Source: Bacteroidales bacterium (lineage in GTDB: Bacteria; Bacteroidota; Bacteroidia; Bacteroidales; FEN-979). Taken from it: a stretch of 64,000 nt of DNA. The stretch lies in assembly GCA_023231065.1 (NCBI GenBank), contig JALNWE010000004.1:5167-69166 (forward strand), read 5' to 3'. Shown here piece after piece: positions 1 to 64,000 of the stretch (positions are counted from its first letter, which is position 1; the number at the start of each line of letters is the position of its first letter). A program made the translations under genes and the position numbers. The notes below the pieces were generated by a model that did not search any database, had not been told where the DNA came from, and saw nothing but the letters and a program-made list of their open reading frames with translations.

Positions 1-2569
1 GTATTGCCATGCTTATATGTGTCTTGTTTTGAGCAAAATCGATGAGTTGGAAATCGTCTTTCACCTCTCTTGAAATTTTGTACTCTGAATCATATACCAG
101 ATTCCCATCATAATCATAAACACCAAATAAACAATACTGATTTGCATTGCCATCTATTGAAAATCCTGAAAAGTATAAATTGTTTTCATCGCTAATAACA
201 TACTTTCCATAGGAGGCCTTACTGATATCCCCCATATTATTTGTCCATAATTCCGTTCCGTCAGTATTGTAAGCTGTCAAATCTGTTAAATAGGTGTCTT
301 CAGAATCAACTTTACCACCGGCAACAAAAACATTCCCATTTTTTTCATTTCCGGTAATGCCATAGTAATATCCGAAGTCAGCAGAAACTTTTTCCCATGC
401 TACTTCTCCTGCTGGCCCTAATTTTACTATGATACCATTGTTATCATTTTGCCCAACAAGATAGATGTTGTCATTGTTATCACCATACGCCTGGCTAAAC
501 AAACTGTTATCACCATAGGAATTTGAAAACTCCCAGATTTGCTCACCATTGGCACTGAGTTTTTCTGCATAAACAGCTGATCCACTACCAAAATAGCCTA
601 AGATACCTGAATAAGTAATGTTGTTTTGATTATCAATAAAAAGATCATATACATACGCCGGAGTAACATCACTGTTATTATAACTCCATAATTCCTCACC
701 TTCGGGCGAAAGTTTATAAACGCACACAACAGGAACATAATTTACGCTTCCATCCGCAGCAACAATAATATTTCCATTATGATCTTGCTTAATATAATAT
801 GCCATAGCGCTATTAACAACAGGGTCATCAATAATATGTTCCCAATTGATGCTACCATTGGCATCCATACTAATGATTGCAGGCTTATAACTATAAGAGT
901 TACTAACAGTTATATATCCACAGACAATAATTGAATTACCGGAGACTAAAATATCCGAAGCCCCACCTTCATAATCTTCAAAATAATTCCTGCTCCAAAG
1001 AATTTCACCAGAATCACCTAATTTAGTAACTGAAAAAATACCAGTATTATTGGCTGTAAAATAGGTGTTGTTTTCATCATCCAATACACTAGCTGATATA
1101 AAATTGCCTGATACAGCCTCTTTATCTGTAAACTGTGTCCACACGGGTTCTGCATTAATATCTATGGCCGTAACAAATAAGTCATACCCGGTTTCGCATA
1201 CCCCATTGTAATAGTACATTCTCTGGTTGGCGCCCACAAGCAGTTTACCATCATGATAACTGAACCCATCGTAAGCATAGATATATTCGTAACCGGTTTC
1301 GAAATCATTCATGGAATTTACGGCAATGTTATCTCCATTTTCATCGAATGATGCAGCAAGCAATGTAAAATTTTCACTCATACCTCCCACTATTATTTTT
1401 CCTTCATCATTCAGATGGATGAAGTAATAATATCCATAATTGTCAAAATCACTTTCCCCTGTTAAGCTTACTTTGTTATATTCGATTACTCCATCTGAAT
1501 TTAATTTAGTCAATTTGGTACCATCTTCACTATTCCTTATAATGGCATAAATATCCCCATTACCAACTACACATATACTTCCTCCGAAAAGACAAAGACT
1601 TGTTTCCATCATTTGTGTCCAAATGGCGTTTCCATTATTACCTATTTTAGTAATATATTTTGTCATTTCTCCATAGCCGCCTATCCTGTATAAAAGAACA
1701 ATATCACCATTGGTAGTGCTGGCTGCTGAAATTATAGATCCATCACTCGTATGGATCCATTGTACTTCACCATCAGAATTAATTTTTATGGCTAAATAAG
1801 TATCTTGAATTAAAACGATGGAATTATCAGGCATTAATAAGGAATAATCCTCCGATGAACTTGATTGTTTTGTAAACACTTGCTGCCAAATGGTGTTCCC
1901 ATCCTGATCAAATTTTTGTATGTGATCAGATTTCTCTAAATTATTTTCTCCGGCATTAATAACAGATACAGCAATTATATTCTGGTCAGAATCAATAAAT
2001 AAGCCCACTCCTTTGGGCAGTGCAAAATAATCCTGACTATAAAATTTTGTCCATAAAATATCACCGGCTGAAGAGTATTTTCTCAGGTACATTTCACGAT
2101 TGATGCTATCTCTCATGACTTCGCCTAATACGAAAATATTGTCCTGGTTATCGATAGCCACTTTGGAGGCTGTAGTGTAAAACCCTTCAATATATTCCTT
2201 CCTCCATATTTCTGTTCCATCCTTTTGCGTTTTTACAAGTACTCCTTTAAAAGTGCCTTCTGCATTTCCATTCAATGCTACATATACATAGTTGCCCTGT
2301 GAATCACGTTCTAACCCGCCAAATTTAACAGTTGCAAAATTGTTATCGGAAGGGATAATACTTTTTTTTGACCAGTCCGGATCAAGATTCCCCTTACTAT
2401 TTAATGCTTTACCACTATCCTTCAGGAGCTTGTGATGAGGAAGTTTAGTTACCGGATATTTTTTTTGTATAGGCCGCCCGGGAGTATTATTTGGAATAGA
2501 TAGCTGCCCATAGGAAAGTTGTCCAAAGCTGAAGGATAATAAAAGAAAATTCAAAAAGAATGTTTTCAT
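1..2569 (-). CDS. Secreted beta-propeller repeat protein (SBBP/PQQ-like blades), 3' end outside the window
   Basis: Not in the ORF track. I translated it by hand from ATG 2569 (MKTFFLNFLLLSFSFGQLSYGQ, signal-peptide-like). The same frame was open wherever I checked, including the window edge (...YDGNLVYDSEYKISREVKDDFQLIDFAQNKTHISMAI). About 12 copies of a K-x-x-x-x-G-x-x-x-W motif, e.g. KYSSAGDILW, KFDQDGNTIW, KINSDGEVQW, KLGDSGEILW, KLSPEGEELW, KLSANGEQIW. Confidence 0.8.
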   Translation of the reverse strand, partial: MKTFFLNFLLLSFSFGQLSYGQLSIPNNTPGRPIQKKYPVTKLPHHKLLKDSGKALNSKGNLDPDWSKKSIIPSDNNFATVKFGGLERDSQGNYVYVALNGNAEGTFKGVLVKTQKDGTEIWRKEYIEGFYTTASKVAIDNQDNIFVLGEVMRDSINREMYLRKYSSAGDILWTKFYSQDYFALPKGVGLFIDSDQNIIAVSVINAGENNLEKSDHIQKFDQDGNTIWQQVFTKQSSSSEDYSLLMPDNSIVLIQDTYLAIKINSDGEVQWIHTSDGSIISAASTTNGDIVLLYRIGGYGEMTKYITKIGNNGNAIWTQMMETSLCLFGGSICVVGNGDIYAIIRNSEDGTKLTKLNSDGVIEYNKVSLTGESDFDNYGYYYFIHLNDEGKIIVGGMSENFTLLAASFDENGDNIAVNSMNDFETGYEYIYAYDGFSYHDGKLLVGANQRMYYYNGVCETGYDLFVTAIDINAEPVWTQFTDKEAVSGNFISASVLDDENNTYFTANNTGIFSVTKLGDSGEILWSRNYFEDYEGGASDILVSGNSIIVCGYITVSNSYSYKPAIISMDANGSINWEHIIDDPVVNSAMAYYIKQDHNGNIIVAADGSVNYVPVVCVYKLSPEGEELWSYNNSDVTPAYVYDLFIDNQNNITYSGILGYFGSGSAVYAEKLSANGEQIWEFSNSYGDNSLFSQAYGDNNDNIYLVGQNDNNGIIVKLGPAGEVAWEKVSADFGYYYGITGNEKNGNVFVAGGKVDSEDTYLTDLTAYNTDGTELWTNNMGDISKASYGKYVISDENNLYFSGFSIDGNANQYCLFGVYDYDGNLVYDSEYKISREVKDDFQLIDFAQNKTHISMAI

Positions 2570-2615
2570 GAACTTTAAGATTTTAAGGATGAATCAAAAA
2601 ATTGTTTTGTGCTTG

Positions 2616-2623
2616 CAAAAATA
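2616..2623 (-). promoter_or_regulatory. Bacteroidota sigma70 -7 element (TATTTTTG) for the beta-propeller gene
   Basis: Matches the TAnnTTTG consensus about 45 nt upstream of ATG 2569. Confidence 0.45.
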
Positions 2624-2856
2624 AATCAGGAAGGTTACCTGCTGAAGAAACCCAGCTTACAAGTTCTTTACTGACATTACGCAACACACTTACAATTTAT
2701 GTACAAAAAGTGTCATGTGTATGATATACAGCTAAATAGAAATTATTCAGGGCTTGCTGAAAAACTCTTAAAATGAATCGGATACTTTTATTAAGTTTAC
2801 AATGCATTTAGTTTGAATAAAATGAATGAGTGAAATGCAATTAAAAGTCAACGGGA

Positions 2857-4425
2857 ATGATAAAAACCATGTTTGTTACATTTTTTATAATGTCTTTAAT
2901 CGGAAGTCTTTCAGCTAATGAAGACCAAACCACCGATGCAAAAGTGAAAGGAATGATTACCATCATTACTAAAAATATGCAAACGAATCCGGATAAGGCC
3001 ATTTATTACCTGGAAGAAGCCCTGAACTATGAAAAGCAAACCAGTCAAAGCACATTGTGTGATTTATACCGGACAGCTGGAGTTCTCTATTTAAAAAAAC
3101 AATCTTGCCATTTAGCTTTAGATTATTTTTACAAATCCTTGGAAATACAGAACATTATCGATAAATCAAAAAATCATTACATTTATAATAATATTGGGGG
3201 TGCCTATCTGGCTTTAGGTGATACGGTGAAAGCAACCGAATTTTGGTTGTTATCCCTGCAAGGGCTGAAACAGGCAATCAAGCGGGGAAATCTTAACGAA
3301 AAGCATTTTGAATCTTATATAGTTTATAATAACCTGGCAGTATTAGAGAGGCAGAAAGGGAACTATTTTAAAGCATTGGAAATGTTAAATGAATATAAAG
3401 GCTTTTGCTTAAAGGTTAAAGATACTCTTGGCATCATTCGCGCTTACCAAAATTTATCCAACGTTTATTTCCAAATAAAAGAGTACGACAGTGCCCGGTT
3501 ATTTTTCAGAAAAGGAAGCCATTTAGCAGAAATCATCAACTCAACCTCTGATTTGGCCTCATTTTACTATAATATGGGCCATCAATTTATTGAATTGAAC
3601 AGGGATTCTTCTCTCTATTATTTTTTGAAATCCTATAAAATTAGTTGTCAGTACGAACTTAATCAGGTCAAGCTGGTTTCAGCAGAGGCTATATCAGATT
3701 TGTACGAAATGAATCATGAATATAGAAAATCAAATGAATATCTTCATATTGCAAAAAAAATGTCGGAAGAAAATATCAATATCGAAAGCAAGAAGAAAAT
3801 AAGTTTAATGGAATTTGAACACGAGCAAAAAATGAAACAACAGGAGCTGCTTCTCGACACGCAGCAACGGAAAAACATCCTGGTGTTCAGTACAATATTT
3901 TTTATTCTTGTTTCAATCCTTGCCTTCTTGTTATATCAGTTACAAAAAAACATCGCAAAAAGGCGTAGATTGGAAAACGAATTGCTAATCCAACGGTTGG
4001 AAGAAAAAAATAAGGAACTAACTACAAATATGATCCAGAATATCCAAACAAGCGAAATCCTTGAATTTACACACAAAGGACTTCAAGAACTCAGGGAAAA
4101 AACTGAAGGTACAACAAATAGAGATCTTTCTCAAATTATCAAGACCCTTAAAAACGGGAATCGTTCCTTCAACAAAAAGGAATTTGAAAAACTTTTCATC
4201 GAAACAGATAAAGGATTTTATAAAAAACTTTTATCAGATTATCCTACACTTACAAACAACGAAATAAGACATTGTGTTTTTGCCAAAATGAATTTATCCA
4301 GTAAGGAGATTTCAGCTATTACCCAGCAGAGCCAGAATAGTATACTTGTTGCCAGATCCAGACTTAGAAAAAAACTTGGGTTGAAAGAAGATCAAGGTTT
4401 AACAAGCTTTTTTAATAATTTTTAA
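2857..4425 (+). CDS. Membrane-anchored TPR-sensor / LuxR-type HTH transcriptional regulator
   Basis: N-terminal signal, TPR-like helical repeats (YNNIGGAY, YNNLAVLE, YQNLSNVY), one TM helix (ILVFSTIFFILVSILAFLLY), coiled coil, C-terminal LuxR-like HTH (LTNNEIRHCVFAKMNLSSKEIS...SRLRKKLGL). Confidence 0.85.
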   Translation: MIKTMFVTFFIMSLIGSLSANEDQTTDAKVKGMITIITKNMQTNPDKAIYYLEEALNYEKQTSQSTLCDLYRTAGVLYLKKQSCHLALDYFYKSLEIQNIIDKSKNHYIYNNIGGAYLALGDTVKATEFWLLSLQGLKQAIKRGNLNEKHFESYIVYNNLAVLERQKGNYFKALEMLNEYKGFCLKVKDTLGIIRAYQNLSNVYFQIKEYDSARLFFRKGSHLAEIINSTSDLASFYYNMGHQFIELNRDSSLYYFLKSYKISCQYELNQVKLVSAEAISDLYEMNHEYRKSNEYLHIAKKMSEENINIESKKKISLMEFEHEQKMKQQELLLDTQQRKNILVFSTIFFILVSILAFLLYQLQKNIAKRRRLENELLIQRLEEKNKELTTNMIQNIQTSEILEFTHKGLQELREKTEGTTNRDLSQIIKTLKNGNRSFNKKEFEKLFIETDKGFYKKLLSDYPTLTNNEIRHCVFAKMNLSSKEISAITQQSQNSILVARSRLRKKLGLKEDQGLTSFFNNF

Positions 4426-4453
4426 TGGGTTCGTTTATGACTACCCACTCCAT

Positions 4454-5914
4454 TCATTGAAAAACTGCATTACGCCGATCATCTGCTTTTTCCTTTGGTT
4501 TCTCTTTGATTAAAAACGAAACTCCCAAGGCGATCAGGCATAAGAACAATCCCCCCGCGTAAGCCCATTGAAACCCCTGATAAAATACTTCCGATGAAAT
4601 CGAATGAAGGGCAATTTTATTTGCATGAAAGTCCGATGGCATCGGAACGGTAAAAAGAATTTCCATAAGCAAAATCCCGATCATTTGTCCCAGGTTCGTC
4701 GATAATTTGAATACGCTGGAAGAGATGGACTGCTTTTCGGGAATAGCCAACGACATCATCAGGTTGTTATTGGGAGTGATGAAAAATGCATAACTGAACC
4801 CCAATCCCACAAGGAATATAAAAACCACCCATAGTTGAACTAATGGTATGCACAGAATGAAAAACAGACAGGTCACCGTGGCTGAAACCATTCCGAAAAT
4901 AGTCAGCCGGGTTTTTGAGATCCGGTCTGACAGATTTCCCGATAAAGCGCTCATGGCGCTGAAGACTACTGCAAAGGTCATGAGGACAAAACCCGCGTGC
5001 TCCACATTCATCTTCAGAACATAGGTCAGATAAAAGGGCATCAGGATACTGCTGCCTGCCATCAATCCGAACCCGGCAAATGAAGCCACGATCCCAAGGG
5101 TGAAATTATGGTCATGAAAGATTGAAAGGTCAAGGACTGGGTTTTTAGCCACTTTTTCACGCCAGAAAAAGAGTCCGAGCAAAACCAGCGCGGTGATAAT
5201 TCCTCCTATTGTGAGCAAATTGTCCCAGCCCAGTTTGCGCCCCTGGTTGAGAAAATATACCAACAAGGCCAGCCCGGCAAAGCTCAGAAGGCTGCCGGCG
5301 AAGTCGAACCTGGTAAGCGTTTTTTTTTCAGGGCCAGGGTTTCTATCATTTGGCAACGATTTCCAGGCAACCAACACGGCCGCGATCCCGATCGGGACAT
5401 TGATCAAGAAGATCCAATGCCAGTTAAGAAGACCTGTAATCAACCCGCCAAGCGGGTTTCCGATTAACAGTCCCAGGGAACTGATGGGGGAAAAGATCCC
5501 AAATGCCCAGCCTCGTTTTTCGGCAGGGATATACCGGGGAATCAATGAAACCGACGTGGAGAAAAGCATGGATGCGCCAAGCGCCTGGATGGCCCTGGCA
5601 AAGATGAGAAAGTGGATGGAACCCGCGAATCCGCAAACCAATGAGCTTAATGTAAAAATTGCAAACCCGGATATAAAGATTTTTTTCACTCCCAACTGGT
5701 CTGCCAGTTTCCCGAAAGTGATCATCGTTCCGGCTAAGACAACCAGGTAAATCAGTACAATTTGGACAACCAGATTGGTCCCAACTTTAAAAAAAGCCGC
5801 AATATAGGGGAGGGAAATGTTGACAATATTTCCATCGAGCAGGGCCATGAACCCAGCCAGGGAGGCGCTGACAATGATTGCTAACTGGCGTGATCTGTCT
5901 TCAATAATCATCAA
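4454..5914 (-). CDS. MFS transporter, DHA2 (EmrB/QacA-like) family
   Basis: About 14 hydrophobic segments; LDGNIVNISLP, GKLADQLGVKK, ARAIQALGA and WHWIFLINVPIG motifs. Confidence 0.9.
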   Translation of the reverse strand: MMIIEDRSRQLAIIVSASLAGFMALLDGNIVNISLPYIAAFFKVGTNLVVQIVLIYLVVLAGTMITFGKLADQLGVKKIFISGFAIFTLSSLVCGFAGSIHFLIFARAIQALGASMLFSTSVSLIPRYIPAEKRGWAFGIFSPISSLGLLIGNPLGGLITGLLNWHWIFLINVPIGIAAVLVAWKSLPNDRNPGPEKKTLTRFDFAGSLLSFAGLALLVYFLNQGRKLGWDNLLTIGGIITALVLLGLFFWREKVAKNPVLDLSIFHDHNFTLGIVASFAGFGLMAGSSILMPFYLTYVLKMNVEHAGFVLMTFAVVFSAMSALSGNLSDRISKTRLTIFGMVSATVTCLFFILCIPLVQLWVVFIFLVGLGFSYAFFITPNNNLMMSLAIPEKQSISSSVFKLSTNLGQMIGILLMEILFTVPMPSDFHANKIALHSISSEVFYQGFQWAYAGGLFLCLIALGVSFLIKEKPKEKADDRRNAVFQ

Positions 5915-6310
5915 TATACTTGTTAGTTACTAAACTCCATCAATTCAAACCCGGTTATGAGGTTTTCCACGCTAAGATAGTGAAATAAAAAAAATACCAT
6001 TACAACTCATTGCCAATTATCAATTGTCCATTTTCCATTTTTTCATCATCCTTCCTATATCCTTTGTCCATGCTCGTCCATCTTTTTGGGTGTGTTCGGT
6101 AGTCTGTTCAAAAAAGTGTCTATTGATAGTTTCTACTTACAAACTGCTCGCATTGCGTGGCTGCCTGGCTTATCAAATTATCTGTCACCCTGTCAGATTT
6201 TTCTCCTTTTTCCTTTTGTTTACGGCGACGGGTAGGTCTAAGGTAAGTCTTTGGTATTTCTGAAATTTGTATATTAGATGAATTGTTTTATGATACTTAA
6301 CAGAAATTCC

Positions 6311-6952
6311 ATGAAAACTGCTATTATTTCCGGCGCTACCGGACTGGTTGGCAAACAACTGCTTCAGCAGTTGCTTAAAAATCCTGGTTACGAAAAGGTT
6401 ATCGCGGTCGTCCGTAAGCGGATGGATATCACCGATGATAAGCTGGTCCAGCAGGTCATCGATTTCGAACAGTTACCTACTGTACTTGATGGGGTGAAGG
6501 CTTGTGATGGCTATTGCTGCCTGGGGACGACCATCAAAACTGCCGGGAGCAAGGAACGACAATACCGGATCGATCACGATTATGTGGTTGAATTTGCCCA
6601 TGCATGCCACAAAGCCGGGGTGAACCGTTTTGCTGTCATTTCCTCCCTTGGGGCAAACGCGGAATCTCCGAACTTTTACCTCCGGACCAAAGGTAAAATG
6701 GAGCGGGACCTGAAGAAAATCCCTTTCAGCAGCCTGGTCATCCTGCAACCATCGTTTTTATTAGGTGACCGGAGTGAGCATAGGGCGGGCGAAAATATCA
6801 TAGCCGGAATCGTGAAATGTGCAAGCCCTTTAATGGTCGGTGGGTTGAAAAAATACCGCGGTGTCAGGGATACTTCTGTGGCCGCCTGTTTGATCAGGGA
6901 GATACAGAAAGGGGAAGAAGGGGTCCATGTTATCATGTCGGATCAGATTTAA
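6311..6952 (+). CDS. NAD(P)-binding oxidoreductase (HTATIP2/YraR-like atypical SDR)
   Basis: GATGLVG Rossmann motif, CCLGTTIKTAGS, ISSLGA, FYLRTKG, QPSFLLG. ATG 6311 preferred over the track start 6278. Confidence 0.85.
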   Translation: MKTAIISGATGLVGKQLLQQLLKNPGYEKVIAVVRKRMDITDDKLVQQVIDFEQLPTVLDGVKACDGYCCLGTTIKTAGSKERQYRIDHDYVVEFAHACHKAGVNRFAVISSLGANAESPNFYLRTKGKMERDLKKIPFSSLVILQPSFLLGDRSEHRAGENIIAGIVKCASPLMVGGLKKYRGVRDTSVAACLIREIQKGEEGVHVIMSDQI

Positions 6953-7018
6953 AAGTTAAATTTGTCTCCGGTCATTTCCTTTTTTTAAGAAACATAGAGG
7001 GATGACGTTAATTAACCA

Positions 7019-9172
7019 TTGAATCCCATGAAGCGACTTGTTTTTCTCCTGATCAGCTGGTTACCGGTAATGACGATGATGGCCCAGGATTTCAAGACGG
7101 TTGAGGGCTACCTTCATATCAATGCAAAGGCCGACGATCCGTTATATACCACGTATGCCGCTTCCATGGCCCGGTCACAATTGTATGGCGATAAAGCGTA
7201 CAAGATGGATTATTATTCCGGATGCCGGCCTGTAAGCTATTCCAGCGATCAGGCAGGGACGATGTTCTGTATCTGGAAAGTCGATCAGGTGGCGATCCAA
7301 AAAACCGGAGAATATTTCGAGAAACCGGTCGTGCATTTTTCTTTTCCCGACATGGCCATCCTGGAGTATGGACCGTTCCGGGGAATTCATGTCAAAGAGA
7401 CCTTTTTTGTATATAGTTCCACCCTGGCCATGGTGGATATGGAAGTGAAAAACACGGACCGGATCTCCCATGATGTGGCGGTTTATCCAATACTGGAAAC
7501 CGGCAACGATTCCCTGGGGATAGAACGGTATGATACCATCCTGGATGGTTACCTGACCCGGCGTTACGAAAGTCCTTACCGGCTGATCAGCAGTCTGAGG
7601 GCGGAATATGGTTACCCTACCCGGGTCAGGGATTTCTTTACCTGTAACCTTAAATCTTATTCCCATGGGGGGTATTCAGGGAATATGGATGATTTTTACA
7701 ATGTGATCAAGACCGATTTTTATTCCGAAAAACGAACGGATTCATTGAATATGCGTTCGTCGGGATTGGTGGATTTCGTCGCGTTACAATTGAAAAAGCG
7801 GCTGAACCCGGGAGAAAAGGTAACTTTCCGTTATCTCCGGGGAGTTAAAGCCATTCAGGAAGATGCCGCAAACATGGTCCGGGCGATCGATTCCGTTAAG
7901 AATTTCATGTTGAAGACCTATTATGAAGATAACCTGATCCTTTTTTCCAGGATCCCGCGGATCAATTTTAAAACGACTGATGAAAAGCTTGCTTACCTGA
8001 GCGCGTTCAACCTTGCGCGGGGATGCATGTATCCGCCATCAGGAAAAACCAGTTATAATTTTTATGTTTTTTCGCGAAATCCTTTATGGGGATGGGGCCA
8101 TGGTCACCAGGTACTGCATGAATCGCTCAGCATGATGGCATATTCCTATCTCGATCCCAAGTCGGCCCAGGGATCCCAAAGGGTTTATATGGAGCAGCAG
8201 CGCGAAGACGGATTGATAGCATACCGCCATGGGCCCCGCGGATTGCAGGATTACCCGCATAAAGACATGTCAACCACTTCCGCGCCTTTTTTCAGTTGGA
8301 TCAACCTGGAGATTTATGAAGTGAGCAGGGACCGGCAATTTTTAGAAGATGCCTATATCTCCGGGAGCCGGTATGTCGAATGGCTGATCAGGAACCGCGA
8401 CACCGACCAGGACGGGACTTTTGAATGGGGGCCATACGGCATTATTGAGAATGTCAGGGATTGGTACAATGCCGTTTTCCAGGTTTCAGCCGAACGGTAT
8501 CTTGATGTGGACAAGGAAGATATTTCAGATGAGCTGGAATGTCTTGACCTGACCCTGATGGTCATCAAAGAAGAACGCAGCCTGGCCAAAATGGCAAAGT
8601 TTTTGGGGAAGGAGGCGGAATCCCAAAAATGGATGTCATTAGCCAATAAAACGACCGGACTTGTGAATGAACGGATGTGGGATGATTCCACCGGATTCTA
8701 TTATTCCATCAATAAGAAGAACCATTCCTTCCATTTCATGACCCGTGATTTGCGCCGGCAGGAGATCATCGGCTTTCTGGCCTTATGGGCTGAAGCAGCG
8801 CCCAGGGACCGGGCAGCAAGGCTGGTTGAGGCCCTTACGGACACCACAAAATTCTGGCGGAGATATGGGGTCCCCACCTTATCGGTACAGGATCCCTGGT
8901 ATAGCCCTTATGTGGACTATTGCTGTAAATGGAACGGCCCGGTATGGCTGTTGTGGGATTATATGGTTTATGATGGATTGCGGTCGTACCAATATCATGA
9001 CCTGGCCTCTCAACTGGCCCATAAAATGCTCCATGCCGTCGCGTTGCAGTTGTCAAAAAACCATAATTACTGGGAATCTTATAGTCCCGATAACGAATCG
9101 CTTAACTGTCCCCCGAATTATATCTGGGATTCCATCATTGCAAAAATGCTGGTCGAAGAATATCAGAAATAG
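7019..9172 (+). CDS. Secreted (alpha/alpha)6 glycoside hydrolase, GH63/MGH1/trehalase-like
   Basis: Signal peptide; C-terminal helical barrel with WGWGHGHQVLHE, MWDDSTGFYY, FWRRYGVPTLS, WNGPVW, NYWESYSP. Substrate unknown. Confidence 0.7.
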   Translation: MNPMKRLVFLLISWLPVMTMMAQDFKTVEGYLHINAKADDPLYTTYAASMARSQLYGDKAYKMDYYSGCRPVSYSSDQAGTMFCIWKVDQVAIQKTGEYFEKPVVHFSFPDMAILEYGPFRGIHVKETFFVYSSTLAMVDMEVKNTDRISHDVAVYPILETGNDSLGIERYDTILDGYLTRRYESPYRLISSLRAEYGYPTRVRDFFTCNLKSYSHGGYSGNMDDFYNVIKTDFYSEKRTDSLNMRSSGLVDFVALQLKKRLNPGEKVTFRYLRGVKAIQEDAANMVRAIDSVKNFMLKTYYEDNLILFSRIPRINFKTTDEKLAYLSAFNLARGCMYPPSGKTSYNFYVFSRNPLWGWGHGHQVLHESLSMMAYSYLDPKSAQGSQRVYMEQQREDGLIAYRHGPRGLQDYPHKDMSTTSAPFFSWINLEIYEVSRDRQFLEDAYISGSRYVEWLIRNRDTDQDGTFEWGPYGIIENVRDWYNAVFQVSAERYLDVDKEDISDELECLDLTLMVIKEERSLAKMAKFLGKEAESQKWMSLANKTTGLVNERMWDDSTGFYYSINKKNHSFHFMTRDLRRQEIIGFLALWAEAAPRDRAARLVEALTDTTKFWRRYGVPTLSVQDPWYSPYVDYCCKWNGPVWLLWDYMVYDGLRSYQYHDLASQLAHKMLHAVALQLSKNHNYWESYSPDNESLNCPPNYIWDSIIAKMLVEEYQK

Positions 9173-9199
9173 TACCTTTGCAAGGTTAATCGGATTTTT

Positions 9200-10696
9200 A
9201 TGAAGCGGTTTGTGACTGGTAAAAAATATTTGATCTTTCTTTTCCTACTAACGCTTTCTTCCTGCAATACCGGAAACCTTACCGATATTCAGAGATTGCT
9301 TTCCCCGGCCGCTTTACCCTATTTGAAAAGCAGCAAGTTAATTCAGGTTTCGAGTTATGATACGTCAGGGGGCAACAATGACCGGGTTGTAATTCCCGCT
9401 GGGAAAAAGGTAACCATTATGGATGTAGGCGGGCCTGGTATGATATCGCGGATCTGGATGAATGTCGATTCCAGGGATCCTTATTTCCTGCGCCGTATTG
9501 TGATCCGGATATATTGGGACAACGAATTACAGCCCTCGGTGGAAGTTCCATTGGGCGATTTTTTTGGTTCAGGGTTTCAATATACCCCTTACATTTCGCA
9601 GTACCTGGGAATGACCAGCGGCGGTTATATTTGTTATCTTCCGATGCCTTTCGAGAGCCATGCCCGCATCGAAATTGCCAATGATACCCACCAGAATATT
9701 TCAGGGCTTTATTACCAGATCAATTACCAGAAGTTCGAAGGCGCCCTGGAATCGGATGTGGCTTATTTCCATGCCCAGTGGAGGCGGAGTATCAAAACAG
9801 ATTATGATACCAATTTTGTAATACTAAATGCAGAAGGGCGCGGACATCTCATTGGGGTAAACCTGAATTTGCAATCGTATGACGGGAGTTTTAATTTTCT
9901 GGATGGGGATGAGATGATTTATGTTGATGGTGAAAAAAACCCATCGATCAGGGGGACAGGCACTGAAGATTTTTTTTCGGGAGGCATGAAGTTTAGCAAA
10001 GATGAATTTGCAGGGCCATACAGTGGGTTGATTTATAAAAATAATTCCCTTGGCCAGATTGCCGCTTACCGTCTCTTCATACCTGATCCTGTGCCCTTTA
10101 AAAAGAATATTCTGGTTACCATCGAACACGGGCAGGCGAATCGTGAAATAGCTGATTACAGTTCAACGGCTTATTGGTACCAGATGGAACCTCACAAACC
10201 TTTCAGGCCATTACCGGTTGACGGACAACGAATCCCTTTACGGATAATAAAGCCAGCCCATTTAATTGAAGCGGAAAATCTTCAATTTCAATTAGAAGGG
10301 TTGAAATCGAAGATCGTGGATATGTCGGAGTACGGACCTGAGTGGGGAGGGAATAAGCAAATCGTCATTGAATCCAGGGACGCTTCTTCATTTGGCTTGA
10401 TGCTGAATGGGTTAAAAAAAGAACAATATGAAATCACTCTTTTTTATACCTTAGGGCCGGATTACGGAGATGCTGATATTTTGATAAATAACAAGAAGAT
10501 GGGAGAAATCCGCGGGTATTCGCCTTATATCCTGCCTTTTGGGAAGGTAATTATTCCAGCCGTCCGGCGGGCAGCCGGATCTGAAACGATTACTTTGAGG
10601 TTTGTCATCACCGGAAAGGATCCTTCATCGAAAGGATATAAAGTCGGCCTTGATGGGATACATCTCGTTCCACAGCAACCAATAAAAGAAAATTAA
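9200..10696 (+). CDS. DUF2961 (GH172-like) lipoprotein with C-terminal CBM-like jelly roll
   Basis: Lipobox LSSC; SSYDTSGGNND, GPGMISRIW, PSVEVPLGDFF, GTGTEDFF, IEHG motifs. Confidence 0.85.
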   Translation: MKRFVTGKKYLIFLFLLTLSSCNTGNLTDIQRLLSPAALPYLKSSKLIQVSSYDTSGGNNDRVVIPAGKKVTIMDVGGPGMISRIWMNVDSRDPYFLRRIVIRIYWDNELQPSVEVPLGDFFGSGFQYTPYISQYLGMTSGGYICYLPMPFESHARIEIANDTHQNISGLYYQINYQKFEGALESDVAYFHAQWRRSIKTDYDTNFVILNAEGRGHLIGVNLNLQSYDGSFNFLDGDEMIYVDGEKNPSIRGTGTEDFFSGGMKFSKDEFAGPYSGLIYKNNSLGQIAAYRLFIPDPVPFKKNILVTIEHGQANREIADYSSTAYWYQMEPHKPFRPLPVDGQRIPLRIIKPAHLIEAENLQFQLEGLKSKIVDMSEYGPEWGGNKQIVIESRDASSFGLMLNGLKKEQYEITLFYTLGPDYGDADILINNKKMGEIRGYSPYILPFGKVIIPAVRRAAGSETITLRFVITGKDPSSKGYKVGLDGIHLVPQQPIKEN

Positions 10697-11718
10697 TGAA
10701 GTCCAGGACCGGTATTTTATTTCTTTTTCTGTTGTTATCCCTCTTGTTTAATCCGGGAGAAAGAAGTTTTGTCTTTGGGCAAAAGGTTGTCAAACAAGGG
10801 GGGCCTGTCCCCGCTTCATTTTGTGTCAAGCCTACTGAGATGGAATTATACCAGATGGTTTGCGATGACAGGGCCCAGCATGGCCTCCCTCCTATTCCCC
10901 TCTCAAAATCCCTGTGTTATGTGGCCGCTCAGCATTTGAAAGATCTGTTTTTACATCATCCCGATGAGGGTTCCTGTAACTTTCATTCGTGGTCTGCCCA
11001 TGGTCCCTGGAAACCTTTTTGTTATCCTGTGGATGAGAACAAGAAAAACTCGGTATGGGACAAACCCCGCGAAATAACGCGATATCCGGCCAAGGCCTAT
11101 GAAATCATTTATTGGGAAAACAATCCGGTACTGGTCGATACCATTATGTCGGTCTGGGAGTCAGAAGAATATTTCAACAGTTTTTTGGTCAATTCGGGGA
11201 AATGGCTTGGCGTTCAATGGAATGCCATTGGCATTGCCATTTACGAAAATTATGCCTGCGCCTGGTTTGGGGAGGTCAAAGATCCAGAAGGCAAACCGGA
11301 AGTATGCGGGAACCAGTCCCCGCTTAGCAAAAAGCCGGTTCCCGCGAAACCTGCCGATAGTCTTCAGAAAAATAAAAGCAAATCCGTAGCTGCCGGGAAA
11401 AAATCGGAAAAAAAACAAACCGAAGTTTTAAAGGGCATTCCATCTGCTGCCGTCGATAAAAGCAGTACGGCCAAAGATTCCCTGGGTTTGAAGCCCATCA
11501 CATACTATATCATTGTCAGGACGAATATTTCGGAGGAAAACGCCATGAAGTTGATTACGGAGCTACAAACGAAGGGCTATCCGGATGCCCGGTTCCTTGA
11601 TAAAGATGGGAAGTCGAGGGTGAGTGTTTTCCAGTCCAACGATCGGGCGGAGGTCATGGCAAAACTGAGGGAAGTGAAAAAAAGCTATAAAGACGCATGG
11701 CTTTTGAAAAATCAGTAA
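10696..11718 (+). CDS. CAP/SCP-like domain protein with C-terminal SPOR domain
   Basis: RAQHGLPPIPLSKSLCYVAAQH, CNFHSWS, WNAIGIAIYENYACAWFG; Lys/Pro-rich linker; SPOR-like tail (YYIIV...GYPDA...RVSV...YKDAWLLK). Confidence 0.7.
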   Translation: MKSRTGILFLFLLLSLLFNPGERSFVFGQKVVKQGGPVPASFCVKPTEMELYQMVCDDRAQHGLPPIPLSKSLCYVAAQHLKDLFLHHPDEGSCNFHSWSAHGPWKPFCYPVDENKKNSVWDKPREITRYPAKAYEIIYWENNPVLVDTIMSVWESEEYFNSFLVNSGKWLGVQWNAIGIAIYENYACAWFGEVKDPEGKPEVCGNQSPLSKKPVPAKPADSLQKNKSKSVAAGKKSEKKQTEVLKGIPSAAVDKSSTAKDSLGLKPITYYIIVRTNISEENAMKLITELQTKGYPDARFLDKDGKSRVSVFQSNDRAEVMAKLREVKKSYKDAWLLKNQ

Positions 11719-11768
11719 TGAGGAGTGACGGAGCAGGATAAAAAGAAAGAAATTTTCTTCAAAAGGAA

Positions 11769-12260
11769 TCAGGCTTTCATATAAAAAAGGTCGCGCTGGG
11801 CAAAGGCATGTTCGTGCTCAAGCAACCATTTTTTACGCCAGAGCCCCCCGGCATAGCCAACAAGTTTTCCATCGTGGCCCAATACCCGGTGACAGGGAAT
11901 GATGATTGGAACAGGGTTCCTCCTGTTGGCGCCGCCAACAGCGCGTAAGGCATTGGCATGACCAATCCTGCGGGCAAGCCCGATGTATGAAAGCGTGGCG
12001 CCGTAAGGAATTTTTTGTAATTCAGACCAGATCCCCAGTTGAAACGGCGTCCCCGAAAGATCCAAAGGCAGGTCAAATATTTTCCTGGTCCCGGCAAAAT
12101 ATTCTTCCAATTGTTCAATACAGGGTTTCAGTAAAGATGGTACGCGGTGTATGCGGACCCGGAAATCGAGAAAACAGAGACCGCATATTCCTTTTTCAGA
12201 GCCTGTGACTTCCACAAAGCCGATGGGGGTTTTAAGAAACGCCCGCTGGATGGGGTTCAT
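11769..12260 (-). CDS. ogt: Methylated-DNA--protein-cysteine S-methyltransferase
   Basis: GTPFQ, IPYG, RAVGGA, NPVPIIIPCHRV active site, GYAGGLWRKKWLLEHE. ATG 12260 preferred over 12317. Confidence 0.93.
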   Translation of the reverse strand: MNPIQRAFLKTPIGFVEVTGSEKGICGLCFLDFRVRIHRVPSLLKPCIEQLEEYFAGTRKIFDLPLDLSGTPFQLGIWSELQKIPYGATLSYIGLARRIGHANALRAVGGANRRNPVPIIIPCHRVLGHDGKLVGYAGGLWRKKWLLEHEHAFAQRDLFYMKA

Positions 12261-12261
12261 A

Positions 12262-12474
12262 TCATGGTTTTTTGGATTTCTGTGTCCGGTATGCAAAAAA
12301 CAACATAAGGAGGCCAAAGATCAGCATCCCGATCCCGGACCAGAGATTGACATTGATCCCCAGTGACCGGGAGTAAAGTAAAACATCGCCATTGGTAAAT
12401 AATCCGAAAATAGTAAGTAATAGTCCCAGAATGCTGAACATTAATCCGATCGGAAGCTTTATATCGATACCCAT
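12262..12474 (-). CDS. Small two-TM membrane protein (70 aa) downstream of the SSS gene
   Basis: DIKLPIGLMF...LGINVNLWSGIGMLIFG, two hydrophobic helices, same orientation as the symporter. Confidence 0.75.
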   Translation of the reverse strand: MGIDIKLPIGLMFSILGLLLTIFGLFTNGDVLLYSRSLGINVNLWSGIGMLIFGLLMLFFAYRTQKSKKP

Positions 12475-12541
12475 TTTAGTGAAGGATTTATGTTATTAAT
12501 GTTAATTTCAAAAGGTTTAAATATCATCAGGTTGACCATTT

Positions 12542-14272
12542 TTACCAAAACAGGATGGTCAGGATTGTAGCGATTGCCAGTACAACGATTGCCAGCGTCG
12601 TTGACCTTGAATACCAGGGTACATTTCCTTCTTTGAATTTCGGGGTCAGTGAATAGACAAGCCCTTTAAGATCGCCGTCTGATTTCTTTTGTTTTGTTAA
12701 AAGTGAAACCAATACGGTGACGATGGTAGCGGTTGTCCATGCAAAGATGGCGGTCCAGAAGTTCTGGGCCATTTCGACGGGATAGGTATATACCTGACAG
12801 ATCCATCCTCCTTTAACCAGGGTTGCGGCTCCCAGGGGAGCTGTTAATCCATGGTGGAGCAAGGCGATAACGAACCCTGCCAATAACCCGGAGAAGGCGG
12901 CATGTCCTGTAGTCCGTTTCCAGAACATACCCAGGAAGATTACCGCGAACAAGGGAGCGTTGATCATCGAAAAGATGGTTTGCAGAAAATCCATGATATT
13001 TCCGAAAAGGCTTGCCAGATAAGCTGCTGCAATGCTGACGATGACCCCGAAGATCGTAGCCATGCGGCCGACAAATAAATAATGTTTATCATCGGTTTCT
13101 TTGTTCCCGGTGACTGGACGGATATAACTCTGATAGATATCATAGGTCCAGACTGTATTGAATGCAGAGACATTGCCCGCCATCCCCGACATGAAGGAAG
13201 CCAGGAGGGCCGTAATGCCCAATCCAAGGACACCGGCTGGAAGATATTGTTTCAGCAAGGCAATGATGGTATAATCATAATTGTAATGACCCGGCGAAAT
13301 TTCAGGTAATGAAAAACCGGATCCTGGTTTATTCAGCAGGACAAGGGCTGCTATTCCGGGAACGATGATCAGGAAAGGGACGAACATCTTAGGTAAGGCC
13401 CCGATCAGCGGTGTATTCCGGGCAGCCGTAGGTGATTTGGCCGACATGGCCCGTTGCACGATCAGGAAGTTGGTGCACCAGTATCCGAAAGAAAGGACGA
13501 AGCCGAGGCCCGCGAAGATCCCATACCATTCGACTCCCAGAGGATTTGCAGAAGCCGAACCGGTATATTTCCAGGTTGTAGTCCAGGTATCCGGAGCATA
13601 TCCTTTAGCTGAAACAATCGGGGCCAGTTGTTCCTTCATTCCTTCCCAGCCTCCCAGGTCCTGCAAGCTTAAAAGCACGATGGGCAATAAACCAATCACA
13701 ATGATAAAGAACTGTAATACTTCATTGTATATGGCTGATGAAAGACCGCCGAGGTAGGTATATCCAAGAACGATGGCTGCTGACAGGATCAAACTAAGAT
13801 GAAAGTTCCATCCCAGGACTCTTTCCATCAGGATGGCCAGGGCATACATCGAGATGCCGGAAGCAAGAATGGTCATCACGGCAAAAAGTATAGCATTCAG
13901 GCCCCGCGTTTTCTCATCGAACCGCAGTTTGAGGTATTCCGGGACTGATCTTGCTTTTGATCCATAGTAGAAAGGCATCATGAACAAGGCTAAAAAAACC
14001 ATGGCAGGAATGGCCCCTACCCAGTAAAAATGTGCGGTAAGCATACCGTATTTGGCCCCTGAACCCGTCATTCCCATCACTTCAAGGGCGCCCAGGTTCG
14101 TGGAAATAAAAGCCAGGCCGGCAACCCAGGCTGGCATGGCCCTTCCGGCTTCAAGAAATGCATTGGCTGTTTTCATATACCGTTTTAGCGCCCAACCAAT
14201 ACCGAGTACGAAAACAAAGTAAACAAGCATGATGGTGTAGTCGATCCAACTTAAAGTGAAGCCTGTGTCCAT
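12542..14272 (-). CDS. Sodium:solute symporter (SSS/SLC5), probable sugar/polyol importer
   Basis: FLEAGRAMPAWVAGLAFISTNLGALE, EYLKLRFD, YTYLGGLSS, YWCTNFLIVQRAMSAK, LLASFMSG, YDIYQ. Confidence 0.92.
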   Translation of the reverse strand: MDTGFTLSWIDYTIMLVYFVFVLGIGWALKRYMKTANAFLEAGRAMPAWVAGLAFISTNLGALEVMGMTGSGAKYGMLTAHFYWVGAIPAMVFLALFMMPFYYGSKARSVPEYLKLRFDEKTRGLNAILFAVMTILASGISMYALAILMERVLGWNFHLSLILSAAIVLGYTYLGGLSSAIYNEVLQFFIIVIGLLPIVLLSLQDLGGWEGMKEQLAPIVSAKGYAPDTWTTTWKYTGSASANPLGVEWYGIFAGLGFVLSFGYWCTNFLIVQRAMSAKSPTAARNTPLIGALPKMFVPFLIIVPGIAALVLLNKPGSGFSLPEISPGHYNYDYTIIALLKQYLPAGVLGLGITALLASFMSGMAGNVSAFNTVWTYDIYQSYIRPVTGNKETDDKHYLFVGRMATIFGVIVSIAAAYLASLFGNIMDFLQTIFSMINAPLFAVIFLGMFWKRTTGHAAFSGLLAGFVIALLHHGLTAPLGAATLVKGGWICQVYTYPVEMAQNFWTAIFAWTTATIVTVLVSLLTKQKKSDGDLKGLVYSLTPKFKEGNVPWYSRSTTLAIVVLAIATILTILFW

Positions 14273-14302
14273 AGTGTTTATGATTTAATTATAAGAGTAC
14301 TA

Positions 14303-14341
14303 CAAACATAAAAAAAAATCCGATGTAGTTAAACCTCTTCG
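14303..14341 (-). promoter_or_regulatory. Putative sigma70 promoter for the SSS gene (TTTA-N19-TATGTTTG) with a T9 run in the spacer
   Basis: TATGTTTG at 14310-14303 on the - strand; TTTA 19 nt upstream; A9 run at 14310-14318 on the + strand. Confidence 0.5.
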
Positions 14342-14347
14342 AAGGGA

Positions 14348-17300
14348 TTACAACCTTACTTCAATAAAATTATGTGGTTTGGTCAGCATGGACATAAACT
14401 GATCCTTTGAAATAACCGCCCCACCCTGGCGATAACTGTTCCCTTCATCCCCGAAAGTCACAGGAATGCCATTGATGGTAATGGATTTTGGGCCAAAACT
14501 GTCTTCTTTGACCGTATATAAAAAGGTTACCGGATGACCCATGAAATCCAGGGAGGCCGACAGGCCATCCAGGGATCGCGGAATTACCGGATCTATAATC
14601 ACCTTACCGGATTCAGTCCGTAAACCCAGCAGCCTTGAAACGACAAGTCCAATGTAAATACCTGGTCCGCTGGAATAAACCCTCCATCCTCCTTTCAGGG
14701 TGATTTTTCCTGTTTTTATCTCATCGTAAAGTTCATCGGCTTCATACCGGTTTTTAAAAGTAACATCCGAGCTACTGTAATAACAATTGGATTGGCGGAT
14801 ATCACCACAGGGGACGATTTCCCTGTAGCCAACCGGATTTGCCTGGCGAAGGGCTTTCAGAAAAGCCTCTGCCCTACCTGTGCGGGCCAGCGCTTCTGCA
14901 TACCGGATATGCTCATGAACATACATGAGGCCAATCTCACGGCCAAAGAAAGTACTGCTCTCCGCTCTCTGAAAGAGGGCCTGGATGCCTCCCTTATAGG
15001 GAAGGGGCCGGTCCATCAGCCGGGCCCCGTCAGGGCCTTTCAGGTGCATTTCAATGAGATCCTGGTGGCGTAGCGCTTGTTCCTTTGTGAATATCCCACT
15101 GATCACGCCCCGGTCCATCGGCAGGATGCTGTACCGGATGCTAGTCATAGTATCACCCGGATGAAGCAATAAACTGATGCTGCGATCTTCTTCAACCAAA
15201 CCATATCCTGCAACCACGCCATCCTTGATCAGATATCGGTTGAAATCCGATTTGATTTGTTTTGATATTTCTTTTAATTCATTGGATTTTGATTCATCAC
15301 CTGTCAGCTCATAGACGGCCTGGTACTGGTTAAAGGCCTGGTAATTCATTTCAACCGTCCAGCTTGAGATCATCCGTTGCGCCAATTCCTTGTTAACCGG
15401 TTGCAGGGAATCATTCCAGTCACCGCCCCCAAAGGGGACCAGCGCCGTGCCGGGAATAAAGGAGCCAACGATCATCCTGATCAGCCGGTCAATATGCTCG
15501 CTGAGGGGTGTATGTTCCGCATAAGCAATCCCTTTTTCATGATAATAAGGTAAAATCCCGTCGAGGATATTCAGGTCACCGGTCACTTTGATATAATTAC
15601 TCAGGGCAATGATGCACCAGTAATAAACATCCCCGTGTGAACTGTAGGCCCGGATATTGGAATAACTGTCGAACATCCACCATTGCGGCCAGCCGCCATC
15701 CTGATTTTGATTTGAGAAAATGATACGCAGCGCCTGCCGGGCCGCATCATATTTTTCCAAACACAGCAACAGGTCAAACGGTCCCTGGGCGATATCCCTT
15801 GTCCCCCAGGCTGCGCCACTGAATTGCTCCAGGCCATAAGGCGTCAGAAAATGGGTAAGGGCATTCATGCCATACCATGGCAGGATCTCCTGAATGGCAG
15901 CGATATCTTCCTGATCCCCCTTTAATGATAGGTTTAAACACAAGTCCTGCCACGAAGATTGGGCGTCATGGCAATCAGAAAACCACTGGTCGCCGGTCCT
16001 GTTGATACACTTATCCGGGCTGTATTCCCTGCATACCTCACCCACGAAACTCATGAAGAAACCCGTTGTTTCGCGGACATCGATCACAAATAAGGAATTT
16101 CCATGGTTTTTTTCATCATCGAACAGTACTTCGGCCCTGCTATTTTGATTATCAAATCCATCAGCAAAGATTTTAAATTGTGCGTTTGGAAATTTTCCGG
16201 CAATCATACTTTCCGGCCCTGGCCTGGCGATGAACTCACCAGCGCTGTTTCCCTGTATAATCTTCCAGCCGTTCAGTGGATCAAAGTGATGGGTGATCAA
16301 AAGACTGACCTTTGGCCCACGAAAAACTTTGAAGTCCATATTGACCCTTGGCGCTGTTTTAGAGGTCCAGGCGCGGACCTGAAAACAATGGTCCCCGGAT
16401 TTATAAATCCACCGGCAGTGATTCAGCCCGATCTCAAAAGCTGACGGAACGCCCAACAAAAATCTCCGGCCTTCGGTCTCAACAAAAATTCGTTGCCCGG
16501 TTTCGGGTTCGAGATTAAAAGAGCTGTTACAAATGGATAGAAAAACATTGAAATTGGTGTTCCCCTGTGAAAGATGCGAATTGAAAACCCCGAAGGCATA
16601 GGCCGTTGTCGCGACGGTGTTTTCATCGGGCACATATCCTGATTTTGCCTGCATGATATGGCCATGGGGACGGTCAGCCAAAACCTCTTTTGCGCGCAGC
16701 ATCACATGGTTATTATCCTGGCAAAAAAAGGATAGCAATTGCCCGTTTTCCGATTCATCGTGACGCCGTTTGCTACCGAAAAATTGTTCAAGCTCCTGTT
16801 CATTCAGGTCGTCAACCGGTAAAAAACAAGAGGTATTGAAGAAATTCCTCACCGGAGCCTGGAATTTTTGCGTATCCCGGAAGGCGCTCTTGTCAGATTG
16901 AGGTGACAATCCATCCCTGAATTCTGACATCAAGCCGGATAACCGTTTCAGATCATTTCCTGATGTTGCCTGGGAGTGATCCTGTAAATAGGTCGCTGTA
17001 AAAATACTTTGGCGATGTTCCCCGTGCAACAATGTAAATGGTGTTTCCTGCAAAGCAAGCACAGAAGATTCCCCTGCATATTCGCCTCCCAGCTTACTGT
17101 CAAGCAAACTTTCCGGGATCCCGGTTTCCCTGTATGTTTTACCATAAAACTGCATACCATCGACACTTCCGGCTATGGCGTTATTCCTGCATGCTAACAT
17201 TATCCAGGGATTACCAACCGGTCCTTTCATGTTCTGACGGCAGCATATAACAGAGCCATAATTGGGATCTTCCAGGATTCGCCGTTCAATATATTGACTT

Positions 17301-17710
17301 ACATAATATTCATTGATCAACCCATCCGTAATCGGTTTCAGACCGACATCCTGGACATAGATCAAGTCAAGGTCAACCTGGTCATCTGTCGGATTGGAAA
17401 CATCAACTGACCATTGCCAGCTCAGGCTTTTTTTTGAAAGCTGTAACGCACAGGTATAATGAAGACCAGCCCAACATCCTTTCGCCACGAAAATATTGCC
17501 GGTCACCATGAATTGGCTGTTACTTTCCGGTCCCAAAAGGGCCTTATGCCCCAAGGGTTCTGTTCTTCTTCGTAAATAAAGGTTCGCTCCTGATTTTGAA
17601 AAGGGTGTTGCTGCTTTAAGGCTTATCCTGATGGGACCGGCCTCAATGCTCTTTACGGAACCATTTTCCAGAAAATCAATGGAGAGGCCAAGGGGATTTT
17701 TAATTTTCAT
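14348..17710 (-). CDS. GH94 glycoside phosphorylase, 1,2-beta-oligoglucan phosphorylase (SOGP)-like
   Basis: 1120 aa, no signal peptide; THFLTPYGLEQFSGAAWGTRDIAQGP, WPQWWMFD, HGDVYYW, GGGDWNDSLQP (catalytic Asp region), YVHEHIRY, GWRVYSSGPG. Size and motifs fit recalled SOGPs (Lin1839, Cphy_0694) and the GH144 context. Confidence 0.8.
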   Translation of the reverse strand: MKIKNPLGLSIDFLENGSVKSIEAGPIRISLKAATPFSKSGANLYLRRRTEPLGHKALLGPESNSQFMVTGNIFVAKGCWAGLHYTCALQLSKKSLSWQWSVDVSNPTDDQVDLDLIYVQDVGLKPITDGLINEYYVSQYIERRILEDPNYGSVICCRQNMKGPVGNPWIMLACRNNAIAGSVDGMQFYGKTYRETGIPESLLDSKLGGEYAGESSVLALQETPFTLLHGEHRQSIFTATYLQDHSQATSGNDLKRLSGLMSEFRDGLSPQSDKSAFRDTQKFQAPVRNFFNTSCFLPVDDLNEQELEQFFGSKRRHDESENGQLLSFFCQDNNHVMLRAKEVLADRPHGHIMQAKSGYVPDENTVATTAYAFGVFNSHLSQGNTNFNVFLSICNSSFNLEPETGQRIFVETEGRRFLLGVPSAFEIGLNHCRWIYKSGDHCFQVRAWTSKTAPRVNMDFKVFRGPKVSLLITHHFDPLNGWKIIQGNSAGEFIARPGPESMIAGKFPNAQFKIFADGFDNQNSRAEVLFDDEKNHGNSLFVIDVRETTGFFMSFVGEVCREYSPDKCINRTGDQWFSDCHDAQSSWQDLCLNLSLKGDQEDIAAIQEILPWYGMNALTHFLTPYGLEQFSGAAWGTRDIAQGPFDLLLCLEKYDAARQALRIIFSNQNQDGGWPQWWMFDSYSNIRAYSSHGDVYYWCIIALSNYIKVTGDLNILDGILPYYHEKGIAYAEHTPLSEHIDRLIRMIVGSFIPGTALVPFGGGDWNDSLQPVNKELAQRMISSWTVEMNYQAFNQYQAVYELTGDESKSNELKEISKQIKSDFNRYLIKDGVVAGYGLVEEDRSISLLLHPGDTMTSIRYSILPMDRGVISGIFTKEQALRHQDLIEMHLKGPDGARLMDRPLPYKGGIQALFQRAESSTFFGREIGLMYVHEHIRYAEALARTGRAEAFLKALRQANPVGYREIVPCGDIRQSNCYYSSSDVTFKNRYEADELYDEIKTGKITLKGGWRVYSSGPGIYIGLVVSRLLGLRTESGKVIIDPVIPRSLDGLSASLDFMGHPVTFLYTVKEDSFGPKSITINGIPVTFGDEGNSYRQGGAVISKDQFMSMLTKPHNFIEVRL

Positions 17711-20141
17711 TTCCTGGTTTATATTTCAGGATCATTTTTTCCCTGTGTGCATGACTGTACAGGATTGCAACACGGTTGACGGAACGGGCCATTTTAACCG
17801 CAACACCGTTTATTGTTGCAGATCCGATCCTGTTCACATTTGCGCCTTCGAAGACGATCTCACCGGCGAGGTCGCGATCCCCATACAGGATGATTTCAAC
17901 CTGGCCCGCTTTACATTCCATGCCAAGAATATCCGAAGTAGTGTGCAGTATCTTCAATCCGGGACATACTTCCATACACAGGGGCGTTAATATGGCATAC
18001 AAGGCAGGCCATAACAGATCACCCTTTAAAAAGGGGATGGTGATGGTTTCGCCACTTTCGGGATGGGTGTACGACACGTTGCCTTTTTGCTCTTCGTTAT
18101 AATAATTTCCCACGAAAAGCAAACCCTCCTGGTTAACCGTGAAGCGTTCCCTTACGACGATAAAATCATTGTTGGACGATGCCTGCCTGAGTTTTGCCCC
18201 TGATCGCTTCAATATCGTCTCATAGACCGGTTTGTCAGCTTCGGTGTCGAATCCGATCCATGTCCCCAGATGGATCACGGTTCCGTTTCCAAGGGCTTTT
18301 AAGAATCCACAGGCTGTCCCGTTCAGCGTCCTGGCGATAATTTCTGCGCCGGAAAGGGAACCTTCAGGATAAATGATCAGGGGATTGGAACATTTGATGT
18401 CTTTCAGGTCAAATACATCGACCAAAGGCGAATCTATAATCTCTCTTCCGGAAGGCGCAATTGGCAAACTATCGCGAAGAATTGTGCAAGGTTTTTGAGA
18501 CATCTCCCGATCAGGCAGGTATGGAAAAACGACCAATTGACCGCCTGCCCTTGTATAATCCACGAGGGTTTGCTGATCCACCGCGTTCATTTCGTCTGTG
18601 CTGAATGCCCATACTTGTTTGTAGCGCAGCAGGGTTTCGGCAGATGCTTTGGTCAGATCAATCATATTATAATCTATATTCATGACCTGAAGGGCTTTCA
18701 GCAATCCATCGAAATATGCCGGCCGGCGAATGGCAGAGGGGGTGAACAGGAGTTCACATTCAGCGCCAACCGGTCTTTCAAGTTCTGTAGCGTAATAAGG
18801 AGGATAAAACAGCACACCTACTTCTGCTTTACGTTTCGCGTTGACGATAAGGCTTTCGGAGGTTCTGATGATGTTGCTCATCCGTTCTACCAAAGGGTAT
18901 AAACTGGTGTGCCTACCTTCGGCGGTGAGTGGGCTGAACCAGTAAAAAGTTTCTCCCGAATAGCCTTTATGTTTTGGGTTACGGCCCTGAGAGAACATAT
19001 AATAATTCCAGCCCGACAGGCCATTGGCGATGCTTGCTTTATAGAAAAGTTCCATTTCCCGTGGATTGGTCACGACATTATATTCACGGGAGCCGCTCTG
19101 GAACTCGGCTGCAAACATTGGTTTATTTCCCTGCATGGCATGGGTTACATCATTGATGATACGGTCGTCGTGCAAATTGCGGTATGAAAAGAATTCGGGG
19201 ATATGGTCCACACCAAAAATGATCCCGCTTTTATCCCCGAAAAGCTCATCGTACATCGTGATATTGACCGGGAATTCATACCCATTCCCATAGATCCATC
19301 CGGGGAGGTTGTGATATAAAGGAACGCCGACTCCCCTATCCCTGGCCATTTCGACCAGCATTTTCAGGTAATCCGCATAATACCTTCTCCAGAAACAGTG
19401 CCATTCGTAATCACGGCCCCGATCGCCTTTTGACGCGTAAGGAAGCTTCCCGTCCGGTGGAAGGCCTATCTGCCCAAAATCATGATATTCAGTTCCCCAT
19501 AATGTGTTTACCTGATCAACCGAAGAAAATTTATCGGAAAGGTATGAGAGGAAGCGATCCTTTACGGCATTCCCGAAGTCTGCCTGTTTGGCTAACCATG
19601 AAAAAACGCCTATTTCGTTACAGATCTGCATCATGATGATGGCCCCCCCTTTTGAGATCTCCCTTTCATGGATGAAAGGCATGATCTGATCGTACCAGAG
19701 CGTCACTTTTTCCAGGTAGTTCGTGTTGAACAGGCTCACTCCGTCGCTTTGGACGATTTCCCCTTTACGGTTACGCATCTTGACCTCATCCCGATATCGG
19801 GCCATGAACCAATCGGGCAATCCGGCCCCGCGGTACTCTGCCAGGATAAATGGTCCCGGTTTAACGATGCAATTCAAGCCATGGGCCTGACATCGCCGGA
19901 GCCATCCTTTCACGTCGCATTCCGGGCAAGAGGATCCGTCCAGGTCAAAGACAGACTCCTGTTGCTCGTGCCATGCCCATGGGATATAAGTACTGACGGT
20001 GGTCAACCCGGCATCTCTTGCAGCAGTCAGGTGCTTGTCCCACAGATCGCGTTTGATCCTGAAATAGTGGATCTCTCCTGAATTGAGAAATACCTTTTTT
20101 TCGTTCAGATAAAAACTGTCTTCTTTAATGCTAAATGTCAT
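17700..20141 (-). CDS. Cytoplasmic GH35-like (beta-galactosidase fold) enzyme with GH42-type trimerisation domain
   Basis: SGEIHYFR, TYIPWAWHE, KPGPFILAEYRGAGLPDW, QICNEIG (acid/base), AAEFQSG (nucleophile), YYMFSQG; no signal peptide. The stop overlaps the GH94 start by 11 bp. Confidence 0.8.
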   Translation of the reverse strand: MTFSIKEDSFYLNEKKVFLNSGEIHYFRIKRDLWDKHLTAARDAGLTTVSTYIPWAWHEQQESVFDLDGSSCPECDVKGWLRRCQAHGLNCIVKPGPFILAEYRGAGLPDWFMARYRDEVKMRNRKGEIVQSDGVSLFNTNYLEKVTLWYDQIMPFIHEREISKGGAIIMMQICNEIGVFSWLAKQADFGNAVKDRFLSYLSDKFSSVDQVNTLWGTEYHDFGQIGLPPDGKLPYASKGDRGRDYEWHCFWRRYYADYLKMLVEMARDRGVGVPLYHNLPGWIYGNGYEFPVNITMYDELFGDKSGIIFGVDHIPEFFSYRNLHDDRIINDVTHAMQGNKPMFAAEFQSGSREYNVVTNPREMELFYKASIANGLSGWNYYMFSQGRNPKHKGYSGETFYWFSPLTAEGRHTSLYPLVERMSNIIRTSESLIVNAKRKAEVGVLFYPPYYATELERPVGAECELLFTPSAIRRPAYFDGLLKALQVMNIDYNMIDLTKASAETLLRYKQVWAFSTDEMNAVDQQTLVDYTRAGGQLVVFPYLPDREMSQKPCTILRDSLPIAPSGREIIDSPLVDVFDLKDIKCSNPLIIYPEGSLSGAEIIARTLNGTACGFLKALGNGTVIHLGTWIGFDTEADKPVYETILKRSGAKLRQASSNNDFIVVRERFTVNQEGLLFVGNYYNEEQKGNVSYTHPESGETITIPFLKGDLLWPALYAILTPLCMEVCPGLKILHTTSDILGMECKAGQVEIILYGDRDLAGEIVFEGANVNRIGSATINGVAVKMARSVNRVAILYSHAHREKMILKYKPGNEN

Positions 20142-20159
20142 CCCGCTGGTTTTTCATGG

Positions 20160-22244
20160 CTACAATTGCTGGTCCCCCGACAGGTTGGTTTGATTAGAAC
20201 GTTCTGCATTCCTTTGCTTGAGGAGCTCTTTAATTTCACGGGAACGTTTTTCTGTCAGGGTATAACGGAGAATGAAGAAAATAGAAAAAATGCTTAATAA
20301 GAGTGGCAGGCCGATCTCAACAACGCGCATCATTAAAAGCGTATAAGGAGTCTGTTTGGTAAGTGGGACGATTTCGTTTTCAATGGCGCCCAGCTCTTTA
20401 TCAAGTATGGTCATGGGCGAGCTGGCGTCCATAACAACCAGCCGGTTGTCAACGAATGAGATATCCTGCAGGAGCCCTTGATAATGAGTTTTGCTGTTTT
20501 TGGTTTCTAGGGATTTTGATTTCAGGTGCGACATCAGTTCAAATGTAACTATTTTTGCCTTTTCAAATTTGGCGCGAAGCGTTAAGGGAATTACATTCCG
20601 TATCAAAGAATCGGTCCGGACGGGCCCGGCCTGGATTGTTTTTCCCAGATGCAACTTAGCCTGTTCCAACAGGATCACCGTGGACTTAGTGGATGTCAGC
20701 GCGTTGAGTAGCATATTTTTGCGTTGGCCTTGATAGGCGGGAAGGTTCTGGTTGGTCTCTTCTTGTTTTTTTTGAATTTCCTTTTCCAGGTAAGCCTGAT
20801 ATTCTTTTGCTTCTTCGAGCGCTTCGGAACATTGTGCCCGGGTGTTCCCGATCCATTCCCTATTGGCGTTGGTCAGTCCTTTGTAACCTTCCCAATACTG
20901 GACCTTGCTGCGTATTGCCCGGATGCTTCCCTGCAAACCATCCACTTTTGTAACCTGGTTTTCGTCGAACATGGTCAACACGATGAGGATGCCGGCAACA
21001 AAACTAGCTAATGCGGTCCCCATCTTAATGAACCACCAGAAAATCGAATAAAAGCTACCTTCAGAGCGATAACCGGTCCTTAATTCTTCTTCATCACAGA
21101 TGTCGCCAACCATAGATGAGCCCAGCGTAAAGAAAAACAACATACCGGTTGAGAGCAGGACCGTTGGAATAATGATCAGGTATGGATAGTTTGGGTTGTA
21201 GCAGACAATCTTGGAGAGTTGTGCCAGGCACATAAGCAAAATAGCGACAGTAAGGGTATTCCGTTTACCGATTTTAGGGCTGATCCAGTTCAGGGGGAAA
21301 ACAGCAAGCAAACCGGTAATGGCCCAAACGGTCCCATTGATGCCCAACAAGGTGGCGCCTGCCACTTTATCACCGCCAAAAACATAAAAAATCGGGATGT
21401 ACGATCCTAAAAGCTGGACAAAGTTAAAACCCATGGCCAGGGTGAAGATAGTGAGCGTCAGCATAATAAAGTTCTTGTTCCTGATCGTGGCGTTCATATC
21501 TTTCCAGAAGGGGGTCTTTTCATGCTTAACAGCTTTGACGAACCCAGGCTCGCGTAATGTAAAAGTCCACCATAAAGTAAGCGGGACCAGGATAGCGGCA
21601 ATCAGTATGGATACATATCGCATCCCATCGGCTTCATTTCCTCCGGGGCCTTTGAATACTTCCATGCTGGCTAACGCGAAAAGCCAGGGTGTGCTCATAG
21701 CGAAGAGATTGCCAATAAAACTCTTGGCGCTGAAGAGACGGGTACGTTCATGATAATCCGTGGTCATCTCCATACCCAGGGCGCCATGAGGAATTTCAAA
21801 AATATTGACGGAAGTGAAAAAAAGCAAAAGGGCAAAAAGAATATAACAAAGCTGAAATGCATGGAATCCCGATTCTGTCGGGAACCAGGTACGCACCATA
21901 TCCCCTTTGGGGATCCACCACATGACAACGAAAAACACGGCTACGAGCAGTCCTCCAATCAGGAGGAAAGGGCGACGGCGTCCCCACCGGGTCCGGGTAT
22001 TATCTGAGAGATGGCCGATAATCGGATCAGAGAGCGCATCCCATAAACGCGGGATGATCAAAATGAACCCGAGCCAGAAAGCGCTGAGCCCCAGACTTAT
22101 ATTTCCCATCAACCCAACGAGTATCCCGGCTATGTTGAAAAGGGCAATGGGAATGATGCCCCCGGCGCCATAAGCTGCCAATTGTGAAAAGGGAATGTGA
22201 TCTTCAGGTTTGGTAGTGTGTTCCTGTTTTTTTTCTTCTTTCAT
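20160..22244 (-). CDS. GPH-family (MelB-like) MFS sugar symporter with a ~200-aa soluble insertion
   Basis: PRLWDALSDPIIGHLSDNTRTRWGRRRPF, EMTTDYHERT, MVGDICDEEELRTGYRSEG, WFIKMG; hydrophilic helical segment at about aa 428-630 before the last TM. Confidence 0.88.
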   Translation of the reverse strand: MKEEKKQEHTTKPEDHIPFSQLAAYGAGGIIPIALFNIAGILVGLMGNISLGLSAFWLGFILIIPRLWDALSDPIIGHLSDNTRTRWGRRRPFLLIGGLLVAVFFVVMWWIPKGDMVRTWFPTESGFHAFQLCYILFALLLFFTSVNIFEIPHGALGMEMTTDYHERTRLFSAKSFIGNLFAMSTPWLFALASMEVFKGPGGNEADGMRYVSILIAAILVPLTLWWTFTLREPGFVKAVKHEKTPFWKDMNATIRNKNFIMLTLTIFTLAMGFNFVQLLGSYIPIFYVFGGDKVAGATLLGINGTVWAITGLLAVFPLNWISPKIGKRNTLTVAILLMCLAQLSKIVCYNPNYPYLIIIPTVLLSTGMLFFFTLGSSMVGDICDEEELRTGYRSEGSFYSIFWWFIKMGTALASFVAGILIVLTMFDENQVTKVDGLQGSIRAIRSKVQYWEGYKGLTNANREWIGNTRAQCSEALEEAKEYQAYLEKEIQKKQEETNQNLPAYQGQRKNMLLNALTSTKSTVILLEQAKLHLGKTIQAGPVRTDSLIRNVIPLTLRAKFEKAKIVTFELMSHLKSKSLETKNSKTHYQGLLQDISFVDNRLVVMDASSPMTILDKELGAIENEIVPLTKQTPYTLLMMRVVEIGLPLLLSIFSIFFILRYTLTEKRSREIKELLKQRNAERSNQTNLSGDQQL

Positions 22245-22299
22245 ATAGTTATCTGTCGTTTTTTTCGTTGATGAGTTGTCGGGCGGCGCTGAAATCCTG

Positions 22300-25200
22300 T
22301 CAATAGTAAATTATTATTTCGGCGGGACAGGTGTTGACTGATATTTCCTTTTCTGTGAAATCCTTTCTCTCTTCCCCGTTAACGGTTACTTTTGAAGGCA
22401 GTTTTGACCCGTTGAAATTTTTTATTTTAATGCCGTTAGCAGGAAGTTGCAGGTTTCCGGAAATCGAAAAGAGATATTTTTCCTGGTCTTTTTTTATGGC
22501 ATAGGAGATCTCTCCGTAATAGGTTGGCAAATTTCCAACGGACATTCCGGTGGGTGAATCAATCCAATCCTGGTACAGCGCTGAAGCAATAACAAGCGAT
22601 TGATCCTGTTCATTTTCATAAACGAACAGGGCCCTGATCGCATTGATAAAATCGCTGCCAACCCAGGTATGGGGCATATCTCCGATATAACGCGGAGTGC
22701 GGTAATCCTTCCAGACAACTTCGGCCCAATGGTTCCACCCCTGCGGGCGCTGATCATGCAGGAAAAAATCAATCAGTTCATGGGCCCTTTCCGGTTGATC
22801 CAGCATGATAAATGAACCAATCAGCCGGTTTTCGTAAGGTGTATAATTCACCCAGTCAATTTTCCCGTCCCTCCTGTTTTTGAAAAAGTCATAATATTTG
22901 TCAAAAGTATTGTAAACCTGTGGTTTTGGTAAATTATTCAATTCATTACAGGGTGTTAAGGCGACCGTTGTGGAGGTGGCATCGAAATCACCCAGTTCAA
23001 CACAACCGGGTATGTAATCAATATCCCTGTTTTTCATGGCGAGTTGAAGGGAAGCATATAGGTTTTCCCTGAAGGTATCCCTGACTTTTTTAATCCTCTC
23101 ATACGCTTCCTGTTCGCCTAAAATTTCCTGGATCTCAGCCGCGTCTTTCAAACCCTTCATGGTGAAAAAATCATCCCAGTACGAGTGCATGGGTTTTGCC
23201 GAATACCCTTCATGACTGATGGATTCAGTGACCAATCCATAATAGGCGCGCATGCTGTCGTTCCCGTTTTTAAAACGGTCAGACGATCTTTGGGCGATCA
23301 GCGATTCGATGTATTCAACTGCTTTGAGGACATTTTTATTTTTTGACCGGAGAAAAGCAGTGTCCTTGGTGAAGTTGAAATATTCCTTTACCAGGTAGAT
23401 CATTTCCCCGTGGCTGTCGTTCTCGGGAACCGGGTCAGGGCCCCTGAAATCGACCACGCAGGGAACTTTCCCGTTTTCAAACTGGTGATCGGTAAACCAG
23501 TCAATAAATTCCTTTACTTCTTTGACGATCCCGGATTTCAACAAGGCAGACGAAGTTAACGCCCCGTCGCGGATCCAGCTCCGTTCATAAGACCGGGAAC
23601 CGGGTTGTATGCCGGATTTATCCCTGTTGACCAGGATGTAAACGAGATTGGATTTATAGGTATCGACTATTTTGTTTGCAGATTCTGGTAAATTAAACCG
23701 GATATGCCCGACTTTCTGTCTCCAGAACTCCGTCGATTTATTGCATTGCTCCTGAATAAAATTATAACTAAGATTGCCATTCTTGTCGTCTTTACCATAA
23801 AACGGGACTACTACAAAGAATTCAGTTTGTTCACCCGGGTTTAAGTGTAACGAATATTTAATTATTCCGTTTGCTAACCCGCTTTGATCAACAACGGATT
23901 TATTCTGAGGGAGACATCCTTTACGGAGCAAATCAACAATATTGCCTTCCTCAAACATGCTTGCTCCGAATGCATCATATTTTTTTTGAGAAAGGATGAC
24001 TTTATCATCATCGACCAGGATCCTGCCATCCCCTTCCCTGATTGAATTTATCTTCCCTGCGCCACCAGTCAGGTTTAGAAACTGGTAGTATGGATTCACC
24101 TGAAAGGGACGGACCAGCAAATAAAATTCAAAATCTTTTGGTTCGCCTGAAAGATTGTTAAATGAATAACGGATATTAAGGACCGAATTTTTATTAGCCT
24201 CACCGGAAGCTATAATTCCGGTTGTGAATTTCAGATCCTTGCAACGCCAGGCAACAGAAGGTATAAAAGTAAATTCCTTTGGATTTTTTGAATCCATCAA
24301 TTGAGAGGACCTGACATTGCTCCAGTTATACAGTGAATCCTTGATTTTTATCATTGGTTCGATCGAAAACCGCGCTTTATCCACTTCCACCATCCCATCT
24401 TCATTGATCAGCGCTTCCCTAACATCATTGTTAACACCGGTTATCGTCCAATAGGAAGCCTGTCCCAGGAAATATCTTGGATAATTTCCTACCGGGGAAT
24501 TTTTAGCCGCGTAAATCAGGAAATCATTCTGTGTTAAGGAATTTTCAATATCCGGAAATTTCACTTCACAAATGCCAAACCCCTTACCGGAGCTGCTTTT
24601 AATAAAGTTCAGCTTGACGAATTCCGCTTCGGCTTCGGGGAGCCTGATAAAACTGACCTCATTCCCGTTGGATTGAATGGAGCAGGGTTTTTCCCATTTT
24701 TTACCGTCTTCTGATATAAGAACATCAAAATCTTTTGCGGCATGGTCTTTCAGCCAGCCGATCTGTACGCCGCCAAATTCCCTTTTGGCCTTAAAGTCAA
24801 TAATAATTTCCTGATTGTCAGTACCATCGCTTTGCCAGGATGTTCCATCTAAACCATCCATGATAAAGTCAGGCGAATGGCCCTTGATATAGGAGGATGC
24901 TTTAACAGATGGCGATGGATAGGATTTTGTTTCAGGAGGAAGTTTTTCAAATTTCAGGTCATCAATCCAGATCGTTCCTTTGCCCCCAACAAAGGAGGCA
25001 ATGGTAAATTCGATCCGGTCAACTCTTTTGAAGCTTTGATCAGTTGTTGGTCCCCATGCAAAGTGGATATGTCTTTTTTTAATCCGGATCTTTTTCCATT
25101 CGCGGGGGAAGTCATAATTGCGGTTATTGACCCACCAGACATTGTTCCCGGCGCTGTCAATGAATTTTATTTCAAAATTGTTCGCGGGGGAATCAGCCTT

Positions 25201-26805
25201 CAAGTAAAAGGTGAATTCATAATTATCCGGAAGATCGATGGGGAAAAGCTTCTGTATCCCTCCGTAACCGATTCCTTTTGTGAAATCATAATCGAGCCGG
25301 ATAGCATTGCCGTATAATCCTTTTTCATTGGTAAGTTTCAGGTTAACCCCGTCGGACTGGATGAAGGCCCAGCCATTTTTGTTCCCGAATTCATCCAGGG
25401 TCATAATCTGAGTGTGGGGCGCCGGGGAATATTCAAATCCGAGTTTGTTCAAACCATTCTGAATGACCGGATCCTTCATGACATAATTCCAAACAAGCCC
25501 TGTCCTGAAATTTTCCACCATGATTAGCAAAGGGCCCTGATCGATACCGATAAAATCGTCGTTGAACCACTTGGCTGTCGGATTGAAAGCGTCATAATAA
25601 CCATATTTGCCCCATAGTCTATTGCCATATTTTTTATTGATCGACTGTACCGTAGGCAACACGATTTCAGGAGCGAAGGGCAAAGATGCGAGCGAAGCGT
25701 AAGGAGCAATGGTCCCATCATCGAAATAGTTGAAATCAGGTCCGCTTGTTCCCCTGCCGGCATAGCCCAAAAATTTCTTATCTCCGAAATTATATTTATC
25801 CGTGGGCCCGTCACTTGCCGTAACGCCCCAGCAAAGCGAATCATAACCAACCCATCCCTTCGGGTTATCCATGGCATATTGCCGTTGGACATAAGTTGCG
25901 CGGCGTGAGTTTTCGAAGTAATCGATTCCCTTTTCCTTCATATATGCATCAGCGATTCCGCGAAAATCGATGAACGCCTGTGAAAACTGATGACCGAATA
26001 AAGGGGGAAAAGCCACGTGCGACAAACCTTTATAAGGGGTGTACCATTGATATGACTGTAACCATGACTGGTAGCTTTTTTCAATATTTTTCATCCCGCT
26101 CCCGGCAGCCAAAACATAAAGCAGTAAAGCTTCATTATAACCGCTCCATCCATAATCGTGCAACCCTTTTTCGGGAGTCCATCCCATGGAAATGGTAGAA
26201 GCGAATTTTCCCGAATCAGGCATTTCCATGAAGTCCCAGTCGATCCTACCCAGTAATTTTGCTGCCAGCGAACGGATCTGGTTTTCAACTTCATTGTCCT
26301 TGTTGTAATAATTCCTTGCAAAAATGATCCCCATCATGAGTATCCCCGTGTCGATGGATGACAGTTCGCAATTCCATTCCCTTGTCCCGGAATTCATCCG
26401 GAGGAAATGATAATAAAATCCCTTGTATCCTGTCGCGTTGTTATCAGCGCTTTGGACCGACTGGTCAAAGAATGTCAGAATCCTGAGCGTGATCGTTGCC
26501 GCCTGTTCACGGGTTATCCATTTCCTTTCAGCCCCGATGGCAAAGGATGGGATTCCAAAACCTGTGGATGCGATGCTGGCAGGAGCCCAGGTCGCAGTCC
26601 GGTCTTTTACAATTCCCCACACCGGATGATGTTCCTTTAAAAAGAAAAGAAAAGTCTTATGTTGAATAGAGTCGAGCATGGATTCCTCATCGTGGGTCAA
26701 TTTATAATCGACTTTTCCCTGGGATTTGAACACAATTTGCTGGCACCGGGCAGCGGTCAGGGTAAAAATAAAAGCCACAAACAATAAAATCTTACCGACC
26801 TTCAT
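22300..26805 (-). CDS. Multimodular protein: GH144-like endo-beta-1,2-glucanase + CIA30/CBM11-like + F5/8 (CBM32-like) + unassigned (alpha/alpha)6 hydrolase
   Basis: Signal peptide. N-terminal module: ASIASTGFG, KGFYYHF, ELSSIDTG, GYNEA, LFGHQFSQ, WGVTASDGP, GYYDAFNP, IDQGP. Middle: LDYDF...GYGG, DDLKF, then MDGLDGTSWQS...IDF. C-terminal: QPGSRSYERSWIRDG, ENDSHG, SISHEGY, HSYWDD, WAEVVW, GDMPHTW. Confidence 0.78.
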   Translation of the reverse strand: MKVGKILLFVAFIFTLTAARCQQIVFKSQGKVDYKLTHDEESMLDSIQHKTFLFFLKEHHPVWGIVKDRTATWAPASIASTGFGIPSFAIGAERKWITREQAATITLRILTFFDQSVQSADNNATGYKGFYYHFLRMNSGTREWNCELSSIDTGILMMGIIFARNYYNKDNEVENQIRSLAAKLLGRIDWDFMEMPDSGKFASTISMGWTPEKGLHDYGWSGYNEALLLYVLAAGSGMKNIEKSYQSWLQSYQWYTPYKGLSHVAFPPLFGHQFSQAFIDFRGIADAYMKEKGIDYFENSRRATYVQRQYAMDNPKGWVGYDSLCWGVTASDGPTDKYNFGDKKFLGYAGRGTSGPDFNYFDDGTIAPYASLASLPFAPEIVLPTVQSINKKYGNRLWGKYGYYDAFNPTAKWFNDDFIGIDQGPLLIMVENFRTGLVWNYVMKDPVIQNGLNKLGFEYSPAPHTQIMTLDEFGNKNGWAFIQSDGVNLKLTNEKGLYGNAIRLDYDFTKGIGYGGIQKLFPIDLPDNYEFTFYLKADSPANNFEIKFIDSAGNNVWWVNNRNYDFPREWKKIRIKKRHIHFAWGPTTDQSFKRVDRIEFTIASFVGGKGTIWIDDLKFEKLPPETKSYPSPSVKASSYIKGHSPDFIMDGLDGTSWQSDGTDNQEIIIDFKAKREFGGVQIGWLKDHAAKDFDVLISEDGKKWEKPCSIQSNGNEVSFIRLPEAEAEFVKLNFIKSSSGKGFGICEVKFPDIENSLTQNDFLIYAAKNSPVGNYPRYFLGQASYWTITGVNNDVREALINEDGMVEVDKARFSIEPMIKIKDSLYNWSNVRSSQLMDSKNPKEFTFIPSVAWRCKDLKFTTGIIASGEANKNSVLNIRYSFNNLSGEPKDFEFYLLVRPFQVNPYYQFLNLTGGAGKINSIREGDGRILVDDDKVILSQKKYDAFGASMFEEGNIVDLLRKGCLPQNKSVVDQSGLANGIIKYSLHLNPGEQTEFFVVVPFYGKDDKNGNLSYNFIQEQCNKSTEFWRQKVGHIRFNLPESANKIVDTYKSNLVYILVNRDKSGIQPGSRSYERSWIRDGALTSSALLKSGIVKEVKEFIDWFTDHQFENGKVPCVVDFRGPDPVPENDSHGEMIYLVKEYFNFTKDTAFLRSKNKNVLKAVEYIESLIAQRSSDRFKNGNDSMRAYYGLVTESISHEGYSAKPMHSYWDDFFTMKGLKDAAEIQEILGEQEAYERIKKVRDTFRENLYASLQLAMKNRDIDYIPGCVELGDFDATSTTVALTPCNELNNLPKPQVYNTFDKYYDFFKNRRDGKIDWVNYTPYENRLIGSFIMLDQPERAHELIDFFLHDQRPQGWNHWAEVVWKDYRTPRYIGDMPHTWVGSDFINAIRALFVYENEQDQSLVIASALYQDWIDSPTGMSVGNLPTYYGEISYAIKKDQEKYLFSISGNLQLPANGIKIKNFNGSKLPSKVTVNGEERKDFTEKEISVNTCPAEIIIYY

Positions 26806-26864
26806 ATAAATGTCCTTTAAAAGTTTAATTCCCGATCATTTTACCCTGGACCATCAGAATCACT

Positions 26865-29108
26865 TCAGTTCAGGAAAATAGATGTTGAGATTGTTTCCTT
26901 TGAATTGGAGCCTATTTGGATGATAAATTCACCAGGTTCCCAGTATTTTTTCAGATCGGGATGATAAAAGGCAAGATCATCCCTGGTCAGGATAAAGGTT
27001 ATTGTCCTTGTTTTTCCTTTAGGGACCAGTATTTTTTGGAACCCTTTAAGCTCTTTAACCGGGCGGGTAATGGCGCCAATTTTGTCATGGACATATAGCT
27101 GGACCACTTCTTCCCCATCGCGGTCACCGGTGTTGGTAACATGGGCCCTGATATTGACAGTGTCCCCTGAAAGGGTAGCTTCCAGACCAGAATATGTGAA
27201 TGAGGTATAGCTTAACCCATATCCGAATGGGTAAAGAGGATCATTGTCAACATCAAGGTAACGGGAAACGTATTTTTCATCCGGTTTTTCAGGGTTAAAC
27301 GGTCTCCCTGTATTTTTTGAATTATAAAACAACGGGATCTGTCCGACATTTTTAGGGAAAGTCATGGTCAGTTTGCCCGATGGGTTGATATCACCGAAAA
27401 GGATGTCGGCGATTCCATTTCCTGCCTGGGTCCCCCCAAACCATGATTCGAGGATGGCAGGCGCAATTTCGTTCAGCCTGGTCAAAGTCAGCGGGCGTCC
27501 GTTGAACAACACCACCACGATCGGTTTCCCCGTATTGATGATCATTTCAGCCAGTTCTTCCTGTACGCCGGGAAGGTTGAGACCGGAGCGGCTGGCGGCT
27601 TCTCCGCTCATTTCGCGATCCTCTCCCAGCGCGAGTATCACGTAATCTGCATGGTTTGCCACATCCAGGGCTTTTTCGAACCCGCTTTTGTCGGCATCGT
27701 TCACATTACATCCTTTTTCAAAGACGACCGGTATCTTTCCGTTGACCTTGTTTCTAATTCCTTCCAGAAGGGTAATGCACTTTTCCCATTCTCCCGCCGC
27801 TGACCAGCCACCCAGCATGTCTCCCTTTGAATCGGCCAGCGGGCCAATCACGGCGATGCTTCCAACCCCTGCGGGAATGGGAAGCGTTTGTTTGTCATTC
27901 TTCAGCAGGACACAACTTTCGGTAACCATTTTCCGGGCCAAGGCCAGCTTTTCCGGGGTCATGATCTCTGTTTCCTGGCGCGTTTTATTGCAATAACGAT
28001 AGGGATCTTCAAAAAGTCCTAACAGCGCTTTGGCTTCTAATACTGACCGTACGGCTTCATCGATCCTCGCCTGAGAGACTTTTTTTTCGTTCAATAATTC
28101 TCCAAGGTAATTCAAAAACGTACTACCCTCCATGTCCATATCCACGCCGGCATTTATCGCCAACCGGGCAGCATCCTTATTGTCTTCCGCAACGCCATGA
28201 TTGACCATTTCATTGATGGCGGTCCAGTCAGTCACAATAAATCCCTTAAAACCCCATTCTTTTCTCAGGAGATCAGTCAGGAGCCAGGCATTGCAGGTGG
28301 AAGGGATCCCGGCTATTTCATTGAAAGAGGTCATAAGAGACCCGGCGCCGGCATCAACAGCCGCTTTGTAAGGAGGAAGATACCATTCATACAGGGAGAC
28401 TGGCGACATATCCACGGGGTTATAATCGCGACCAGCCATAGCGGCCCCGTAGGCGGCAAAATGCTTAACACAAGCCATGAGGGTGTTTTCTGATTTCAGG
28501 TCATTGCCCTGGAATCCCCTGACCCTGGCTGCCGCGATCTTACCCCCTAACCATGCGTCTTCACCGGCGGCTTCCATCACCCTTCCCCACCGGGGATCAC
28601 GCGCTATATCGACCATCGGCGCAAAAGTCCAGTTGATCCCTGCCGCGGTAGCTTCAATGGCCGCAACCCGTTCGGCTTCTTCAATCAGCTTTAAATTCCA
28701 GGTGCAAGCCTGGCCTAAAGGGATCGGAAAGATCGTACGGAACCCATGGATCACATCATAACCAAAAAGCAAAGGGATCTTCATCCGGGACCCTTCCACT
28801 GCCAGCTTTTGTACTTCCCGGACATAATCAACCGAGAAGGCATTTAAAACGGCTCCTGCATTACCCTCTTTGATCAGTTTTTTGTAATCATTATTCATCG
28901 ATGGCCCCGTGTTGTCCCATCCTGATGCAAACAGCGAAAGCTGACCGATCTTTTCTTCGATGGTCATCTGCCTCATTAAAGTTTCGATTTTTATCTGATC
29001 GGCAGGAGAAATATTTTGTCTGGTATTTTTCTGTGCTTCAACTGAATGACATAAAATCAGTATGGCAACCAGCAGGAAAAGGATTTTCGGTTTGGAACTT
29101 TTCATCAA
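26865..29108 (-). CDS. bglX: Periplasmic GH3 beta-glucosidase (BglX-like)
   Basis: GYDVIHG, APMVDIARDPRWGRVMEAAGED, KHFAAYG, IVTDW (nucleophile), GEAASR, GKLTMTFP, LYPFGYGLSYT, ELKGF. Confidence 0.93.
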   Translation of the reverse strand: MMKSSKPKILFLLVAILILCHSVEAQKNTRQNISPADQIKIETLMRQMTIEEKIGQLSLFASGWDNTGPSMNNDYKKLIKEGNAGAVLNAFSVDYVREVQKLAVEGSRMKIPLLFGYDVIHGFRTIFPIPLGQACTWNLKLIEEAERVAAIEATAAGINWTFAPMVDIARDPRWGRVMEAAGEDAWLGGKIAAARVRGFQGNDLKSENTLMACVKHFAAYGAAMAGRDYNPVDMSPVSLYEWYLPPYKAAVDAGAGSLMTSFNEIAGIPSTCNAWLLTDLLRKEWGFKGFIVTDWTAINEMVNHGVAEDNKDAARLAINAGVDMDMEGSTFLNYLGELLNEKKVSQARIDEAVRSVLEAKALLGLFEDPYRYCNKTRQETEIMTPEKLALARKMVTESCVLLKNDKQTLPIPAGVGSIAVIGPLADSKGDMLGGWSAAGEWEKCITLLEGIRNKVNGKIPVVFEKGCNVNDADKSGFEKALDVANHADYVILALGEDREMSGEAASRSGLNLPGVQEELAEMIINTGKPIVVVLFNGRPLTLTRLNEIAPAILESWFGGTQAGNGIADILFGDINPSGKLTMTFPKNVGQIPLFYNSKNTGRPFNPEKPDEKYVSRYLDVDNDPLYPFGYGLSYTSFTYSGLEATLSGDTVNIRAHVTNTGDRDGEEVVQLYVHDKIGAITRPVKELKGFQKILVPKGKTRTITFILTRDDLAFYHPDLKKYWEPGEFIIQIGSNSKETISTSIFLN

Positions 29109-29138
29109 GGGCGGCCCATTATGAATTGTTAATAAAAA

Positions 29139-31121
29139 TCAATGAGTGAACCCAAGTTTTGTAAGGCCGGCCTGGACTTCGGGCGACGACATGAAGAGGT
29201 TCCATAAAAGGGCGGTCCGGTAATTTTCGATCATACAAACGATCGGTCCCTCATCGATGGCAAGATAGGAATCGGCCCACCATCCTTCAGTTACATCATA
29301 AGCATCATAAAAGCCATAATTTCCCCACAGACGATCCCCCAACTGGTAATAGAAAAACCGGATCGTGTTCATGGATTGTGTTGGGACATACGGCAAAGCG
29401 GATATGGCGGCAGTGGGTGTTATGACCCCAAGGTCGTTGGCAGGTGACTGGGCATCGTAGCCCCAGGGGTTGTCACTGGCTGTAAGCCCCCATGAAAGTT
29501 TGCTATAATCCATGTAGCCATTGGGATTTGTAAAACAGTGAGTCCAGTTGATCAACGATTGGTTCACATTCTGTTCCCAGTAATTGGCATATTGATCCTG
29601 GAGATTTCGCGGATCAAGACCGAGAAACGAGTAATGGGTAAAGAAAAGCGGACCGCCATAAGGGTCCCCCAGTGGGAGACGATATCCATAATAGCTGTTG
29701 CCATTTTTAATAGCCCCGCTTTTTGCATATCCCTGGTGATAAACCACGGCCGGTATTGGATGAGTGGTCGAGGTGGCAGCAACGATATAGGTGATCAAAG
29801 TTTCGTTGTAACCCTGGATGGGCATGTTCATATGCCATTGGTAATTGGGGGACCAATGCCAGTAGAGGACATTCTGGCCATTCTGCCTGAACCAGTCGTA
29901 TTCAACGGCATCGGTCAGCGTGGTAATCCGCTGGATCAGGGTTTGCTCCGCGGGTATCGCGGCATCCAGGTATTGCTTCATCGCGATCAGCCCTTCGATC
30001 ATATAGGAAGTTTCAACCAGATCTGCCCCGTCATCATAAGTGGTGAAAGGATGGACCCTTCCCGTACTCCCGTTCAGCCAATGGGGCCAGGCGCCATGAT
30101 ACCGGTCGCAGGTTTCCAGAAAGGTCAATATTTTATTCATCCGGGTCAGTCCCTGGTCGCGCGTTATGAATCCCCGTTCCATACCTACAATTAAAGCCAT
30201 GACCCCAAAACCGGAACCACCGATGGTAACGACATCGCCGGAGGTATTTCGTTCTCTCGCCAGTCCACAGTTCGGATGGGCAAAATCGTAAAAGTATCGG
30301 AATGTCTGTTCCTGTACCAGGGTAAGGAGCTGATCATCCGGAATGATGGGAAATTTGGGCGTTGAATCCAGCGCGGTATAGAACGCGTTGTAAAAGCCAT
30401 CGAAAGGGAACCCGTTTTGGGAGGTTAAATTCTTAGAAATATTCAAAAAGCACCTGGAATAGTCCGTCAATTGTTTTGAATTTGTGATAAGGAGTTTTTT
30501 ATTTTCATTGGTGAGAGAAAAGATAAGCGGCATCCCTGACGACATAGTAAAAAAAGAGCTAAGGGTTGAAGGGTCCAAAGGGTCCGAAAAGGTAATTTCA
30601 ACTTTCACAGAATCCTTTTTCCCATTGATATTTTTCGGGACCATGGGCACCTGGAAAGGTTGTTTGTTTATGGTGATGGTTTCGATAGTGAGTTTACCGG
30701 CAATTGTGGTGAAAAGTAACTCTACTCCCGTGAATGTTTCGCCGTTGATTCCTTTTAATCCTGATGTGACCTGCAATCGATAGTTTGCGGAATGATCCAG
30801 CGGTTGTTGAAAAACAAGCCGGACCGCTGTATTGTTTTGAAACAGCGTAAGGTCACAGGGTATTTCTGTATTATTGGTTTTTGTGAGTAAAATGCTGCCA
30901 TTTGCAGAAGAAGGGTCAAGGGTGTTATTAAAATATATATAAATAGAGCTGTCAACCGGGACATCTTTGGCCGTCTCCCCGATTTTAAGAATTACAGGCC
31001 CGGCTTTTACCTGTGCTAACTGGATTGAACCGGTCGGTGTATCTGAACTTTTCTTTTTACACCCGGTACAGAAAAAAATGGCAACTACCAGGAATGCTGC
31101 AATAATCGGATAAACTCTCAT
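29139..31121 (-). CDS. GH144 endo-beta-1,2-glucanase lipoprotein with two N-terminal Ig-like (Big_5) domains
   Basis: Lipobox CTGC-KKKSSD; GLARERN, TIGGSGFGVMALIVGMERGFITR, HGAWPHW, GADLVETSY, GYNETLITY, GPLFFTHYSFLGLDPR, WGLTASD, YLAIDEGP (CpSGL/Cpin_6279 type). Confidence 0.9.
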   Translation of the reverse strand: MRVYPIIAAFLVVAIFFCTGCKKKSSDTPTGSIQLAQVKAGPVILKIGETAKDVPVDSSIYIYFNNTLDPSSANGSILLTKTNNTEIPCDLTLFQNNTAVRLVFQQPLDHSANYRLQVTSGLKGINGETFTGVELLFTTIAGKLTIETITINKQPFQVPMVPKNINGKKDSVKVEITFSDPLDPSTLSSFFTMSSGMPLIFSLTNENKKLLITNSKQLTDYSRCFLNISKNLTSQNGFPFDGFYNAFYTALDSTPKFPIIPDDQLLTLVQEQTFRYFYDFAHPNCGLARERNTSGDVVTIGGSGFGVMALIVGMERGFITRDQGLTRMNKILTFLETCDRYHGAWPHWLNGSTGRVHPFTTYDDGADLVETSYMIEGLIAMKQYLDAAIPAEQTLIQRITTLTDAVEYDWFRQNGQNVLYWHWSPNYQWHMNMPIQGYNETLITYIVAATSTTHPIPAVVYHQGYAKSGAIKNGNSYYGYRLPLGDPYGGPLFFTHYSFLGLDPRNLQDQYANYWEQNVNQSLINWTHCFTNPNGYMDYSKLSWGLTASDNPWGYDAQSPANDLGVITPTAAISALPYVPTQSMNTIRFFYYQLGDRLWGNYGFYDAYDVTEGWWADSYLAIDEGPIVCMIENYRTALLWNLFMSSPEVQAGLTKLGFTH

Positions 31122-31157
31122 ATTAAAACCCTCTTTATCAAATTCAGTTTTATTTGG

Positions 31158-31205
31158 AAAAAAGAGGGTGTCTCAAAAGAAATTTTGCTTTTGCGGCACC
31201 CTCTT
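31158..31205 (-). terminator. Intrinsic terminator-like hairpin inside the PUL, after the LamG gene
   Basis: - strand AAGAGGGTGCCGCAAAAG-loop-CTTTTGAGACACCCTCTT followed by TTTT; about 18-bp stem with one mismatch and one G-U pair. Confidence 0.7.
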
Positions 31206-31223
31206 CCGGATAAATAATTGGGA

Positions 31224-32504
31224 TTAAGGTTTTTCTGATTGATACATCAGGTCGATTTCAGTTGCAGTAAGGACCCGGTGGAAAATCCTTACATCATCCA
31301 ACTGACCGCCAAAATGGTTGGAAGTCGGGATGGTATAACCGCCCCACGGTTGGTTGGCCCACAGGGTACCTTGTCTTGATTTGATAAATCCGAAAGCCAG
31401 TCTCGGGTAAACATCAGGCGCAGTGCCTGTCCATTTCAGTCCGGCTGCAGCATTCAATGGTGGATCAGCGAGGGTAAAATCCTCTTCTTTCATCAATTCC
31501 CCATTAAAATACATCTGTGCTTTTTTAGTGGATCCGTTGAACACAAATGTTATTGAGATCCATTTATCCTTGATAACGGAAACCATTCCTTCAGCAGGCG
31601 TCGGAGTGAGGGCTTTACAGTATGTACAGGCTTTCCATCCTCCATTATCCATTGTTAATCCGTCTCCATTGAAAACAAGGTCATGGGGGTTTGTCGCGGG
31701 GTCGCCAACATTGTAGGTCGCGCCAAGTTTACATTCGGCATAGGTTCCCTGAAGTTCAAACTGAAAACCATAATAAGCGCCGAGACCGATGACAAAATGC
31801 CCTTTGGGGTTACCGTCGGCATCAACATGTCCGACTGAGTTTGTCTTCATCCAGAAGTTCAAAGTCATATCAGCAGTGTTTGACAGCTGATCGCCATTTG
31901 GAATTTCTATAATGCTGGTAGTGCCGTCGAAAGTTGCAGCAGTCCCTGCCGAAGCTTTATAGGATGGCGTATAGGTGATGGCAATGACACTATCGGCGTT
32001 AAAAGTACCGACCTGGTCGTTGGCATTGCCTTCGAAATTCCAGTACGCGATCTGACCAACCGGGACAAAGGTCCCTATGGTAGTGAAGGTCCTGAAGAAA
32101 CCTGAGATCGACTGGCCATCAGTGGAGGATATCGACGGGAAGGTGAGTTTAAACAAAGCTCCGTTCCCCAGTTCTTCATCGGGTATGATGGTGATCTTGT
32201 TTCCGGCTAATGTAACGGTCAGAGGTATGCTTTTCTGATCATAATCCCTTACAAGTGTGATGGAGTTGGTTGTCAGGCTTGCAGCATTTACATCCATCGT
32301 GAAAGTCGCTACAATGACAGGGTCTGATGGAACATTATTCGCCGAGGTGGCGCCGTTCAGATTGATACTTCCTCCCTCTAACTGAGCAACCAGCGAAGAG
32401 AGAGAGAACGGGTCTGAATCACTTTTCTTTTTGCAACTTGACAATCCTACCAGGAACGCAAGTGCAATACACAATGTACTTACTAGAACAATTTGTTTTT
32501 TCAT
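31224..32504 (-). CDS. Surface lipoprotein, Big_5 + LamG-like jelly roll (SusE-positioned glycan-binding protein)
   Basis: Lipobox LSSC-KKKSD; IAYWNFEGNAND, TLNFWMK, MYFNGEL, FGGQLDDVRIFHRVLTATEI; directly downstream of susD. Confidence 0.8.
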   Translation of the reverse strand: MKKQIVLVSTLCIALAFLVGLSSCKKKSDSDPFSLSSLVAQLEGGSINLNGATSANNVPSDPVIVATFTMDVNAASLTTNSITLVRDYDQKSIPLTVTLAGNKITIIPDEELGNGALFKLTFPSISSTDGQSISGFFRTFTTIGTFVPVGQIAYWNFEGNANDQVGTFNADSVIAITYTPSYKASAGTAATFDGTTSIIEIPNGDQLSNTADMTLNFWMKTNSVGHVDADGNPKGHFVIGLGAYYGFQFELQGTYAECKLGATYNVGDPATNPHDLVFNGDGLTMDNGGWKACTYCKALTPTPAEGMVSVIKDKWISITFVFNGSTKKAQMYFNGELMKEEDFTLADPPLNAAAGLKWTGTAPDVYPRLAFGFIKSRQGTLWANQPWGGYTIPTSNHFGGQLDDVRIFHRVLTATEIDLMYQSEKP

Positions 32505-32568
32505 GGTTTTAATCGATTTAGGTTAATTATTTGTGATGATTAATAGATATCCGGATTAAATAAATCAG

Positions 32569-34062
32569 TTACCAGTTCGGGTTTTGTGTTAAAGATCCCT
32601 GTGAAATATCAATTTCACTTTGTGGTATCGGTAGAAGTTCATGTTTCCCGGCAACAAACCCAAGCGGGCCTAACACCTGTGCCGCCCTGCCAGTCCTGAT
32701 CAAATCCCAGAAACGCCATCCTTCCATGGCCAGTTCATGACGTCTTTCATTAAAAATAATATCGCGTAATTCATCTTTGTTGAGTGTGGTAATATCCGGA
32801 AGGATAGCGTTATTTCCCTGCCGTGCCCTTTGCCTGACCTGGTTGAGATAGAGTAAGGCTTCGCCAGGTTTATCATTTTCATTCAAAGCTTCAGCAGCCA
32901 TCAACAAAACATCGGCGTACCTGATCAACCGGCGATGATGTCCATACTGGGTGATGACGTTATCGCCGGGGACCCAGACTTTCCGGGTATAACATTCAAT
33001 TTCAATAATATTGCCATGTTCATCGTAGGTAATGTCAGGGGTAGGTCCGTCGCCAAGGATTTTTATACCATCGATGGTGTCGCCCAGGTTGATAACCGTA
33101 CCTTTATATCTTGGGTCACCGGTTTCGAAAGAATTCCTCAGGTCGATGGTCGGACGGTTAAATCCCCAGCCGCGATTGGGGGTCCCCCGCACTCCCTGGG
33201 TGTTGGCATATTGGTTGCCCCCGCCTGTTGTGATTTCCGACTGGAGAGCCCCTACTTCAAAAACAGATTCAACGCCGTTGTTCCCATTAACGCCATTGGC
33301 ATCAATGAAGAGAGGCTCCAACCCGTATTGATTTGAAGTAATCACATCCATGGCATACTTTTCGGCATCGGGGAAATCATTTCTGAAAAGATAAACCCTT
33401 GCCAGTAATGCCTGGGCGGCCCCTTTGGTTGCCCTGCCGATCTCGGTGTTTTTGTATTCTGATTTAAGGGGTAAATTGTCGATGGCGAAATTCAGGTCAC
33501 TGATGATAAGGGTATATACATCTTCGGCAGAAGACCGTTGGAGTTTTAAAGGAGGATCGGTGGTCGTGACCAGCGGGACCCCGCCCCAGGCCCTTACAAA
33601 ATCGAAATAGATCAATCCACGGATGAATTTAGCTTCGGCGATATACCGGGTTTTCAATTCTTCATCCATCGCGATGGCAGGGATTTTTTCAATCACCACG
33701 TTTGCCCTTTTCACGCCTACATACAATGCATTCCAGTAACGGTCGATGCCATCCTGGGTAGTCGTATGGGTAAACACATCATAGGGGCCCACGGTGGAAG
33801 CCGCGTCGTCAGGGTTACTTCCTTTTCGGGCATCATCCGACATGATATCAAAAATGGGAAAGCCTCCCGCGCTGTAATACCATTCCCTGACGGCTTCATA
33901 CGTGGCATTTGTCGCTAACAAAGCATCCGACGGAGAGGTGGGGAATAATTGCTGGGTCAGCGTGCCCTGAAGGTCTTTCTCCAGAAATTTTTTGCATCCG
34001 CTGAAAAATATGCTGGTTGTGACGACCAGGATCGAAAAATATAATTTGGCTTGTGTTCTCAT
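32569..34062 (-). CDS. susD: SusD/RagB-family glycan-binding lipoprotein
   Basis: Lipobox FSGC; YIAEAKFIRGLIYFDFVRAWGGVPL, GRATKGAAQALLARVYL, IRYADVLLMAAEA, ERRHELAMEGWRFWDLIR, LPIPQSEI. Confidence 0.95.
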   Translation of the reverse strand: MRTQAKLYFSILVVTTSIFFSGCKKFLEKDLQGTLTQQLFPTSPSDALLATNATYEAVREWYYSAGGFPIFDIMSDDARKGSNPDDAASTVGPYDVFTHTTTQDGIDRYWNALYVGVKRANVVIEKIPAIAMDEELKTRYIAEAKFIRGLIYFDFVRAWGGVPLVTTTDPPLKLQRSSAEDVYTLIISDLNFAIDNLPLKSEYKNTEIGRATKGAAQALLARVYLFRNDFPDAEKYAMDVITSNQYGLEPLFIDANGVNGNNGVESVFEVGALQSEITTGGGNQYANTQGVRGTPNRGWGFNRPTIDLRNSFETGDPRYKGTVINLGDTIDGIKILGDGPTPDITYDEHGNIIEIECYTRKVWVPGDNVITQYGHHRRLIRYADVLLMAAEALNENDKPGEALLYLNQVRQRARQGNNAILPDITTLNKDELRDIIFNERRHELAMEGWRFWDLIRTGRAAQVLGPLGFVAGKHELLPIPQSEIDISQGSLTQNPNW

Positions 34063-34066
34063 ATCC

Positions 34067-37000
34067 TTAAAAATTTAAATTGATGCCAATTGAATAAACA
34101 GCCGTAATAGGGTATGCGCCATTGTCAATACCCGATGATAAAGGATCACTACTGCTAATTTCCGGAGTATATCCTGTATATTTTGTCAAGGTGTAAAGAT
34201 TATCGGCTTTTACATAAATCCTGAGTTTTTGCATATAAATTTTAGCGCTCCACGAAGAAGGAAGCGTATAACCCAGGGTGACATTCCGTACCCTCAGGAA
34301 AGATCCATCCTGGATGAAATGATCGGAAGGCGTATAATTATAGCCCCCAAAGGAAGCCCGTGGTTCGGTGTCACTGGTCCCAGGCCCAGTCCAACGATCA
34401 AGTACATGACTTTCAAAATTATATGGATCCGGTCTGACAGCTTCTTTTCCATTGAAAATTTTATTTCCTGTCTGACCCTGTATGTTAACTGAAAAGTCAA
34501 TGCCAATAATTTCAAATCCGAAATTAAAACCAAAAATGAAGGTTGGGATCGGGCTCCCGATATAAGTCCTGTCCAAGCCATCAATTTTTCCATCTCCGTT
34601 AACATCAACAAACCGCAGATCGCCTACCACAGCCTGACTATTATGGGGGTAAGCATCCAGTTCGGCCTGGGTCTGAAAGATACCATCAGTCTGATATCCG
34701 TAAAATGCCCCGATAGGTAAGCCCACCTTACTCTGGGTGACCGGGAGCCCATTCCCCAGATACCCACCTATCAGAACAGAATCCACGCCACTGTTCCCGC
34801 CGATGCTCAGTACTTCATTATGGATGGTGGTTCCCAGCACCCCTACATTATATTTAAGTTTCCCAACCTGGTCGCGCCAGGAGAGATTGAATTCGATTCC
34901 CCTGTTCACGACCGAAGCGGCATTGAACATCACTTTAGCGCCGGACCCGTTTCCGAGATATCCGGGTGTGGATAACAGGACAAGGATATCGTCGGTTTTT
35001 TTATTATAATAATCAAATTCCGCGGTAAGCCGGCTGTCAAATAAACCAAATTCAAGCCCGATGTCAGTTTGTGTAGTTACTTCCCACTTCAGGTTGGGAT
35101 TTCCGTTTATCCCATAAGATGCGCCTGAATTGGGATCATTGTTTATTCCAAATATTGCAGGGAGGTCAGATTGAACCCGTGCATAACGTTCCCAGTAATC
35201 AATTTTATCATTTCCGAGCTTACCCCAGCTTGCCCTCACCTTTAATTTATTCAGCCATTTGATGTCCTGCATGAATTTTTCCTCTGAAACATTCCATCCA
35301 AGGGCAAACGACGGGAAACTCGCATATTGGTTATTCGTGGCAAATTTGGATGAACCGTCGCTTCTGAAGGTAGCAGTCACGATATATTTTTTATTGAAGA
35401 CATAATTAACGCGGACCAGAAATGAGATCATGGAATAATATTGTTGCAGGTTCACCGATTCTTCAATCTTGCTGATCGTATTGACGTCATTGGAAGGATC
35501 ATAGATATAGGAAGGCAGGATATACCAGAAACTCTCCCCGTCGCGGATGAGATTGTCGCCGGCTATGTCAAGCCCGTTGGACGTTGCATTTTGCATGGTA
35601 TATCCGGCTATGGCATCGATTGAATGTTTGCCGAATTCTTTTTTATAATTCAGGGTGTTTTCCCACAACCAGGTAAAAGTATAGCTGTTATTCTTGGTCA
35701 GGCGGCTCATGATGTTTTGCTGCTGCGAGATGCTCCCGTTAGGATTATATACTGTATAGGCAGGCGTAAAGCTTTCCGATCTGTTATACCCGGCATCTAC
35801 CCCAAAACTGGTTTTGAAGGTAAAGTCCTTCAGGAAGTTGACATCCATGAAGATGTTTCCGACCCCTCTTACTCCTTTGTTGAAGTTATTTGAATATTCC
35901 AGGTCAGCAAGCGGGTTCCCGACACCGGTAACCGCGGCAAAGCTTCCATCAGCGTAATAAGGTTCCAGCGTTGGTTTTGCCCTGTATGCCTCATAGGTCA
36001 CATTAGGGGCCACCTGCTGGGTATATGGGGCGAGGGTTATATTGTTACCCAGTTTTACATATTGGGATAAGTTATAAATGTTATTTATTTTCAGCGTGAT
36101 ACGTTCATAGTTGGATTTATCAATGATCCCGCCTTGTTTAAAATATCCCCCACTGATGTAATATTGAATATTTTTAGCAGAACCCGAGGCCGATAACTGA
36201 AAATCATAAACCGGGGCCGAATGAAAAATTAAATCCTGCCAGTCAGTGTTTGGAACGGCATCGACATTATTGTAAGTGCCGGATTTAATCTCGTTCGAAA
36301 TAATGGCGAAATCCCGTCCGCTCAACAGATCAATTTTTTTTGCAAGGTTCTGGATCCCCACTTCCCCTGAAAAGTTAAAGACGGTTTTTTCATCCGTGGT
36401 TTTCCCCATTTTTGTGGTCACCATGATAACGCCATTGGCGCCACGCGAACCATAAATAGCAGATGCCGAGGCGTCTTTCAGTACCTCCATGGAGGTGATG
36501 TCGTTGCTGTTAAGGAAAGAGATGTCATCAACAATGACTCCATCGACAACATAGATCGGATTTGAGTTGCCAAAGGTCCCGACGCCCCGGATCCTGACGG
36601 CCGGATTTTCACCAGGTGTTCCGGAAGGGCTGGTAACCTGAACACCGGTCACATTTCCCTGCAGGCTTTGAACCGGGTTAAATGAAGTGATTTTGGTGAT
36701 GTCCTCCGATTTCACACTTCCGACTGATCCGGAAAGGTCGCTTTTCCTCACTGATCCGTAACCGATAACAACCACTTCGTCCAAGGTGGTTTTTTTTAAT
36801 TCCAGGATCGCGTCAACAACCAACTGGTTCCCCAACTCGATTTCTTTCGTGATGTAACCGACATAGGAAAAGACCAGAACGGCTTTCTCTGTCTTCACGG
36901 GTAAGGTGTACTTCCCATCCACGTCGGTGACGGTTCCCGTAGATGTCCCTTTAACCTGTATAGTAGCTCCGGGAAGGGTTTCTTTGGTGTCGGCAGCCGT

Positions 37001-37123
37001 AACTGTCCCTTTGACGGTCCGCACCTGGGCGAAAGACAACCCACTGGACCCTATAACCATTAATAGAAATAAACAGGCCTTCATCAAAACCGGTTTACGC
37101 TTGTGTAAAATTTTATCATACAT
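34067..37123 (-). CDS. susC: SusC/RagA-family TonB-dependent transporter
   Basis: CarboxypepD_reg-like N-domain, LDEVVVIGYG, NPIYVVDG, VLKDASASAIYGSRGANGVIMVTTK, NPNLKWE, DGSFLRVRNVTLGY, C-terminal INLNF. An alternative start is ATG 37084. Confidence 0.96.
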   Translation of the reverse strand: MYDKILHKRKPVLMKACLFLLMVIGSSGLSFAQVRTVKGTVTAADTKETLPGATIQVKGTSTGTVTDVDGKYTLPVKTEKAVLVFSYVGYITKEIELGNQLVVDAILELKKTTLDEVVVIGYGSVRKSDLSGSVGSVKSEDITKITSFNPVQSLQGNVTGVQVTSPSGTPGENPAVRIRGVGTFGNSNPIYVVDGVIVDDISFLNSNDITSMEVLKDASASAIYGSRGANGVIMVTTKMGKTTDEKTVFNFSGEVGIQNLAKKIDLLSGRDFAIISNEIKSGTYNNVDAVPNTDWQDLIFHSAPVYDFQLSASGSAKNIQYYISGGYFKQGGIIDKSNYERITLKINNIYNLSQYVKLGNNITLAPYTQQVAPNVTYEAYRAKPTLEPYYADGSFAAVTGVGNPLADLEYSNNFNKGVRGVGNIFMDVNFLKDFTFKTSFGVDAGYNRSESFTPAYTVYNPNGSISQQQNIMSRLTKNNSYTFTWLWENTLNYKKEFGKHSIDAIAGYTMQNATSNGLDIAGDNLIRDGESFWYILPSYIYDPSNDVNTISKIEESVNLQQYYSMISFLVRVNYVFNKKYIVTATFRSDGSSKFATNNQYASFPSFALGWNVSEEKFMQDIKWLNKLKVRASWGKLGNDKIDYWERYARVQSDLPAIFGINNDPNSGASYGINGNPNLKWEVTTQTDIGLEFGLFDSRLTAEFDYYNKKTDDILVLLSTPGYLGNGSGAKVMFNAASVVNRGIEFNLSWRDQVGKLKYNVGVLGTTIHNEVLSIGGNSGVDSVLIGGYLGNGLPVTQSKVGLPIGAFYGYQTDGIFQTQAELDAYPHNSQAVVGDLRFVDVNGDGKIDGLDRTYIGSPIPTFIFGFNFGFEIIGIDFSVNIQGQTGNKIFNGKEAVRPDPYNFESHVLDRWTGPGTSDTEPRASFGGYNYTPSDHFIQDGSFLRVRNVTLGYTLPSSWSAKIYMQKLRIYVKADNLYTLTKYTGYTPEISSSDPLSSGIDNGAYPITAVYSIGINLNF

Positions 37124-37159
37124 AATGAACAGGATTTAGTCAGGAATAATATTTCATAG

Positions 37160-37167
37160 CTAAGTTA
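37160..37167 (-). promoter_or_regulatory. Putative -7 element (TAACTTAG, near-consensus) of the susC promoter
   Basis: One mismatch to TAnnTTTG, about 35 nt upstream of susC. Confidence 0.35.
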
Positions 37168-37355
37168 CGAATGAAATACCTAAGAAATCAATTATTTTAT
37201 TTTACATGGATACTTCATTCCTCTGAATAATTATTTTGAATGTACGCCAGCGCTACTTCAAATAAGGATTGACCGTGCTTAAAATACTAAGATCCTGTAT
37301 TTTAAAATATCAGAATGAAAATATTCAACAAAGCGCGAAAGAGAATGAAGTGTTG

Positions 37356-40202
37356 TCAGAACTGTAAAAGAAATTCTACAAGATTTGCATCATTAGTTAA
37401 CAGTAACCTTCTTCTCAGCCTGTATCTTCTGGTTTCAACACCGCGATAGCTGATATTGAGAAGGGGGGCAATTTCTTTTGATGCCAGATTGAGTTTCAGG
37501 TAAGCGCATAATTTCAGGTCACTTTGTGTAAGATCAGGATAGGAAGCTTTAAGCCGTTTGAAAAAATTGGCATGGGCCTGGTCGAATAGCTCCTCAAAAA
37601 CTTTCCAATCATTGTCGTCCGTGATATTTTTATTGATCAGGGAAAGGATTTTCTCATTAAGCCCGGAAGGATATTGGTCCTGATAGTGTTTTTTTTGTTT
37701 CTCGAGCTCTTGTTTTATTTCAATCAGCAGTTCATTTTTCCTGATGATGGCCATGGTTGAGTTTGCAACCTGGATATTTTTGTGGGAAATCTCAGCCTGC
37801 AGGTTTTCATTTTGCAATTTTACGATCTCCTGTTCTGCTAATTGCTTCTCCAATAAGAGTTTTGCTTCTGTTTCTGAGCGTATCTTATCCTGCTTTCTGA
37901 TAAATCGTTTCCTGAAAATCGCCTGGCTGATCAAGATTGCAGTCAATAACAGAATAATGTAAAGGATGAAAGCAAACGGGGACGCCATCAGGGCGGGCTT
38001 TATCCTGAATTTCAGCAAGATAGGATCTGTAACTACCCCTGTTGACGATATCGTCCTGACTTTAAAAATATAATTTCCTTTGGGCAAACGGGAATAATTC
38101 ACCGAGGCTTTGTCAGTCCACTGACTCCAGTCATGATCAATTGGTTCAAGTTTATATTGAAACCGGAAAGAAGGAATGCGGTGATTTGTATAGGTATATG
38201 AAATGGAAAGACTGTTCCAGGCATGTTTCACAGAAAAATCCGGATTCCTGAAATCCACACCCTTTGATTCACCTGCACTGTTGATACATTTTACTTCCCT
38301 GAACATTAGTTTTGCCTTTTCATCACCCGATGAATCTGATAGATGTTTGGAAAACAGGGCAAACCCATTATCCAGACAAATGAGATTTTGTTCTTTACTG
38401 ATCCTTACCACATTGGCATATCCATCAACCATGTTGATATGATAAAGAGGAAGGAAAAAACGGATCACCGGTCTGGCTTTTTGCTCTTTGATTTCAAATA
38501 CGGCCAGATCATTATCGCGGATGAAACAGTACCTGTTTTCACCCAGCCAGGTAATATTGGTCGCGTTCCCGAACCCGTCTAACTGCTCATTCAGGACCGT
38601 AAACGGGATGATCCTGTGATTCAGGTCATCATAGGTATATAACGATAGGCCTGTCGTAAAGACGATCCGGTCTTCAATTTTAAATACCCGGATGTTAAAA
38701 TCAGAAGGAAAACCATCTTTTTTCCCATAAGTAACCATACTGGCTACAGTATCCATGTCCTCAGATAACCGGAGCTTATAAAGCCCTTTGACGGCATGTC
38801 CGATCCAGATGTTGTTCAGGTGATCAATCTCCAGAAAACGCGATGGTTCAATGAACCCCTTCACCAATGAATGATAAATCCATTGCCCCCCGATTTTTTT
38901 ATAAACAACAAGGTCAGAATAGGTGCTTTGAAGCAGATATTGCTCTCCATCCTTTGTATATTTTCCCAATGAAAAGCCTCCGCTTACATTGGATATTTTT
39001 TTAAAATCGTTATCGGCAATAATGAACGTTCCCCGCGTGTGGCCACAAAAAAGCGTACCCTCAATATTCTTCAATTCCCAAACCTGTCCCTGTGACTGGT
39101 TGATGAATCCGGAATAAGTGAACCGGTCCGACGGTTTATCCTGACGGTAGGTGAAAACCCCGCGGTTGGTCCCCAGGTACAAGGTTTTCCCTGAAAATGC
39201 CGCGGTATAGACGGCCCCCAGTTCTTCTCCTGTTTCCTGATAAACATCAAGGGGGTTATTGAAAGATATTTTATCGAGGCCTTTATCGAGACCAGTCCAG
39301 ATATCTCCGTTATTATCCGTGCAAAGGGATAAAACCGTATTATTCTGAAGGGCATTTTCATTATGAAGATGGTAACAAATTTTCCCATTGAAATCCAGAA
39401 TGAAAATACCTTTTATGATGGTACCGAAAACCAGTTTATCGCCGGATATGATCCCGTTGTTGATTTGAAATTTCTTCAACAGATCATTAACCGGGACATT
39501 CCATGACTTTATTGTTTTTCCGTCATAATGAAAGACCCCTTTTGAGGAAGTCCCAATGAGATAGTCCCCATTCTTCAAGGGCAAGAAAGCCTTTACCTCT
39601 GTCCCTTTGAGGATGCCATCCGTATCCAATGGGATCAGGGAGTCATTGACCAGTTCAAACAAACTTCCATTTACCGATTGAACGAACAACCTTCCGCCCG
39701 CTTTTAACAGAAAGATAATGGTCGAGGGGACAGGAATAGATTTCACGTTTTTATGATCATAGACAAAAAGCGCTGAAAAGCTTTGAAAATATACTTTTCC
39801 CTTATGCCTGACAATCTTCCAGATTTCGTCGTTGTGGAAGGTGAAATTTTTCAGAAGTGGTTTAAGGGAACGATATTGTAATTCCCCAAACGGATCTTCT
39901 TCCCAGTACCCGAAATCCTCATAAGATCCGGTGTAAATCCTTTTGTCTTCTGATACAGAAACCGACCGGATAATAGTCTGATCAGGGATCCGGAATAATT
40001 TCCAGCGGGCCCCGTCGAACATCAGTAAACCCTTGTTGTTGGCGACATAAATAAAACCCTGGCTATCGGTATCGATCGACCAGTTTTGGTTACCGGCCCC
40101 ATACTCCTGACTGGTATAATGGGTCACAAGGTATGAGGATTGGGCTTGAGGATACCCGATCGCGAAGAAAAAAAGAAGGATGGATACCAAAAAGGATTTC
40201 AT
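37356..40202 (-). CDS. Membrane-spanning one-component PUL regulator (beta-propeller sensor, Y_Y_Y, TM, LuxR HTH)
   Basis: GAGNQNWSI, ENALQNNTVLSL, FQYKLEPID..WSQW, YSRLPKGNYIFKVR, TM helix, DLTQSDLKLCAYLKLNLASKEIAPLLNISYRGVETRRYRLR; no kinase or receiver domain. ATG 40202 chosen because the track start (40235) lies inside a -7 promoter box. Confidence 0.88.
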   Translation of the reverse strand: MKSFLVSILLFFFAIGYPQAQSSYLVTHYTSQEYGAGNQNWSIDTDSQGFIYVANNKGLLMFDGARWKLFRIPDQTIIRSVSVSEDKRIYTGSYEDFGYWEEDPFGELQYRSLKPLLKNFTFHNDEIWKIVRHKGKVYFQSFSALFVYDHKNVKSIPVPSTIIFLLKAGGRLFVQSVNGSLFELVNDSLIPLDTDGILKGTEVKAFLPLKNGDYLIGTSSKGVFHYDGKTIKSWNVPVNDLLKKFQINNGIISGDKLVFGTIIKGIFILDFNGKICYHLHNENALQNNTVLSLCTDNNGDIWTGLDKGLDKISFNNPLDVYQETGEELGAVYTAAFSGKTLYLGTNRGVFTYRQDKPSDRFTYSGFINQSQGQVWELKNIEGTLFCGHTRGTFIIADNDFKKISNVSGGFSLGKYTKDGEQYLLQSTYSDLVVYKKIGGQWIYHSLVKGFIEPSRFLEIDHLNNIWIGHAVKGLYKLRLSEDMDTVASMVTYGKKDGFPSDFNIRVFKIEDRIVFTTGLSLYTYDDLNHRIIPFTVLNEQLDGFGNATNITWLGENRYCFIRDNDLAVFEIKEQKARPVIRFFLPLYHINMVDGYANVVRISKEQNLICLDNGFALFSKHLSDSSGDEKAKLMFREVKCINSAGESKGVDFRNPDFSVKHAWNSLSISYTYTNHRIPSFRFQYKLEPIDHDWSQWTDKASVNYSRLPKGNYIFKVRTISSTGVVTDPILLKFRIKPALMASPFAFILYIILLLTAILISQAIFRKRFIRKQDKIRSETEAKLLLEKQLAEQEIVKLQNENLQAEISHKNIQVANSTMAIIRKNELLIEIKQELEKQKKHYQDQYPSGLNEKILSLINKNITDDNDWKVFEELFDQAHANFFKRLKASYPDLTQSDLKLCAYLKLNLASKEIAPLLNISYRGVETRRYRLRRRLLLTNDANLVEFLLQF

Positions 40203-40232
40203 ATCAATGGGATTCACAATCCGTTCTCTGGC

Positions 40233-40271
40233 CAAATGTACACAAAATAAACCAAGTAAACTGTATCTTTG
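40233..40271. promoter_or_regulatory. Back-to-back -7 elements: TACATTTG (-, 40240-40233) and TATCTTTG (+, 40264-40271)
   Basis: Two exact TAnnTTTG matches pointing at ATG 40202 (-) and ATG 40298 (+). Confidence 0.6.
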
Positions 40272-40297
40272 CCACCGGTATCAGATTGCGCCATCGA

Positions 40298-41458
40298 ATG
40301 AAAACAGGCTTTTTCATTATCTTTTTCAGTGTTGTTACCCTTATTTACGGGCTGGTCAATTTTTATATTTTTTCACGGGCCGTACAGGCTTTTCCTCATG
40401 GCGGCCCATCGCGGTCCTGGTTTACCCTGGCGTTCTGGCTCATAGCCTCTGCATTCGTCATCGCCCGGATCCTTGAGCGGGCCTGGCCCTGTGGCCTGAC
40501 CGGGATCCTTACCTGGATCGGTTCCTTCTGGCTGGCTTTCATGCTCTATTTTATTATGGTCGTGATCCTGGTTGACCTGGCCAGATTAACCAATTATTTT
40601 TTTCATTGGTTCCCTGCATTCTTTTATATCAATTATCAGAAAACAAAAACCATTGTATTCATTGTCTCTGTTGCACTGGTGGCGCTGACCGTTGTTTATG
40701 GATTTATCAACGCCCGGATACCGGTAGTTAAAAACCTTGATCTTGTGATCCATAAAAAAGTCGAAGGCGAAAGGACATTATCCGTGGCCATGGTATCGGA
40801 CATCCACCTGGGGACCCTGATAGCCCGTAGAAAAGCGACCCGCCTGGTTGAAACCATTAATTCACTCCATCCCGATATCGTTTTATTTGTGGGAGATATT
40901 GTGGACGAGGACCTGGCTCCTGTAATAAAAAACGACCTGGGAAAATCACTTTCCGGAATAAAGTCAAAATTAGGAGTTTATGCGGTTACAGGGAATCATG
41001 AATACATTGGGGGCGCTGAACCTGCGGTCAGGTATCTTGAGAAACATGGCATCAATTTTTTGCGGGATTCAATGATATTAATCGATAACAGGTTTTATCT
41101 TGCAGGGCGGGATGATCATGACAAAACAAGGTTTACCGGGAAGAAACGGAAAGAATTGAATGAGATCCTTCGTGGGGCCGATCACGCCTACCCTGTTATT
41201 TTAATGGATCATCAGCCTTTTTCCCTTGACAAAGCTGCCAGACAGGGAATTGATCTTTCATTATCAGGACATACTCACGACGGACAGTTATGGCCCTTCA
41301 GTTACATACCCAAAGCCATGTATGAATTAAGTTATGGGTATAAGCAAATCGGAAATACCCATTTTTATGTTTCTTCTGGTTTCGGTACCTGGGGGCCACC
41401 TGTCAGACTTGGTAACCGGCCGGAGATCGTTCATATCAAGATCACATTTGAGCAATGA
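40298..41458 (+). CDS. Membrane-anchored calcineurin-like metallophosphoesterase (YkuE-like)
   Basis: Four N-terminal TMs; SDIHLG, GDIVD, GNHE, HQP, GHTHDGQ, SSGFGTWGPPVRLG. The track start 40133 overlaps the divergent gene and is rejected. Confidence 0.9.
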   Translation: MKTGFFIIFFSVVTLIYGLVNFYIFSRAVQAFPHGGPSRSWFTLAFWLIASAFVIARILERAWPCGLTGILTWIGSFWLAFMLYFIMVVILVDLARLTNYFFHWFPAFFYINYQKTKTIVFIVSVALVALTVVYGFINARIPVVKNLDLVIHKKVEGERTLSVAMVSDIHLGTLIARRKATRLVETINSLHPDIVLFVGDIVDEDLAPVIKNDLGKSLSGIKSKLGVYAVTGNHEYIGGAEPAVRYLEKHGINFLRDSMILIDNRFYLAGRDDHDKTRFTGKKRKELNEILRGADHAYPVILMDHQPFSLDKAARQGIDLSLSGHTHDGQLWPFSYIPKAMYELSYGYKQIGNTHFYVSSGFGTWGPPVRLGNRPEIVHIKITFEQ

Positions 41459-41460
41459 TA

Positions 41461-41628
41461 ATGGGATAATGTGCTGATGTGATAATGTGCTGATGTGCTG
41501 ATGTGCTGATGTGTTGATGTGCTGATGTGCTGATGTGCTGATGTGATAATGTGTTGATGTGATAATGTGCTGATGTGCTGATGTGTTGATGTGTTGATGT
41601 GATAATGTGCTGATGTGTTGATGTGCTG
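41461..41628. repeat. 8-bp tandem repeat x21 (ATGTGCTG with ATGTGTTG/ATGTGATA variants)
   Basis: Counted directly: 21 consecutive octamers starting 3 nt after the metallophosphoesterase stop codon. Confidence 0.95.
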
Positions 41629-41733
41629 ACCAAATTTTCCGGATTTTTGCTAATAAATATGTTTACAGTCAGATAAAAACACCAAATATATGGCCAACTG
41701 CGAAAAGTCAAATCTTTCATTTTACTACGAAGA

Positions 41734-41959
41734 ATTGAGACCAAACCTTCCAGTTTTTTCTTAGTGAACATGGATCCTGTCAGATAATAAAACCACATCC
41801 ATTGAAACCAAACCTTCCAGGTTTTTCTTAGTGAACATGGCCCTTGTCAGATAATAAAACCACATCCATTGAAACCAAACCTTCCAGTTTTGTCTTAGTG
41901 AACATGGATCCTGTCAAATAATAAAACCACATCCATTGAAACCAAACCTGGAAGGTTTT
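41734..41959. repeat. 67-bp tandem repeat x3 plus a partial fourth unit
   Basis: Units start at 41734, 41801, 41868 and 41935 (ATTGAAACCAAACCTTCCAG...GTCAGATAATAAAACCACATCC) with 1-4 substitutions each. They contain the palindrome AAACCT-TCC-AGGTTT, which is inverted (AAACCT-GGA-AGGTTT) in the fourth unit. Confidence 0.93.
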
Positions 41960-42013
41960 CTTGGAGGTGAAAAATAGTCTTCGGAGTGAGCTCAAATTTA
42001 AAATTGTTTCTTT

Positions 42014-43246
42014 ATGCACAAACTACCCTTCCGTAATCTTACAATCATAGCCCTTGTCATTGTCCTCGGGATCACGGTCATCCTGGCCATTATGATTTTC
42101 TCATACAGAAAAGCCAACCCGGAAAAGAATACCCCCGGAAAGCCTCACATAGCTTATAAGATCAACATCGACAGCATGGATATGGTGACCGGAGAGGTTT
42201 CACTAAACGAAAACCTGTCCTCTATCCTTGCTCCGTATGTTTCGGGTCAGATCATTGACAAGATTGCCAGGGAAACCCGTCATATTTTTGATGTCCGTAA
42301 GATCCGGGCAGGAAATACGTACGCAAAAATTTCATCGAAGGATTCTGTTCATCGTTTGCTCTACTTTATCTATGAAATGGATGAAATAGATTTCATCGTA
42401 TATGATTTCCGGGATTCCCTCAGGGTTTACAGTGATAAAAAGAAAGTTACGCGGCTCAACCGGACAGCGCAGGGGACCATCACAAGTTCCCTGTGGAATT
42501 GTTTTCTTGAGAATCGCCTGGATATCAACCTTGGGTTGAGTTTATCGGATGTATTTGGCTGGACTGTAGATTTTTATGGTTTGCAGAAAGGGGACAGTTT
42601 CAAAGTGATCTATGATGAGCTATTTGTCGACAATGTACCGGTAGGAGTTGACCGTATCCAGGCTGCTGTGTTTTCGAGCGGTGGGAAAGATTTTTATGCC
42701 TATTATTATGACCAGCCTGGAGGTGGGGATTATTTCGATAATGCCGGTCAAAGTTTACGTCGGTCCTTTTTAAAAGCGCCCCTGAAATTTTCCAGGATCA
42801 GTTCCCGATACACTGCATCGCGTATGCATCCCATCCTGAGGATAGCGCGTCCACACTTTGGGGTGGACTATGCCGCGCCACGCGGAACGCCGGTTGTCGC
42901 GTTAGGGGATGGCCGGATCAACGAGATGGGATGGCATGGTGGTTACGGCAGGTTTATCAGCATCCGGCATAATTCAACTTACACTTCTACCTATGCTCAT
43001 TTATCGGGATACGCCAAAGGGTTGAAATCCGGTTCTATGGTGAAGCAGGGGGAACTGATTGGTTATGTTGGGAGCAGTGGCCTATCAACCGGCGCCCACC
43101 TTGATTTCAGGGTGTATAAAAATGGCAGCCCCACCAATCCATTAAAACTGGAATCACCGGCAGCCAACCCGGTTGACCCGTCAACTTTCGAAAAATTCCG
43201 GAAAATGGCAGCTGCCATGAAAACAAGACTGGATTCAATCCGGTAA
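42014..43246 (+). CDS. M23-family peptidoglycan DD-endopeptidase (MepM-like)
   Basis: N-terminal TM; FLKAPLKFSRISS, HFGVDYAAPRGTPV (HxxxD), YAHLS, STGAHLDFR. Confidence 0.92.
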   Translation: MHKLPFRNLTIIALVIVLGITVILAIMIFSYRKANPEKNTPGKPHIAYKINIDSMDMVTGEVSLNENLSSILAPYVSGQIIDKIARETRHIFDVRKIRAGNTYAKISSKDSVHRLLYFIYEMDEIDFIVYDFRDSLRVYSDKKKVTRLNRTAQGTITSSLWNCFLENRLDINLGLSLSDVFGWTVDFYGLQKGDSFKVIYDELFVDNVPVGVDRIQAAVFSSGGKDFYAYYYDQPGGGDYFDNAGQSLRRSFLKAPLKFSRISSRYTASRMHPILRIARPHFGVDYAAPRGTPVVALGDGRINEMGWHGGYGRFISIRHNSTYTSTYAHLSGYAKGLKSGSMVKQGELIGYVGSSGLSTGAHLDFRVYKNGSPTNPLKLESPAANPVDPSTFEKFRKMAAAMKTRLDSIR

Positions 43247-43299
43247 AACCTCCTGAAATATAATAACACAGGAGAAATAACGATCCATTATTGATGCTG

Positions 43300-43806
43300 T
43301 TAGTCCTGTGATCTTGTAAATGGATGCTCGTTTTTCCACATTTTCCATATCAAAAGAACAGGAAAGAGCGCCCAGGGGAGGTTAGCCAAAAGGACCAGGG
43401 GCAAATTCCTGGCAGGTGTAGGGCCAAAGATCTCTTCACTGCAAATGATAAAGACATTGGTGAAAAGAATAGACATAATGATGAATGTCGGGATACGGAT
43501 CCATTCTTTTCCTTTGATAAAAGCATAAATGGCCATGGCATAATAAGGGCCAAAAAGGACGACATCCAACCAGATAGTAGCTTTCCACCATACCGGACGA
43601 TACCATTGAAGAGGATCGAACTGGAGGCCCCACCAATGTACCATATCAACCAGGAAAGGTAAAGGCCAGGCAGGATAAATGAAATTTCCCGGATCGCGGA
43701 TAACCAGTTGTTCCAGATCGACAATGTAGGTTATAAAAAACAGGTTTAAAAGGAAAAAACCGATGTAGATGTAATCGGTTTTACGGTCTTTAAGAGGAAT
43801 GGTCAT
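43300..43806 (-). CDS. EXPERA-domain (TMEM97/sigma-2 receptor/EBP-like) four-TM membrane protein
   Basis: Pattern IVDLEQ...WWGLQFDPL...PVWWKATIWLD..LFGPYY..AIYAFIKGKEWIRIP...ANLPW..FP mirrors human TMEM97 as recalled (FMDLQ...WYAKEFKDPL..PAWF..FLFCE..QLPF...YAFLKG..KWIRTP). Confidence 0.72.
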   Translation of the reverse strand: MTIPLKDRKTDYIYIGFFLLNLFFITYIVDLEQLVIRDPGNFIYPAWPLPFLVDMVHWWGLQFDPLQWYRPVWWKATIWLDVVLFGPYYAMAIYAFIKGKEWIRIPTFIIMSILFTNVFIICSEEIFGPTPARNLPLVLLANLPWALFPVLLIWKMWKNEHPFTRSQD

Positions 43807-43826
43807 TGCAATAAAGAGTTAGGAGG

Positions 43827-44666
43827 TTAGGAATGAGGCATGAGATTTCTCTTTGCACGGGCTGTTTTGGCCATCTGGCTGGCGATGGATAACCTGATTT
43901 TAGGAAAGTTGGCGATGAATGTTCCAATCCGGACGGATAGATCAGAATACATCAGAAGTTTGGGCTTTAGAATAAGATGTATCAGATCGCGGGCAACATC
44001 GTCAGGGGTTTTTGGATGGGTAAACTTTTTCGTTATAAAATTTTGTTTCTTTTCCATCAGAAAATCCTGTTCGACCTCTCCGATCCTGGATTCAGGTTTT
44101 GAATCGGTACTGACATAACCCGGAAAATATTCACTGATCCGGATCCCTGTACCGGACCATTCAGCCTGAATGGTCCGGGTCCAGGCAGAAAAAGCAGCTT
44201 TTGAGCAAACGTATGGCGCATAGAACGGGATCCCCATCATGAAACCCGGCGACCCTATATTGATAATATGCCCACCGCCCTGACGGCGCATGTGAAGGAT
44301 AGCTTCCTGGGTGGCGACAACCGGGGCAATAAGGTTTGTTGAAAAAGCCTGTAACAGATCGGCTGGGGTAACGGTATCGGCGGTCGTTACGATAATGCTG
44401 GCTGCATTGTTCACCAAAACATCAATCCTCCCAAAATGTTCAATCACCTGGCGGATAGTATCGACAGATTGTTCCGGAGAACTGAGGTCAGCCGGTACCA
44501 CAAGTGGATCCTTCATCTGCCGGGCAAGCTGGTCAAGCTTTTCCTTCCGTCGGGATGTAATGGCTACTTTTGCGCCAGCCTGGTTGAATGCCAGCGCGGC
44601 GGCAGAGCCTATACCACCGGAAGCGCCTGTTACGAGGATTACTTTGTTCGTTAAGCCGGAGGGCAT
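43827..44666 (-). CDS. Short-chain dehydrogenase/reductase (SDR)
   Basis: TGASGGIG, DVLVNNAA, YVCSK (YxxxK). ATG 44666 preferred; stop lies 20 bp upstream of the EXPERA gene. Confidence 0.9.
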   Translation of the reverse strand: MPSGLTNKVILVTGASGGIGSAAALAFNQAGAKVAITSRRKEKLDQLARQMKDPLVVPADLSSPEQSVDTIRQVIEHFGRIDVLVNNAASIIVTTADTVTPADLLQAFSTNLIAPVVATQEAILHMRRQGGGHIINIGSPGFMMGIPFYAPYVCSKAAFSAWTRTIQAEWSGTGIRISEYFPGYVSTDSKPESRIGEVEQDFLMEKKQNFITKKFTHPKTPDDVARDLIHLILKPKLLMYSDLSVRIGTFIANFPKIRLSIASQMAKTARAKRNLMPHS

Positions 44667-44743
44667 ATCATGAATCAGATAAACAGTTATCTTAGGGGTT
44701 GTAAAAATAGCAAGATTATTCTTTCTGATCTTCAAAATTTCTT

Positions 44744-44751
44744 TACGTTTG
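44744..44751 (+). promoter_or_regulatory. -7 element (TACGTTTG) for galM
   Basis: Exact TAnnTTTG match 23 nt upstream of ATG 44775. Confidence 0.55.
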
Positions 44752-44774
44752 TAAGGAATTCAAATATCCGAACC

Positions 44775-45932
44775 ATGAAACAGATTTTAAGGATAGTATT
44801 TTTATGGACGTTTATTGTATTTCTTATCTCTTGTCATGGGCCTGTCAATGTGAGTGTTGATATCGGAAATGATGATAATCATGATTCATTAATTTTATCT
44901 GTTATGAAAACATCTTTTGGAACAGTTGACAACAAAGCGGTCTATTTATTTACCCTGCATAACATAAATGGGCTTACAGTGAAAATAACCAATTACGGAG
45001 GCATAATTACATCTATTAAGATGCCGGATAAAAACGGTAAGAGTGGCGATATTGTATTGGGTTACGATAGTTTGAGCAGTTATATTGCCAACTCGCCCTA
45101 TTTCGGCGCCATTGTCGGACGATATGGTAACCGGATCGCCAAAGGGCATTTCACCCTTGATGGAAAGACCTATAAACTGGCTGTTAACAATGGCAATAAT
45201 TCACTTCATGGCGGGATAAAAGGATTTGACAAAGTGGTCTGGGATGCTGAAATGTTGAAGGATTCTACAAGCGCTGGACTGGTCCTTACTTATCTCAGCA
45301 AGGACGGCGAGGAAGGATACCCCGGTAACTTAAAAGTAAAGGTGGTATATACCCTTAATAACAACAATGAGTTGGGATTACACATTGAAGCGACAACAGA
45401 TAAAGCAACGCCTGTTAATATCTGTAATCATACCTATTTTAACCTGAGTGAAGCTGATACCAATGTCCTTGGAAACATTGTGAGCATTTACGCCGATCAG
45501 TTTACCGAAGTTAATGACGAGCTGATCCCGACCGGAAAGCTTCCTTATGTGAGGGGGACTGCCATGGATTTCAATACTTCCGTTGCAATCGGCGCTGGTA
45601 TTGGCAAGGTAAAGGGGGGATATGACCATAATTATGTATTACGGAAAAATCCAGGCGAACTGGCCCTGGCAGCCCAGATTTATGATCCTCGGACTGGGCG
45701 TCAGGTGGAGATAAGAACGACCCAACCAGGCGTTCAGTTTTATACCGGTAATTTCCTGGATGGTTCAATGGTCGGAAAAGGCGGTAAAAAATATCTGCAA
45801 CATTACGGGGTGTGTTTCGAAACCCAGCATTTCCCGGATTCTCCCAACCAACCGGCTTTCCCCAATACAATATTATATCCCGGGAAGACTTACAATGAAA
45901 CTACCATCTATAAATTCTCAGTCCTGAAATAA
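44775..45932 (+). CDS. galM: Aldose 1-epimerase (mutarotase), predicted lipoprotein
   Basis: Lipobox-like LISC; TNYGGII, GRYGNRI, HGGIKGFDK, EEGYPGNL, NHTYFNL, GYDHNY, CFETQHFPDSPN. Confidence 0.93.
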   Translation: MKQILRIVFLWTFIVFLISCHGPVNVSVDIGNDDNHDSLILSVMKTSFGTVDNKAVYLFTLHNINGLTVKITNYGGIITSIKMPDKNGKSGDIVLGYDSLSSYIANSPYFGAIVGRYGNRIAKGHFTLDGKTYKLAVNNGNNSLHGGIKGFDKVVWDAEMLKDSTSAGLVLTYLSKDGEEGYPGNLKVKVVYTLNNNNELGLHIEATTDKATPVNICNHTYFNLSEADTNVLGNIVSIYADQFTEVNDELIPTGKLPYVRGTAMDFNTSVAIGAGIGKVKGGYDHNYVLRKNPGELALAAQIYDPRTGRQVEIRTTQPGVQFYTGNFLDGSMVGKGGKKYLQHYGVCFETQHFPDSPNQPAFPNTILYPGKTYNETTIYKFSVLK

Positions 45933-45957
45933 AAATATTCACGGAGCGGGCAGCAGA

Positions 45958-46863
45958 TTAATATTTATTCGGGACAAACGTTTGTTCGGTCATGGGCGGC
46001 CTCACGTAGGCTTTATCTTTTTCGAGTGGAGGAAGGATGATGGGTTCCCTTGGTACATCTTCAACCGGGATCATCGACAATAAATGGTTGATACAATTTA
46101 ACCTGGCGCGTCTTTTATCATCTGCTTCCACAACAAACCAGGGTGATTGTTTGGTATCGGTATAAGCAAACATTTCATCTTTTGCTTTTGAATATTCGAT
46201 CCATTTTGTCCTGGATTCAACATCCATCGGACTGATTTTCCATCGGCGGGTGGGATCCTGGATCCGTTGCAGAAAACGTTTTTCCTGCTCTTTATCGCTA
46301 ACCGAAAACCAGTATTTTATCATGATGGTCCCGGAACGGATGAGCATGGTTTCAAAATTGGGGCATGACCTTAAGAAATCCCAGTATTCGGCATCCGTAC
46401 AAAATCCCATAACGCGTTCTACTCCTGCCCGGTTGTACCAGCTACGATCGAAAAGGACCATTTCGCCTGCAGCCGGAAGATAGGGCACATAACGTTGAAA
46501 ATACCATTGTGTCTTCTCCTTTTCGGTCGGGACTCCAAGCGCGATAACACGGCAAACGCGAGGGTTGAGCGACTCCGTGATCCGTTTTATGGCTCCGCCT
46601 TTTCCGGCGGCATCCCGGCCTTCGAACAGGACAACGACCCTCAACCCTTTGTATTTGATCCACTCCTGAAGTCGCACGAGCTCGACCTGAAGTTTAGCTA
46701 ACTCCTGCTCATAATATCGGCTTGGGAGTTTATCCCGGCCTTCATCTTCCGGATCCTGAAGACCCGGATGGCTTCTGCTTTCCCCGGTGGGATCAGGATC
46801 CGGATTATCCTTTTTCCTGGTTTTTACCTCTTTTTCTTTTGGTTTATCTTTCTTGTGGCTCAT
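45958..46863 (-). CDS. ppk2: Polyphosphate kinase 2
   Basis: FEGRDAAGKGG (Walker A), QWYFQRY, LFDRSWYNRAGVERVMGFC, RRWKISPMD. Confidence 0.95.
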   Translation of the reverse strand: MSHKKDKPKEKEVKTRKKDNPDPDPTGESRSHPGLQDPEDEGRDKLPSRYYEQELAKLQVELVRLQEWIKYKGLRVVVLFEGRDAAGKGGAIKRITESLNPRVCRVIALGVPTEKEKTQWYFQRYVPYLPAAGEMVLFDRSWYNRAGVERVMGFCTDAEYWDFLRSCPNFETMLIRSGTIMIKYWFSVSDKEQEKRFLQRIQDPTRRWKISPMDVESRTKWIEYSKAKDEMFAYTDTKQSPWFVVEADDKRRARLNCINHLLSMIPVEDVPREPIILPPLEKDKAYVRPPMTEQTFVPNKY

Positions 46864-46929
46864 ATAGGATAACGATTTTAGAAGTACAATACAATATTGT
46901 TATAGGTAAGAATTATAAATCCCTGATGG

Positions 46930-48105
46930 TTAATTATTAATCAGGATTTCCCTGGTCCCGTTGGAAATTTCAGCGTGGTAGAAAGTGGGTTTGATCCCTG
47001 TTTTACATTCATATCCTGTCCCTACCCTTTCCATGAACCCCTCCACCACATTGTTACGGACCAGGTTTACCGTACAACCTCCAAATCCAGCTCCCGTCAT
47101 CCTTGCCCCAATAACGCCATTGACTTTCTGCGCTTCTTCAACCAGGGTGTCCAACTCAAATCCGGTCACTTCATAATTATCGCGTAACGATTCGTGTGAG
47201 GCATTCATCAGTGCGCCAAACCCGGCAAGGTCTCCTTTATGAAGGCAACTTACGGCATTCAGCACACGCTGATTTTCGGAGATCACATGGCGGGCGCGTT
47301 TACGGACCAGCTCATCGGGGATCTGATCCTGGATTTTATAAAATTGCATGAAACTAATATCCCCAAGTTTTGACAGCGGAATTATGGGATTCAGATAAGT
47401 CACCGCAAGTTGACATTCAGTCACCCTTTCGTTGTATTTTGATCCGGCAAGTCCCCTTTTTTTATTGGTATTGGCTATGATCAGTGTAAACCCATCCAGC
47501 CGGATGGGGATGGTTTTATACTCGAGGGTTTGACAATTCAGGAATAAAGCATGGTCTTTCACTCCCATCCCGACTGCAAACTGGTCCATGATCCCGCAAT
47601 TCACCCCGACAAATTGATTTTCGGCCCGCTGCGATAACTTTACCAGATCCATCATGGATAGTTCCGTCATCCGGAGAACGGTCGCCAGGGCATAAGCCGT
47701 CACCATTTCGATGGATGCCGAGGAAGACAATCCGGCGTTGTTGGGAATGTCGCCTGAATAAAGCATCTCAAAGCCGCGAAGGGAAACATTCATTTGCCTG
47801 AGCTGGTCCATTATCCCCAGGGGATAGTTCACCCATTGGTCATTAACCTTGGCAGAAATGTCATTAAGTCCTATTTCACAACGGAATTCAAAGTTGGTAG
47901 AAGCAAACTTAATGACCTCCTTTCCTGATGGTCTGATCAACAGGTAAGTCCCATATTGTAACGCACAGGGGAGCACAAATCCCCCGTTATAATCGGTATG
48001 CTCACCGATCAGGTTAACCCTCCCGGGAGCAAAGAATACACGGGGTTTTTCATCAGGGTTGCCATACAGGGCAAAAAATTGTTCGAAAAGATTGTTCAGG
48101 TTCAT
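46930..48105 (-). CDS. galK: Galactokinase
   Basis: APGRVNLIGEHTDYNGG, GLSSSAS, GVNCGIMDQF, GARMTGAGFGGC. Confidence 0.95.
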   Translation of the reverse strand: MNLNNLFEQFFALYGNPDEKPRVFFAPGRVNLIGEHTDYNGGFVLPCALQYGTYLLIRPSGKEVIKFASTNFEFRCEIGLNDISAKVNDQWVNYPLGIMDQLRQMNVSLRGFEMLYSGDIPNNAGLSSSASIEMVTAYALATVLRMTELSMMDLVKLSQRAENQFVGVNCGIMDQFAVGMGVKDHALFLNCQTLEYKTIPIRLDGFTLIIANTNKKRGLAGSKYNERVTECQLAVTYLNPIIPLSKLGDISFMQFYKIQDQIPDELVRKRARHVISENQRVLNAVSCLHKGDLAGFGALMNASHESLRDNYEVTGFELDTLVEEAQKVNGVIGARMTGAGFGGCTVNLVRNNVVEGFMERVGTGYECKTGIKPTFYHAEISNGTREILINN

Positions 48106-48167
48106 CGATCAGGTTATTTATTCGATGACTAAATTAAACAAAATTTTTACTCCTGACAACGAATGGT

Positions 48168-48175
48168 TACTTTTG
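48168..48175 (+). promoter_or_regulatory. -7 element (TACTTTTG) for the GH2-GH92 genes
   Basis: Exact TAnnTTTG match 16 nt upstream of ATG 48192. Confidence 0.5.
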
Positions 48176-48191
48176 TATTTTATTCAGATTT

Positions 48192-50714
48192 ATGATCAGA
48201 CATCTTCATAAAGCCCTTACAGGGCTCTTTCTTTTCATTTTTCCTGCCCTCTTTTCGCAGGAAATTAAAACCATCGATCTCGGTGGGGATTGGCAATTCC
48301 GGCAGACAGGGGCCACAAACTGGTCGCCGGCGCACGTACCGGGTGTCGTTCACCTGGATCTGTTGAACAACAGCATGATCCCGGATCCTTTTTACCGGGA
48401 CAATGAAACGAAACTTCAATGGATCGGAGAAACAGGATGGGAATATAAAAAGGTCTTCAATATCAAAAACCCAGATCTTTCCAGAAAACACATTGAGCTG
48501 GTTTGCAGTGGATTGGATACATACGCCAAACTATTCCTGAACGACTCACTGATTCTCGAAGCAGACAATATGTTCCGGGAATGGTCGGTAGATATCCGGC
48601 GTTTTTTACATCCCGGAGTAAATAACCTCCGGATCGCGTTTCCCTCTGTTATTTCTGAAAACAAAGCGCGTTATGCAAAACTTCCTTATCGTTTGCCCGG
48701 TGACGAAAAGGTGGTTTGCAGGAAAGCTGCCTGTCATTTTGGTTGGGATTGGGGCCCGACTTTTATCACCAGTGGCATCTGGCGGCCAATCAATATCCGT
48801 TTATGGGATGATGCCAGGATATGCGATGTGAGGTTTATCCAGGAAAAACTGACCGATTCTGTCGCCCGGATGACCGGTGAGTTTAATATTCTTTCAGATA
48901 TCTCGGATTCGCTGCAACTGCGGGTATTCATCGATTCAGTCGAAATCCTAAGGCAATTATATCCGGTAAAGGATGGGAATACGTTATTTCGTTGTCACTT
49001 TCAAATACCGCATCCCCGCTGGTGGTGGCCAAACGGATTGGGAAATCCCAATCTTTATTGGATTGGATATGAAATTTATTCCGGTCAAAAAATGGTAGAT
49101 AAAGGGAGCCAACGGATCGGGCTTAGGACAATTGAGTTGGTCACGGGACCGGATTCTATTGGAAAATCGTTTTATTTTAAAGTGAATGGCCTCCCGGTTT
49201 TTATGAAAGGGGCCAACTATATCCCCCCGGATAATTTCCTTCCCCGTGTTTCAGATTCAACTTACCGGGAGCTCATCAGAGATGTGAAGGGTGCAAACAT
49301 GAATATGTTACGCGTATGGGGTGGCGGGGTTTATGAAAAGGATGTTTTCTATGATCTCTGTGATGAGAACGGGATCCTTATCTGGCAGGATTTTATGTTT
49401 GCATGTGCCATGTATCCCGGTAACGAGGCCTTTCTTGAAAATGTTAAGGCCGAGGCCATCGAAAATGTGATCCGGCTCCGTTCTCATCCTTGCATGGCTT
49501 TATGGTGTGGCAATAATGAAATTGATGAAGGATGGAAAAACTGGGGTTGGCAGGGTCAATATAAATATTCGGCTGTTGATTCGGCAACAATTTACCATGC
49601 TTACAAAACTATTTTTGAGTCTATCCTACCCCAGGTGATCCAGCGCTTCGATCCGGAACGGCCGTATATTTCCACCTCCCCATTACATGGATGGGGACGG
49701 TCTGTCAGCATGAAAGAAGGCGATTCACATTACTGGGGTGTCTGGTGGGGAAAAGAACCCTTCACCATGTATAAAAAGAAAGTCGGGCGTTTTGTGTCGG
49801 AATATGGTTTCCAGGGTTTCCCGGATTTTGCCACGATCATGAAATTTACCCTGCCTGATGACCGGCAGCTTCTTTCACCGGTGATGAAAGCCCATCAGAA
49901 ACATCCGGTTGGTTATGAAACCATTAAAGAATATATGCTTCGCGATTACCGGGAACCCACTGATTTCAGGATGTACGGTTATGTCAGCCAACTCCTCCAG
50001 GCCGACGGGATGCGGATTGCCATCCAGGCACACCGGAAAGCAAAACCGGTATGTATGGGGACCCTTTTCTGGCAGTTGAACGATTGCTGGCCGGTAACTT
50101 CCTGGTCTTCCATCGATTATTATGGGCATAAAAAAGCATTATATTATGAAGCGCGTCGTTTGTTTGATCCTCTTCTGATCATCCCTCTTGAAGAAAACGA
50201 CCAAATCAACGTCTATATTACTTCCGATTTGAAGGAAGCAGTGGCAAAAAACCTTCATCTTCAATTGATGGATTTTAGAGGCAAGGTGTACAAGGACATA
50301 TCGGTTCCGGTTGTTATCGGGAAAAACGCATCCGGTAAGTTTTACGCCATTTCAAAAAAGGATCTGTTACAAGGGATCGATCCTGGAACCCTTGTGTTCA
50401 CTGCTTCATTTGGCGAAAGTGATGAACGCGCCAACCAAAGTTTCCTGTATTTTTCAGCTCCGAAAGACCTGAAATTACCGGTTCCGGATATTGTAAAAAA
50501 GGTATCAGGGACTCCTGAAGGATATGAAATCCGTCTTAGTTCCGATAAACTCGTGAAAAACGTTTATCTCTTTTCCACACATCCGGGAGATTTTTCGGAC
50601 AATTATTTCGATATGTTGCCCGGTAAAACCTATATTGTGACTTTTATGACACCGGGAAAGAACCTGAATCCTGGCTCTTTGATAGAAATCAAATCGCTTG
50701 TTAACTCATACTAA
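48192..50714 (+). CDS. GH2 beta-mannosidase
   Basis: GLDTYA, FGWDWGP, WWPNGLG, KGANYIP, NMLRVWGGG, WCGNNEI (acid/base), GDSHYWGVW, FVSEYGFQGFP (nucleophile), WQLNDCWP. Confidence 0.92.
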   Translation: MIRHLHKALTGLFLFIFPALFSQEIKTIDLGGDWQFRQTGATNWSPAHVPGVVHLDLLNNSMIPDPFYRDNETKLQWIGETGWEYKKVFNIKNPDLSRKHIELVCSGLDTYAKLFLNDSLILEADNMFREWSVDIRRFLHPGVNNLRIAFPSVISENKARYAKLPYRLPGDEKVVCRKAACHFGWDWGPTFITSGIWRPINIRLWDDARICDVRFIQEKLTDSVARMTGEFNILSDISDSLQLRVFIDSVEILRQLYPVKDGNTLFRCHFQIPHPRWWWPNGLGNPNLYWIGYEIYSGQKMVDKGSQRIGLRTIELVTGPDSIGKSFYFKVNGLPVFMKGANYIPPDNFLPRVSDSTYRELIRDVKGANMNMLRVWGGGVYEKDVFYDLCDENGILIWQDFMFACAMYPGNEAFLENVKAEAIENVIRLRSHPCMALWCGNNEIDEGWKNWGWQGQYKYSAVDSATIYHAYKTIFESILPQVIQRFDPERPYISTSPLHGWGRSVSMKEGDSHYWGVWWGKEPFTMYKKKVGRFVSEYGFQGFPDFATIMKFTLPDDRQLLSPVMKAHQKHPVGYETIKEYMLRDYREPTDFRMYGYVSQLLQADGMRIAIQAHRKAKPVCMGTLFWQLNDCWPVTSWSSIDYYGHKKALYYEARRLFDPLLIIPLEENDQINVYITSDLKEAVAKNLHLQLMDFRGKVYKDISVPVVIGKNASGKFYAISKKDLLQGIDPGTLVFTASFGESDERANQSFLYFSAPKDLKLPVPDIVKKVSGTPEGYEIRLSSDKLVKNVYLFSTHPGDFSDNYFDMLPGKTYIVTFMTPGKNLNPGSLIEIKSLVNSY

Positions 50715-50723
50715 GGGAATACC

Positions 50724-53657
50724 ATGAAGAATATTCGTCTGCTTGCTTTTGTATCTATAATTATATCAGGGGTTTATTGTCAGGGCCAGCAACCTGTCAA
50801 TCTGGTTGAATTTGTAAATCCATTTATTGGGACCGGAGGGCATGGACATACTTACCCGGGCGTCAGCGTCCCTTTTGGAATGGTTCAGTTAAGCCCTGAT
50901 ACCCGGCTCGAAGGATGGGACGGATGTTCGGGTTATCATTATTCCGATTCTGTCATATATGGATTCAGTCACACCCATCTTAGCGGCACCGGATGTTCCG
51001 ATTATGGTGATATCCTCGTCATGCCGGTTAACGGAACTGTCCATCTGGCCAAATACGGATATGCTTCAACCTTTAAAAAAACCGATGAAAAGCCATCTCC
51101 CGGGTACTACAAAGTGGATCTTCCCGGTAAAATCCAGGTTGAATTGACAGCTACTGCCCGCGTTGGGATCCATCGCTATACCTTTCCTGCAACCAGCCAG
51201 GCAAACATCGTCTTTGATCTGAAACACCGCGACAAGGTCCTGGAATCGGGAATCAAGGTCGTCGGTAATAATGAGATCGAGGGGTACCGGATTTCGCAGG
51301 AATGGGCTGAAAAACAAATGATTTATTTTGTCGCTCAATTTTCAAAACCCTTCACCTCGTTCTCATTGGCATTGTATGACCAGGTACAGACTGGTATCCG
51401 TGAAGCGACGGGTACCGATCTGAAGTCCTTTTTTACTTTTACAACTACCCAGGGTGAAAAAATATTGGTTAAAGTAGCCATTTCGGGAGTCAGCATTGAA
51501 GGAGCGCGAAAAAACCTGGAGACGGAAATTTCAGGCTGGGATTTTGATGCAGTGCGGGATCAGGCAATCAGGCTGTGGAATGAAGAATTAAGCAAGATGA
51601 TGGTCGATGGCGGAACGGTGGATCAGCGTACCACTTTTTATACCGCCCTGTATCATACCATGCTTCAGCCGAATATATACAATGATGTGGATGGAAAATA
51701 TCGCGGAAGGGACCTGAAGGTTCATCAGACTGACGGGTTCGATTATTATACGGTATTTTCATTATGGGACACTTACCGGGCGGCAAATCCGCTGTACACC
51801 CTTATCGAACCAAAACGGACAAACGATTTCATCAGGACATTCCTGCGGCAGTATGAAGAAGGAGGAATGCTTCCGGTTTGGGAACTCTCTTCGAACGAAA
51901 CCGGGTGTATGATCGGTTATCATTCTGTATCGGTCATTGCCGATGCCTTTTTAAAGGGAATCAAGGGATACGATACACTGAAAGCGTTGGAAGCCATGAA
52001 GCATAGCGCCAAACAGTCGCGCCTTGGGTTGAAGTATTATCAAACCAAAGGATATATTCCTTCGGACAAAGAAGGGGAATCGGTATCGAAAACGTTGGAA
52101 TATGCCTATGATGACTGGTGTATTGCCAGGATGGCAAAGGCTATGGGGCAACAGGAAGATTACAAGGAATTTATCCGCAGGGCCCAGTATTACAAATACT
52201 TGTTTGACCGGATGACAGGTTTTATGCGGGCTAAATCGAACGAAACATGGTTCAGCCCTTTTGATCCTGCCGAAGTGAATTTCAATTACACCGAAGCCAA
52301 TGCCTGGCAATATACTTTTTATGTGCCTCAGGATCTGGAAGTCCTAATGGCCCTTATGGGTGGGCGCGAACAGTTCGCCAAAAAGCTGGATGAGCTTTTT
52401 TCCACCGACTCTAAAACCACGGGACGTGAACAGTCGGATATTACCGGGTTGATCGGTCAGTATGCTCATGGGAATGAACCCAGTCATCACATGGCCTATC
52501 TTTATGACTATGTTGTTCAACCCTGGAAAACACAAGAGATGGTGCATCGGATCTGCAAGGATTTTTATACAAACAAACCCGATGGATTGATCGGCAACGA
52601 AGATTGCGGACAGATGTCAGCCTGGTATATATTCAGCGCCTGTGGCTTTTATCCGGTCACCCCTGGTTCCAATACCTATGCCATCGGACCGCCAATCTTT
52701 CCGAATGTGACCATCCGTTTAGGAAATGGTAAGACCTTCTCGGTGAGGGCAAAATATACTAGCGGTCAAAATTATTATATCCAGTCCGCTTCCTTAAACG
52801 GTAAACCTTTTTCGAGGTGTTATATTACCAACGATGAAATCATGGGAGGCGGCGAATTGGCTTTTACCATGGGCCCCACTCCTAATAAGGCCTGGGGTAT
52901 CGGAGTGAATACAGCGCCACCTTCCCGCATTTCCGATTACCTGATCGTCCCTGCGCCATCTATCGACCTTGGGCAACCTACCTTCATTGATTCTACTTTG
53001 GTTTCACTCTCCTGCCCGATCGAAAGCGCTTATATTTTATACACCCTTGACAATTCCGAACCAACATTCAAATCTTCTGTTTATCAACGGCCTTTTAAAT
53101 TCAAGAAAACCACTACCCTGAAAGCCATTGCTTATAAACCGGATATGCCGAAAAGCTTTCCTATAGAAGCCCGGTTCATTAAAATCCCCGAAAACAGGAA
53201 GATTACCTTGAATACCAGATATACCGGTCAATATTCAGCCGGGGGCGATCTTGCCCTGATCGATTTTTCGCGCGGCGGCGACGATTTCAGGACGGGCAAA
53301 TGGCAAGGTTATGAAGGTGTTGGCCTCGACGCCATTGTTGATCTTGGTTCCGGACAACCGGTGAAAAAAGTGGCTTTGGGATGTTACCAACAACAAAGTG
53401 CATGGATCTTCATGCCGGTTGAAGTTTCCTTTTATTCTTCGACTGACGGGTCCAACTTCAAGATTGAAGGGACCGTGATGAACGATGTCCCGGAAAAGGA
53501 AGAAGGAACGCTGACCAAAGATTTCAGCCTCGATCTGAAAGGAGAAAAAATCAGGTACATCAAAGTCGTGGCAAAAAACAGGGGTATTTGCCCGGACTGG
53601 CATCCAGGCGCAGGTAAAAAAGCCTGGATATTCGTGGATGAAATCAGCATAGAATAG
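50724..53657 (+). CDS. GH92 alpha-mannosidase with C-terminal Fn3-associated and F5/8-like domains
   Basis: VNPFIGTGGHGHTYPG, PFGMVQLSPDT, HTHLSGTG, FSLWDTYRA, YTEANAWQY, HGNEPSHH, GNEDCGQMSAWY. Confidence 0.94.
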   Translation: MKNIRLLAFVSIIISGVYCQGQQPVNLVEFVNPFIGTGGHGHTYPGVSVPFGMVQLSPDTRLEGWDGCSGYHYSDSVIYGFSHTHLSGTGCSDYGDILVMPVNGTVHLAKYGYASTFKKTDEKPSPGYYKVDLPGKIQVELTATARVGIHRYTFPATSQANIVFDLKHRDKVLESGIKVVGNNEIEGYRISQEWAEKQMIYFVAQFSKPFTSFSLALYDQVQTGIREATGTDLKSFFTFTTTQGEKILVKVAISGVSIEGARKNLETEISGWDFDAVRDQAIRLWNEELSKMMVDGGTVDQRTTFYTALYHTMLQPNIYNDVDGKYRGRDLKVHQTDGFDYYTVFSLWDTYRAANPLYTLIEPKRTNDFIRTFLRQYEEGGMLPVWELSSNETGCMIGYHSVSVIADAFLKGIKGYDTLKALEAMKHSAKQSRLGLKYYQTKGYIPSDKEGESVSKTLEYAYDDWCIARMAKAMGQQEDYKEFIRRAQYYKYLFDRMTGFMRAKSNETWFSPFDPAEVNFNYTEANAWQYTFYVPQDLEVLMALMGGREQFAKKLDELFSTDSKTTGREQSDITGLIGQYAHGNEPSHHMAYLYDYVVQPWKTQEMVHRICKDFYTNKPDGLIGNEDCGQMSAWYIFSACGFYPVTPGSNTYAIGPPIFPNVTIRLGNGKTFSVRAKYTSGQNYYIQSASLNGKPFSRCYITNDEIMGGGELAFTMGPTPNKAWGIGVNTAPPSRISDYLIVPAPSIDLGQPTFIDSTLVSLSCPIESAYILYTLDNSEPTFKSSVYQRPFKFKKTTTLKAIAYKPDMPKSFPIEARFIKIPENRKITLNTRYTGQYSAGGDLALIDFSRGGDDFRTGKWQGYEGVGLDAIVDLGSGQPVKKVALGCYQQQSAWIFMPVEVSFYSSTDGSNFKIEGTVMNDVPEKEEGTLTKDFSLDLKGEKIRYIKVVAKNRGICPDWHPGAGKKAWIFVDEISIE

Positions 53658-53871
53658 CAGACAGGATGGATGATCTTCGGATGTTCCCTAATGCTTGGAG
53701 GCATGGTCATCGCCCCAGTTCAAATCATCCTTAAACAGATTGATATGATCTTCCTTTAAAAACCAATATATGAACGAAGGATCCCGGAAGATCCGATGAA
53801 ATAAAAAAGAAAGTTGGTACTTTTACAGATTATTTACACCTACTACTGTTAAACCAATAAAACCAGGATAT

Positions 53872-55236
53872 ATGAATTTACGTAAAAAAGGACTTTTTCT
53901 TCTTGCAGCGTTTTTATTGACCTCTTCCATTCTTGTAAACGCTCAAAATAAAGGCACTTTTATTCCGGGGAAAGTAGCACAGTCACAGACTGTTGCTCAA
54001 GGAGCAGGCCCATCTGGTGAATTTGACAAATACTTTGTTCAAAAGACACTGAGGATAGACTATTTTCTTGCCGGGGATTCGAAGACGGAAATTGCTTATT
54101 TCCGTGATATGCGACAGGAACCATTCTGGGGAGGGCCCCATGATAATACCATAGATCCTTTTAACTATGGAACATACCGGTATTCGGCCTATGATTCTGC
54201 TTCCAAAAAACTCATTTACTCAAGGGGTTTCAGTTCCCTGTTTCAGGAATGGAAAGGAACGGATGAAGCCAAAAAGATGAAACGGGCATTTCCAATGACG
54301 GCAGTATTGCCATTCCCGAAAAACACCATCCGGTTTGTCATTGAAAAGAGATCTTACGCTACAAATGCATTTGAAGTCATTTTCGACCGGTACATCAATC
54401 CCTCCGATTACTTTATCAACCGCGAAAACATCCATCCATTGAAAGTAACAAAGATCAGGGAAACGGGTGATCCCGCCACCCATGTAGATATCGCCTTTAT
54501 AGCTGAAGGTTATACTGCCGGGGATATGGAAAAATTCAGGAATGATGCCAGCCGGCTCAGCGATTATATCCTCTCGGTCGAACCCTATTCGAAATATACC
54601 GATAAATTCAATTTCTACGCGATTGAAGCGCCTTCTGATGAGGCCGGTGTGACCATCCCGGGAAAAGATATTTTTGTGAATACCAGTATCCACAGTAGCT
54701 TTTATACGTTTGACATGGACCGTTATATGACCACTTTTGACACAAAATCAATTTATGATGCTGCCGCCAACGTTCCCTATGATGCAGTCATTGTTTTGGT
54801 TAACAGTAAACGGTATGGCGGTGGCGGATTTTATAATCATTATTGTGAAAGTACAGTTGATAACCAATATTCAACGTTGGTCTTAATCCATGAGTTTGGC
54901 CACTCATTTGCAGGATTGGCTGATGAATATTATGCTTCCGAAGTTACCTATTCTGATTTCTACAACCTGAAATTTGAGCCATGGGAGCCCAATATCACGA
55001 CCAAAGTAAATTTTAACGCTAAGTGGAAGAAGATGATATCTCCCGAAACCCCCATCCCCACTCCAAAAGATGCCAAGTATAATAAAACGGTTGGCGCGTT
55101 CGAAGGCGGAGGCTATCTGTCAAAAGGTATTTTCAGCCCAACAATGGATTGCCGGATGAAAAGCAATGAAGCCCCTGGATTTTGTCCTGTCTGTCAGGAT
55201 GCCATTTCAAAAATGATCCTGTTTTATTGTGATTAA
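53872..55236 (+). CDS. M64-family (IgA peptidase-like) secreted metallopeptidase
   Basis: Signal peptide; TLRIDY, IAEGYT, YGGGG, HEFGHSFAGLADEY zinc motif, GAFEGGGY, CRMKSN, FCPVC. Confidence 0.92.
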   Translation: MNLRKKGLFLLAAFLLTSSILVNAQNKGTFIPGKVAQSQTVAQGAGPSGEFDKYFVQKTLRIDYFLAGDSKTEIAYFRDMRQEPFWGGPHDNTIDPFNYGTYRYSAYDSASKKLIYSRGFSSLFQEWKGTDEAKKMKRAFPMTAVLPFPKNTIRFVIEKRSYATNAFEVIFDRYINPSDYFINRENIHPLKVTKIRETGDPATHVDIAFIAEGYTAGDMEKFRNDASRLSDYILSVEPYSKYTDKFNFYAIEAPSDEAGVTIPGKDIFVNTSIHSSFYTFDMDRYMTTFDTKSIYDAAANVPYDAVIVLVNSKRYGGGGFYNHYCESTVDNQYSTLVLIHEFGHSFAGLADEYYASEVTYSDFYNLKFEPWEPNITTKVNFNAKWKKMISPETPIPTPKDAKYNKTVGAFEGGGYLSKGIFSPTMDCRMKSNEAPGFCPVCQDAISKMILFYCD

Positions 55237-56038
55237 AGGACTGATCTTCGAAGTCAGGCGATTTTGTGTAAATGACGGACCCGGCATTAGAACGACGGTT
55301 TTCTTCAAGGGTTGTCCGTTATCCTGCTGGTGGTGTCATAATCCTGAAAGCCAGGATTTCAAATCCGAAACATCAATCCGGAACCTGATCCTGGCAGGAG
55401 AACGTTTTCAGAGGACGGAAATTACCGGAACTTTCATGTCTGTGGATGAAGTACTAAAGGAAATTGCCCAGGATCAGATGTTTTATGATGAATCCGGAGG
55501 CGGTGTTACTGTATCCGGGGGCGAGCCACTGATGCAGGGGCCTTTTTTATCCGGGCTTTTGAAAGCCTGTAAGCAAAAAGGGATTCACACCGCACTGGAT
55601 ACTTCCGGGTATGCCGCCCCAGGCACATTTGACTCTATTGCCGATCTGCCGGACCTGTTTTTATATGACCTGAAGTTAATGGATAGCGAACTTCATAAAC
55701 ATTATACCGGCGTTTCAAACCAGTCGATACTTCGTAACCTGGCTGCCCTTTTTAAGAAAAAGAAAAATGTCATTTTGCGCGTTCCCATAATACCCGGGAT
55801 AACCGATACCCCGGAAAATATCCGGTTGATGAAAGATTTTATCCGGTCATTGACCACCGGGTCAATGATGCAAACTGAAATCCATCTGCTTCCCTATCAT
55901 TCCCTTGCCAAAGAAAAATACATGAGGTTTTGTAAGCAAAATAAACTGGAAGAATTGCCCGACCTGAAAAAAGAAGATCTGATCCCCCTGAAAGCAGAAT
56001 TTGAAAGCATTGGCGGAATGGTGAGCATTGGTGGATAA
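55229..56038 (+). CDS. Glycyl-radical enzyme activating protein (radical SAM), short form
   Basis: DGPGIRTTVFFKGCPLSCWWCHNPES (CxxxCxxC), GGGVTVSGGEP, HTALDTSG, LYDLK. The GTG start overlaps the M64 stop by 8 bp. Confidence 0.93.
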   Translation: MIKGLIFEVRRFCVNDGPGIRTTVFFKGCPLSCWWCHNPESQDFKSETSIRNLILAGERFQRTEITGTFMSVDEVLKEIAQDQMFYDESGGGVTVSGGEPLMQGPFLSGLLKACKQKGIHTALDTSGYAAPGTFDSIADLPDLFLYDLKLMDSELHKHYTGVSNQSILRNLAALFKKKKNVILRVPIIPGITDTPENIRLMKDFIRSLTTGSMMQTEIHLLPYHSLAKEKYMRFCKQNKLEELPDLKKEDLIPLKAEFESIGGMVSIGG

Positions 56039-56088
56039 TAAATTGATAATTAAAGATTAATAATAAGGAAGGATGAAATAATTTATCC

Positions 56089-59000
56089 ATGAAAAATCTC
56101 CCATTAATCATTGTTTTTTGTGTCTTTAGCATTTTTAGTTTCACCTCTTCAGCATCCGTGCAAAATCCGGCCACAACCGCAACGGATAACCCGACACCAG
56201 GAAAATATACCGATTCTATTGATTATAAAAATCCGGGCCTCCCGGTCAATGCGAGGGTAAAAGATCTTCTGTCAAGAATGACCCCGGAAGAAAAATTCTG
56301 GCAGTTATTCATGCTTACGGAAGACCTGTCACGGGATAAATCGAAATATCAGAAAGGGGTATTTGGTTTTCAGGGTGGGTTATCCATGGATCCGACAGAA
56401 AGGGACAAATTGAACATTCCTCCGGCGCTCCGGGGAGACGCCAGGGAGCTGACCTTGAGGATGAATGAAATCCAACGATATTTTGTTGAAAAAACAAGAC
56501 TTGGCATCCCGGTTATTTTTTTCGAGGAAGCGTTACATGGATTATGCAAAAAGGGAGCGACCATTTTTCCACAGTCTATTGGCCTGGCTGCAACCTTCGA
56601 TACCGGATTAATGCATCGCGTTGCCGGCGCCATTGCAAAGGAAACCAGGCGCCAGGGAATCCGGCAGATCCTTTCACCGGTTGTGAATGTCGCAACCGAC
56701 CCCCGTTGGGGCCGGACGGAAGAAACGTATGGGGAAGATCCGTTTTTATGTTCTGAAATGGGAGTCTCATATATAACGGAATTTGAACATGCAGGGGTCA
56801 TTGCCACACCCAAACATTTTGTGGCCAATTCCGGGGATGGCGGACGGGACAGCTATCCTGTCAACGCTAACGAACGGTTGCTTGAGAACCTGTATTTTCC
56901 TCCTTTCAAAGCATGCATTTCAAGGGGTGGCGCAGGTTCCGTTATGACTGCCTATAATTCGCTTGATGGACGGCCCTGCTCATCAAATGAATGGTTGTTG
57001 CGTAAAAAACTAAAGGGAGATTGGAAATTTGAGGGATTTGTTATTTCTGATGCCGGAGCTACCGGTGGGGCAAACCTGTTGCATAAAACAGCCCTGGATT
57101 ACCCTGATGCGGGCATCCAGGCGATGAAGAACGGGCAGGATGTCCTTTTTCAGACTGATTTCGATCATGCCACTCTTTTTCTGCCCGCTTATCTGGATGG
57201 GCGGATTCCGGGAAAAGATATTGACAGCGCTGTTGCCCGCGTCCTCCGGGCGAAATTCAAACTGGGCCTCTTCGACAATCCATACTGCGATCCGGAACCG
57301 GGAACCAGTTATGACAACCCCGGTTTAAATAAGGAATTGGCGCTGGAAGCTGCCGAAAAAGCCATCGTTTTACTGAAAAATAAGGATCAGCTTTTACCCT
57401 TATCAGGCGCTTATACCAGGATCGCTGTCATCGGGCCGGAAGCTGTGGAAGCCAGGACGGGTGGCTACAGTGGCCCTTCCAGCGAGAAAGTCAGCATTCT
57501 TGACGGAATAAAGAAAAGATTCGGAGATCCGGCCGTCGTCCGCTATGAACCAGGTTGTGGCAGAAGTCCGGTAACTTATATCACGGTACCTTCAAATTGT
57601 TTGATGCCTTCACCGGCGGATGGAGCTTTACATGGATTGCAGGGTGAATACTTCAATTCCCGCGATATAAGTGGTAACCCTGTCCTGGTGAGGACCGATC
57701 CGGAGATCAGTTTCAGGTGGGCCTTATATCAGCCGGGCCCCGGAATAAATTATGATTGGTACTCTATACGGTGGACGGGATTTCTTCATTCACCGGTGAC
57801 AGGTTCTGTTAAAATTGGGATTGAAGGAAATGATGGTTACCGGCTATACCTGGATGATTCCCTGCTGATCGATAACTGGAATAAGAAATCGTTTGCTTCG
57901 ACCCTGGTAGATTACCGATTTGAAAAAAACAGAAAGTATAGCATCCGCATCGAATATTTTGAGACCACTGGTTCGGGGAGAATGCGGTTGATATGGAATG
58001 CAGGCGTTATCGATGAGTGGGAAAATGAAATCCAGAAAGCTGTGGACCTGGTTAATCAAAGTGATGTTGCTATCGTAACGGTTGGTATTGAAGAAGGCGA
58101 AGGCCGCGACCGAGCGTTTCTTGGATTACCCGGCCACCAGGAAGAGCTGATCAATAAGGTTGCGGCAACCGGGAAACCGGTTGTGGTGATCCTGGTTGGC
58201 GGTAGCGCAATTACGATGAATTCCTGGTTAATGAACGTTTCTTCGGTTCTGGATGTATGGTATCCGGGTGAACGGGGTGGTGATGCCGTTGCCAGAGTGT
58301 TGGCCGGTGATTATAACCCGGCGGGAAGGCTTCCCATTGCATTCCCGATGGCTGAAGGGCAGTTGCCTTTGTTATACAACCACCTGCCAACCGGTCGCTC
58401 GGATGATTATACGGATCTTACCGGTGAAGCGTTATTTCCTTTTGGGTATGGTTTGAGTTATACCAATTTCGACTATCAGGACCCGCTTTTAGCAAAGCCG
58501 CGGATCCATCCTGATGATTCGACCACCCTCAGCTTTACCATTAAAAATACGGGTAAATTTCCAGGAGATGAAGTAGTTCAGCTATACATTCAGGATGTTT
58601 TATCATCGGTTGCGCGGCCCGCGAGGGAGTTGAAGGGTTTTACGCGCATCCATCTGGGACCCGGTGAAAGTAAAAAAGTTGAATTCCGGATTACACCTTC
58701 ACTTCTGGCAATGGTTGATCAAGAGATGGAGCATGTGGTGGAACCCGGAGAATTCAGGCTACTGATCGGGACCTCCTCAAAAGATATCCGTCTGCGGGAA
58801 ATCCTGACCGTGATAAAACCTGTAGCGGACGAATCCTATATCTGGCCGTCAGAACCGGGCGTTTTGAACAACCTGAAACTTTGGCAGGGATATAAATTCG
58901 GTATCATCATCCATTTCGGATTATACTCTCAACTGGGAGACATAGAATCATGGGGCCTTTGTCCGGAAGATTGGGTTGAGCGGAAAGGATTTGATGATTA

Positions 59001-60192
59001 TTTCGCTTATGCAACACACTACCGGAATACCAAAGCAATTTTTAACCCGGTGGATTTTAATCCTGCCAAATGGGCAAAAACCATTCATGGATCAGGAGCC
59101 CGGTATGTCATTTTTACCACAAAGCACCATGATGGTTTCTGCCTTTTTGATAGCCAGTTCACGGATTTCAAAACAACCGATAAAGGATGTCCTTATTCGG
59201 TTAACAGAAACGCGGACCTGGCCAAAGCTGCCTTTGATGCATTCCGGAATGAAGGGTTGGCTGTTGGCGCATATTTTTCCAAACCAGACTGGACGACCCC
59301 TTATTTCTGGTGGCCCGCCAATCCACCCAAAGACCGGAATCCCAATTACGATATTACACGGCATCCGGATCGGTGGAAAAAATATGTGGATTACACCCGG
59401 CAACAAATCAATGAGATCACCTCGGATTATGGTAAACTCGATATTTTATGGCTGGATGGTTGCTGGGTGCTGCCATTCTCTTCCATCACCCCAAAAATTG
59501 CAGAGTATTGCAAATATCCCTATGATATGGATCTTGATATGAAAACGATTGCTCAGCGGGCGCGTACAAAACAACCGGGCATGCTGGTCGTTGATCGCTG
59601 GGTGGGAGGTCCTTACGAAAATTATCTTACCCCGGAACAGAAAATACCGGAAAAAGCGCTGGCCATTCCCTGGGAGAGCTGTATCACGATGGGCAACGCC
59701 TGGGGATGGGTGCCGGGAGACCAATATAAACCGGCAAAGGAATTGATCCAGCTATTGGTTAAAATTGTAGCAAAAGGAGGAAACTTACTGCTGGGTATAG
59801 GCCCCAATGGCGCCGGTGAGTTTGAGCCGGCGGTGTATGATCGCCTGAGTAGCATGGGTAAATGGCTCCGCGAAAACGGGGAAGCAATTTATGGGACTGT
59901 TCCGGTTGAACCATATCAGGATGGGAAGATTGCGTACACGGCAAAGGGGGATCAAACCATTTATGCCATTTATCTTCCTGATCCGGACGAAAAAGAAATA
60001 CCTGCACAGATCGGGTTGCTGATCGATCTCCCGGGAAAAATCAAGGTGAGTTTACTGGCATTAAACAAACGGCTTCAGGGAAAACGCCTGAAGGGCCATT
60101 TGGTCATTTCGGTTCCCCCCGGCCTCAGGAAAAGTTTGGCAGCCAGCGAAGCGGTAGTCATTAAAATCAGCGCTGAATCCCGGTCAAAATAA
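56089..60192 (+). CDS. GH3 (PA14, Fn3-like) - GH29 alpha-L-fucosidase fusion protein
   Basis: GH3: EEALHG, DPRWGRTEETYGEDP, KHFVAN, VISDA, PA14 (YSIRWTG, IRIEYFE), LFPFGYGLSYT, ELKGF. Then in frame from about 58830, GH29: KFGIIIHFGLYS, TTKHHDGF, ILWLDG, WESCITM, KGGNLLLGIGP. Confidence 0.88.
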   Translation: MKNLPLIIVFCVFSIFSFTSSASVQNPATTATDNPTPGKYTDSIDYKNPGLPVNARVKDLLSRMTPEEKFWQLFMLTEDLSRDKSKYQKGVFGFQGGLSMDPTERDKLNIPPALRGDARELTLRMNEIQRYFVEKTRLGIPVIFFEEALHGLCKKGATIFPQSIGLAATFDTGLMHRVAGAIAKETRRQGIRQILSPVVNVATDPRWGRTEETYGEDPFLCSEMGVSYITEFEHAGVIATPKHFVANSGDGGRDSYPVNANERLLENLYFPPFKACISRGGAGSVMTAYNSLDGRPCSSNEWLLRKKLKGDWKFEGFVISDAGATGGANLLHKTALDYPDAGIQAMKNGQDVLFQTDFDHATLFLPAYLDGRIPGKDIDSAVARVLRAKFKLGLFDNPYCDPEPGTSYDNPGLNKELALEAAEKAIVLLKNKDQLLPLSGAYTRIAVIGPEAVEARTGGYSGPSSEKVSILDGIKKRFGDPAVVRYEPGCGRSPVTYITVPSNCLMPSPADGALHGLQGEYFNSRDISGNPVLVRTDPEISFRWALYQPGPGINYDWYSIRWTGFLHSPVTGSVKIGIEGNDGYRLYLDDSLLIDNWNKKSFASTLVDYRFEKNRKYSIRIEYFETTGSGRMRLIWNAGVIDEWENEIQKAVDLVNQSDVAIVTVGIEEGEGRDRAFLGLPGHQEELINKVAATGKPVVVILVGGSAITMNSWLMNVSSVLDVWYPGERGGDAVARVLAGDYNPAGRLPIAFPMAEGQLPLLYNHLPTGRSDDYTDLTGEALFPFGYGLSYTNFDYQDPLLAKPRIHPDDSTTLSFTIKNTGKFPGDEVVQLYIQDVLSSVARPARELKGFTRIHLGPGESKKVEFRITPSLLAMVDQEMEHVVEPGEFRLLIGTSSKDIRLREILTVIKPVADESYIWPSEPGVLNNLKLWQGYKFGIIIHFGLYSQLGDIESWGLCPEDWVERKGFDDYFAYATHYRNTKAIFNPVDFNPAKWAKTIHGSGARYVIFTTKHHDGFCLFDSQFTDFKTTDKGCPYSVNRNADLAKAAFDAFRNEGLAVGAYFSKPDWTTPYFWWPANPPKDRNPNYDITRHPDRWKKYVDYTRQQINEITSDYGKLDILWLDGCWVLPFSSITPKIAEYCKYPYDMDLDMKTIAQRARTKQPGMLVVDRWVGGPYENYLTPEQKIPEKALAIPWESCITMGNAWGWVPGDQYKPAKELIQLLVKIVAKGGNLLLGIGPNGAGEFEPAVYDRLSSMGKWLRENGEAIYGTVPVEPYQDGKIAYTAKGDQTIYAIYLPDPDEKEIPAQIGLLIDLPGKIKVSLLALNKRLQGKRLKGHLVISVPPGLRKSLAASEAVVIKISAESRSK

Positions 60193-60248
60193 AATGTTTT
60201 AGAAGAATATTATTAATTTCGCCATTCAAACCATTAATACTAACCTAT

Positions 60249-60866
60249 ATGAAAAAAATTTACTTATCACTTTGTCTGCTGGTCCTGGCGCCCTTTGTAC
60301 TGATTTCTCAAACCGTTGAAATCACTCCTTTCGGAGGATATGTTTTTCCATCCACCTGGTATGCCTCCAACGGGAATCTACGCTTGATCGGCAATGGCCA
60401 GTACGGGGCTATGGTCAACATTGGGATCACTCCATCTGTTGACCTTGACCTGATCTATAACAGGAGCGATACCCGCGCAGAGATCAATGCCATAGGTTAT
60501 AATTATGAAGAAGTCCCGTTAAGTATTAATTATTTCCAGGTTGGCGGGACCCAGAATTTCAGGATCAACAAACTCCTTTCACCTTTTGTCGGAGCTAACA
60601 TCGGCGGATGCCTGACTGCCCCTAAAGGAGAATATAATGACCAATGGTTTTTCTCGGTCGGGCTTCTTGGAGGCGCCAAACTATATTTCTCCAAACGCAT
60701 CGGTTTGCGTTTACAGGCCCAGTTATATATGCCCATCCAGGGCGCCGGCTATATGTTCTATTTCGGGCCCGGAGGCTCGGGAAGTACGGTTACCCTGACT
60801 TCCACACTGGTCCAGTTCGGCTTTACAGGAGGATTGATCTTCCGTCTTGGCCGCGTCATGCCTTAA
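60249..60866 (+). CDS. Outer-membrane beta-barrel protein (small, about 8-stranded)
   Basis: Signal peptide ending in SQ; alternating aromatic/Gly strands (VEITPFGGYVF, NYFQVGG, FSVGLLGGAKLYF, QFGFTGGLIFRL). Confidence 0.75.
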   Translation: MKKIYLSLCLLVLAPFVLISQTVEITPFGGYVFPSTWYASNGNLRLIGNGQYGAMVNIGITPSVDLDLIYNRSDTRAEINAIGYNYEEVPLSINYFQVGGTQNFRINKLLSPFVGANIGGCLTAPKGEYNDQWFFSVGLLGGAKLYFSKRIGLRLQAQLYMPIQGAGYMFYFGPGGSGSTVTLTSTLVQFGFTGGLIFRLGRVMP

Positions 60867-60933
60867 TGATCTGTGCGGTGAAAAATAGTATTCTGAGTGG
60901 ACTTGTCTATTGATTTTCAACATTTACTGATGG

Positions 60934-63318
60934 ATGACCGATCGTATTAAATTTCTGAGGGAACAAAGCCTCAAGGCTATTAACCATATTTCAACCGAAC
61001 GGGCATCGCTGGTCACCGATTTTTATCAATCGGGCGCTGACCGCGAAGTTTCTATCCCTGTCATGCGCGCGCTTACATTACGATACATTTTAATGCATAA
61101 GCATTTGTGCATTAATCAGGGAGAACTCATTGTCGGTGAACGGGGACCAGCCCCAAAAGCGGTGTCAACCTACCCTGAAATCACGGTCCACTCCATCCGG
61201 GATCTTGAAATTCTCGATTCGCGTCCCAAGGTTTCCTATAAAGTGGACGAAGAAACAAAAAAGATTTACCGGGAAAAGATTATTCCTTACTGGCAGGGAA
61301 AAAGCAACCGCGACCGTATCATGCGCGCTTTGCCCTCGGAATGGCACGATGCTTACAATGCTGGTATTTTTACCGAATTCCAGGAACAACGTGGTCCGGG
61401 CCATACGGTGGGCGGGAATAAAATCTATGGTGAAGGGATGCTGGATATTATTGACAATATCCACAAGTCATACGCGCAACTCGATTTTATTAATGACCCT
61501 TATGCCTACGAGAAACAGGAAGAACTGAAAGCCATGGAGATCGCGGCAAATGCCATCATCATGTTCGCTAACCGTTATGCTGATGAACTCGAAGCCCTGG
61601 CCCATTCTTCCGCTATCCGCCATCCGGCATCTGTTATCCATCACACCAAAGAAGAGCTTCTGGATCTTGCAAACATCTGCAGAAACGTCCCGGCCCATGC
61701 CCCCGCGACATTCCATGAAGCGTTACAATACTATTGGTTTGTTCATCTGTGTGTCATAACAGAAGTCAATCCCTGGGACTCTTTCAACCCCGGAAGACTT
61801 GATCAGCATCTGTATCCGTTTTATACAAAGGATCTTCATAAGGGAACCCTTACGAAGGAAAAAGCTGTTGAATTATTACAAAGTTTCTGGGTCAAATTCA
61901 ACAATCACCCGGCCCCTCCAAAGATTGGCGTCACAGCGCTCGAAAGCAATACTTACACCGATTTTGCCCTGATCAACATGGGTGGCGTCAAACCCGATGG
62001 TTCCGATGCGGTGAACGAGCTTTCCTTCATCCTGCTCGATGTGATTGAAGAGATGCGGCTTCTGCAACCCAGCTCCATGGTACAGATCAGTAAGAAAAGT
62101 CCCGATAATTTCATCCACCGGGCATTGAAAATCATTAAAACCGGATTTGGGCAACCCTCCTGCTTCAATACGGATGCCATCGTCCAGGAACTGATGCGAC
62201 AGGGAAAGGATGTTGTTGATGCCCGCAATGGCGGCGCAAGCGGATGCGTTGAAACGGGCGCTTTCGGGACTGAGGCATACATCCTGAGCGGATATTTCAA
62301 CCTGACCAAAATATTGGAGATCACCCTTCACGATGGTTTTGACCCGGGAACGGAAAAACAGATCGGCCTTCATACCGGGAATCCTGACAGTTTCCATTCC
62401 TTCGATGAATTGATGGAGGCATACAGCCAGCAAGTCAACCATTTTGCCGATATTAAAATCAAAGGGAACAATGTGATCGGAAGGATCTTTGCCGATTATA
62501 TGCCCGTACCTTTCCTTTCGCTGATTATTGATGACTGCATTGCAAATGGAAGGGATTACAATGCAGGAGGCGCCCGGTACAACACGACCTATATCCAGGG
62601 TGTTGGCCTTGGGAGCGTTACCGATTCGCTGACGGCCCTGAAATACCATGTTTTCGATAAAAAAACCATCGGGATGGGTGGTATGATCAGGGCTTTGGAT
62701 AATAATTTTAAGGATTTTGAAGAATTCCGGGCCGAGCTGGTTTATAATACACCCAAATACGGCAACGATGAGGATTATGCCGATGATCAGGCTAAGGCAG
62801 TGTTTGAGATCTTTTATAGCGCTGTAAACGGAAAGCCGACTGCCGTCGGGGGAATCCACCGGATCAATATGCTTCCGACTACCTCCCATGTTTATTTTGG
62901 CAGTGTGACAGGGGCTACACCTGATGGGCGGCAAAGCGGTCAGCCTCTCTCCGAGGGGATTTCCCCATTCCAGGGCGCCGACCATAAAGGTCCGACCGCT
63001 GTATTGAAATCGGCTGCCAAGATCGATCATATCCGGACAGGAGGCACCTTACTGAACCAAAAATTCTCTCCCGGTTTTTTTGATGGCGATGAAAGTATCC
63101 GCAAACTAACCTCCCTTATCCGGACCTATTTCAGGATGGATGGCCACCATATCCAATTCAATGTTGTTTCGGCTGATACCCTCCGGGATGCCCAGAAACA
63201 TCCTGAAAAATACCGCGACCTGATCGTCCGCGTAGCCGGTTATAGCGATTATTTCAATGACCTTGGTGAAGATCTTCAGAATGAGATTATAAGGAGAACT
63301 GAACACCAGACATTTTGA
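60934..63318 (+). CDS. hypD: Glycyl radical enzyme, trans-4-hydroxy-L-proline dehydratase
   Basis: Close match to the recalled C. difficile HypD sequence: EQRGPGHT (H160), WDSFNPGRLDQH (D278), PPKIG...ESNTYTDF (S334/D339/F340), SGCVETG (C434/E436), LSGYFN (Y450), MLPTT (T645), RVAGYS (Gly radical). Confidence 0.88.
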   Translation: MTDRIKFLREQSLKAINHISTERASLVTDFYQSGADREVSIPVMRALTLRYILMHKHLCINQGELIVGERGPAPKAVSTYPEITVHSIRDLEILDSRPKVSYKVDEETKKIYREKIIPYWQGKSNRDRIMRALPSEWHDAYNAGIFTEFQEQRGPGHTVGGNKIYGEGMLDIIDNIHKSYAQLDFINDPYAYEKQEELKAMEIAANAIIMFANRYADELEALAHSSAIRHPASVIHHTKEELLDLANICRNVPAHAPATFHEALQYYWFVHLCVITEVNPWDSFNPGRLDQHLYPFYTKDLHKGTLTKEKAVELLQSFWVKFNNHPAPPKIGVTALESNTYTDFALINMGGVKPDGSDAVNELSFILLDVIEEMRLLQPSSMVQISKKSPDNFIHRALKIIKTGFGQPSCFNTDAIVQELMRQGKDVVDARNGGASGCVETGAFGTEAYILSGYFNLTKILEITLHDGFDPGTEKQIGLHTGNPDSFHSFDELMEAYSQQVNHFADIKIKGNNVIGRIFADYMPVPFLSLIIDDCIANGRDYNAGGARYNTTYIQGVGLGSVTDSLTALKYHVFDKKTIGMGGMIRALDNNFKDFEEFRAELVYNTPKYGNDEDYADDQAKAVFEIFYSAVNGKPTAVGGIHRINMLPTTSHVYFGSVTGATPDGRQSGQPLSEGISPFQGADHKGPTAVLKSAAKIDHIRTGGTLLNQKFSPGFFDGDESIRKLTSLIRTYFRMDGHHIQFNVVSADTLRDAQKHPEKYRDLIVRVAGYSDYFNDLGEDLQNEIIRRTEHQTF

Positions 63319-63357
63319 TTTACGATTAACGGTTTTTTACAAATCAAATCCTGAAAA

Positions 63358-64000
63358 ATGAGAAACCATATACTATTTCTCTTTCTTTTTATTGGAATTG
63401 GGATGCAGGCCCAAACGGATCAGGTGATCCAGCCAGGCGCTGTTAAATCGCTGAAAAAAATCGAACATGGCATCCTGGTTAAAACTGAGAATGCATACCT
63501 GATGGTCCTGGTCTATCAACCCCAGGTCCTCCGTATCAGGTTATCACAATCTCCGTTCCCGGATGATTTTTCCTATGCCGTGATCCGGAAACCGGAAGGT
63601 AACTTTACCACCGTCAGGGAATCTGCTAATGATTGGCAACTTGTGACCGATTCCCTGAAGATCATCCTGACTAAAAATCCTTTATCCCTCCAGATCCTCA
63701 ATCTGAAAGATCAGGTCCTTTGCGAGGATTATCAGGCGTTTTCCTATACATGGCAGGGAACGGAAGTGACCAGCTATAAAAAGTTATTCCCGGATGAAAA
63801 ATTTGTCGGACTGGGTGAAAAGACCGGCAATGTCAACCATCGGGGTGAGAAATTCGAGAACTGGAATTCGGACGTTCCGGCCTATGCCAACAACGCTGAT
63901 CCCTTGTACCAGACCATTCCTTTTTACATGGGTATCCATGACAAGGTCGTTTATGGGATCTTCCTGGATAATTCTTTCCGTACCAAATTTAACTTAGGCG
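63358..64000 (+). CDS. GH31 alpha-glycosidase, N-terminal part only (runs off the window)
   Basis: Not in the track. MRNHILFLFLFIGIGMQAQ signal; VLRIRLS, EKFVGLGEKTG, FENWNSD, DPLYQTIPFYMG, YGIFLDN. Confidence 0.85.
   Translation, partial: MRNHILFLFLFIGIGMQAQTDQVIQPGAVKSLKKIEHGILVKTENAYLMVLVYQPQVLRIRLSQSPFPDDFSYAVIRKPEGNFTTVRESANDWQLVTDSLKIILTKNPLSLQILNLKDQVLCEDYQAFSYTWQGTEVTSYKKLFPDEKFVGLGEKTGNVNHRGEKFENWNSDVPAYANNADPLYQTIPFYMGIHDKVVYGIFLDNSFRTKFNLG

Follow-up and report, generated by a model that had tools for sequence, protein, structure and literature searches.

A predicted beta-1,2-glucan utilization locus joins Sus-type uptake to a candidate cytoplasmic phosphorolytic branch in an uncultured Bacteroidales bacterium

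Beta-1,2-glucans (cyclic glucans and osmoregulated periplasmic glucans) are produced by many Proteobacteria. A gene cluster of an uncultured Bacteroidales bacterium from landfill raises the question of whether such polymers might be taken up by a Sus system and then cleaved by phosphorolysis in the cytoplasm. The cluster lies in a 64,000-nucleotide stretch of DNA, referred to here as the window. The initial annotation had described ten co-directional genes between positions 14348 and 40202. All ten are present on the minus strand, with coordinates and identities unchanged, and a co-directional eleventh gene that had been overlooked, encoding an SSF symporter, lies at 12542-14272. Domains of the window genes were assigned with Pfam and NCBIfam profiles, giving the following features:

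37356..40202, minus strand: membrane-spanning one-component regulator of the BguR type (Y_Y_Y 36.9 bits; Reg_prop 27.8 bits; GerE 19.5 bits, under the 23.5 cut-off)
34067..37123, minus strand: SusC-type TonB-dependent outer-membrane transporter (TIGR04056 852 bits; Plug; CarbopepD_reg_2; SusC signature)
32569..34062, minus strand: SusD-type lipoprotein lid (SusD_RagB 126.7 bits; SusD-like_3 94.4 bits; lipobox FFSGC)
31224..32504, minus strand: lipoprotein with Big_5 and Laminin_G_3 domains (Pfam; lipobox LSSC, then KKKSDSD)
29139..31121, minus strand: CpSGL-like lipoprotein of 660 aa with two Big_5 domains and GH144 (PF10091; 5gzh CpSGL E 1e-151; lipobox CTGC)
26865..29108, minus strand: GH3 beta-glucosidase, BT_3567/BglX-like (5xxl (BT_3567) E 6e-238; Lin1840 E 5e-184; NF011678 843.8 bits)
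25432..26805, minus strand: N-terminal part of a fusion protein, signal peptide and XcSGL-like GH144 (8xul XCC2207 (XcSGL) E 9e-107)
24526..25395, minus strand: middle of the fusion, CBM11-like beta-sandwich and CBM32 (F5/8 type C; F5_F8_type_C 59.6 bits)
22303..24525, minus strand: C-terminal 741 aa of the fusion, modelled as beta-sandwich, (alpha/alpha)6 barrel and beta-sandwich (AF2 model)
20160..22244, minus strand: MFS_2/GPH-type inner-membrane symporter, 694 aa (MFS_2 (PF13347) 219.8 bits, above cut-off; TIGR00792 164.7 bits, under its cut-off of 231)
20358..20963, minus strand: all-helical insert of about 200 aa in this symporter, in an outward-facing loop between TM11 and TM12 (hydropathy)
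17700..20141, minus strand: predicted cytoplasmic GH35 of the IaSGT type (beta-1,2-glucosyltransferase; 7vkw IaSGT E 3e-145)
14348..17710, minus strand: GH94 of the LpSOGP type, 1120 aa (5h3z LpSOGP E 6e-172, 577 bits, aa 37-1115)
12542..14272, minus strand: SSF-family Na+/solute symporter (PF00474 170 bits; TIGR00813 237 bits)

The genes are tightly packed. Intergenic gaps from susC through GH94 range from -11 to 102 bp, with susC and susD an adjacent pair 4 bp apart, and the regulator shares its strand with the five CAZyme genes at gaps of no more than 232 bp. Scans of the locus for promoters and terminators returned matches no different from the shuffled expectation, and a search for RNA sequencing runs with this sequence found none. 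Lipoboxes are found on SusD, the LamG protein and the 660-aa GH144, and GH3 and the fusion have SPI signals, while GH35 and GH94 carry neither. Going by these export signals, the lipoprotein GH144 and the LamG protein would sit at the cell surface, GH3 and the fusion would be periplasmic, and GH35 and GH94 would stay in the cytoplasm. The LamG lipoprotein, which holds the same position in related loci, is probably a surface glycan-binding protein.

The residues expected for cleavage of beta-1,2-glucan are retained in both GH144 domains, the only two in the genome. Aligned with 5gzh, the lipoprotein keeps CpSGL E211 (the general acid, in GYNE), E142 (the candidate base), D135, D139 and the clan Phe, along with D..D..E and GGPLF motifs; it is also close to the GH144 structure from B. 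uniformis and is likely a surface endo-beta-1,2-glucanase. Aligned with 8xul, the GH144 of the fusion keeps XcSGL E239 (GYNE), F286 and Y367, with PPLFGHQ and LGYAGRG motifs. The structure 8xul itself has Q at the acid position, which we infer to be an E239Q crystallization mutant. The GH3 enzyme matches 5xxl over its full length (795 bits), and its SPI signal peptide (N-terminus ...CHSVEAQ) predicts a periplasmic location. Three structures score above BT_3567 against it: 3u48, a metagenome-derived GH3, 5tf0 and 9urf.

In the middle part of the 1501-aa fusion, profile searches matched CBM32 chains (E 5e-15) and CtCBM11 (1v0a, E 4e-5). The C-terminal part gave no significant match in Pfam (best E 0.02-0.1) or, for its catalytic portion, in a PDB profile search (E >= 0.015). 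Its AF2 model has a pLDDT of 95.9 and a pTM of 0.95, and the best Foldseek matches are GH94, GH15 and GH116, at TM ~0.6 and 10-13% identity; hhalign to SOGP gave a probability of 74% (E 3e-5). Membership of GH15, GH94 or GH116 was rejected, the sequence similarity being not significant and the folds alike at clan level alone. Judged by its model, the C-terminus is a member of a large unclassified glycosidase-like (alpha/alpha)6 family of 2316 representative clusters, whose distant members have gene neighbourhoods with no link to glucan use. The (alpha/alpha)6 protein normally occurs as a stand-alone secreted protein of ~1060 aa. Its fusion to GH144 is rare: in 49/50 related loci two independent genes encode the halves, and both products carry a signal peptide.

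We propose that the MFS_2 symporter is a sophoro-oligosaccharide importer, although GPH transporters usually carry small glycosides. Its insert is atypical of the MFS_2 core and had no match in Pfam. The AF2 model places six long helices at 428-629 (pLDDT 75-91), and the insert is 46-75% identical across all loci.

The protein first called GH35-like does belong to GH35 and is, more exactly, an IaSGT-type transglucosylase, for which no signal peptide was predicted. Its residues E346, E176 and N175 correspond to the IaSGT nucleophile E343, acid/base E176 and N175 and are kept in 121/121 clade members; in IaSGT, N175 takes the place of the GlmA Asp. The residues of subsite +1 and the aglycone pocket (E102, R349, L100, V179, F180 and L183) are all conserved. 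In contrast, the +2 subsite differs from that of IaSGT in 121/121 members of this Bacteroidales clade (Q106A, F391Y and Y392S; A106, Y394 and S395 in the window), the position of Y394 being H in nine of them. The acceptor preference may therefore differ from that of IaSGT, which favours aryl and alkyl glucosides over sophoro-oligosaccharides (Sop_n) and has poor Sop_n kinetics (PMC8861115, PMC13731917). Transglucosylation without hydrolysis is a predicted function of the window enzyme and, given these properties of IaSGT, so is efficient Sop2 disproportionation. A homologue of this GH35 is present in at least 263 species genomes.

The GH35 stop codon overlaps the GH94 start by 11 bp. GH94 has the four-domain architecture of LpSOGP, with PF21958 (SOGP_N, 174 bits), PF21250 (SOGP_2nd, 163 bits), PF17167 (GH94, 56 bits) and PF21270 (SOGP_4th, 48.7 bits), and lacks a signal peptide. 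Compared with the residues listed for LpSOGP in PMC5309861, R630, D631, W758, D760, E917, Y922 and H924 are identical (motifs WGTRD, GDWND and GREIGLMYVH). These positions, which cover subsite -1, catalysis and phosphate binding, show no variation among 21 homologues. SOGP catalyses reversible phosphorolysis of Sop_n with n >= 3 and is inactive on Sop2 (PMC5309861). The window GH94 is thus predicted to convert Sop_n (n >= 3) to alpha-glucose-1-phosphate (G1P).

The same neighbours recur widely. Synteny was compared across 80 related loci, none of them from the same species as the window. In 66/66 loci GH35 is followed by GH94, with a stop/start overlap in about 30, and in 71/71 it is immediately preceded by the insert-bearing MFS gene. 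An XcSGL-like GH144 accompanies these genes in 54/58 loci and the (alpha/alpha)6 protein in 52/59; L003, L035, L065 and L069 lack the latter and retain the rest. The whole order, regulator-SusC-SusD-LamG-GH144-GH144-1059aa-MFS-GH35-GH94, is found in a complete MAG, and a related complete MAG also has GH43 and further GH144 genes. The three-gene cassette also occurs without SusCD in a Verrucomicrobiota-type context, and the GH35 sequences of those cassettes form one clade (SH-aLRT 100) nested among Bacteroidales sequences. GH3 is absent from the available sequence around the cassette in many loci.

How might these parts work together? All steps of the route that we propose are drawn from homology, localization signals and synteny. 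At the surface, the LamG lipoprotein and SusD would bind glucan and the lipoprotein GH144 would cut it to Sop_n, which would enter through SusC/SusD. In the periplasm, the XcSGL-like GH144 would shorten the fragments further and the BT_3567-like GH3 would free some glucose, for which the SSF symporter is a possible entry route. Periplasmic oligomers would be detected by the BguR-type regulator, which would turn the operon on. The MFS_2 symporter would then move Sop_n (n >= 2) to the cytoplasm, where GH94 SOGP would release G1P stepwise from Sop_n (n >= 3) and halt at sophorose. The IaSGT-type GH35 would convert two Sop2 into Sop3 and Glc and return the Sop3 to SOGP; it is probably the key to sophorose use, although the initial annotation had given it no role in the route. 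In a genome that is 96.7% complete, a search for GH1 and GH3 found no GH1 and only three GH3, all with signal peptides. The net reaction would be Sop_n + (n-1) Pi -> (n-1) G1P + Glc, saving approximately one ATP per glucose unit relative to hydrolysis followed by glucokinase. Phosphoglucomutase and a ROK-family kinase, whose genes are both present in the genome, would complete entry to glycolysis. In E. coli, MalP is a phosphorylase that fails on the shortest oligomers, and the disproportionating transglycosylase MalQ regenerates longer ones and frees glucose. By resupplying Sop3 to SOGP, GH35 would make the window pair work like MalQ/MalP. This is an analogy only: GH77/GT35 and GH35/GH94 have unrelated folds and act on alpha-1,4 and beta-1,2 linkages, respectively.

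Homology, residue conservation, export signals and synteny agree with the earlier proposal of Sus uptake joined to a cytoplasmic phosphorolytic branch. We consider it probable (roughly 0.7) that the locus is a PUL for bacterial beta-1,2-glucan, linear or cyclic, built from a GH144/GH3 core and a portable MFS-GH35-GH94 cassette. A bolder version goes further: the cassette would be a self-contained, horizontally mobile sophorose engine, in which Sop_n is imported by an unusual GPH transporter bearing a helical domain in the periplasm and a MalQ/MalP-like cycle takes even sophorose to G1P and glucose, and the conserved ~1060-aa secreted partner would represent a new family of glycoside hydrolases with beta-1,2-glucans, or natural decorated or cyclic forms of them, as substrates. 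We put this combination forward tentatively, at somewhat less than even odds.

The locus could instead be an essentially hydrolytic GH144/GH3 PUL, with periplasmic glucose taken up by a transporter such as the SSF symporter and the cassette scavenging minor amounts of escaped oligomers. The operon does include a BT_3567-like GH3 with a signal peptide, and from the periplasm this enzyme could break down the bulk of the substrate before it is imported, making the cytoplasmic branch minor. A Na+/solute symporter gene lies 75 bp downstream of GH94 and may serve uptake of glucose freed by GH3. Species of the same genus retain GH144 loci without GH94, from which it follows that the hydrolytic core can suffice. 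We nevertheless regard this explanation as unlikely: the cassette is strictly kept and tightly linked, with overlapping genes, and its spread from one phylum to another in one piece speaks for a strong selective value. Only two related loci (L028 and L078), moreover, have the SSF gene after GH94, making it a variable accessory gene, and GH3 is missing from the available sequence around many cassettes. That the PUL and the cytoplasmic genes are unrelated neighbours, or an assembly artefact of a MAG, is hardly conceivable. All that speaks for it is that the source is a MAG contig. The gene order is repeated in dozens of independently assembled species, closed chromosomes among them, an arrangement far beyond chance, and the window sequence itself also turns up in landfill, sludge and groundwater assemblies made independently.

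Two further alternatives concern the chemistry. The substrate may be something other than plain beta-1,2-glucan, such as a substituted cyclic glucan, an alpha-1,6-closed cyclic glucan or another beta-glucoside polymer, with the (alpha/alpha)6 protein giving the key specificity. This would fit a large, secreted, unclassified protein with CBM11-like and CBM32 modules kept in most loci, the PULDB GH144 PUL variants with an added sulfatase or GH43_28, and the GH43 and extra GH144 genes of the related complete MAG. We consider it improbable, as the closest characterized relatives of five of the enzymes belong to beta-1,2-glucan metabolism and the four loci without the (alpha/alpha)6 protein keep everything else; it is also more an extension of the beta-1,2-glucan reading than its exclusion. 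A very improbable alternative is that the GH35/GH94 pair is anabolic or modifying, using imported sophorose, Sop_n or G1P to glucosylate a glucoside acceptor and form sophorosides. The acceptor preference of IaSGT, for which its authors suggested sophoroside production (PMC8861115, PMC13731917), the retained hydrophobic aglycone pocket (L100, V179, F180 and L183) and the reversibility of SOGP (PMC5309861) all speak for it. Against it stand the catabolic layout of an operon that unites the pair with SusCD, endo-glucanases and an importer, the lack of any conserved acceptor-pathway gene nearby, and the clade-wide replacement of the +2 subsite, which in IaSGT is unfavourable to Sop_n.

How much of a catabolic beta-1,2-glucan PUL with a phosphorolytic branch is new? 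The known Bacteroides GH144 loci are hydrolytic, as the initial annotation had held: PULDB groups its GH144 loci as 'GH144 GH3' and 'GH144 GH3 GH43_28', and none of the PULDB classes listed combines GH144 with GH35 or GH94. Bacteroides GH144/GH3 PULs, among them the BT_3567 locus of B. thetaiotaomicron, share with the window locus the order SusC-SusD-unknown lipoprotein-GH144-GH3, to which the window adds the MFS-GH35-GH94 cassette, a second, XcSGL-like GH144 and the (alpha/alpha)6 protein. To call the system undescribed was nonetheless an overstatement, in view of earlier sketches for I. album and Chloroflexus and of PULs that combine MFS and GH94 for other glucans.

The partly similar Ignavibacterium cluster that had been suspected is real: I. 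album IALB_1177-1189 has GH144 enzymes, a TonB-dependent transporter, the GH35 IaSGT and a GH94, and Kobayashi et al. (2022) drew a speculative route for it from the outside through the periplasm to the cytoplasm (PMC8861115). There, an ABC transporter and its Sop_n-binding protein carry out the inner-membrane step, whereas the window locus has an MFS transporter and no ABC genes. The Ignavibacteria GH94 is ~800 aa long, cyclic-glucan-synthase-like, 25% identical and about 16 kb from GH35, while the window GH94 is of the LpSOGP type and abuts GH35. The Ignavibacterium GH35 is 36-39% identical to the window type and differs in its +2 subsite, and the I. album report mentions neither a SusD pair nor a beta-glucosidase (PMC8861115). 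An Ignavibacterium-type SGL cluster was ruled out for the window locus, which contains no ABC genes and no GH94 of the cyclic-glucan-synthase-like type. In C. aurantiacus, Chy400_4165-4178 likewise encodes a putative SOGP, a GH35 IaSGT homologue, GH3 and SGLs, and Sop_n disproportionation was proposed by its authors as the real metabolic role of the GH35 (FEBS J 2026, PMC13731917). Unlike the window, Chloroflexus belongs to another phylum, uses ABC uptake and a cytosolic GH3 and has no Sus system. The SOGP operons of Firmicutes (Listeria innocua Lin1838-1840; Lachnoclostridium phytofermentans Cphy_0694) share this kind of phosphorylase and its ATP-saving logic but are Gram-positive with ABC uptake, and sophorose is removed by cytoplasmic GH3 (Lin1840) rather than by GH35 (PMC8861115). 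The overall design of SusCD, periplasmic GH3, MFS and cytoplasmic GH94 is shared by the Prevotella dentalis MLG-PUL and Segatella copri GH94, in which GH94 is a cellobiose phosphorylase acting in the use of mixed-linkage beta-glucan or cellobiose and has no transglucosylase partner (Golisch et al. 2024, PMC11418011).

The predicted route points to a wide range of uncultured Bacteroidales, in landfill, sludge, groundwater and lakes, that would harvest beta-1,2-glucans by energy-saving phosphorolysis. It would offer the IaSGT-type GH35, whose natural function is debated, a concrete physiological role, a long-sought one if true. To our knowledge, only ABC binding proteins have so far been characterized for Sop_n transport, and the symporter is a candidate MFS importer for these oligosaccharides. 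The large (alpha/alpha)6 family is flagged for CAZy-style characterization. Because SOGP and GH35 enzymes are employed to make beta-1,2-glucans and glucosides, this new clade, with its altered +2 subsite, may find a use there.

The regulator has the layout of a one-component system. Its start at 40202 is an ATG located 11 codons inside a TTG-started ORF (37356-40235), and translation from this ATG gives the protein an N-terminal signal peptide. This signal/TM segment is followed by a beta-propeller (Reg_prop), Y_Y_Y, one TM helix at aa 756-774, a helical linker and a divergent GerE/LuxR HTH; HisKA, HATPase and REC domains were not detected in a Pfam profile search. BguR, whose architecture was described by Bartosik et al., is alike, running from signal peptide through beta-propeller, Y_Y_Y, TM and linker to GerE with no phosphorelay domains. 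BguR itself was characterized for laminarin in marine Flavobacteriia, and the GerE match of the window regulator is sub-threshold; one BguR clade is reported to adjoin GH144 PULs (bioRxiv 10.64898/2026.01.10.698779).

We searched the proteins of the locus against solved structures, and the relatives recovered consistently point to β-1,2-glucan enzymology. The best characterised relatives are the following.

Characterised relatives of the enzymes encoded by the locus, from searches against solved structures
GH94: LpSOGP (5h3z), aligned over aa 37-1115, E 6e-172
GH35: IaSGT (7vkw), the β-1,2-glucosyltransferase of Ignavibacterium album, E 3e-145
660-aa GH144 lipoprotein: CpSGL (5gzh), E 1e-151
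N-domain of the 1501-aa fusion: XcSGL (8xul), E 9e-107
GH3: BT_3567 (5xxl), E 6e-238; Lin1840, E 5e-184

The published key residues of these enzymes are retained. GH94 keeps R630, D631, W758, D760, E917, Y922 and H924 of LpSOGP, and GH35 keeps E176, E343, N175, E102, R349, L100, V179, F180 and L183 of IaSGT. Both GH144 domains keep the general-acid Glu of the GYNE motif, the clan Phe and Tyr, and CpSGL E142. The residues of IaSGT subsite +2 are replaced: Q106, F391 and Y392 become A, Y or H, and S, respectively, in 121/121 GH35 members of the Bacteroidales clade; in the window protein these are A106, Y394 and S395.

In the ORF listing, ten co-directional minus-strand genes occupy 14348-40235; the regulator starts at an ATG at 40202, which puts a signal peptide at its N-terminus. 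Every label that the initial annotation had assigned to these ten genes was matched by Pfam and NCBIfam. Missing from its gene list was one further co-directional gene, the eleventh, which Pfam and NCBIfam identify as an SSF Na+/solute symporter; it lies 75 bp 3' of GH94. The features discussed below are:

12542-14272, minus strand: SSF Na+/solute symporter
14348-17710, minus strand: GH94, assigned as a sophoro-oligosaccharide (Sop_n) phosphorylase (SOGP)
17700-20141, minus strand: GH35
20160-22244, minus strand: MFS_2/GPH symporter (MFS)
20358-20963, minus strand: insert of ~200 aa in the MFS protein, between TM11 and TM12
22303-24525, minus strand: 741-aa C-terminal part of the fusion, modelled by AlphaFold as β-sandwich, (α/α)6 and β-sandwich

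From susC to GH94 the intergenic gaps range from -11 to 102 bp, and 232 bp separate the regulator from susC. Promoter and terminator scans of 11500-31400 found as many hits as expected from shuffled sequence and are uninformative on operon structure. Only two related loci (L028 and L078) have a homologue of the SSF symporter after GH94, marking it as a variable accessory; it is possibly a glucose importer.

Targeting signals distribute the products across the envelope. Lipoboxes are present in SusD, the LamG protein and the 660-aa GH144; in the latter two, K-rich and then S/D-rich residues come directly after it. SPI-type signals were identified on GH3 and the fusion; a search of GH35 and GH94 for an export signal found none. 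The regulator comprises an N-terminal signal, a propeller, Y_Y_Y, one TM segment at 756-774 and a weak GerE HTH; the domain search returned no kinase or receiver domains. This is the architecture of BguR regulators, which their authors found adjoining GH144 PULs (bioRxiv 10.64898/2026.01.10.698779).

These features suggest a route for glucan use. Surface GH144 and SusCD would bring Sop_n into the periplasm, where GH144, GH3 and the (α/α)6 protein would process them, and MFS would carry oligomers inward. SOGP would then strip glucose units as glucose-1-phosphate (G1P) until sophorose remains; SOGP cannot cleave sophorose (PMC5309861). A search of the whole genome (96.7% complete) found GH1 absent, and its three GH3 genes all encode signal peptides, leaving no obvious cytoplasmic β-glucosidase. 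The translationally coupled GH35 is a natural candidate for this step: it could convert sophorose to Sop3 and glucose by disproportionation. By analogy with MalQ/MalP, GH35 and SOGP would then form a cycle whose net products per Sop_n are (n-1) G1P and 1 glucose. PGM and a ROK kinase are encoded in the genome, and its GH144 domains both lie inside this locus. The weak point of the GH35 proposal is that IaSGT uses Sop_n acceptors poorly (PMC8861115, PMC13731917); the clade-wide change at subsite +2 may or may not remedy this. Overall, the initial proposal of a sus-type β-1,2-glucan PUL joined to cytoplasmic phosphorolysis is supported in silico by structural relatives, residues, signals and synteny, and the locus offers a testable role for a GH35 transglucosylase.

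Among the species-representative genomes scanned, 263 contain a close GH35 relative. We examined the best 80 of these loci, almost all from uncultured Bacteroidales of lakes, groundwater, permafrost, peat and sludge, and mapped the window proteins onto them.

Conservation in the best 80 loci (denominators, loci with enough sequence)
GH94 downstream of GH35: 66/66, with stop/start overlap in about 30
MFS with insert directly upstream of GH35: 71/71
(α/α)6 protein: 52/59
XcSGL-like GH144: 54/58

A closed, related 5.47-Mb MAG (L001/L083; OY762227, 4.43-4.46 Mb) preserves the full order: Y_Y_Y regulator, SusC, SusD, LamG, GH144 (657 aa), GH144 (465 aa), a 1059-aa protein, MFS (702 aa), GH35 and GH94. 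In this MAG, the region past GH94 continues with two more GH144 genes (492 and 717 aa), GH43 with F5/8C, and GH3, an extension resembling the 'GH144 GH3 GH43_28' class of PULDB. Such synteny across related loci rules out that two unrelated systems are merely adjacent here. Within the window's genus, SOGP occurs in 13/24 species and GH144 in 18/24, and the two share one contig wherever assemblies permit. GH144 loci without GH94 occur in several species of the same genus and in other families of the order. From this patchy distribution, we conclude that the MFS-GH35-GH94 genes are an add-on to an otherwise standard GH144 PUL. In an even sample of the phylum, only 5/401 genomes encode an IaSGT-like GH35, and 3 of the 5 are Ignavibacteria.

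The add-on also occurs under non-Bacteroidota labels. In six loci (L030, L038, L041, L042, L048 and L069), from MAGs named as Verrucomicrobiota, Limnocylindrales or Saccharimonadales, MFS-GH35-GH94 is present and about 70-73% identical to its Bacteroidales counterparts. The GH35 sequences of these loci group together (SH-aLRT 100) within the Bacteroidales part of the tree, consistent with one transfer event of the cassette. For some of the six, the label may instead be a binning error. L038 has a Verrucomicrobiota-like neighbourhood (N_methyl and PEP-CTERM genes), a divergent GH144 and no SusCD.

The XcSGL-like GH144 and the ~1060-aa protein are encoded separately in 49/50 loci, with a signal peptide on both; the window and the related locus L020 have them fused, with a short linker in place of the second signal peptide. 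An assembly or frameshift artefact was ruled out: the junction is in frame with the linker where the second signal peptide would be, an independent groundwater contig spans 25368-25518 with 0 differences, and besides the second fused form in L020 a related genome (G013) has a 1516-aa frame.

In the partner protein, a CBM11-like and a CBM32 domain precede the 741-aa part, whose AlphaFold model has a pLDDT of 95.9. Acidic residues that are invariant in this part, numbered from its first residue, are D320, E368, D370, E439, D451, E565 and E602. Foldseek found only clan-level relatives (GH94, GH15 and GH116; TM ~0.6, 10-13% identity), and sequence-profile searches against Pfam and PDB gave no significant match. 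In hhalign, it matched SOGP at 74% probability, the R-D motif being in register; since fold similarity is at clan level only, assignment to GH15 or GH94 was rejected. The family (hits P0121-P0270) comprises 2316 representative clusters at 50% identity. Its members are ~1050-aa secreted proteins with the layout CBM11-like, CBM32, β-sandwich and (α/α)6, which no described family matches; the locus points to an uncharacterised enzyme family. Distant members lie next to LacI/AraC regulators or lack CAZyme neighbours: this context is not glucan-related and does not help in assigning function.

The MFS insert (aa 428-629) is conserved in all related loci and had no match in a Pfam search. Six long helices are predicted in it, with confidence above that of the model core; overall, the model quality is moderate (pLDDT 71). 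MFS topology places the loop on the periplasmic side.

The initial annotation described known Bacteroides β-1,2-glucan loci as hydrolytic, in agreement with the abundance of GH144 + GH3 PULs in PULDB; none of the PULDB supplement entries listed has GH35 or GH94 next to GH144. Its further suggestion of an undescribed system is overstated. The overall logic has clear precedents. For I. album, the authors sketched a path from extracellular GH144 through a TonB transporter, the periplasm and an ABC transporter to cytoplasmic GH94 and GH35 (PMC8861115). GH35 disproportionation beside a putative SOGP was proposed for Chloroflexus (PMC13731917), and a Prevotella mixed-linkage glucan PUL has GH94 and MFS (PMC11418011). 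In the open-access literature, we found no characterised GH144 + GH94 or SOGP PUL. SusCD with a BguR-type regulator, MFS with insert, LpSOGP-type phosphorylase and a distinct-clade GH35 appears not to have been described before; the invariant synteny, mobility between phyla and associated unclassified family of this locus likewise appear undescribed.

The source MAG spans 3.37 Mb in 169 contigs, and the window covers 5167-69166 of contig C4. Sequence identical to the window occurs in a landfill metagenome, and about half of the 31-letter words sampled from it recur in sludge and groundwater metagenomes; the runs with window sequence are DNA metagenomes only, with none among RNA runs. Several neighbouring features were also recorded. 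A GalM-like galactose/aldose-1-epimerase (44670-45932, plus strand; 420 aa, of which about 85 form an N-terminal extension) is encoded 4.4 kb away from the regulator and on the other strand, and this mutarotase could act on sugars that the locus releases. A 1367-aa ORF (56089-60192, plus strand) with a signal peptide and a GH3 domain is one of the genome's only three GH3 genes. Upstream of the locus region, a 498-aa DUF2961 protein (9200-10696, plus strand) has no NCBIfam name. GC content is 0.34-0.35 in positions 1-4000 of the window, compared with 0.42-0.49 elsewhere in it.

Follow-up and report, generated by a model that had tools for sequence, protein, structure and literature searches.

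A natural GH144 fusion in a Bacteroidales polysaccharide utilization locus points to a GH15-related candidate glycoside hydrolase family

Background

Why would an endo-β-1,2-glucanase domain share one polypeptide with a second module of catalytic appearance, and what might that module do? This question is raised by an open reading frame (ORF) of 1501 aa in the window analyzed here, the whole 64,000-nucleotide stretch of contig JALNWE010000004.1 from a Bacteroidales bacterium (assembly GCA_023231065.1), to which all nucleotide positions refer. β-1,2-Glucans, among them cyclic glucans and OPGs, play a part in symbiosis, pathogenesis and osmoadaptation; the enzymes of their catabolism have been mapped only since 2014. 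Xanthomonas and many other Proteobacteria make a form cyclized through an α-1,6 bond, an osmoregulated cyclic glucan linked to virulence. The accessible reviews and papers name GH144, GH162, GH186, GH189, GH192-194, GH94, GH3, GH1 and GH35 as families associated with β-1,2-glucans, and do not mention the family of the C-terminal module studied here, hereafter the orphan family.

Results

Architecture of the fusion protein

The ORF has no internal stop and encodes, in order, a signal peptide, an XcSGL-type GH144 domain, a CBM11-like module, a CBM32 module and a 741-aa module composed of a β-sandwich, an (α/α)6 barrel and a β-domain (Table 1). The original prediction had described a continuous frame with a GH144-like region (about 26700-25435), two β-sandwich binding modules and a second barrel (about 22650-23660) rich in conserved-looking acidic motifs, and all of these elements were recovered by the analyses below. 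The signal peptide is the sole export signal of the fusion. A canonical lipobox is absent from its N-terminus, in which it differs from the second GH144, the SusD and the SGBP-like protein of the same locus.

Table 1. Features of the fusion gene and its locus (positions in the window; all on the minus strand)
Feature	Position	Strand	Extent	Basis
Fusion ORF	22300-26805	minus	1501 aa	stop codon 22300-22302
Signal peptide, SPI-like	26740-26805	minus	aa 1-22, MKVGKILLFVAFIFTLTAARCQ	N-terminus read
Predicted GH144 endo-β-1,2-glucanase domain, XcSGL (XCC2207) type	25429-26718	minus		PF10091, 8xul
Fusion linker SPAPHTQIM	25402-25428	minus	aa 460-468	alignment with split relative L001
CBM11-like β-sandwich	24931-25401	minus	aa ~469-625	profile, AF2, Foldseek
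CBM32 / F5/8 type C (discoidin)	24556-24918	minus	aa ~630-750	PF00754, 4zz5
N-terminal β-sandwich of GH15-like module	23791-24525	minus	aa 761-1005	AF2 strands, model residues 26-241
(α/α)6 barrel of orphan GH15-like family	22624-23766	minus	aa 1014-1394	AF2 helices, pLDDT 95.8
C-terminal β-domain	22303-22623	minus	aa 1395-1501	AF2 strands, model residues 635-740
SusC	34067-37123	minus		Pfam
SusD	32569-34062	minus		Pfam, lipobox
SGBP-like lipoprotein	31224-32504	minus		Pfam, lipobox
Second GH144, CpSGL type, with Big_5 domain	29139-31121	minus	660 aa	Pfam, 5gzh, lipobox
GH3 β-glucosidase with signal peptide (predicted periplasmic)	26865-29108	minus		Pfam, N-terminus read
MFS_2 importer	20160-22244	minus		Pfam
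GH35	17700-20141	minus		Pfam; no signal peptide
GH94 SOGP-type phosphorylase	14348-17710	minus		Pfam; no signal peptide
SSF symporter	12542-14272	minus		Pfam

PF10091 matches aa 218-445 (E 3e-74; 250 bits against a cut-off of 27), and the PDB match over aa 44-458 is far stronger to XcSGL of Xanthomonas campestris (8xul, E 9e-107) than to 5gzh (~1e-43). The GH144 residues comprise the acid E225 (26131-26133), F270, Y348 and E147/D152. The first three align with E239, F286 and Y367 of XcSGL, and this E/F/Y set defines the SGL clan (PMC12102758). The 8xul chain has Q at the acid position, which is consistent with a crystallized mutant. The domain is thus predicted to be an endo-β-1,2-glucanase with intact catalytic residues. 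XcSGL ends in a disordered C-terminal tail, whereas in the fusion the GH144 domain is joined to the binding modules and the GH15-like module.

The first binding module resembles CtCBM11 (1v0a), both by its family profile (E 3e-4) and by Foldseek (E 5.5e-9, TM 0.70, rmsd 3.2 Å, 20% identity; AF2 pLDDT 96). PF00754 (F5_F8_type_C) marks the second at aa 634-746 (E 3e-15; 57 bits against a cut-off of 28), with 4zz5 as its PDB match (profile E 5e-15; Foldseek TM 0.83, rmsd 1.5 Å).

Authenticity and rarity of the fusion

The gene is a genuine natural fusion. Compared with the split relative L001, the stop codon, a 14-bp spacer and the entire signal peptide of the second gene are missing, about 70 nt in all, and the junction is therefore not a single-base slip. 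Two groundwater metagenomes from a separate study contain contigs that cross the linker with 0-1 differences, and equivalent fusions are present in five other lineages (P0122-P0125, G013); the linkers differ in other fused clusters. A junction error hiding a stop codon had been named beforehand as a possible refutation, and these independent contigs cross the junction intact. The split form is the norm and the window was taken from a 169-contig MAG, both of which could favor an assembly or sequencing artefact concealing two separate genes. Against the contigs of other samples, the missing signal peptide and the fusions elsewhere, the probability of such an artefact is negligible. The fusion occurs in 2 of the 19 family-bearing genomes of the genus and in none of 80 species representatives elsewhere; being this rare, it is a minor sideline to a two-gene module that is itself very common.

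Relation of the C-terminal module to GH15 and GH94

The 741-aa module has no Pfam model and no PDB relative by sequence, and its structural matches are at the fold level. PF00723 (GH15) gave no match at E ≤ 0.1 and TIGR01577 gave a weak partial one (32 bits against a cut-off of 820). Searches of the PDB (by sequence and by fold), Pfam, NCBIfam and the searchable literature brought up no characterized member of the orphan family. With hhalign, however, the family aligned to GH15 across the whole barrel (96.6%, E 6.7e-10, about 18% identity). This alignment pairs E1199 with IWE, E1362 with FSE(E) and SWIRDG with TWLRDA, and also joins the Y-x-x-x-W-x-R-D and GNFPQAFSH-type motifs of both. E1199 (23209-23211) and E1362 (22720-22722) are accordingly the predicted general acid and general base, and R1079/D1080 form the WxRD motif. 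Because the acid, the base and WxRD of GH15 are kept, the module is predicted to be an inverting glycoside hydrolase that grips the non-reducing-end glucose through O4/O6. The GH15 residues beside the acid are altered from WEE to SHEG, which implies a different +1 subsite. The module, called unassigned in the original prediction, is on this strong sequence-based support better described as a remote GH15 homolog of clan GH-L type, and the orphan family as a candidate new GH family.

All six acidic motifs that had been noticed lie on invariant columns of an alignment of 69 sequences with 34-58% identity to the query: R1079/D1080 (SWIRDG), E1128/D1130 (ENDSHGE), H1198/E1199 (SHEGY), H1207/W1210/D1211 (HSYWDD), E1362 (WAE) and D1376/H1379 (GDMPH). 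The 29 invariant columns, both catalytic glutamates included, cluster on the catalytic loops of the barrel, and these residues are also kept in distant paralogs of ~800 aa with 22-27% identity. Such conservation stands against a non-catalytic glycan-binding or scaffold protein of enzyme origin, a reading for which the two binding modules could be cited and which we regard as highly improbable.

Foldseek searches with the AF2 (AlphaFold2) model of the module (m68f08a1aeee6, pLDDT 95.8) retrieved GH94 β-glucoside phosphorylases as best matches (E 2e-19, TM ~0.6), slightly ahead of GH15 (E 3e-16; 1lf6 with TM 0.62, 9ju0, 1ug9), so fold alone does not fix the anomeric specificity. The β-sandwich and barrel are common to bacterial GH15 and GH94. 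Within GH15 and clan GH-L (bacterial/archaeal glucoamylase 1lf6, glucodextranase 1ug9, dextran dextrinase 9ju0, isomaltose glucohydrolase 5z3a), the contexts are starch, dextran or trehalose; the module differs in its β-1,2-glucan context, in its extra C-terminal β-domain and in the CBM11-like and CBM32 modules preceding it. The GH94 enzymes (cellobiose/chitobiose phosphorylase, SOGP) have a four-part architecture like that of the module, and SOGP shares the β-1,2-glucan context. They are, however, cytoplasmic and phosphate-dependent, whereas the fusion is predicted to be exported. The hhalign match to SOGP was partial (89%, E 2e-6), and the family has non-conserved residues in the region aligned with the GH94 catalytic Asp motif (G)DWND.

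Genomic context and distribution

The fusion lies in a Bacteroidota polysaccharide utilization locus (PUL), with SusC and SusD genes 4 bp apart and the CAZymes on one strand. SusC/SusD are followed by GH144, GH3, the fusion, MFS, GH35 and GH94, the last two overlapping by 11 bp; L001 shares this gene order. The second GH144 is closer to 5gzh (E 1e-151) than to 8xul (3e-36) and has the lipobox FFCTGC|KKK, which marks it as a lipoprotein and a probable surface endo-β-1,2-glucanase. A Pfam scan found no other α-glucosidase family among the locus genes that it covered.

At 90% identity the orphan family falls into more than 7800 clusters (2316 at 50%), and it occurs in at least 581 species genomes of at least eight phyla. 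Its usual form is a separate gene of ~1061 aa directly downstream of an XcSGL-type GH144. For example, the Tenuifilaceae MAG JBGGIO010000002.1 encodes a free-standing 'discoidin domain-containing protein' of ~1061 aa in a locus with the order of the fusion locus, as a separate gene that lies 14 bp past the GH144 stop and encodes a signal peptide of its own. Over the C-terminal module, the L001 protein (P0092) is 76% identical to the fusion and the closest free-standing forms reach 83%. The original prediction had placed such discoidin-containing proteins in separate, uncharacterized genes next to GH144s, which this split form confirms.

GH144 was present in 33 of 33 family-bearing genomes, 29 times on the same contig within ~11 kb. 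Among loci with full flanks, it lay within 10 kb in 42 of 47 (not in the other 5), and wherever a GH144 gene was immediately upstream it was of the XcSGL type (34 of 34). In at least one genome the family adjoins GH2/GH43. Among 401 genomes, 133 carry GH144 and 34 the orphan family. In the genomes sampled the family never occurs without GH144, whereas about three in four GH144 genomes lack the family, which makes it accessory. A functional tie of the C-terminal module to β-1,2-glucan catabolism is strongly supported by these data. The fusion had initially been put forward as the Rosetta-stone evidence for this link; the link stands, and the conserved synteny across phyla is far stronger evidence for it than the fusion, which adds modestly.

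Discussion

The best overall explanation, held at somewhat less than even confidence, is a fusion within a β-1,2-glucan locus that contributes a GH15-like accessory hydrolase. A deletion between two normally adjacent, tightly packed genes would have removed a stop codon, a short spacer and a second signal peptide. One of these genes codes for a predicted periplasmic XcSGL-type GH144 endo-β-1,2-glucanase, and the next for an exported protein of ~1061 aa with CBM11-like, CBM32 and 741-aa catalytic modules. The fused form would keep endo-glucanase and accessory enzyme 1:1 on one exported polypeptide.

CpSGL and BtBGL together convert α-1,6-cyclized β-1,2-glucans, whose synthases are widespread in Proteobacteria, into glucose and a 'non-degradable glucopentaose' (10.1101/2025.04.21.649730). 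Our tentative proposal, possible rather than probable, is that the module hydrolyzes the α-1,6 bond of these glucans or of the resistant glucopentaose, and that it founds a new clan GH-L family co-evolving with, and occasionally fused to, XcSGL-type GH144. The homology to GH15 biases the prediction toward inverting α-glucoside hydrolysis and favors the α-1,6-closed glucans among the options listed originally (opening, debranching, α-1,6-closed glucans), ahead of the opening of all-β rings, a reaction that GH144 already performs. The module would cut the single α-1,6 bond, either in the ring or in the limit glucopentaose left by GH144 and the GH3 β-glucosidase; what it releases would then pass to GH3, to the MFS importer and to the GH35 and GH94 enzymes of the cytoplasm. 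As a counter-point, with one α-1,6 bond per 12-29 glucoses the gain seems slight for an enzyme of 1061 aa that carries two binding modules.

The resemblance to GH94 allows another activity, an inverting exo-β-1,2-glucan hydrolase that would be the hydrolytic counterpart of the SOGP-type phosphorylases and would act in the periplasm on Sop_n or on the products of GH144, freeing glucose or sophorose. The top fold matches, the GH94/GH65-like sandwich, barrel and C-terminal β-domain and the hhalign score against SOGP agree with it, and the obligate pairing with an endo-β-1,2-glucanase would fit a classical endo/exo pair. We nevertheless consider it unlikely: GDWND has no conserved counterpart while both GH15 glutamates align, the locus already has a periplasmic GH3 β-glucosidase for that job, and three quarters of GH144-bearing genomes lack the family. 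This accessory distribution would suit a debranching or decoration-tolerant glycosidase, as was also suggested originally, acting on β-1,6-glucosyl side chains of E. coli-type OPGs or on succinyl- or phosphoglycerol-substituted glucose that blocks GH144 and GH3; two binding modules likewise suggest that a polymeric or decorated glycan is bound. To our knowledge, however, GH15-type machinery (clan GH-L) acts only on α-linked substrates. The module also has no esterase or phosphodiesterase signature, and BtBGL strips the side chains of cyclic α-1,6-closed glucans completely (10.1101/2025.04.21.649730), which leaves this role quite improbable. By analogy with the GH15 dextran dextrinase, whose structure 9ju0 is among the best fold matches, the module might mainly be a transglycosylase that remodels or disproportionates β-1,2-glucan fragments, and such enzymes recur in β-1,2-glucan metabolism (GH35 SGT, GH189, GH186 OpgD). 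The invariant general base E1362, which favors hydrolysis, and the catabolic PUL context with import downstream make this very improbable.

Few families accompany GH144 as consistently across phyla as the orphan family, which probably supplies a still-missing step in the digestion of bacterial β-1,2-glucans; its characterization would probably create a new GH family. If the α-1,6-directed activity proposed here is correct, it could close the gap at the glucopentaose resistant to GH144 and GH3, and would provide a tool to degrade or analyze virulence-linked glucans. Synergy between the two predicted activities could be studied directly on the natural fusion, in which both already share one polypeptide.

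Domain organization of the fusion protein

As originally predicted, a 1501-aa fusion is encoded in one continuous frame, which reads without an internal stop and in which Pfam recognizes both a GH144 and an F5/8 type C domain. The fused GH144 is far nearer to the reference enzyme XcSGL (XCC2207; 8xul, E 9e-107) than to the reference enzyme CpSGL (~1e-43). It keeps the SGL-clan residues E225, F270 and Y348, and likewise the acidic E147/D152 region; residues of the E225/F270/Y348 type belong to the SGL clan definition of Nakajima et al. (PMC12102758). Judged from its sequence, this domain is predicted to be an active endo-β-1,2-glucanase. The middle region was modeled by AlphaFold2 as two β-sandwiches (pLDDT 96), the first matching CtCBM11 (1v0a, TM 0.70) and the second CBM32 (4zz5, TM 0.83, rmsd 1.5 Å) in Foldseek, and a profile-versus-PDB comparison agrees on both the CBM11-like and the CBM32 module. 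Past aa 750, Pfam returns no match and NCBIfam a weak, partial one, scoring 32 bits versus a cut-off of 820, to its ‘oligosaccharide amylase’ model of the GH15 type.

The fusion sits in a one-strand β-1,2-glucan utilization locus, as read from the gene order in the window. The 11-bp stop/start overlap of GH35 and GH94 and the lack of a signal peptide in either suggest a translationally coupled cytoplasmic pair, like IaSGT and SOGP. The Pfam match of the MFS_2 importer stops near aa 441, leaving a C-terminal extra region of ~250 aa that is also found in the 697-aa orthologue of a Tenuifilaceae MAG (JBGGIO010000002.1). The regulator upstream of SusC has neither a histidine-kinase nor a receiver domain among its matches at E ≤ 0.001 and is possibly not a hybrid two-component system of the classical kind.

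Positions and order of the features discussed (window nucleotides, unless given as aa of the fusion or within another locus)
Feature	Position	Strand	Remarks
Y_Y_Y regulator	37356-40235	-	First group in locus order; 959 aa; Reg_prop and Y_Y_Y only (E ≤ 0.001)
SusC, SusD, SGBP-like lipoprotein			First group, after the regulator
CpSGL-type GH144 lipoprotein			Next in order; 5gzh, E 1e-151
GH3			Signal peptide; between CpSGL-type GH144 and fusion
Fusion	22300-26805	-	1501 aa
GH144 (PF10091)	aa 218-445		Pfam, E 3e-74
Two β-sandwiches	within aa 465-760		AlphaFold2
F5/8 type C domain	aa 634-746		Pfam
C-module	aa 761-1501		GH15-like
‘Oligosaccharide amylase’ match	aa 960-1197		NCBIfam
Linker SPAPHTQIM	25402-25428		Nine residues
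MFS_2 importer	20160-22244	-	Next gene after fusion; 694 aa
GH35			After MFS_2; no signal peptide
GH94, SOGP-type phosphorylase			After GH35; no signal peptide
GH35 stop/GH94 start overlap	17700-17710		11 bp
SSF symporter			Last listed gene of locus
GH2 fusion, locus L011	1992-7643	+	Genome G380, contig C101; 1883 aa
Paralogue, locus L009	1420-3828	-	~800 aa
Paralogue, locus L010	879-3278	+	~800 aa

The fusion is genuine and rare

An identically ordered version of the locus is present in the Tenuifilaceae MAG, where GH144 (460 aa) and a ‘discoidin domain-containing protein’ (1061 aa) are split genes, 14 bp apart, the second with its own signal peptide. In the fusion, the nine-residue linker stands in place of the stop codon, the spacer and the second signal peptide, and by this comparison the junction is a deletion of ~70 nt, not a single-base error. 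The original prediction had allowed for a sequencing error concealing a stop codon at this point; the junction is covered, with 0-1 differences, by Logan contigs of two groundwater metagenomes that come from another study, and the whole stretch lies on one 35.7-kb contig of a landfill metagenome. Four more protein clusters, of 9-34 sequences each and 1481-1516 aa in length, have equivalent fusions, as does one more species of the genus (genome G013, nearly identical to cluster P0122). An assembly or sequencing artefact is thus ruled out for practical purposes by the spanning contigs, the ~70-nt loss including a signal peptide, and the equivalent fusions elsewhere.

The linkers of the equivalent fusions are all unlike in sequence and length. 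The fused forms require four changes on the maximum-likelihood tree of the C-module and are monophyletic in none of 200 bootstrap trees, the strongly supported branches by themselves being compatible with one origin; recurrent fusion is likely on these sequences. Within the genus, two of the 19 family-bearing genomes have the fusion, as against 0/80 species representatives of other lineages. What is usually a two-gene module, very common and uncharacterized, is here found in a rare fused state.

The C-module is a remote homologue of GH15

No model for the C-module exists in Pfam or NCBIfam, and its family is very large, with over 7800 clusters at 90% identity (~1061 aa in most cases) and 2316 clusters at 50% identity (E ≤ 1e-3), in at least 581 species genomes from phyla including Bacteroidota, Ignavibacteriota, Calditrichota, Planctomycetota, Verrucomicrobiota, Gemmatimonadota, Kryptoniota and Proteobacteria. 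Against the PDB, the sequence gave chance matches only (XPA, E ~1) and the family profile marginal ones (MmpH 0.0096, GH94 0.01, GH15-related ~1). AlphaFold2, given a 69-sequence alignment, models a β-sandwich, an (α/α)6 barrel and a C-terminal β-domain (pLDDT 95.8, pTM 0.95). The Foldseek comparison proposed for this module in the original prediction, run against PDB entries to April 2026, found fold-level relatives only (TM 0.5-0.6, 9-13% identity) and therefore no close solved homologue. These comprise GH94 phosphorylases (E 2e-19, TM ~0.6), the GH15 enzymes dextran dextrinase, glucodextranase and glucoamylase 1lf6 (TM 0.62), and GH116 and GH78.

In hhalign, the family profile matches a GH15 alignment built from genomes of the phylum at 96.6% probability (E 6.7e-10); the 373 columns concerned take in the whole barrel. 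The alignment pairs YERSWIRDG with YRFTWLRDA, ENDSHGE with QWDIYGE, SHE (E1199) with the general acid IWE, WAE (E1362) with the general base FSE(E), and GDMPHTWVGSDFINA with GNFPQAFSHIGYINA, the family motif being named first in each case. GH94 SOGPs match more weakly and partially (89%, E 2e-6), and their catalytic GDWND has no conserved counterpart in the family. The predicted (α/α)6 barrel is present in the model, and the module is not wholly unassigned: by its profile it is a remote GH15 homologue beyond the Pfam and NCBIfam family boundaries. It is a candidate new GH family of the GH15 clan. Every motif residue is invariant over the 69-sequence alignment and still present in ~800-aa paralogues that are merely 22-27% identical. 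The C-module most likely hydrolyses glycosides with inversion, at a -1 subsite of the GH15 type.

Association with GH144

Of 401 genomes sampled evenly across the phylum, 34 encode a family member, including the window's own. All 33 others also encode a GH144; in 29 of them it shares a contig with the family gene at a distance of up to ~11 kb, and in 16 it is directly upstream. Across many phyla, GH144 occurs in 42 of 47 loci with full 10-kb flanks, ahead of GH94 (25), GH35 (18), MFS (17) and GH3 (15). In 34-35 of 80 loci, the end of a same-strand GH144 is no more than a few bases away from the open frame of the family gene; 34/34 abutting GH144s are of the XcSGL type (45-83% identity to the fused GH144, 26-30% to the CpSGL-type copy). 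Because GH144 is found in 133 of the 401 genomes, against 34 for the family, the latter is an accessory of GH144 systems rather than something they all share. Three genomes (G192, G256 and G448) encode a clearly XcSGL-type GH144, 54-58% identical to the fused one, yet at E ≤ 1e-10 they show no GH15-like protein to go with it, so that the partnership is not an obligate one for this GH144 subclade.

Proposed role of the C-module

GH144 enzymes cut linear and cyclic β-1,2-glucans, and GH3 enzymes trim from the non-reducing end. CpSGL and the GH3-type β-glucosidase BtBGL together break α-1,6-cyclised β-1,2-glucans down to glucose plus a ‘non-degradable glucopentaose’; the enzymes that synthesize glucans of this kind (DP 12-29) are widely distributed among Proteobacteria (10.1101/2025.04.21.649730, 2026, Nakajima group). 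The C-module, with its documented architecture, GH15 homology and GH144 association, would supply the α-1,6 step on these glucans, which GH144 and GH3 cannot perform. It is a natural candidate because it is exported, carries glucan-binding modules, is tied to one GH144 subclade and, being GH15-derived, is the sole candidate α-glucosidase among the scanned locus genes. The activity on α-1,6-closed glucans, one of those originally suggested, is a tentative assignment, its substrate being one that we infer.

Among the other readings, an inverting exo-β-1,2-hydrolase is rather unlikely, and a debranching or decoration-tolerant glycosidase somewhat more so. That the module is a transglycosylase seems improbable, and a non-catalytic binder, to be set beside the CBM-like modules on one side and the invariant motif residues on the other, very improbable. 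The C-module may supply the missing α-1,6 step of cyclic β-1,2-glucan catabolism.

In the searchable literature to May 2026, the β-1,2-glucan-associated families are GH144, GH162, GH186, GH189, GH192-194, GH94, GH3, GH1 and GH35; the searchable papers on them make no mention of the C-module family. Searches on discoidin with β-1,2-glucan, GH144, sophorose/2-glucan from 2025 and glucohexadecaose returned no characterization of it.

Family variants in other genomes

In the L011 protein, a family member has a GH2 (PF00703/PF02836) joined to its C-terminal end, giving a CBM-like, F5/8, GH15-like and GH2 order, with GH43+F5/8 and GH3 as neighbours; the 1868-aa P0175, which came from the representative search, is probably built in the same way. 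The ~800-aa distant paralogues (loci L009, L010 and L113/L116) have no CBMs and no Pfam match, and retain WxRD and both catalytic Glu. Their contexts, GT4/metallophosphoesterase/HAD or GH5/GH115, are unrelated and give no clue to specificity; the former looks like glycoside or compatible-solute turnover, not a PUL. A Verrucomicrobiota MAG (JBEKOG010000011.1) has a family member 69% identical to that of the window, which falls within the Bacteroidales clade in the tree and lies 4 nt downstream of an XcSGL-type GH144; this reflects either lateral transfer of the gene pair or a mis-binned contig.
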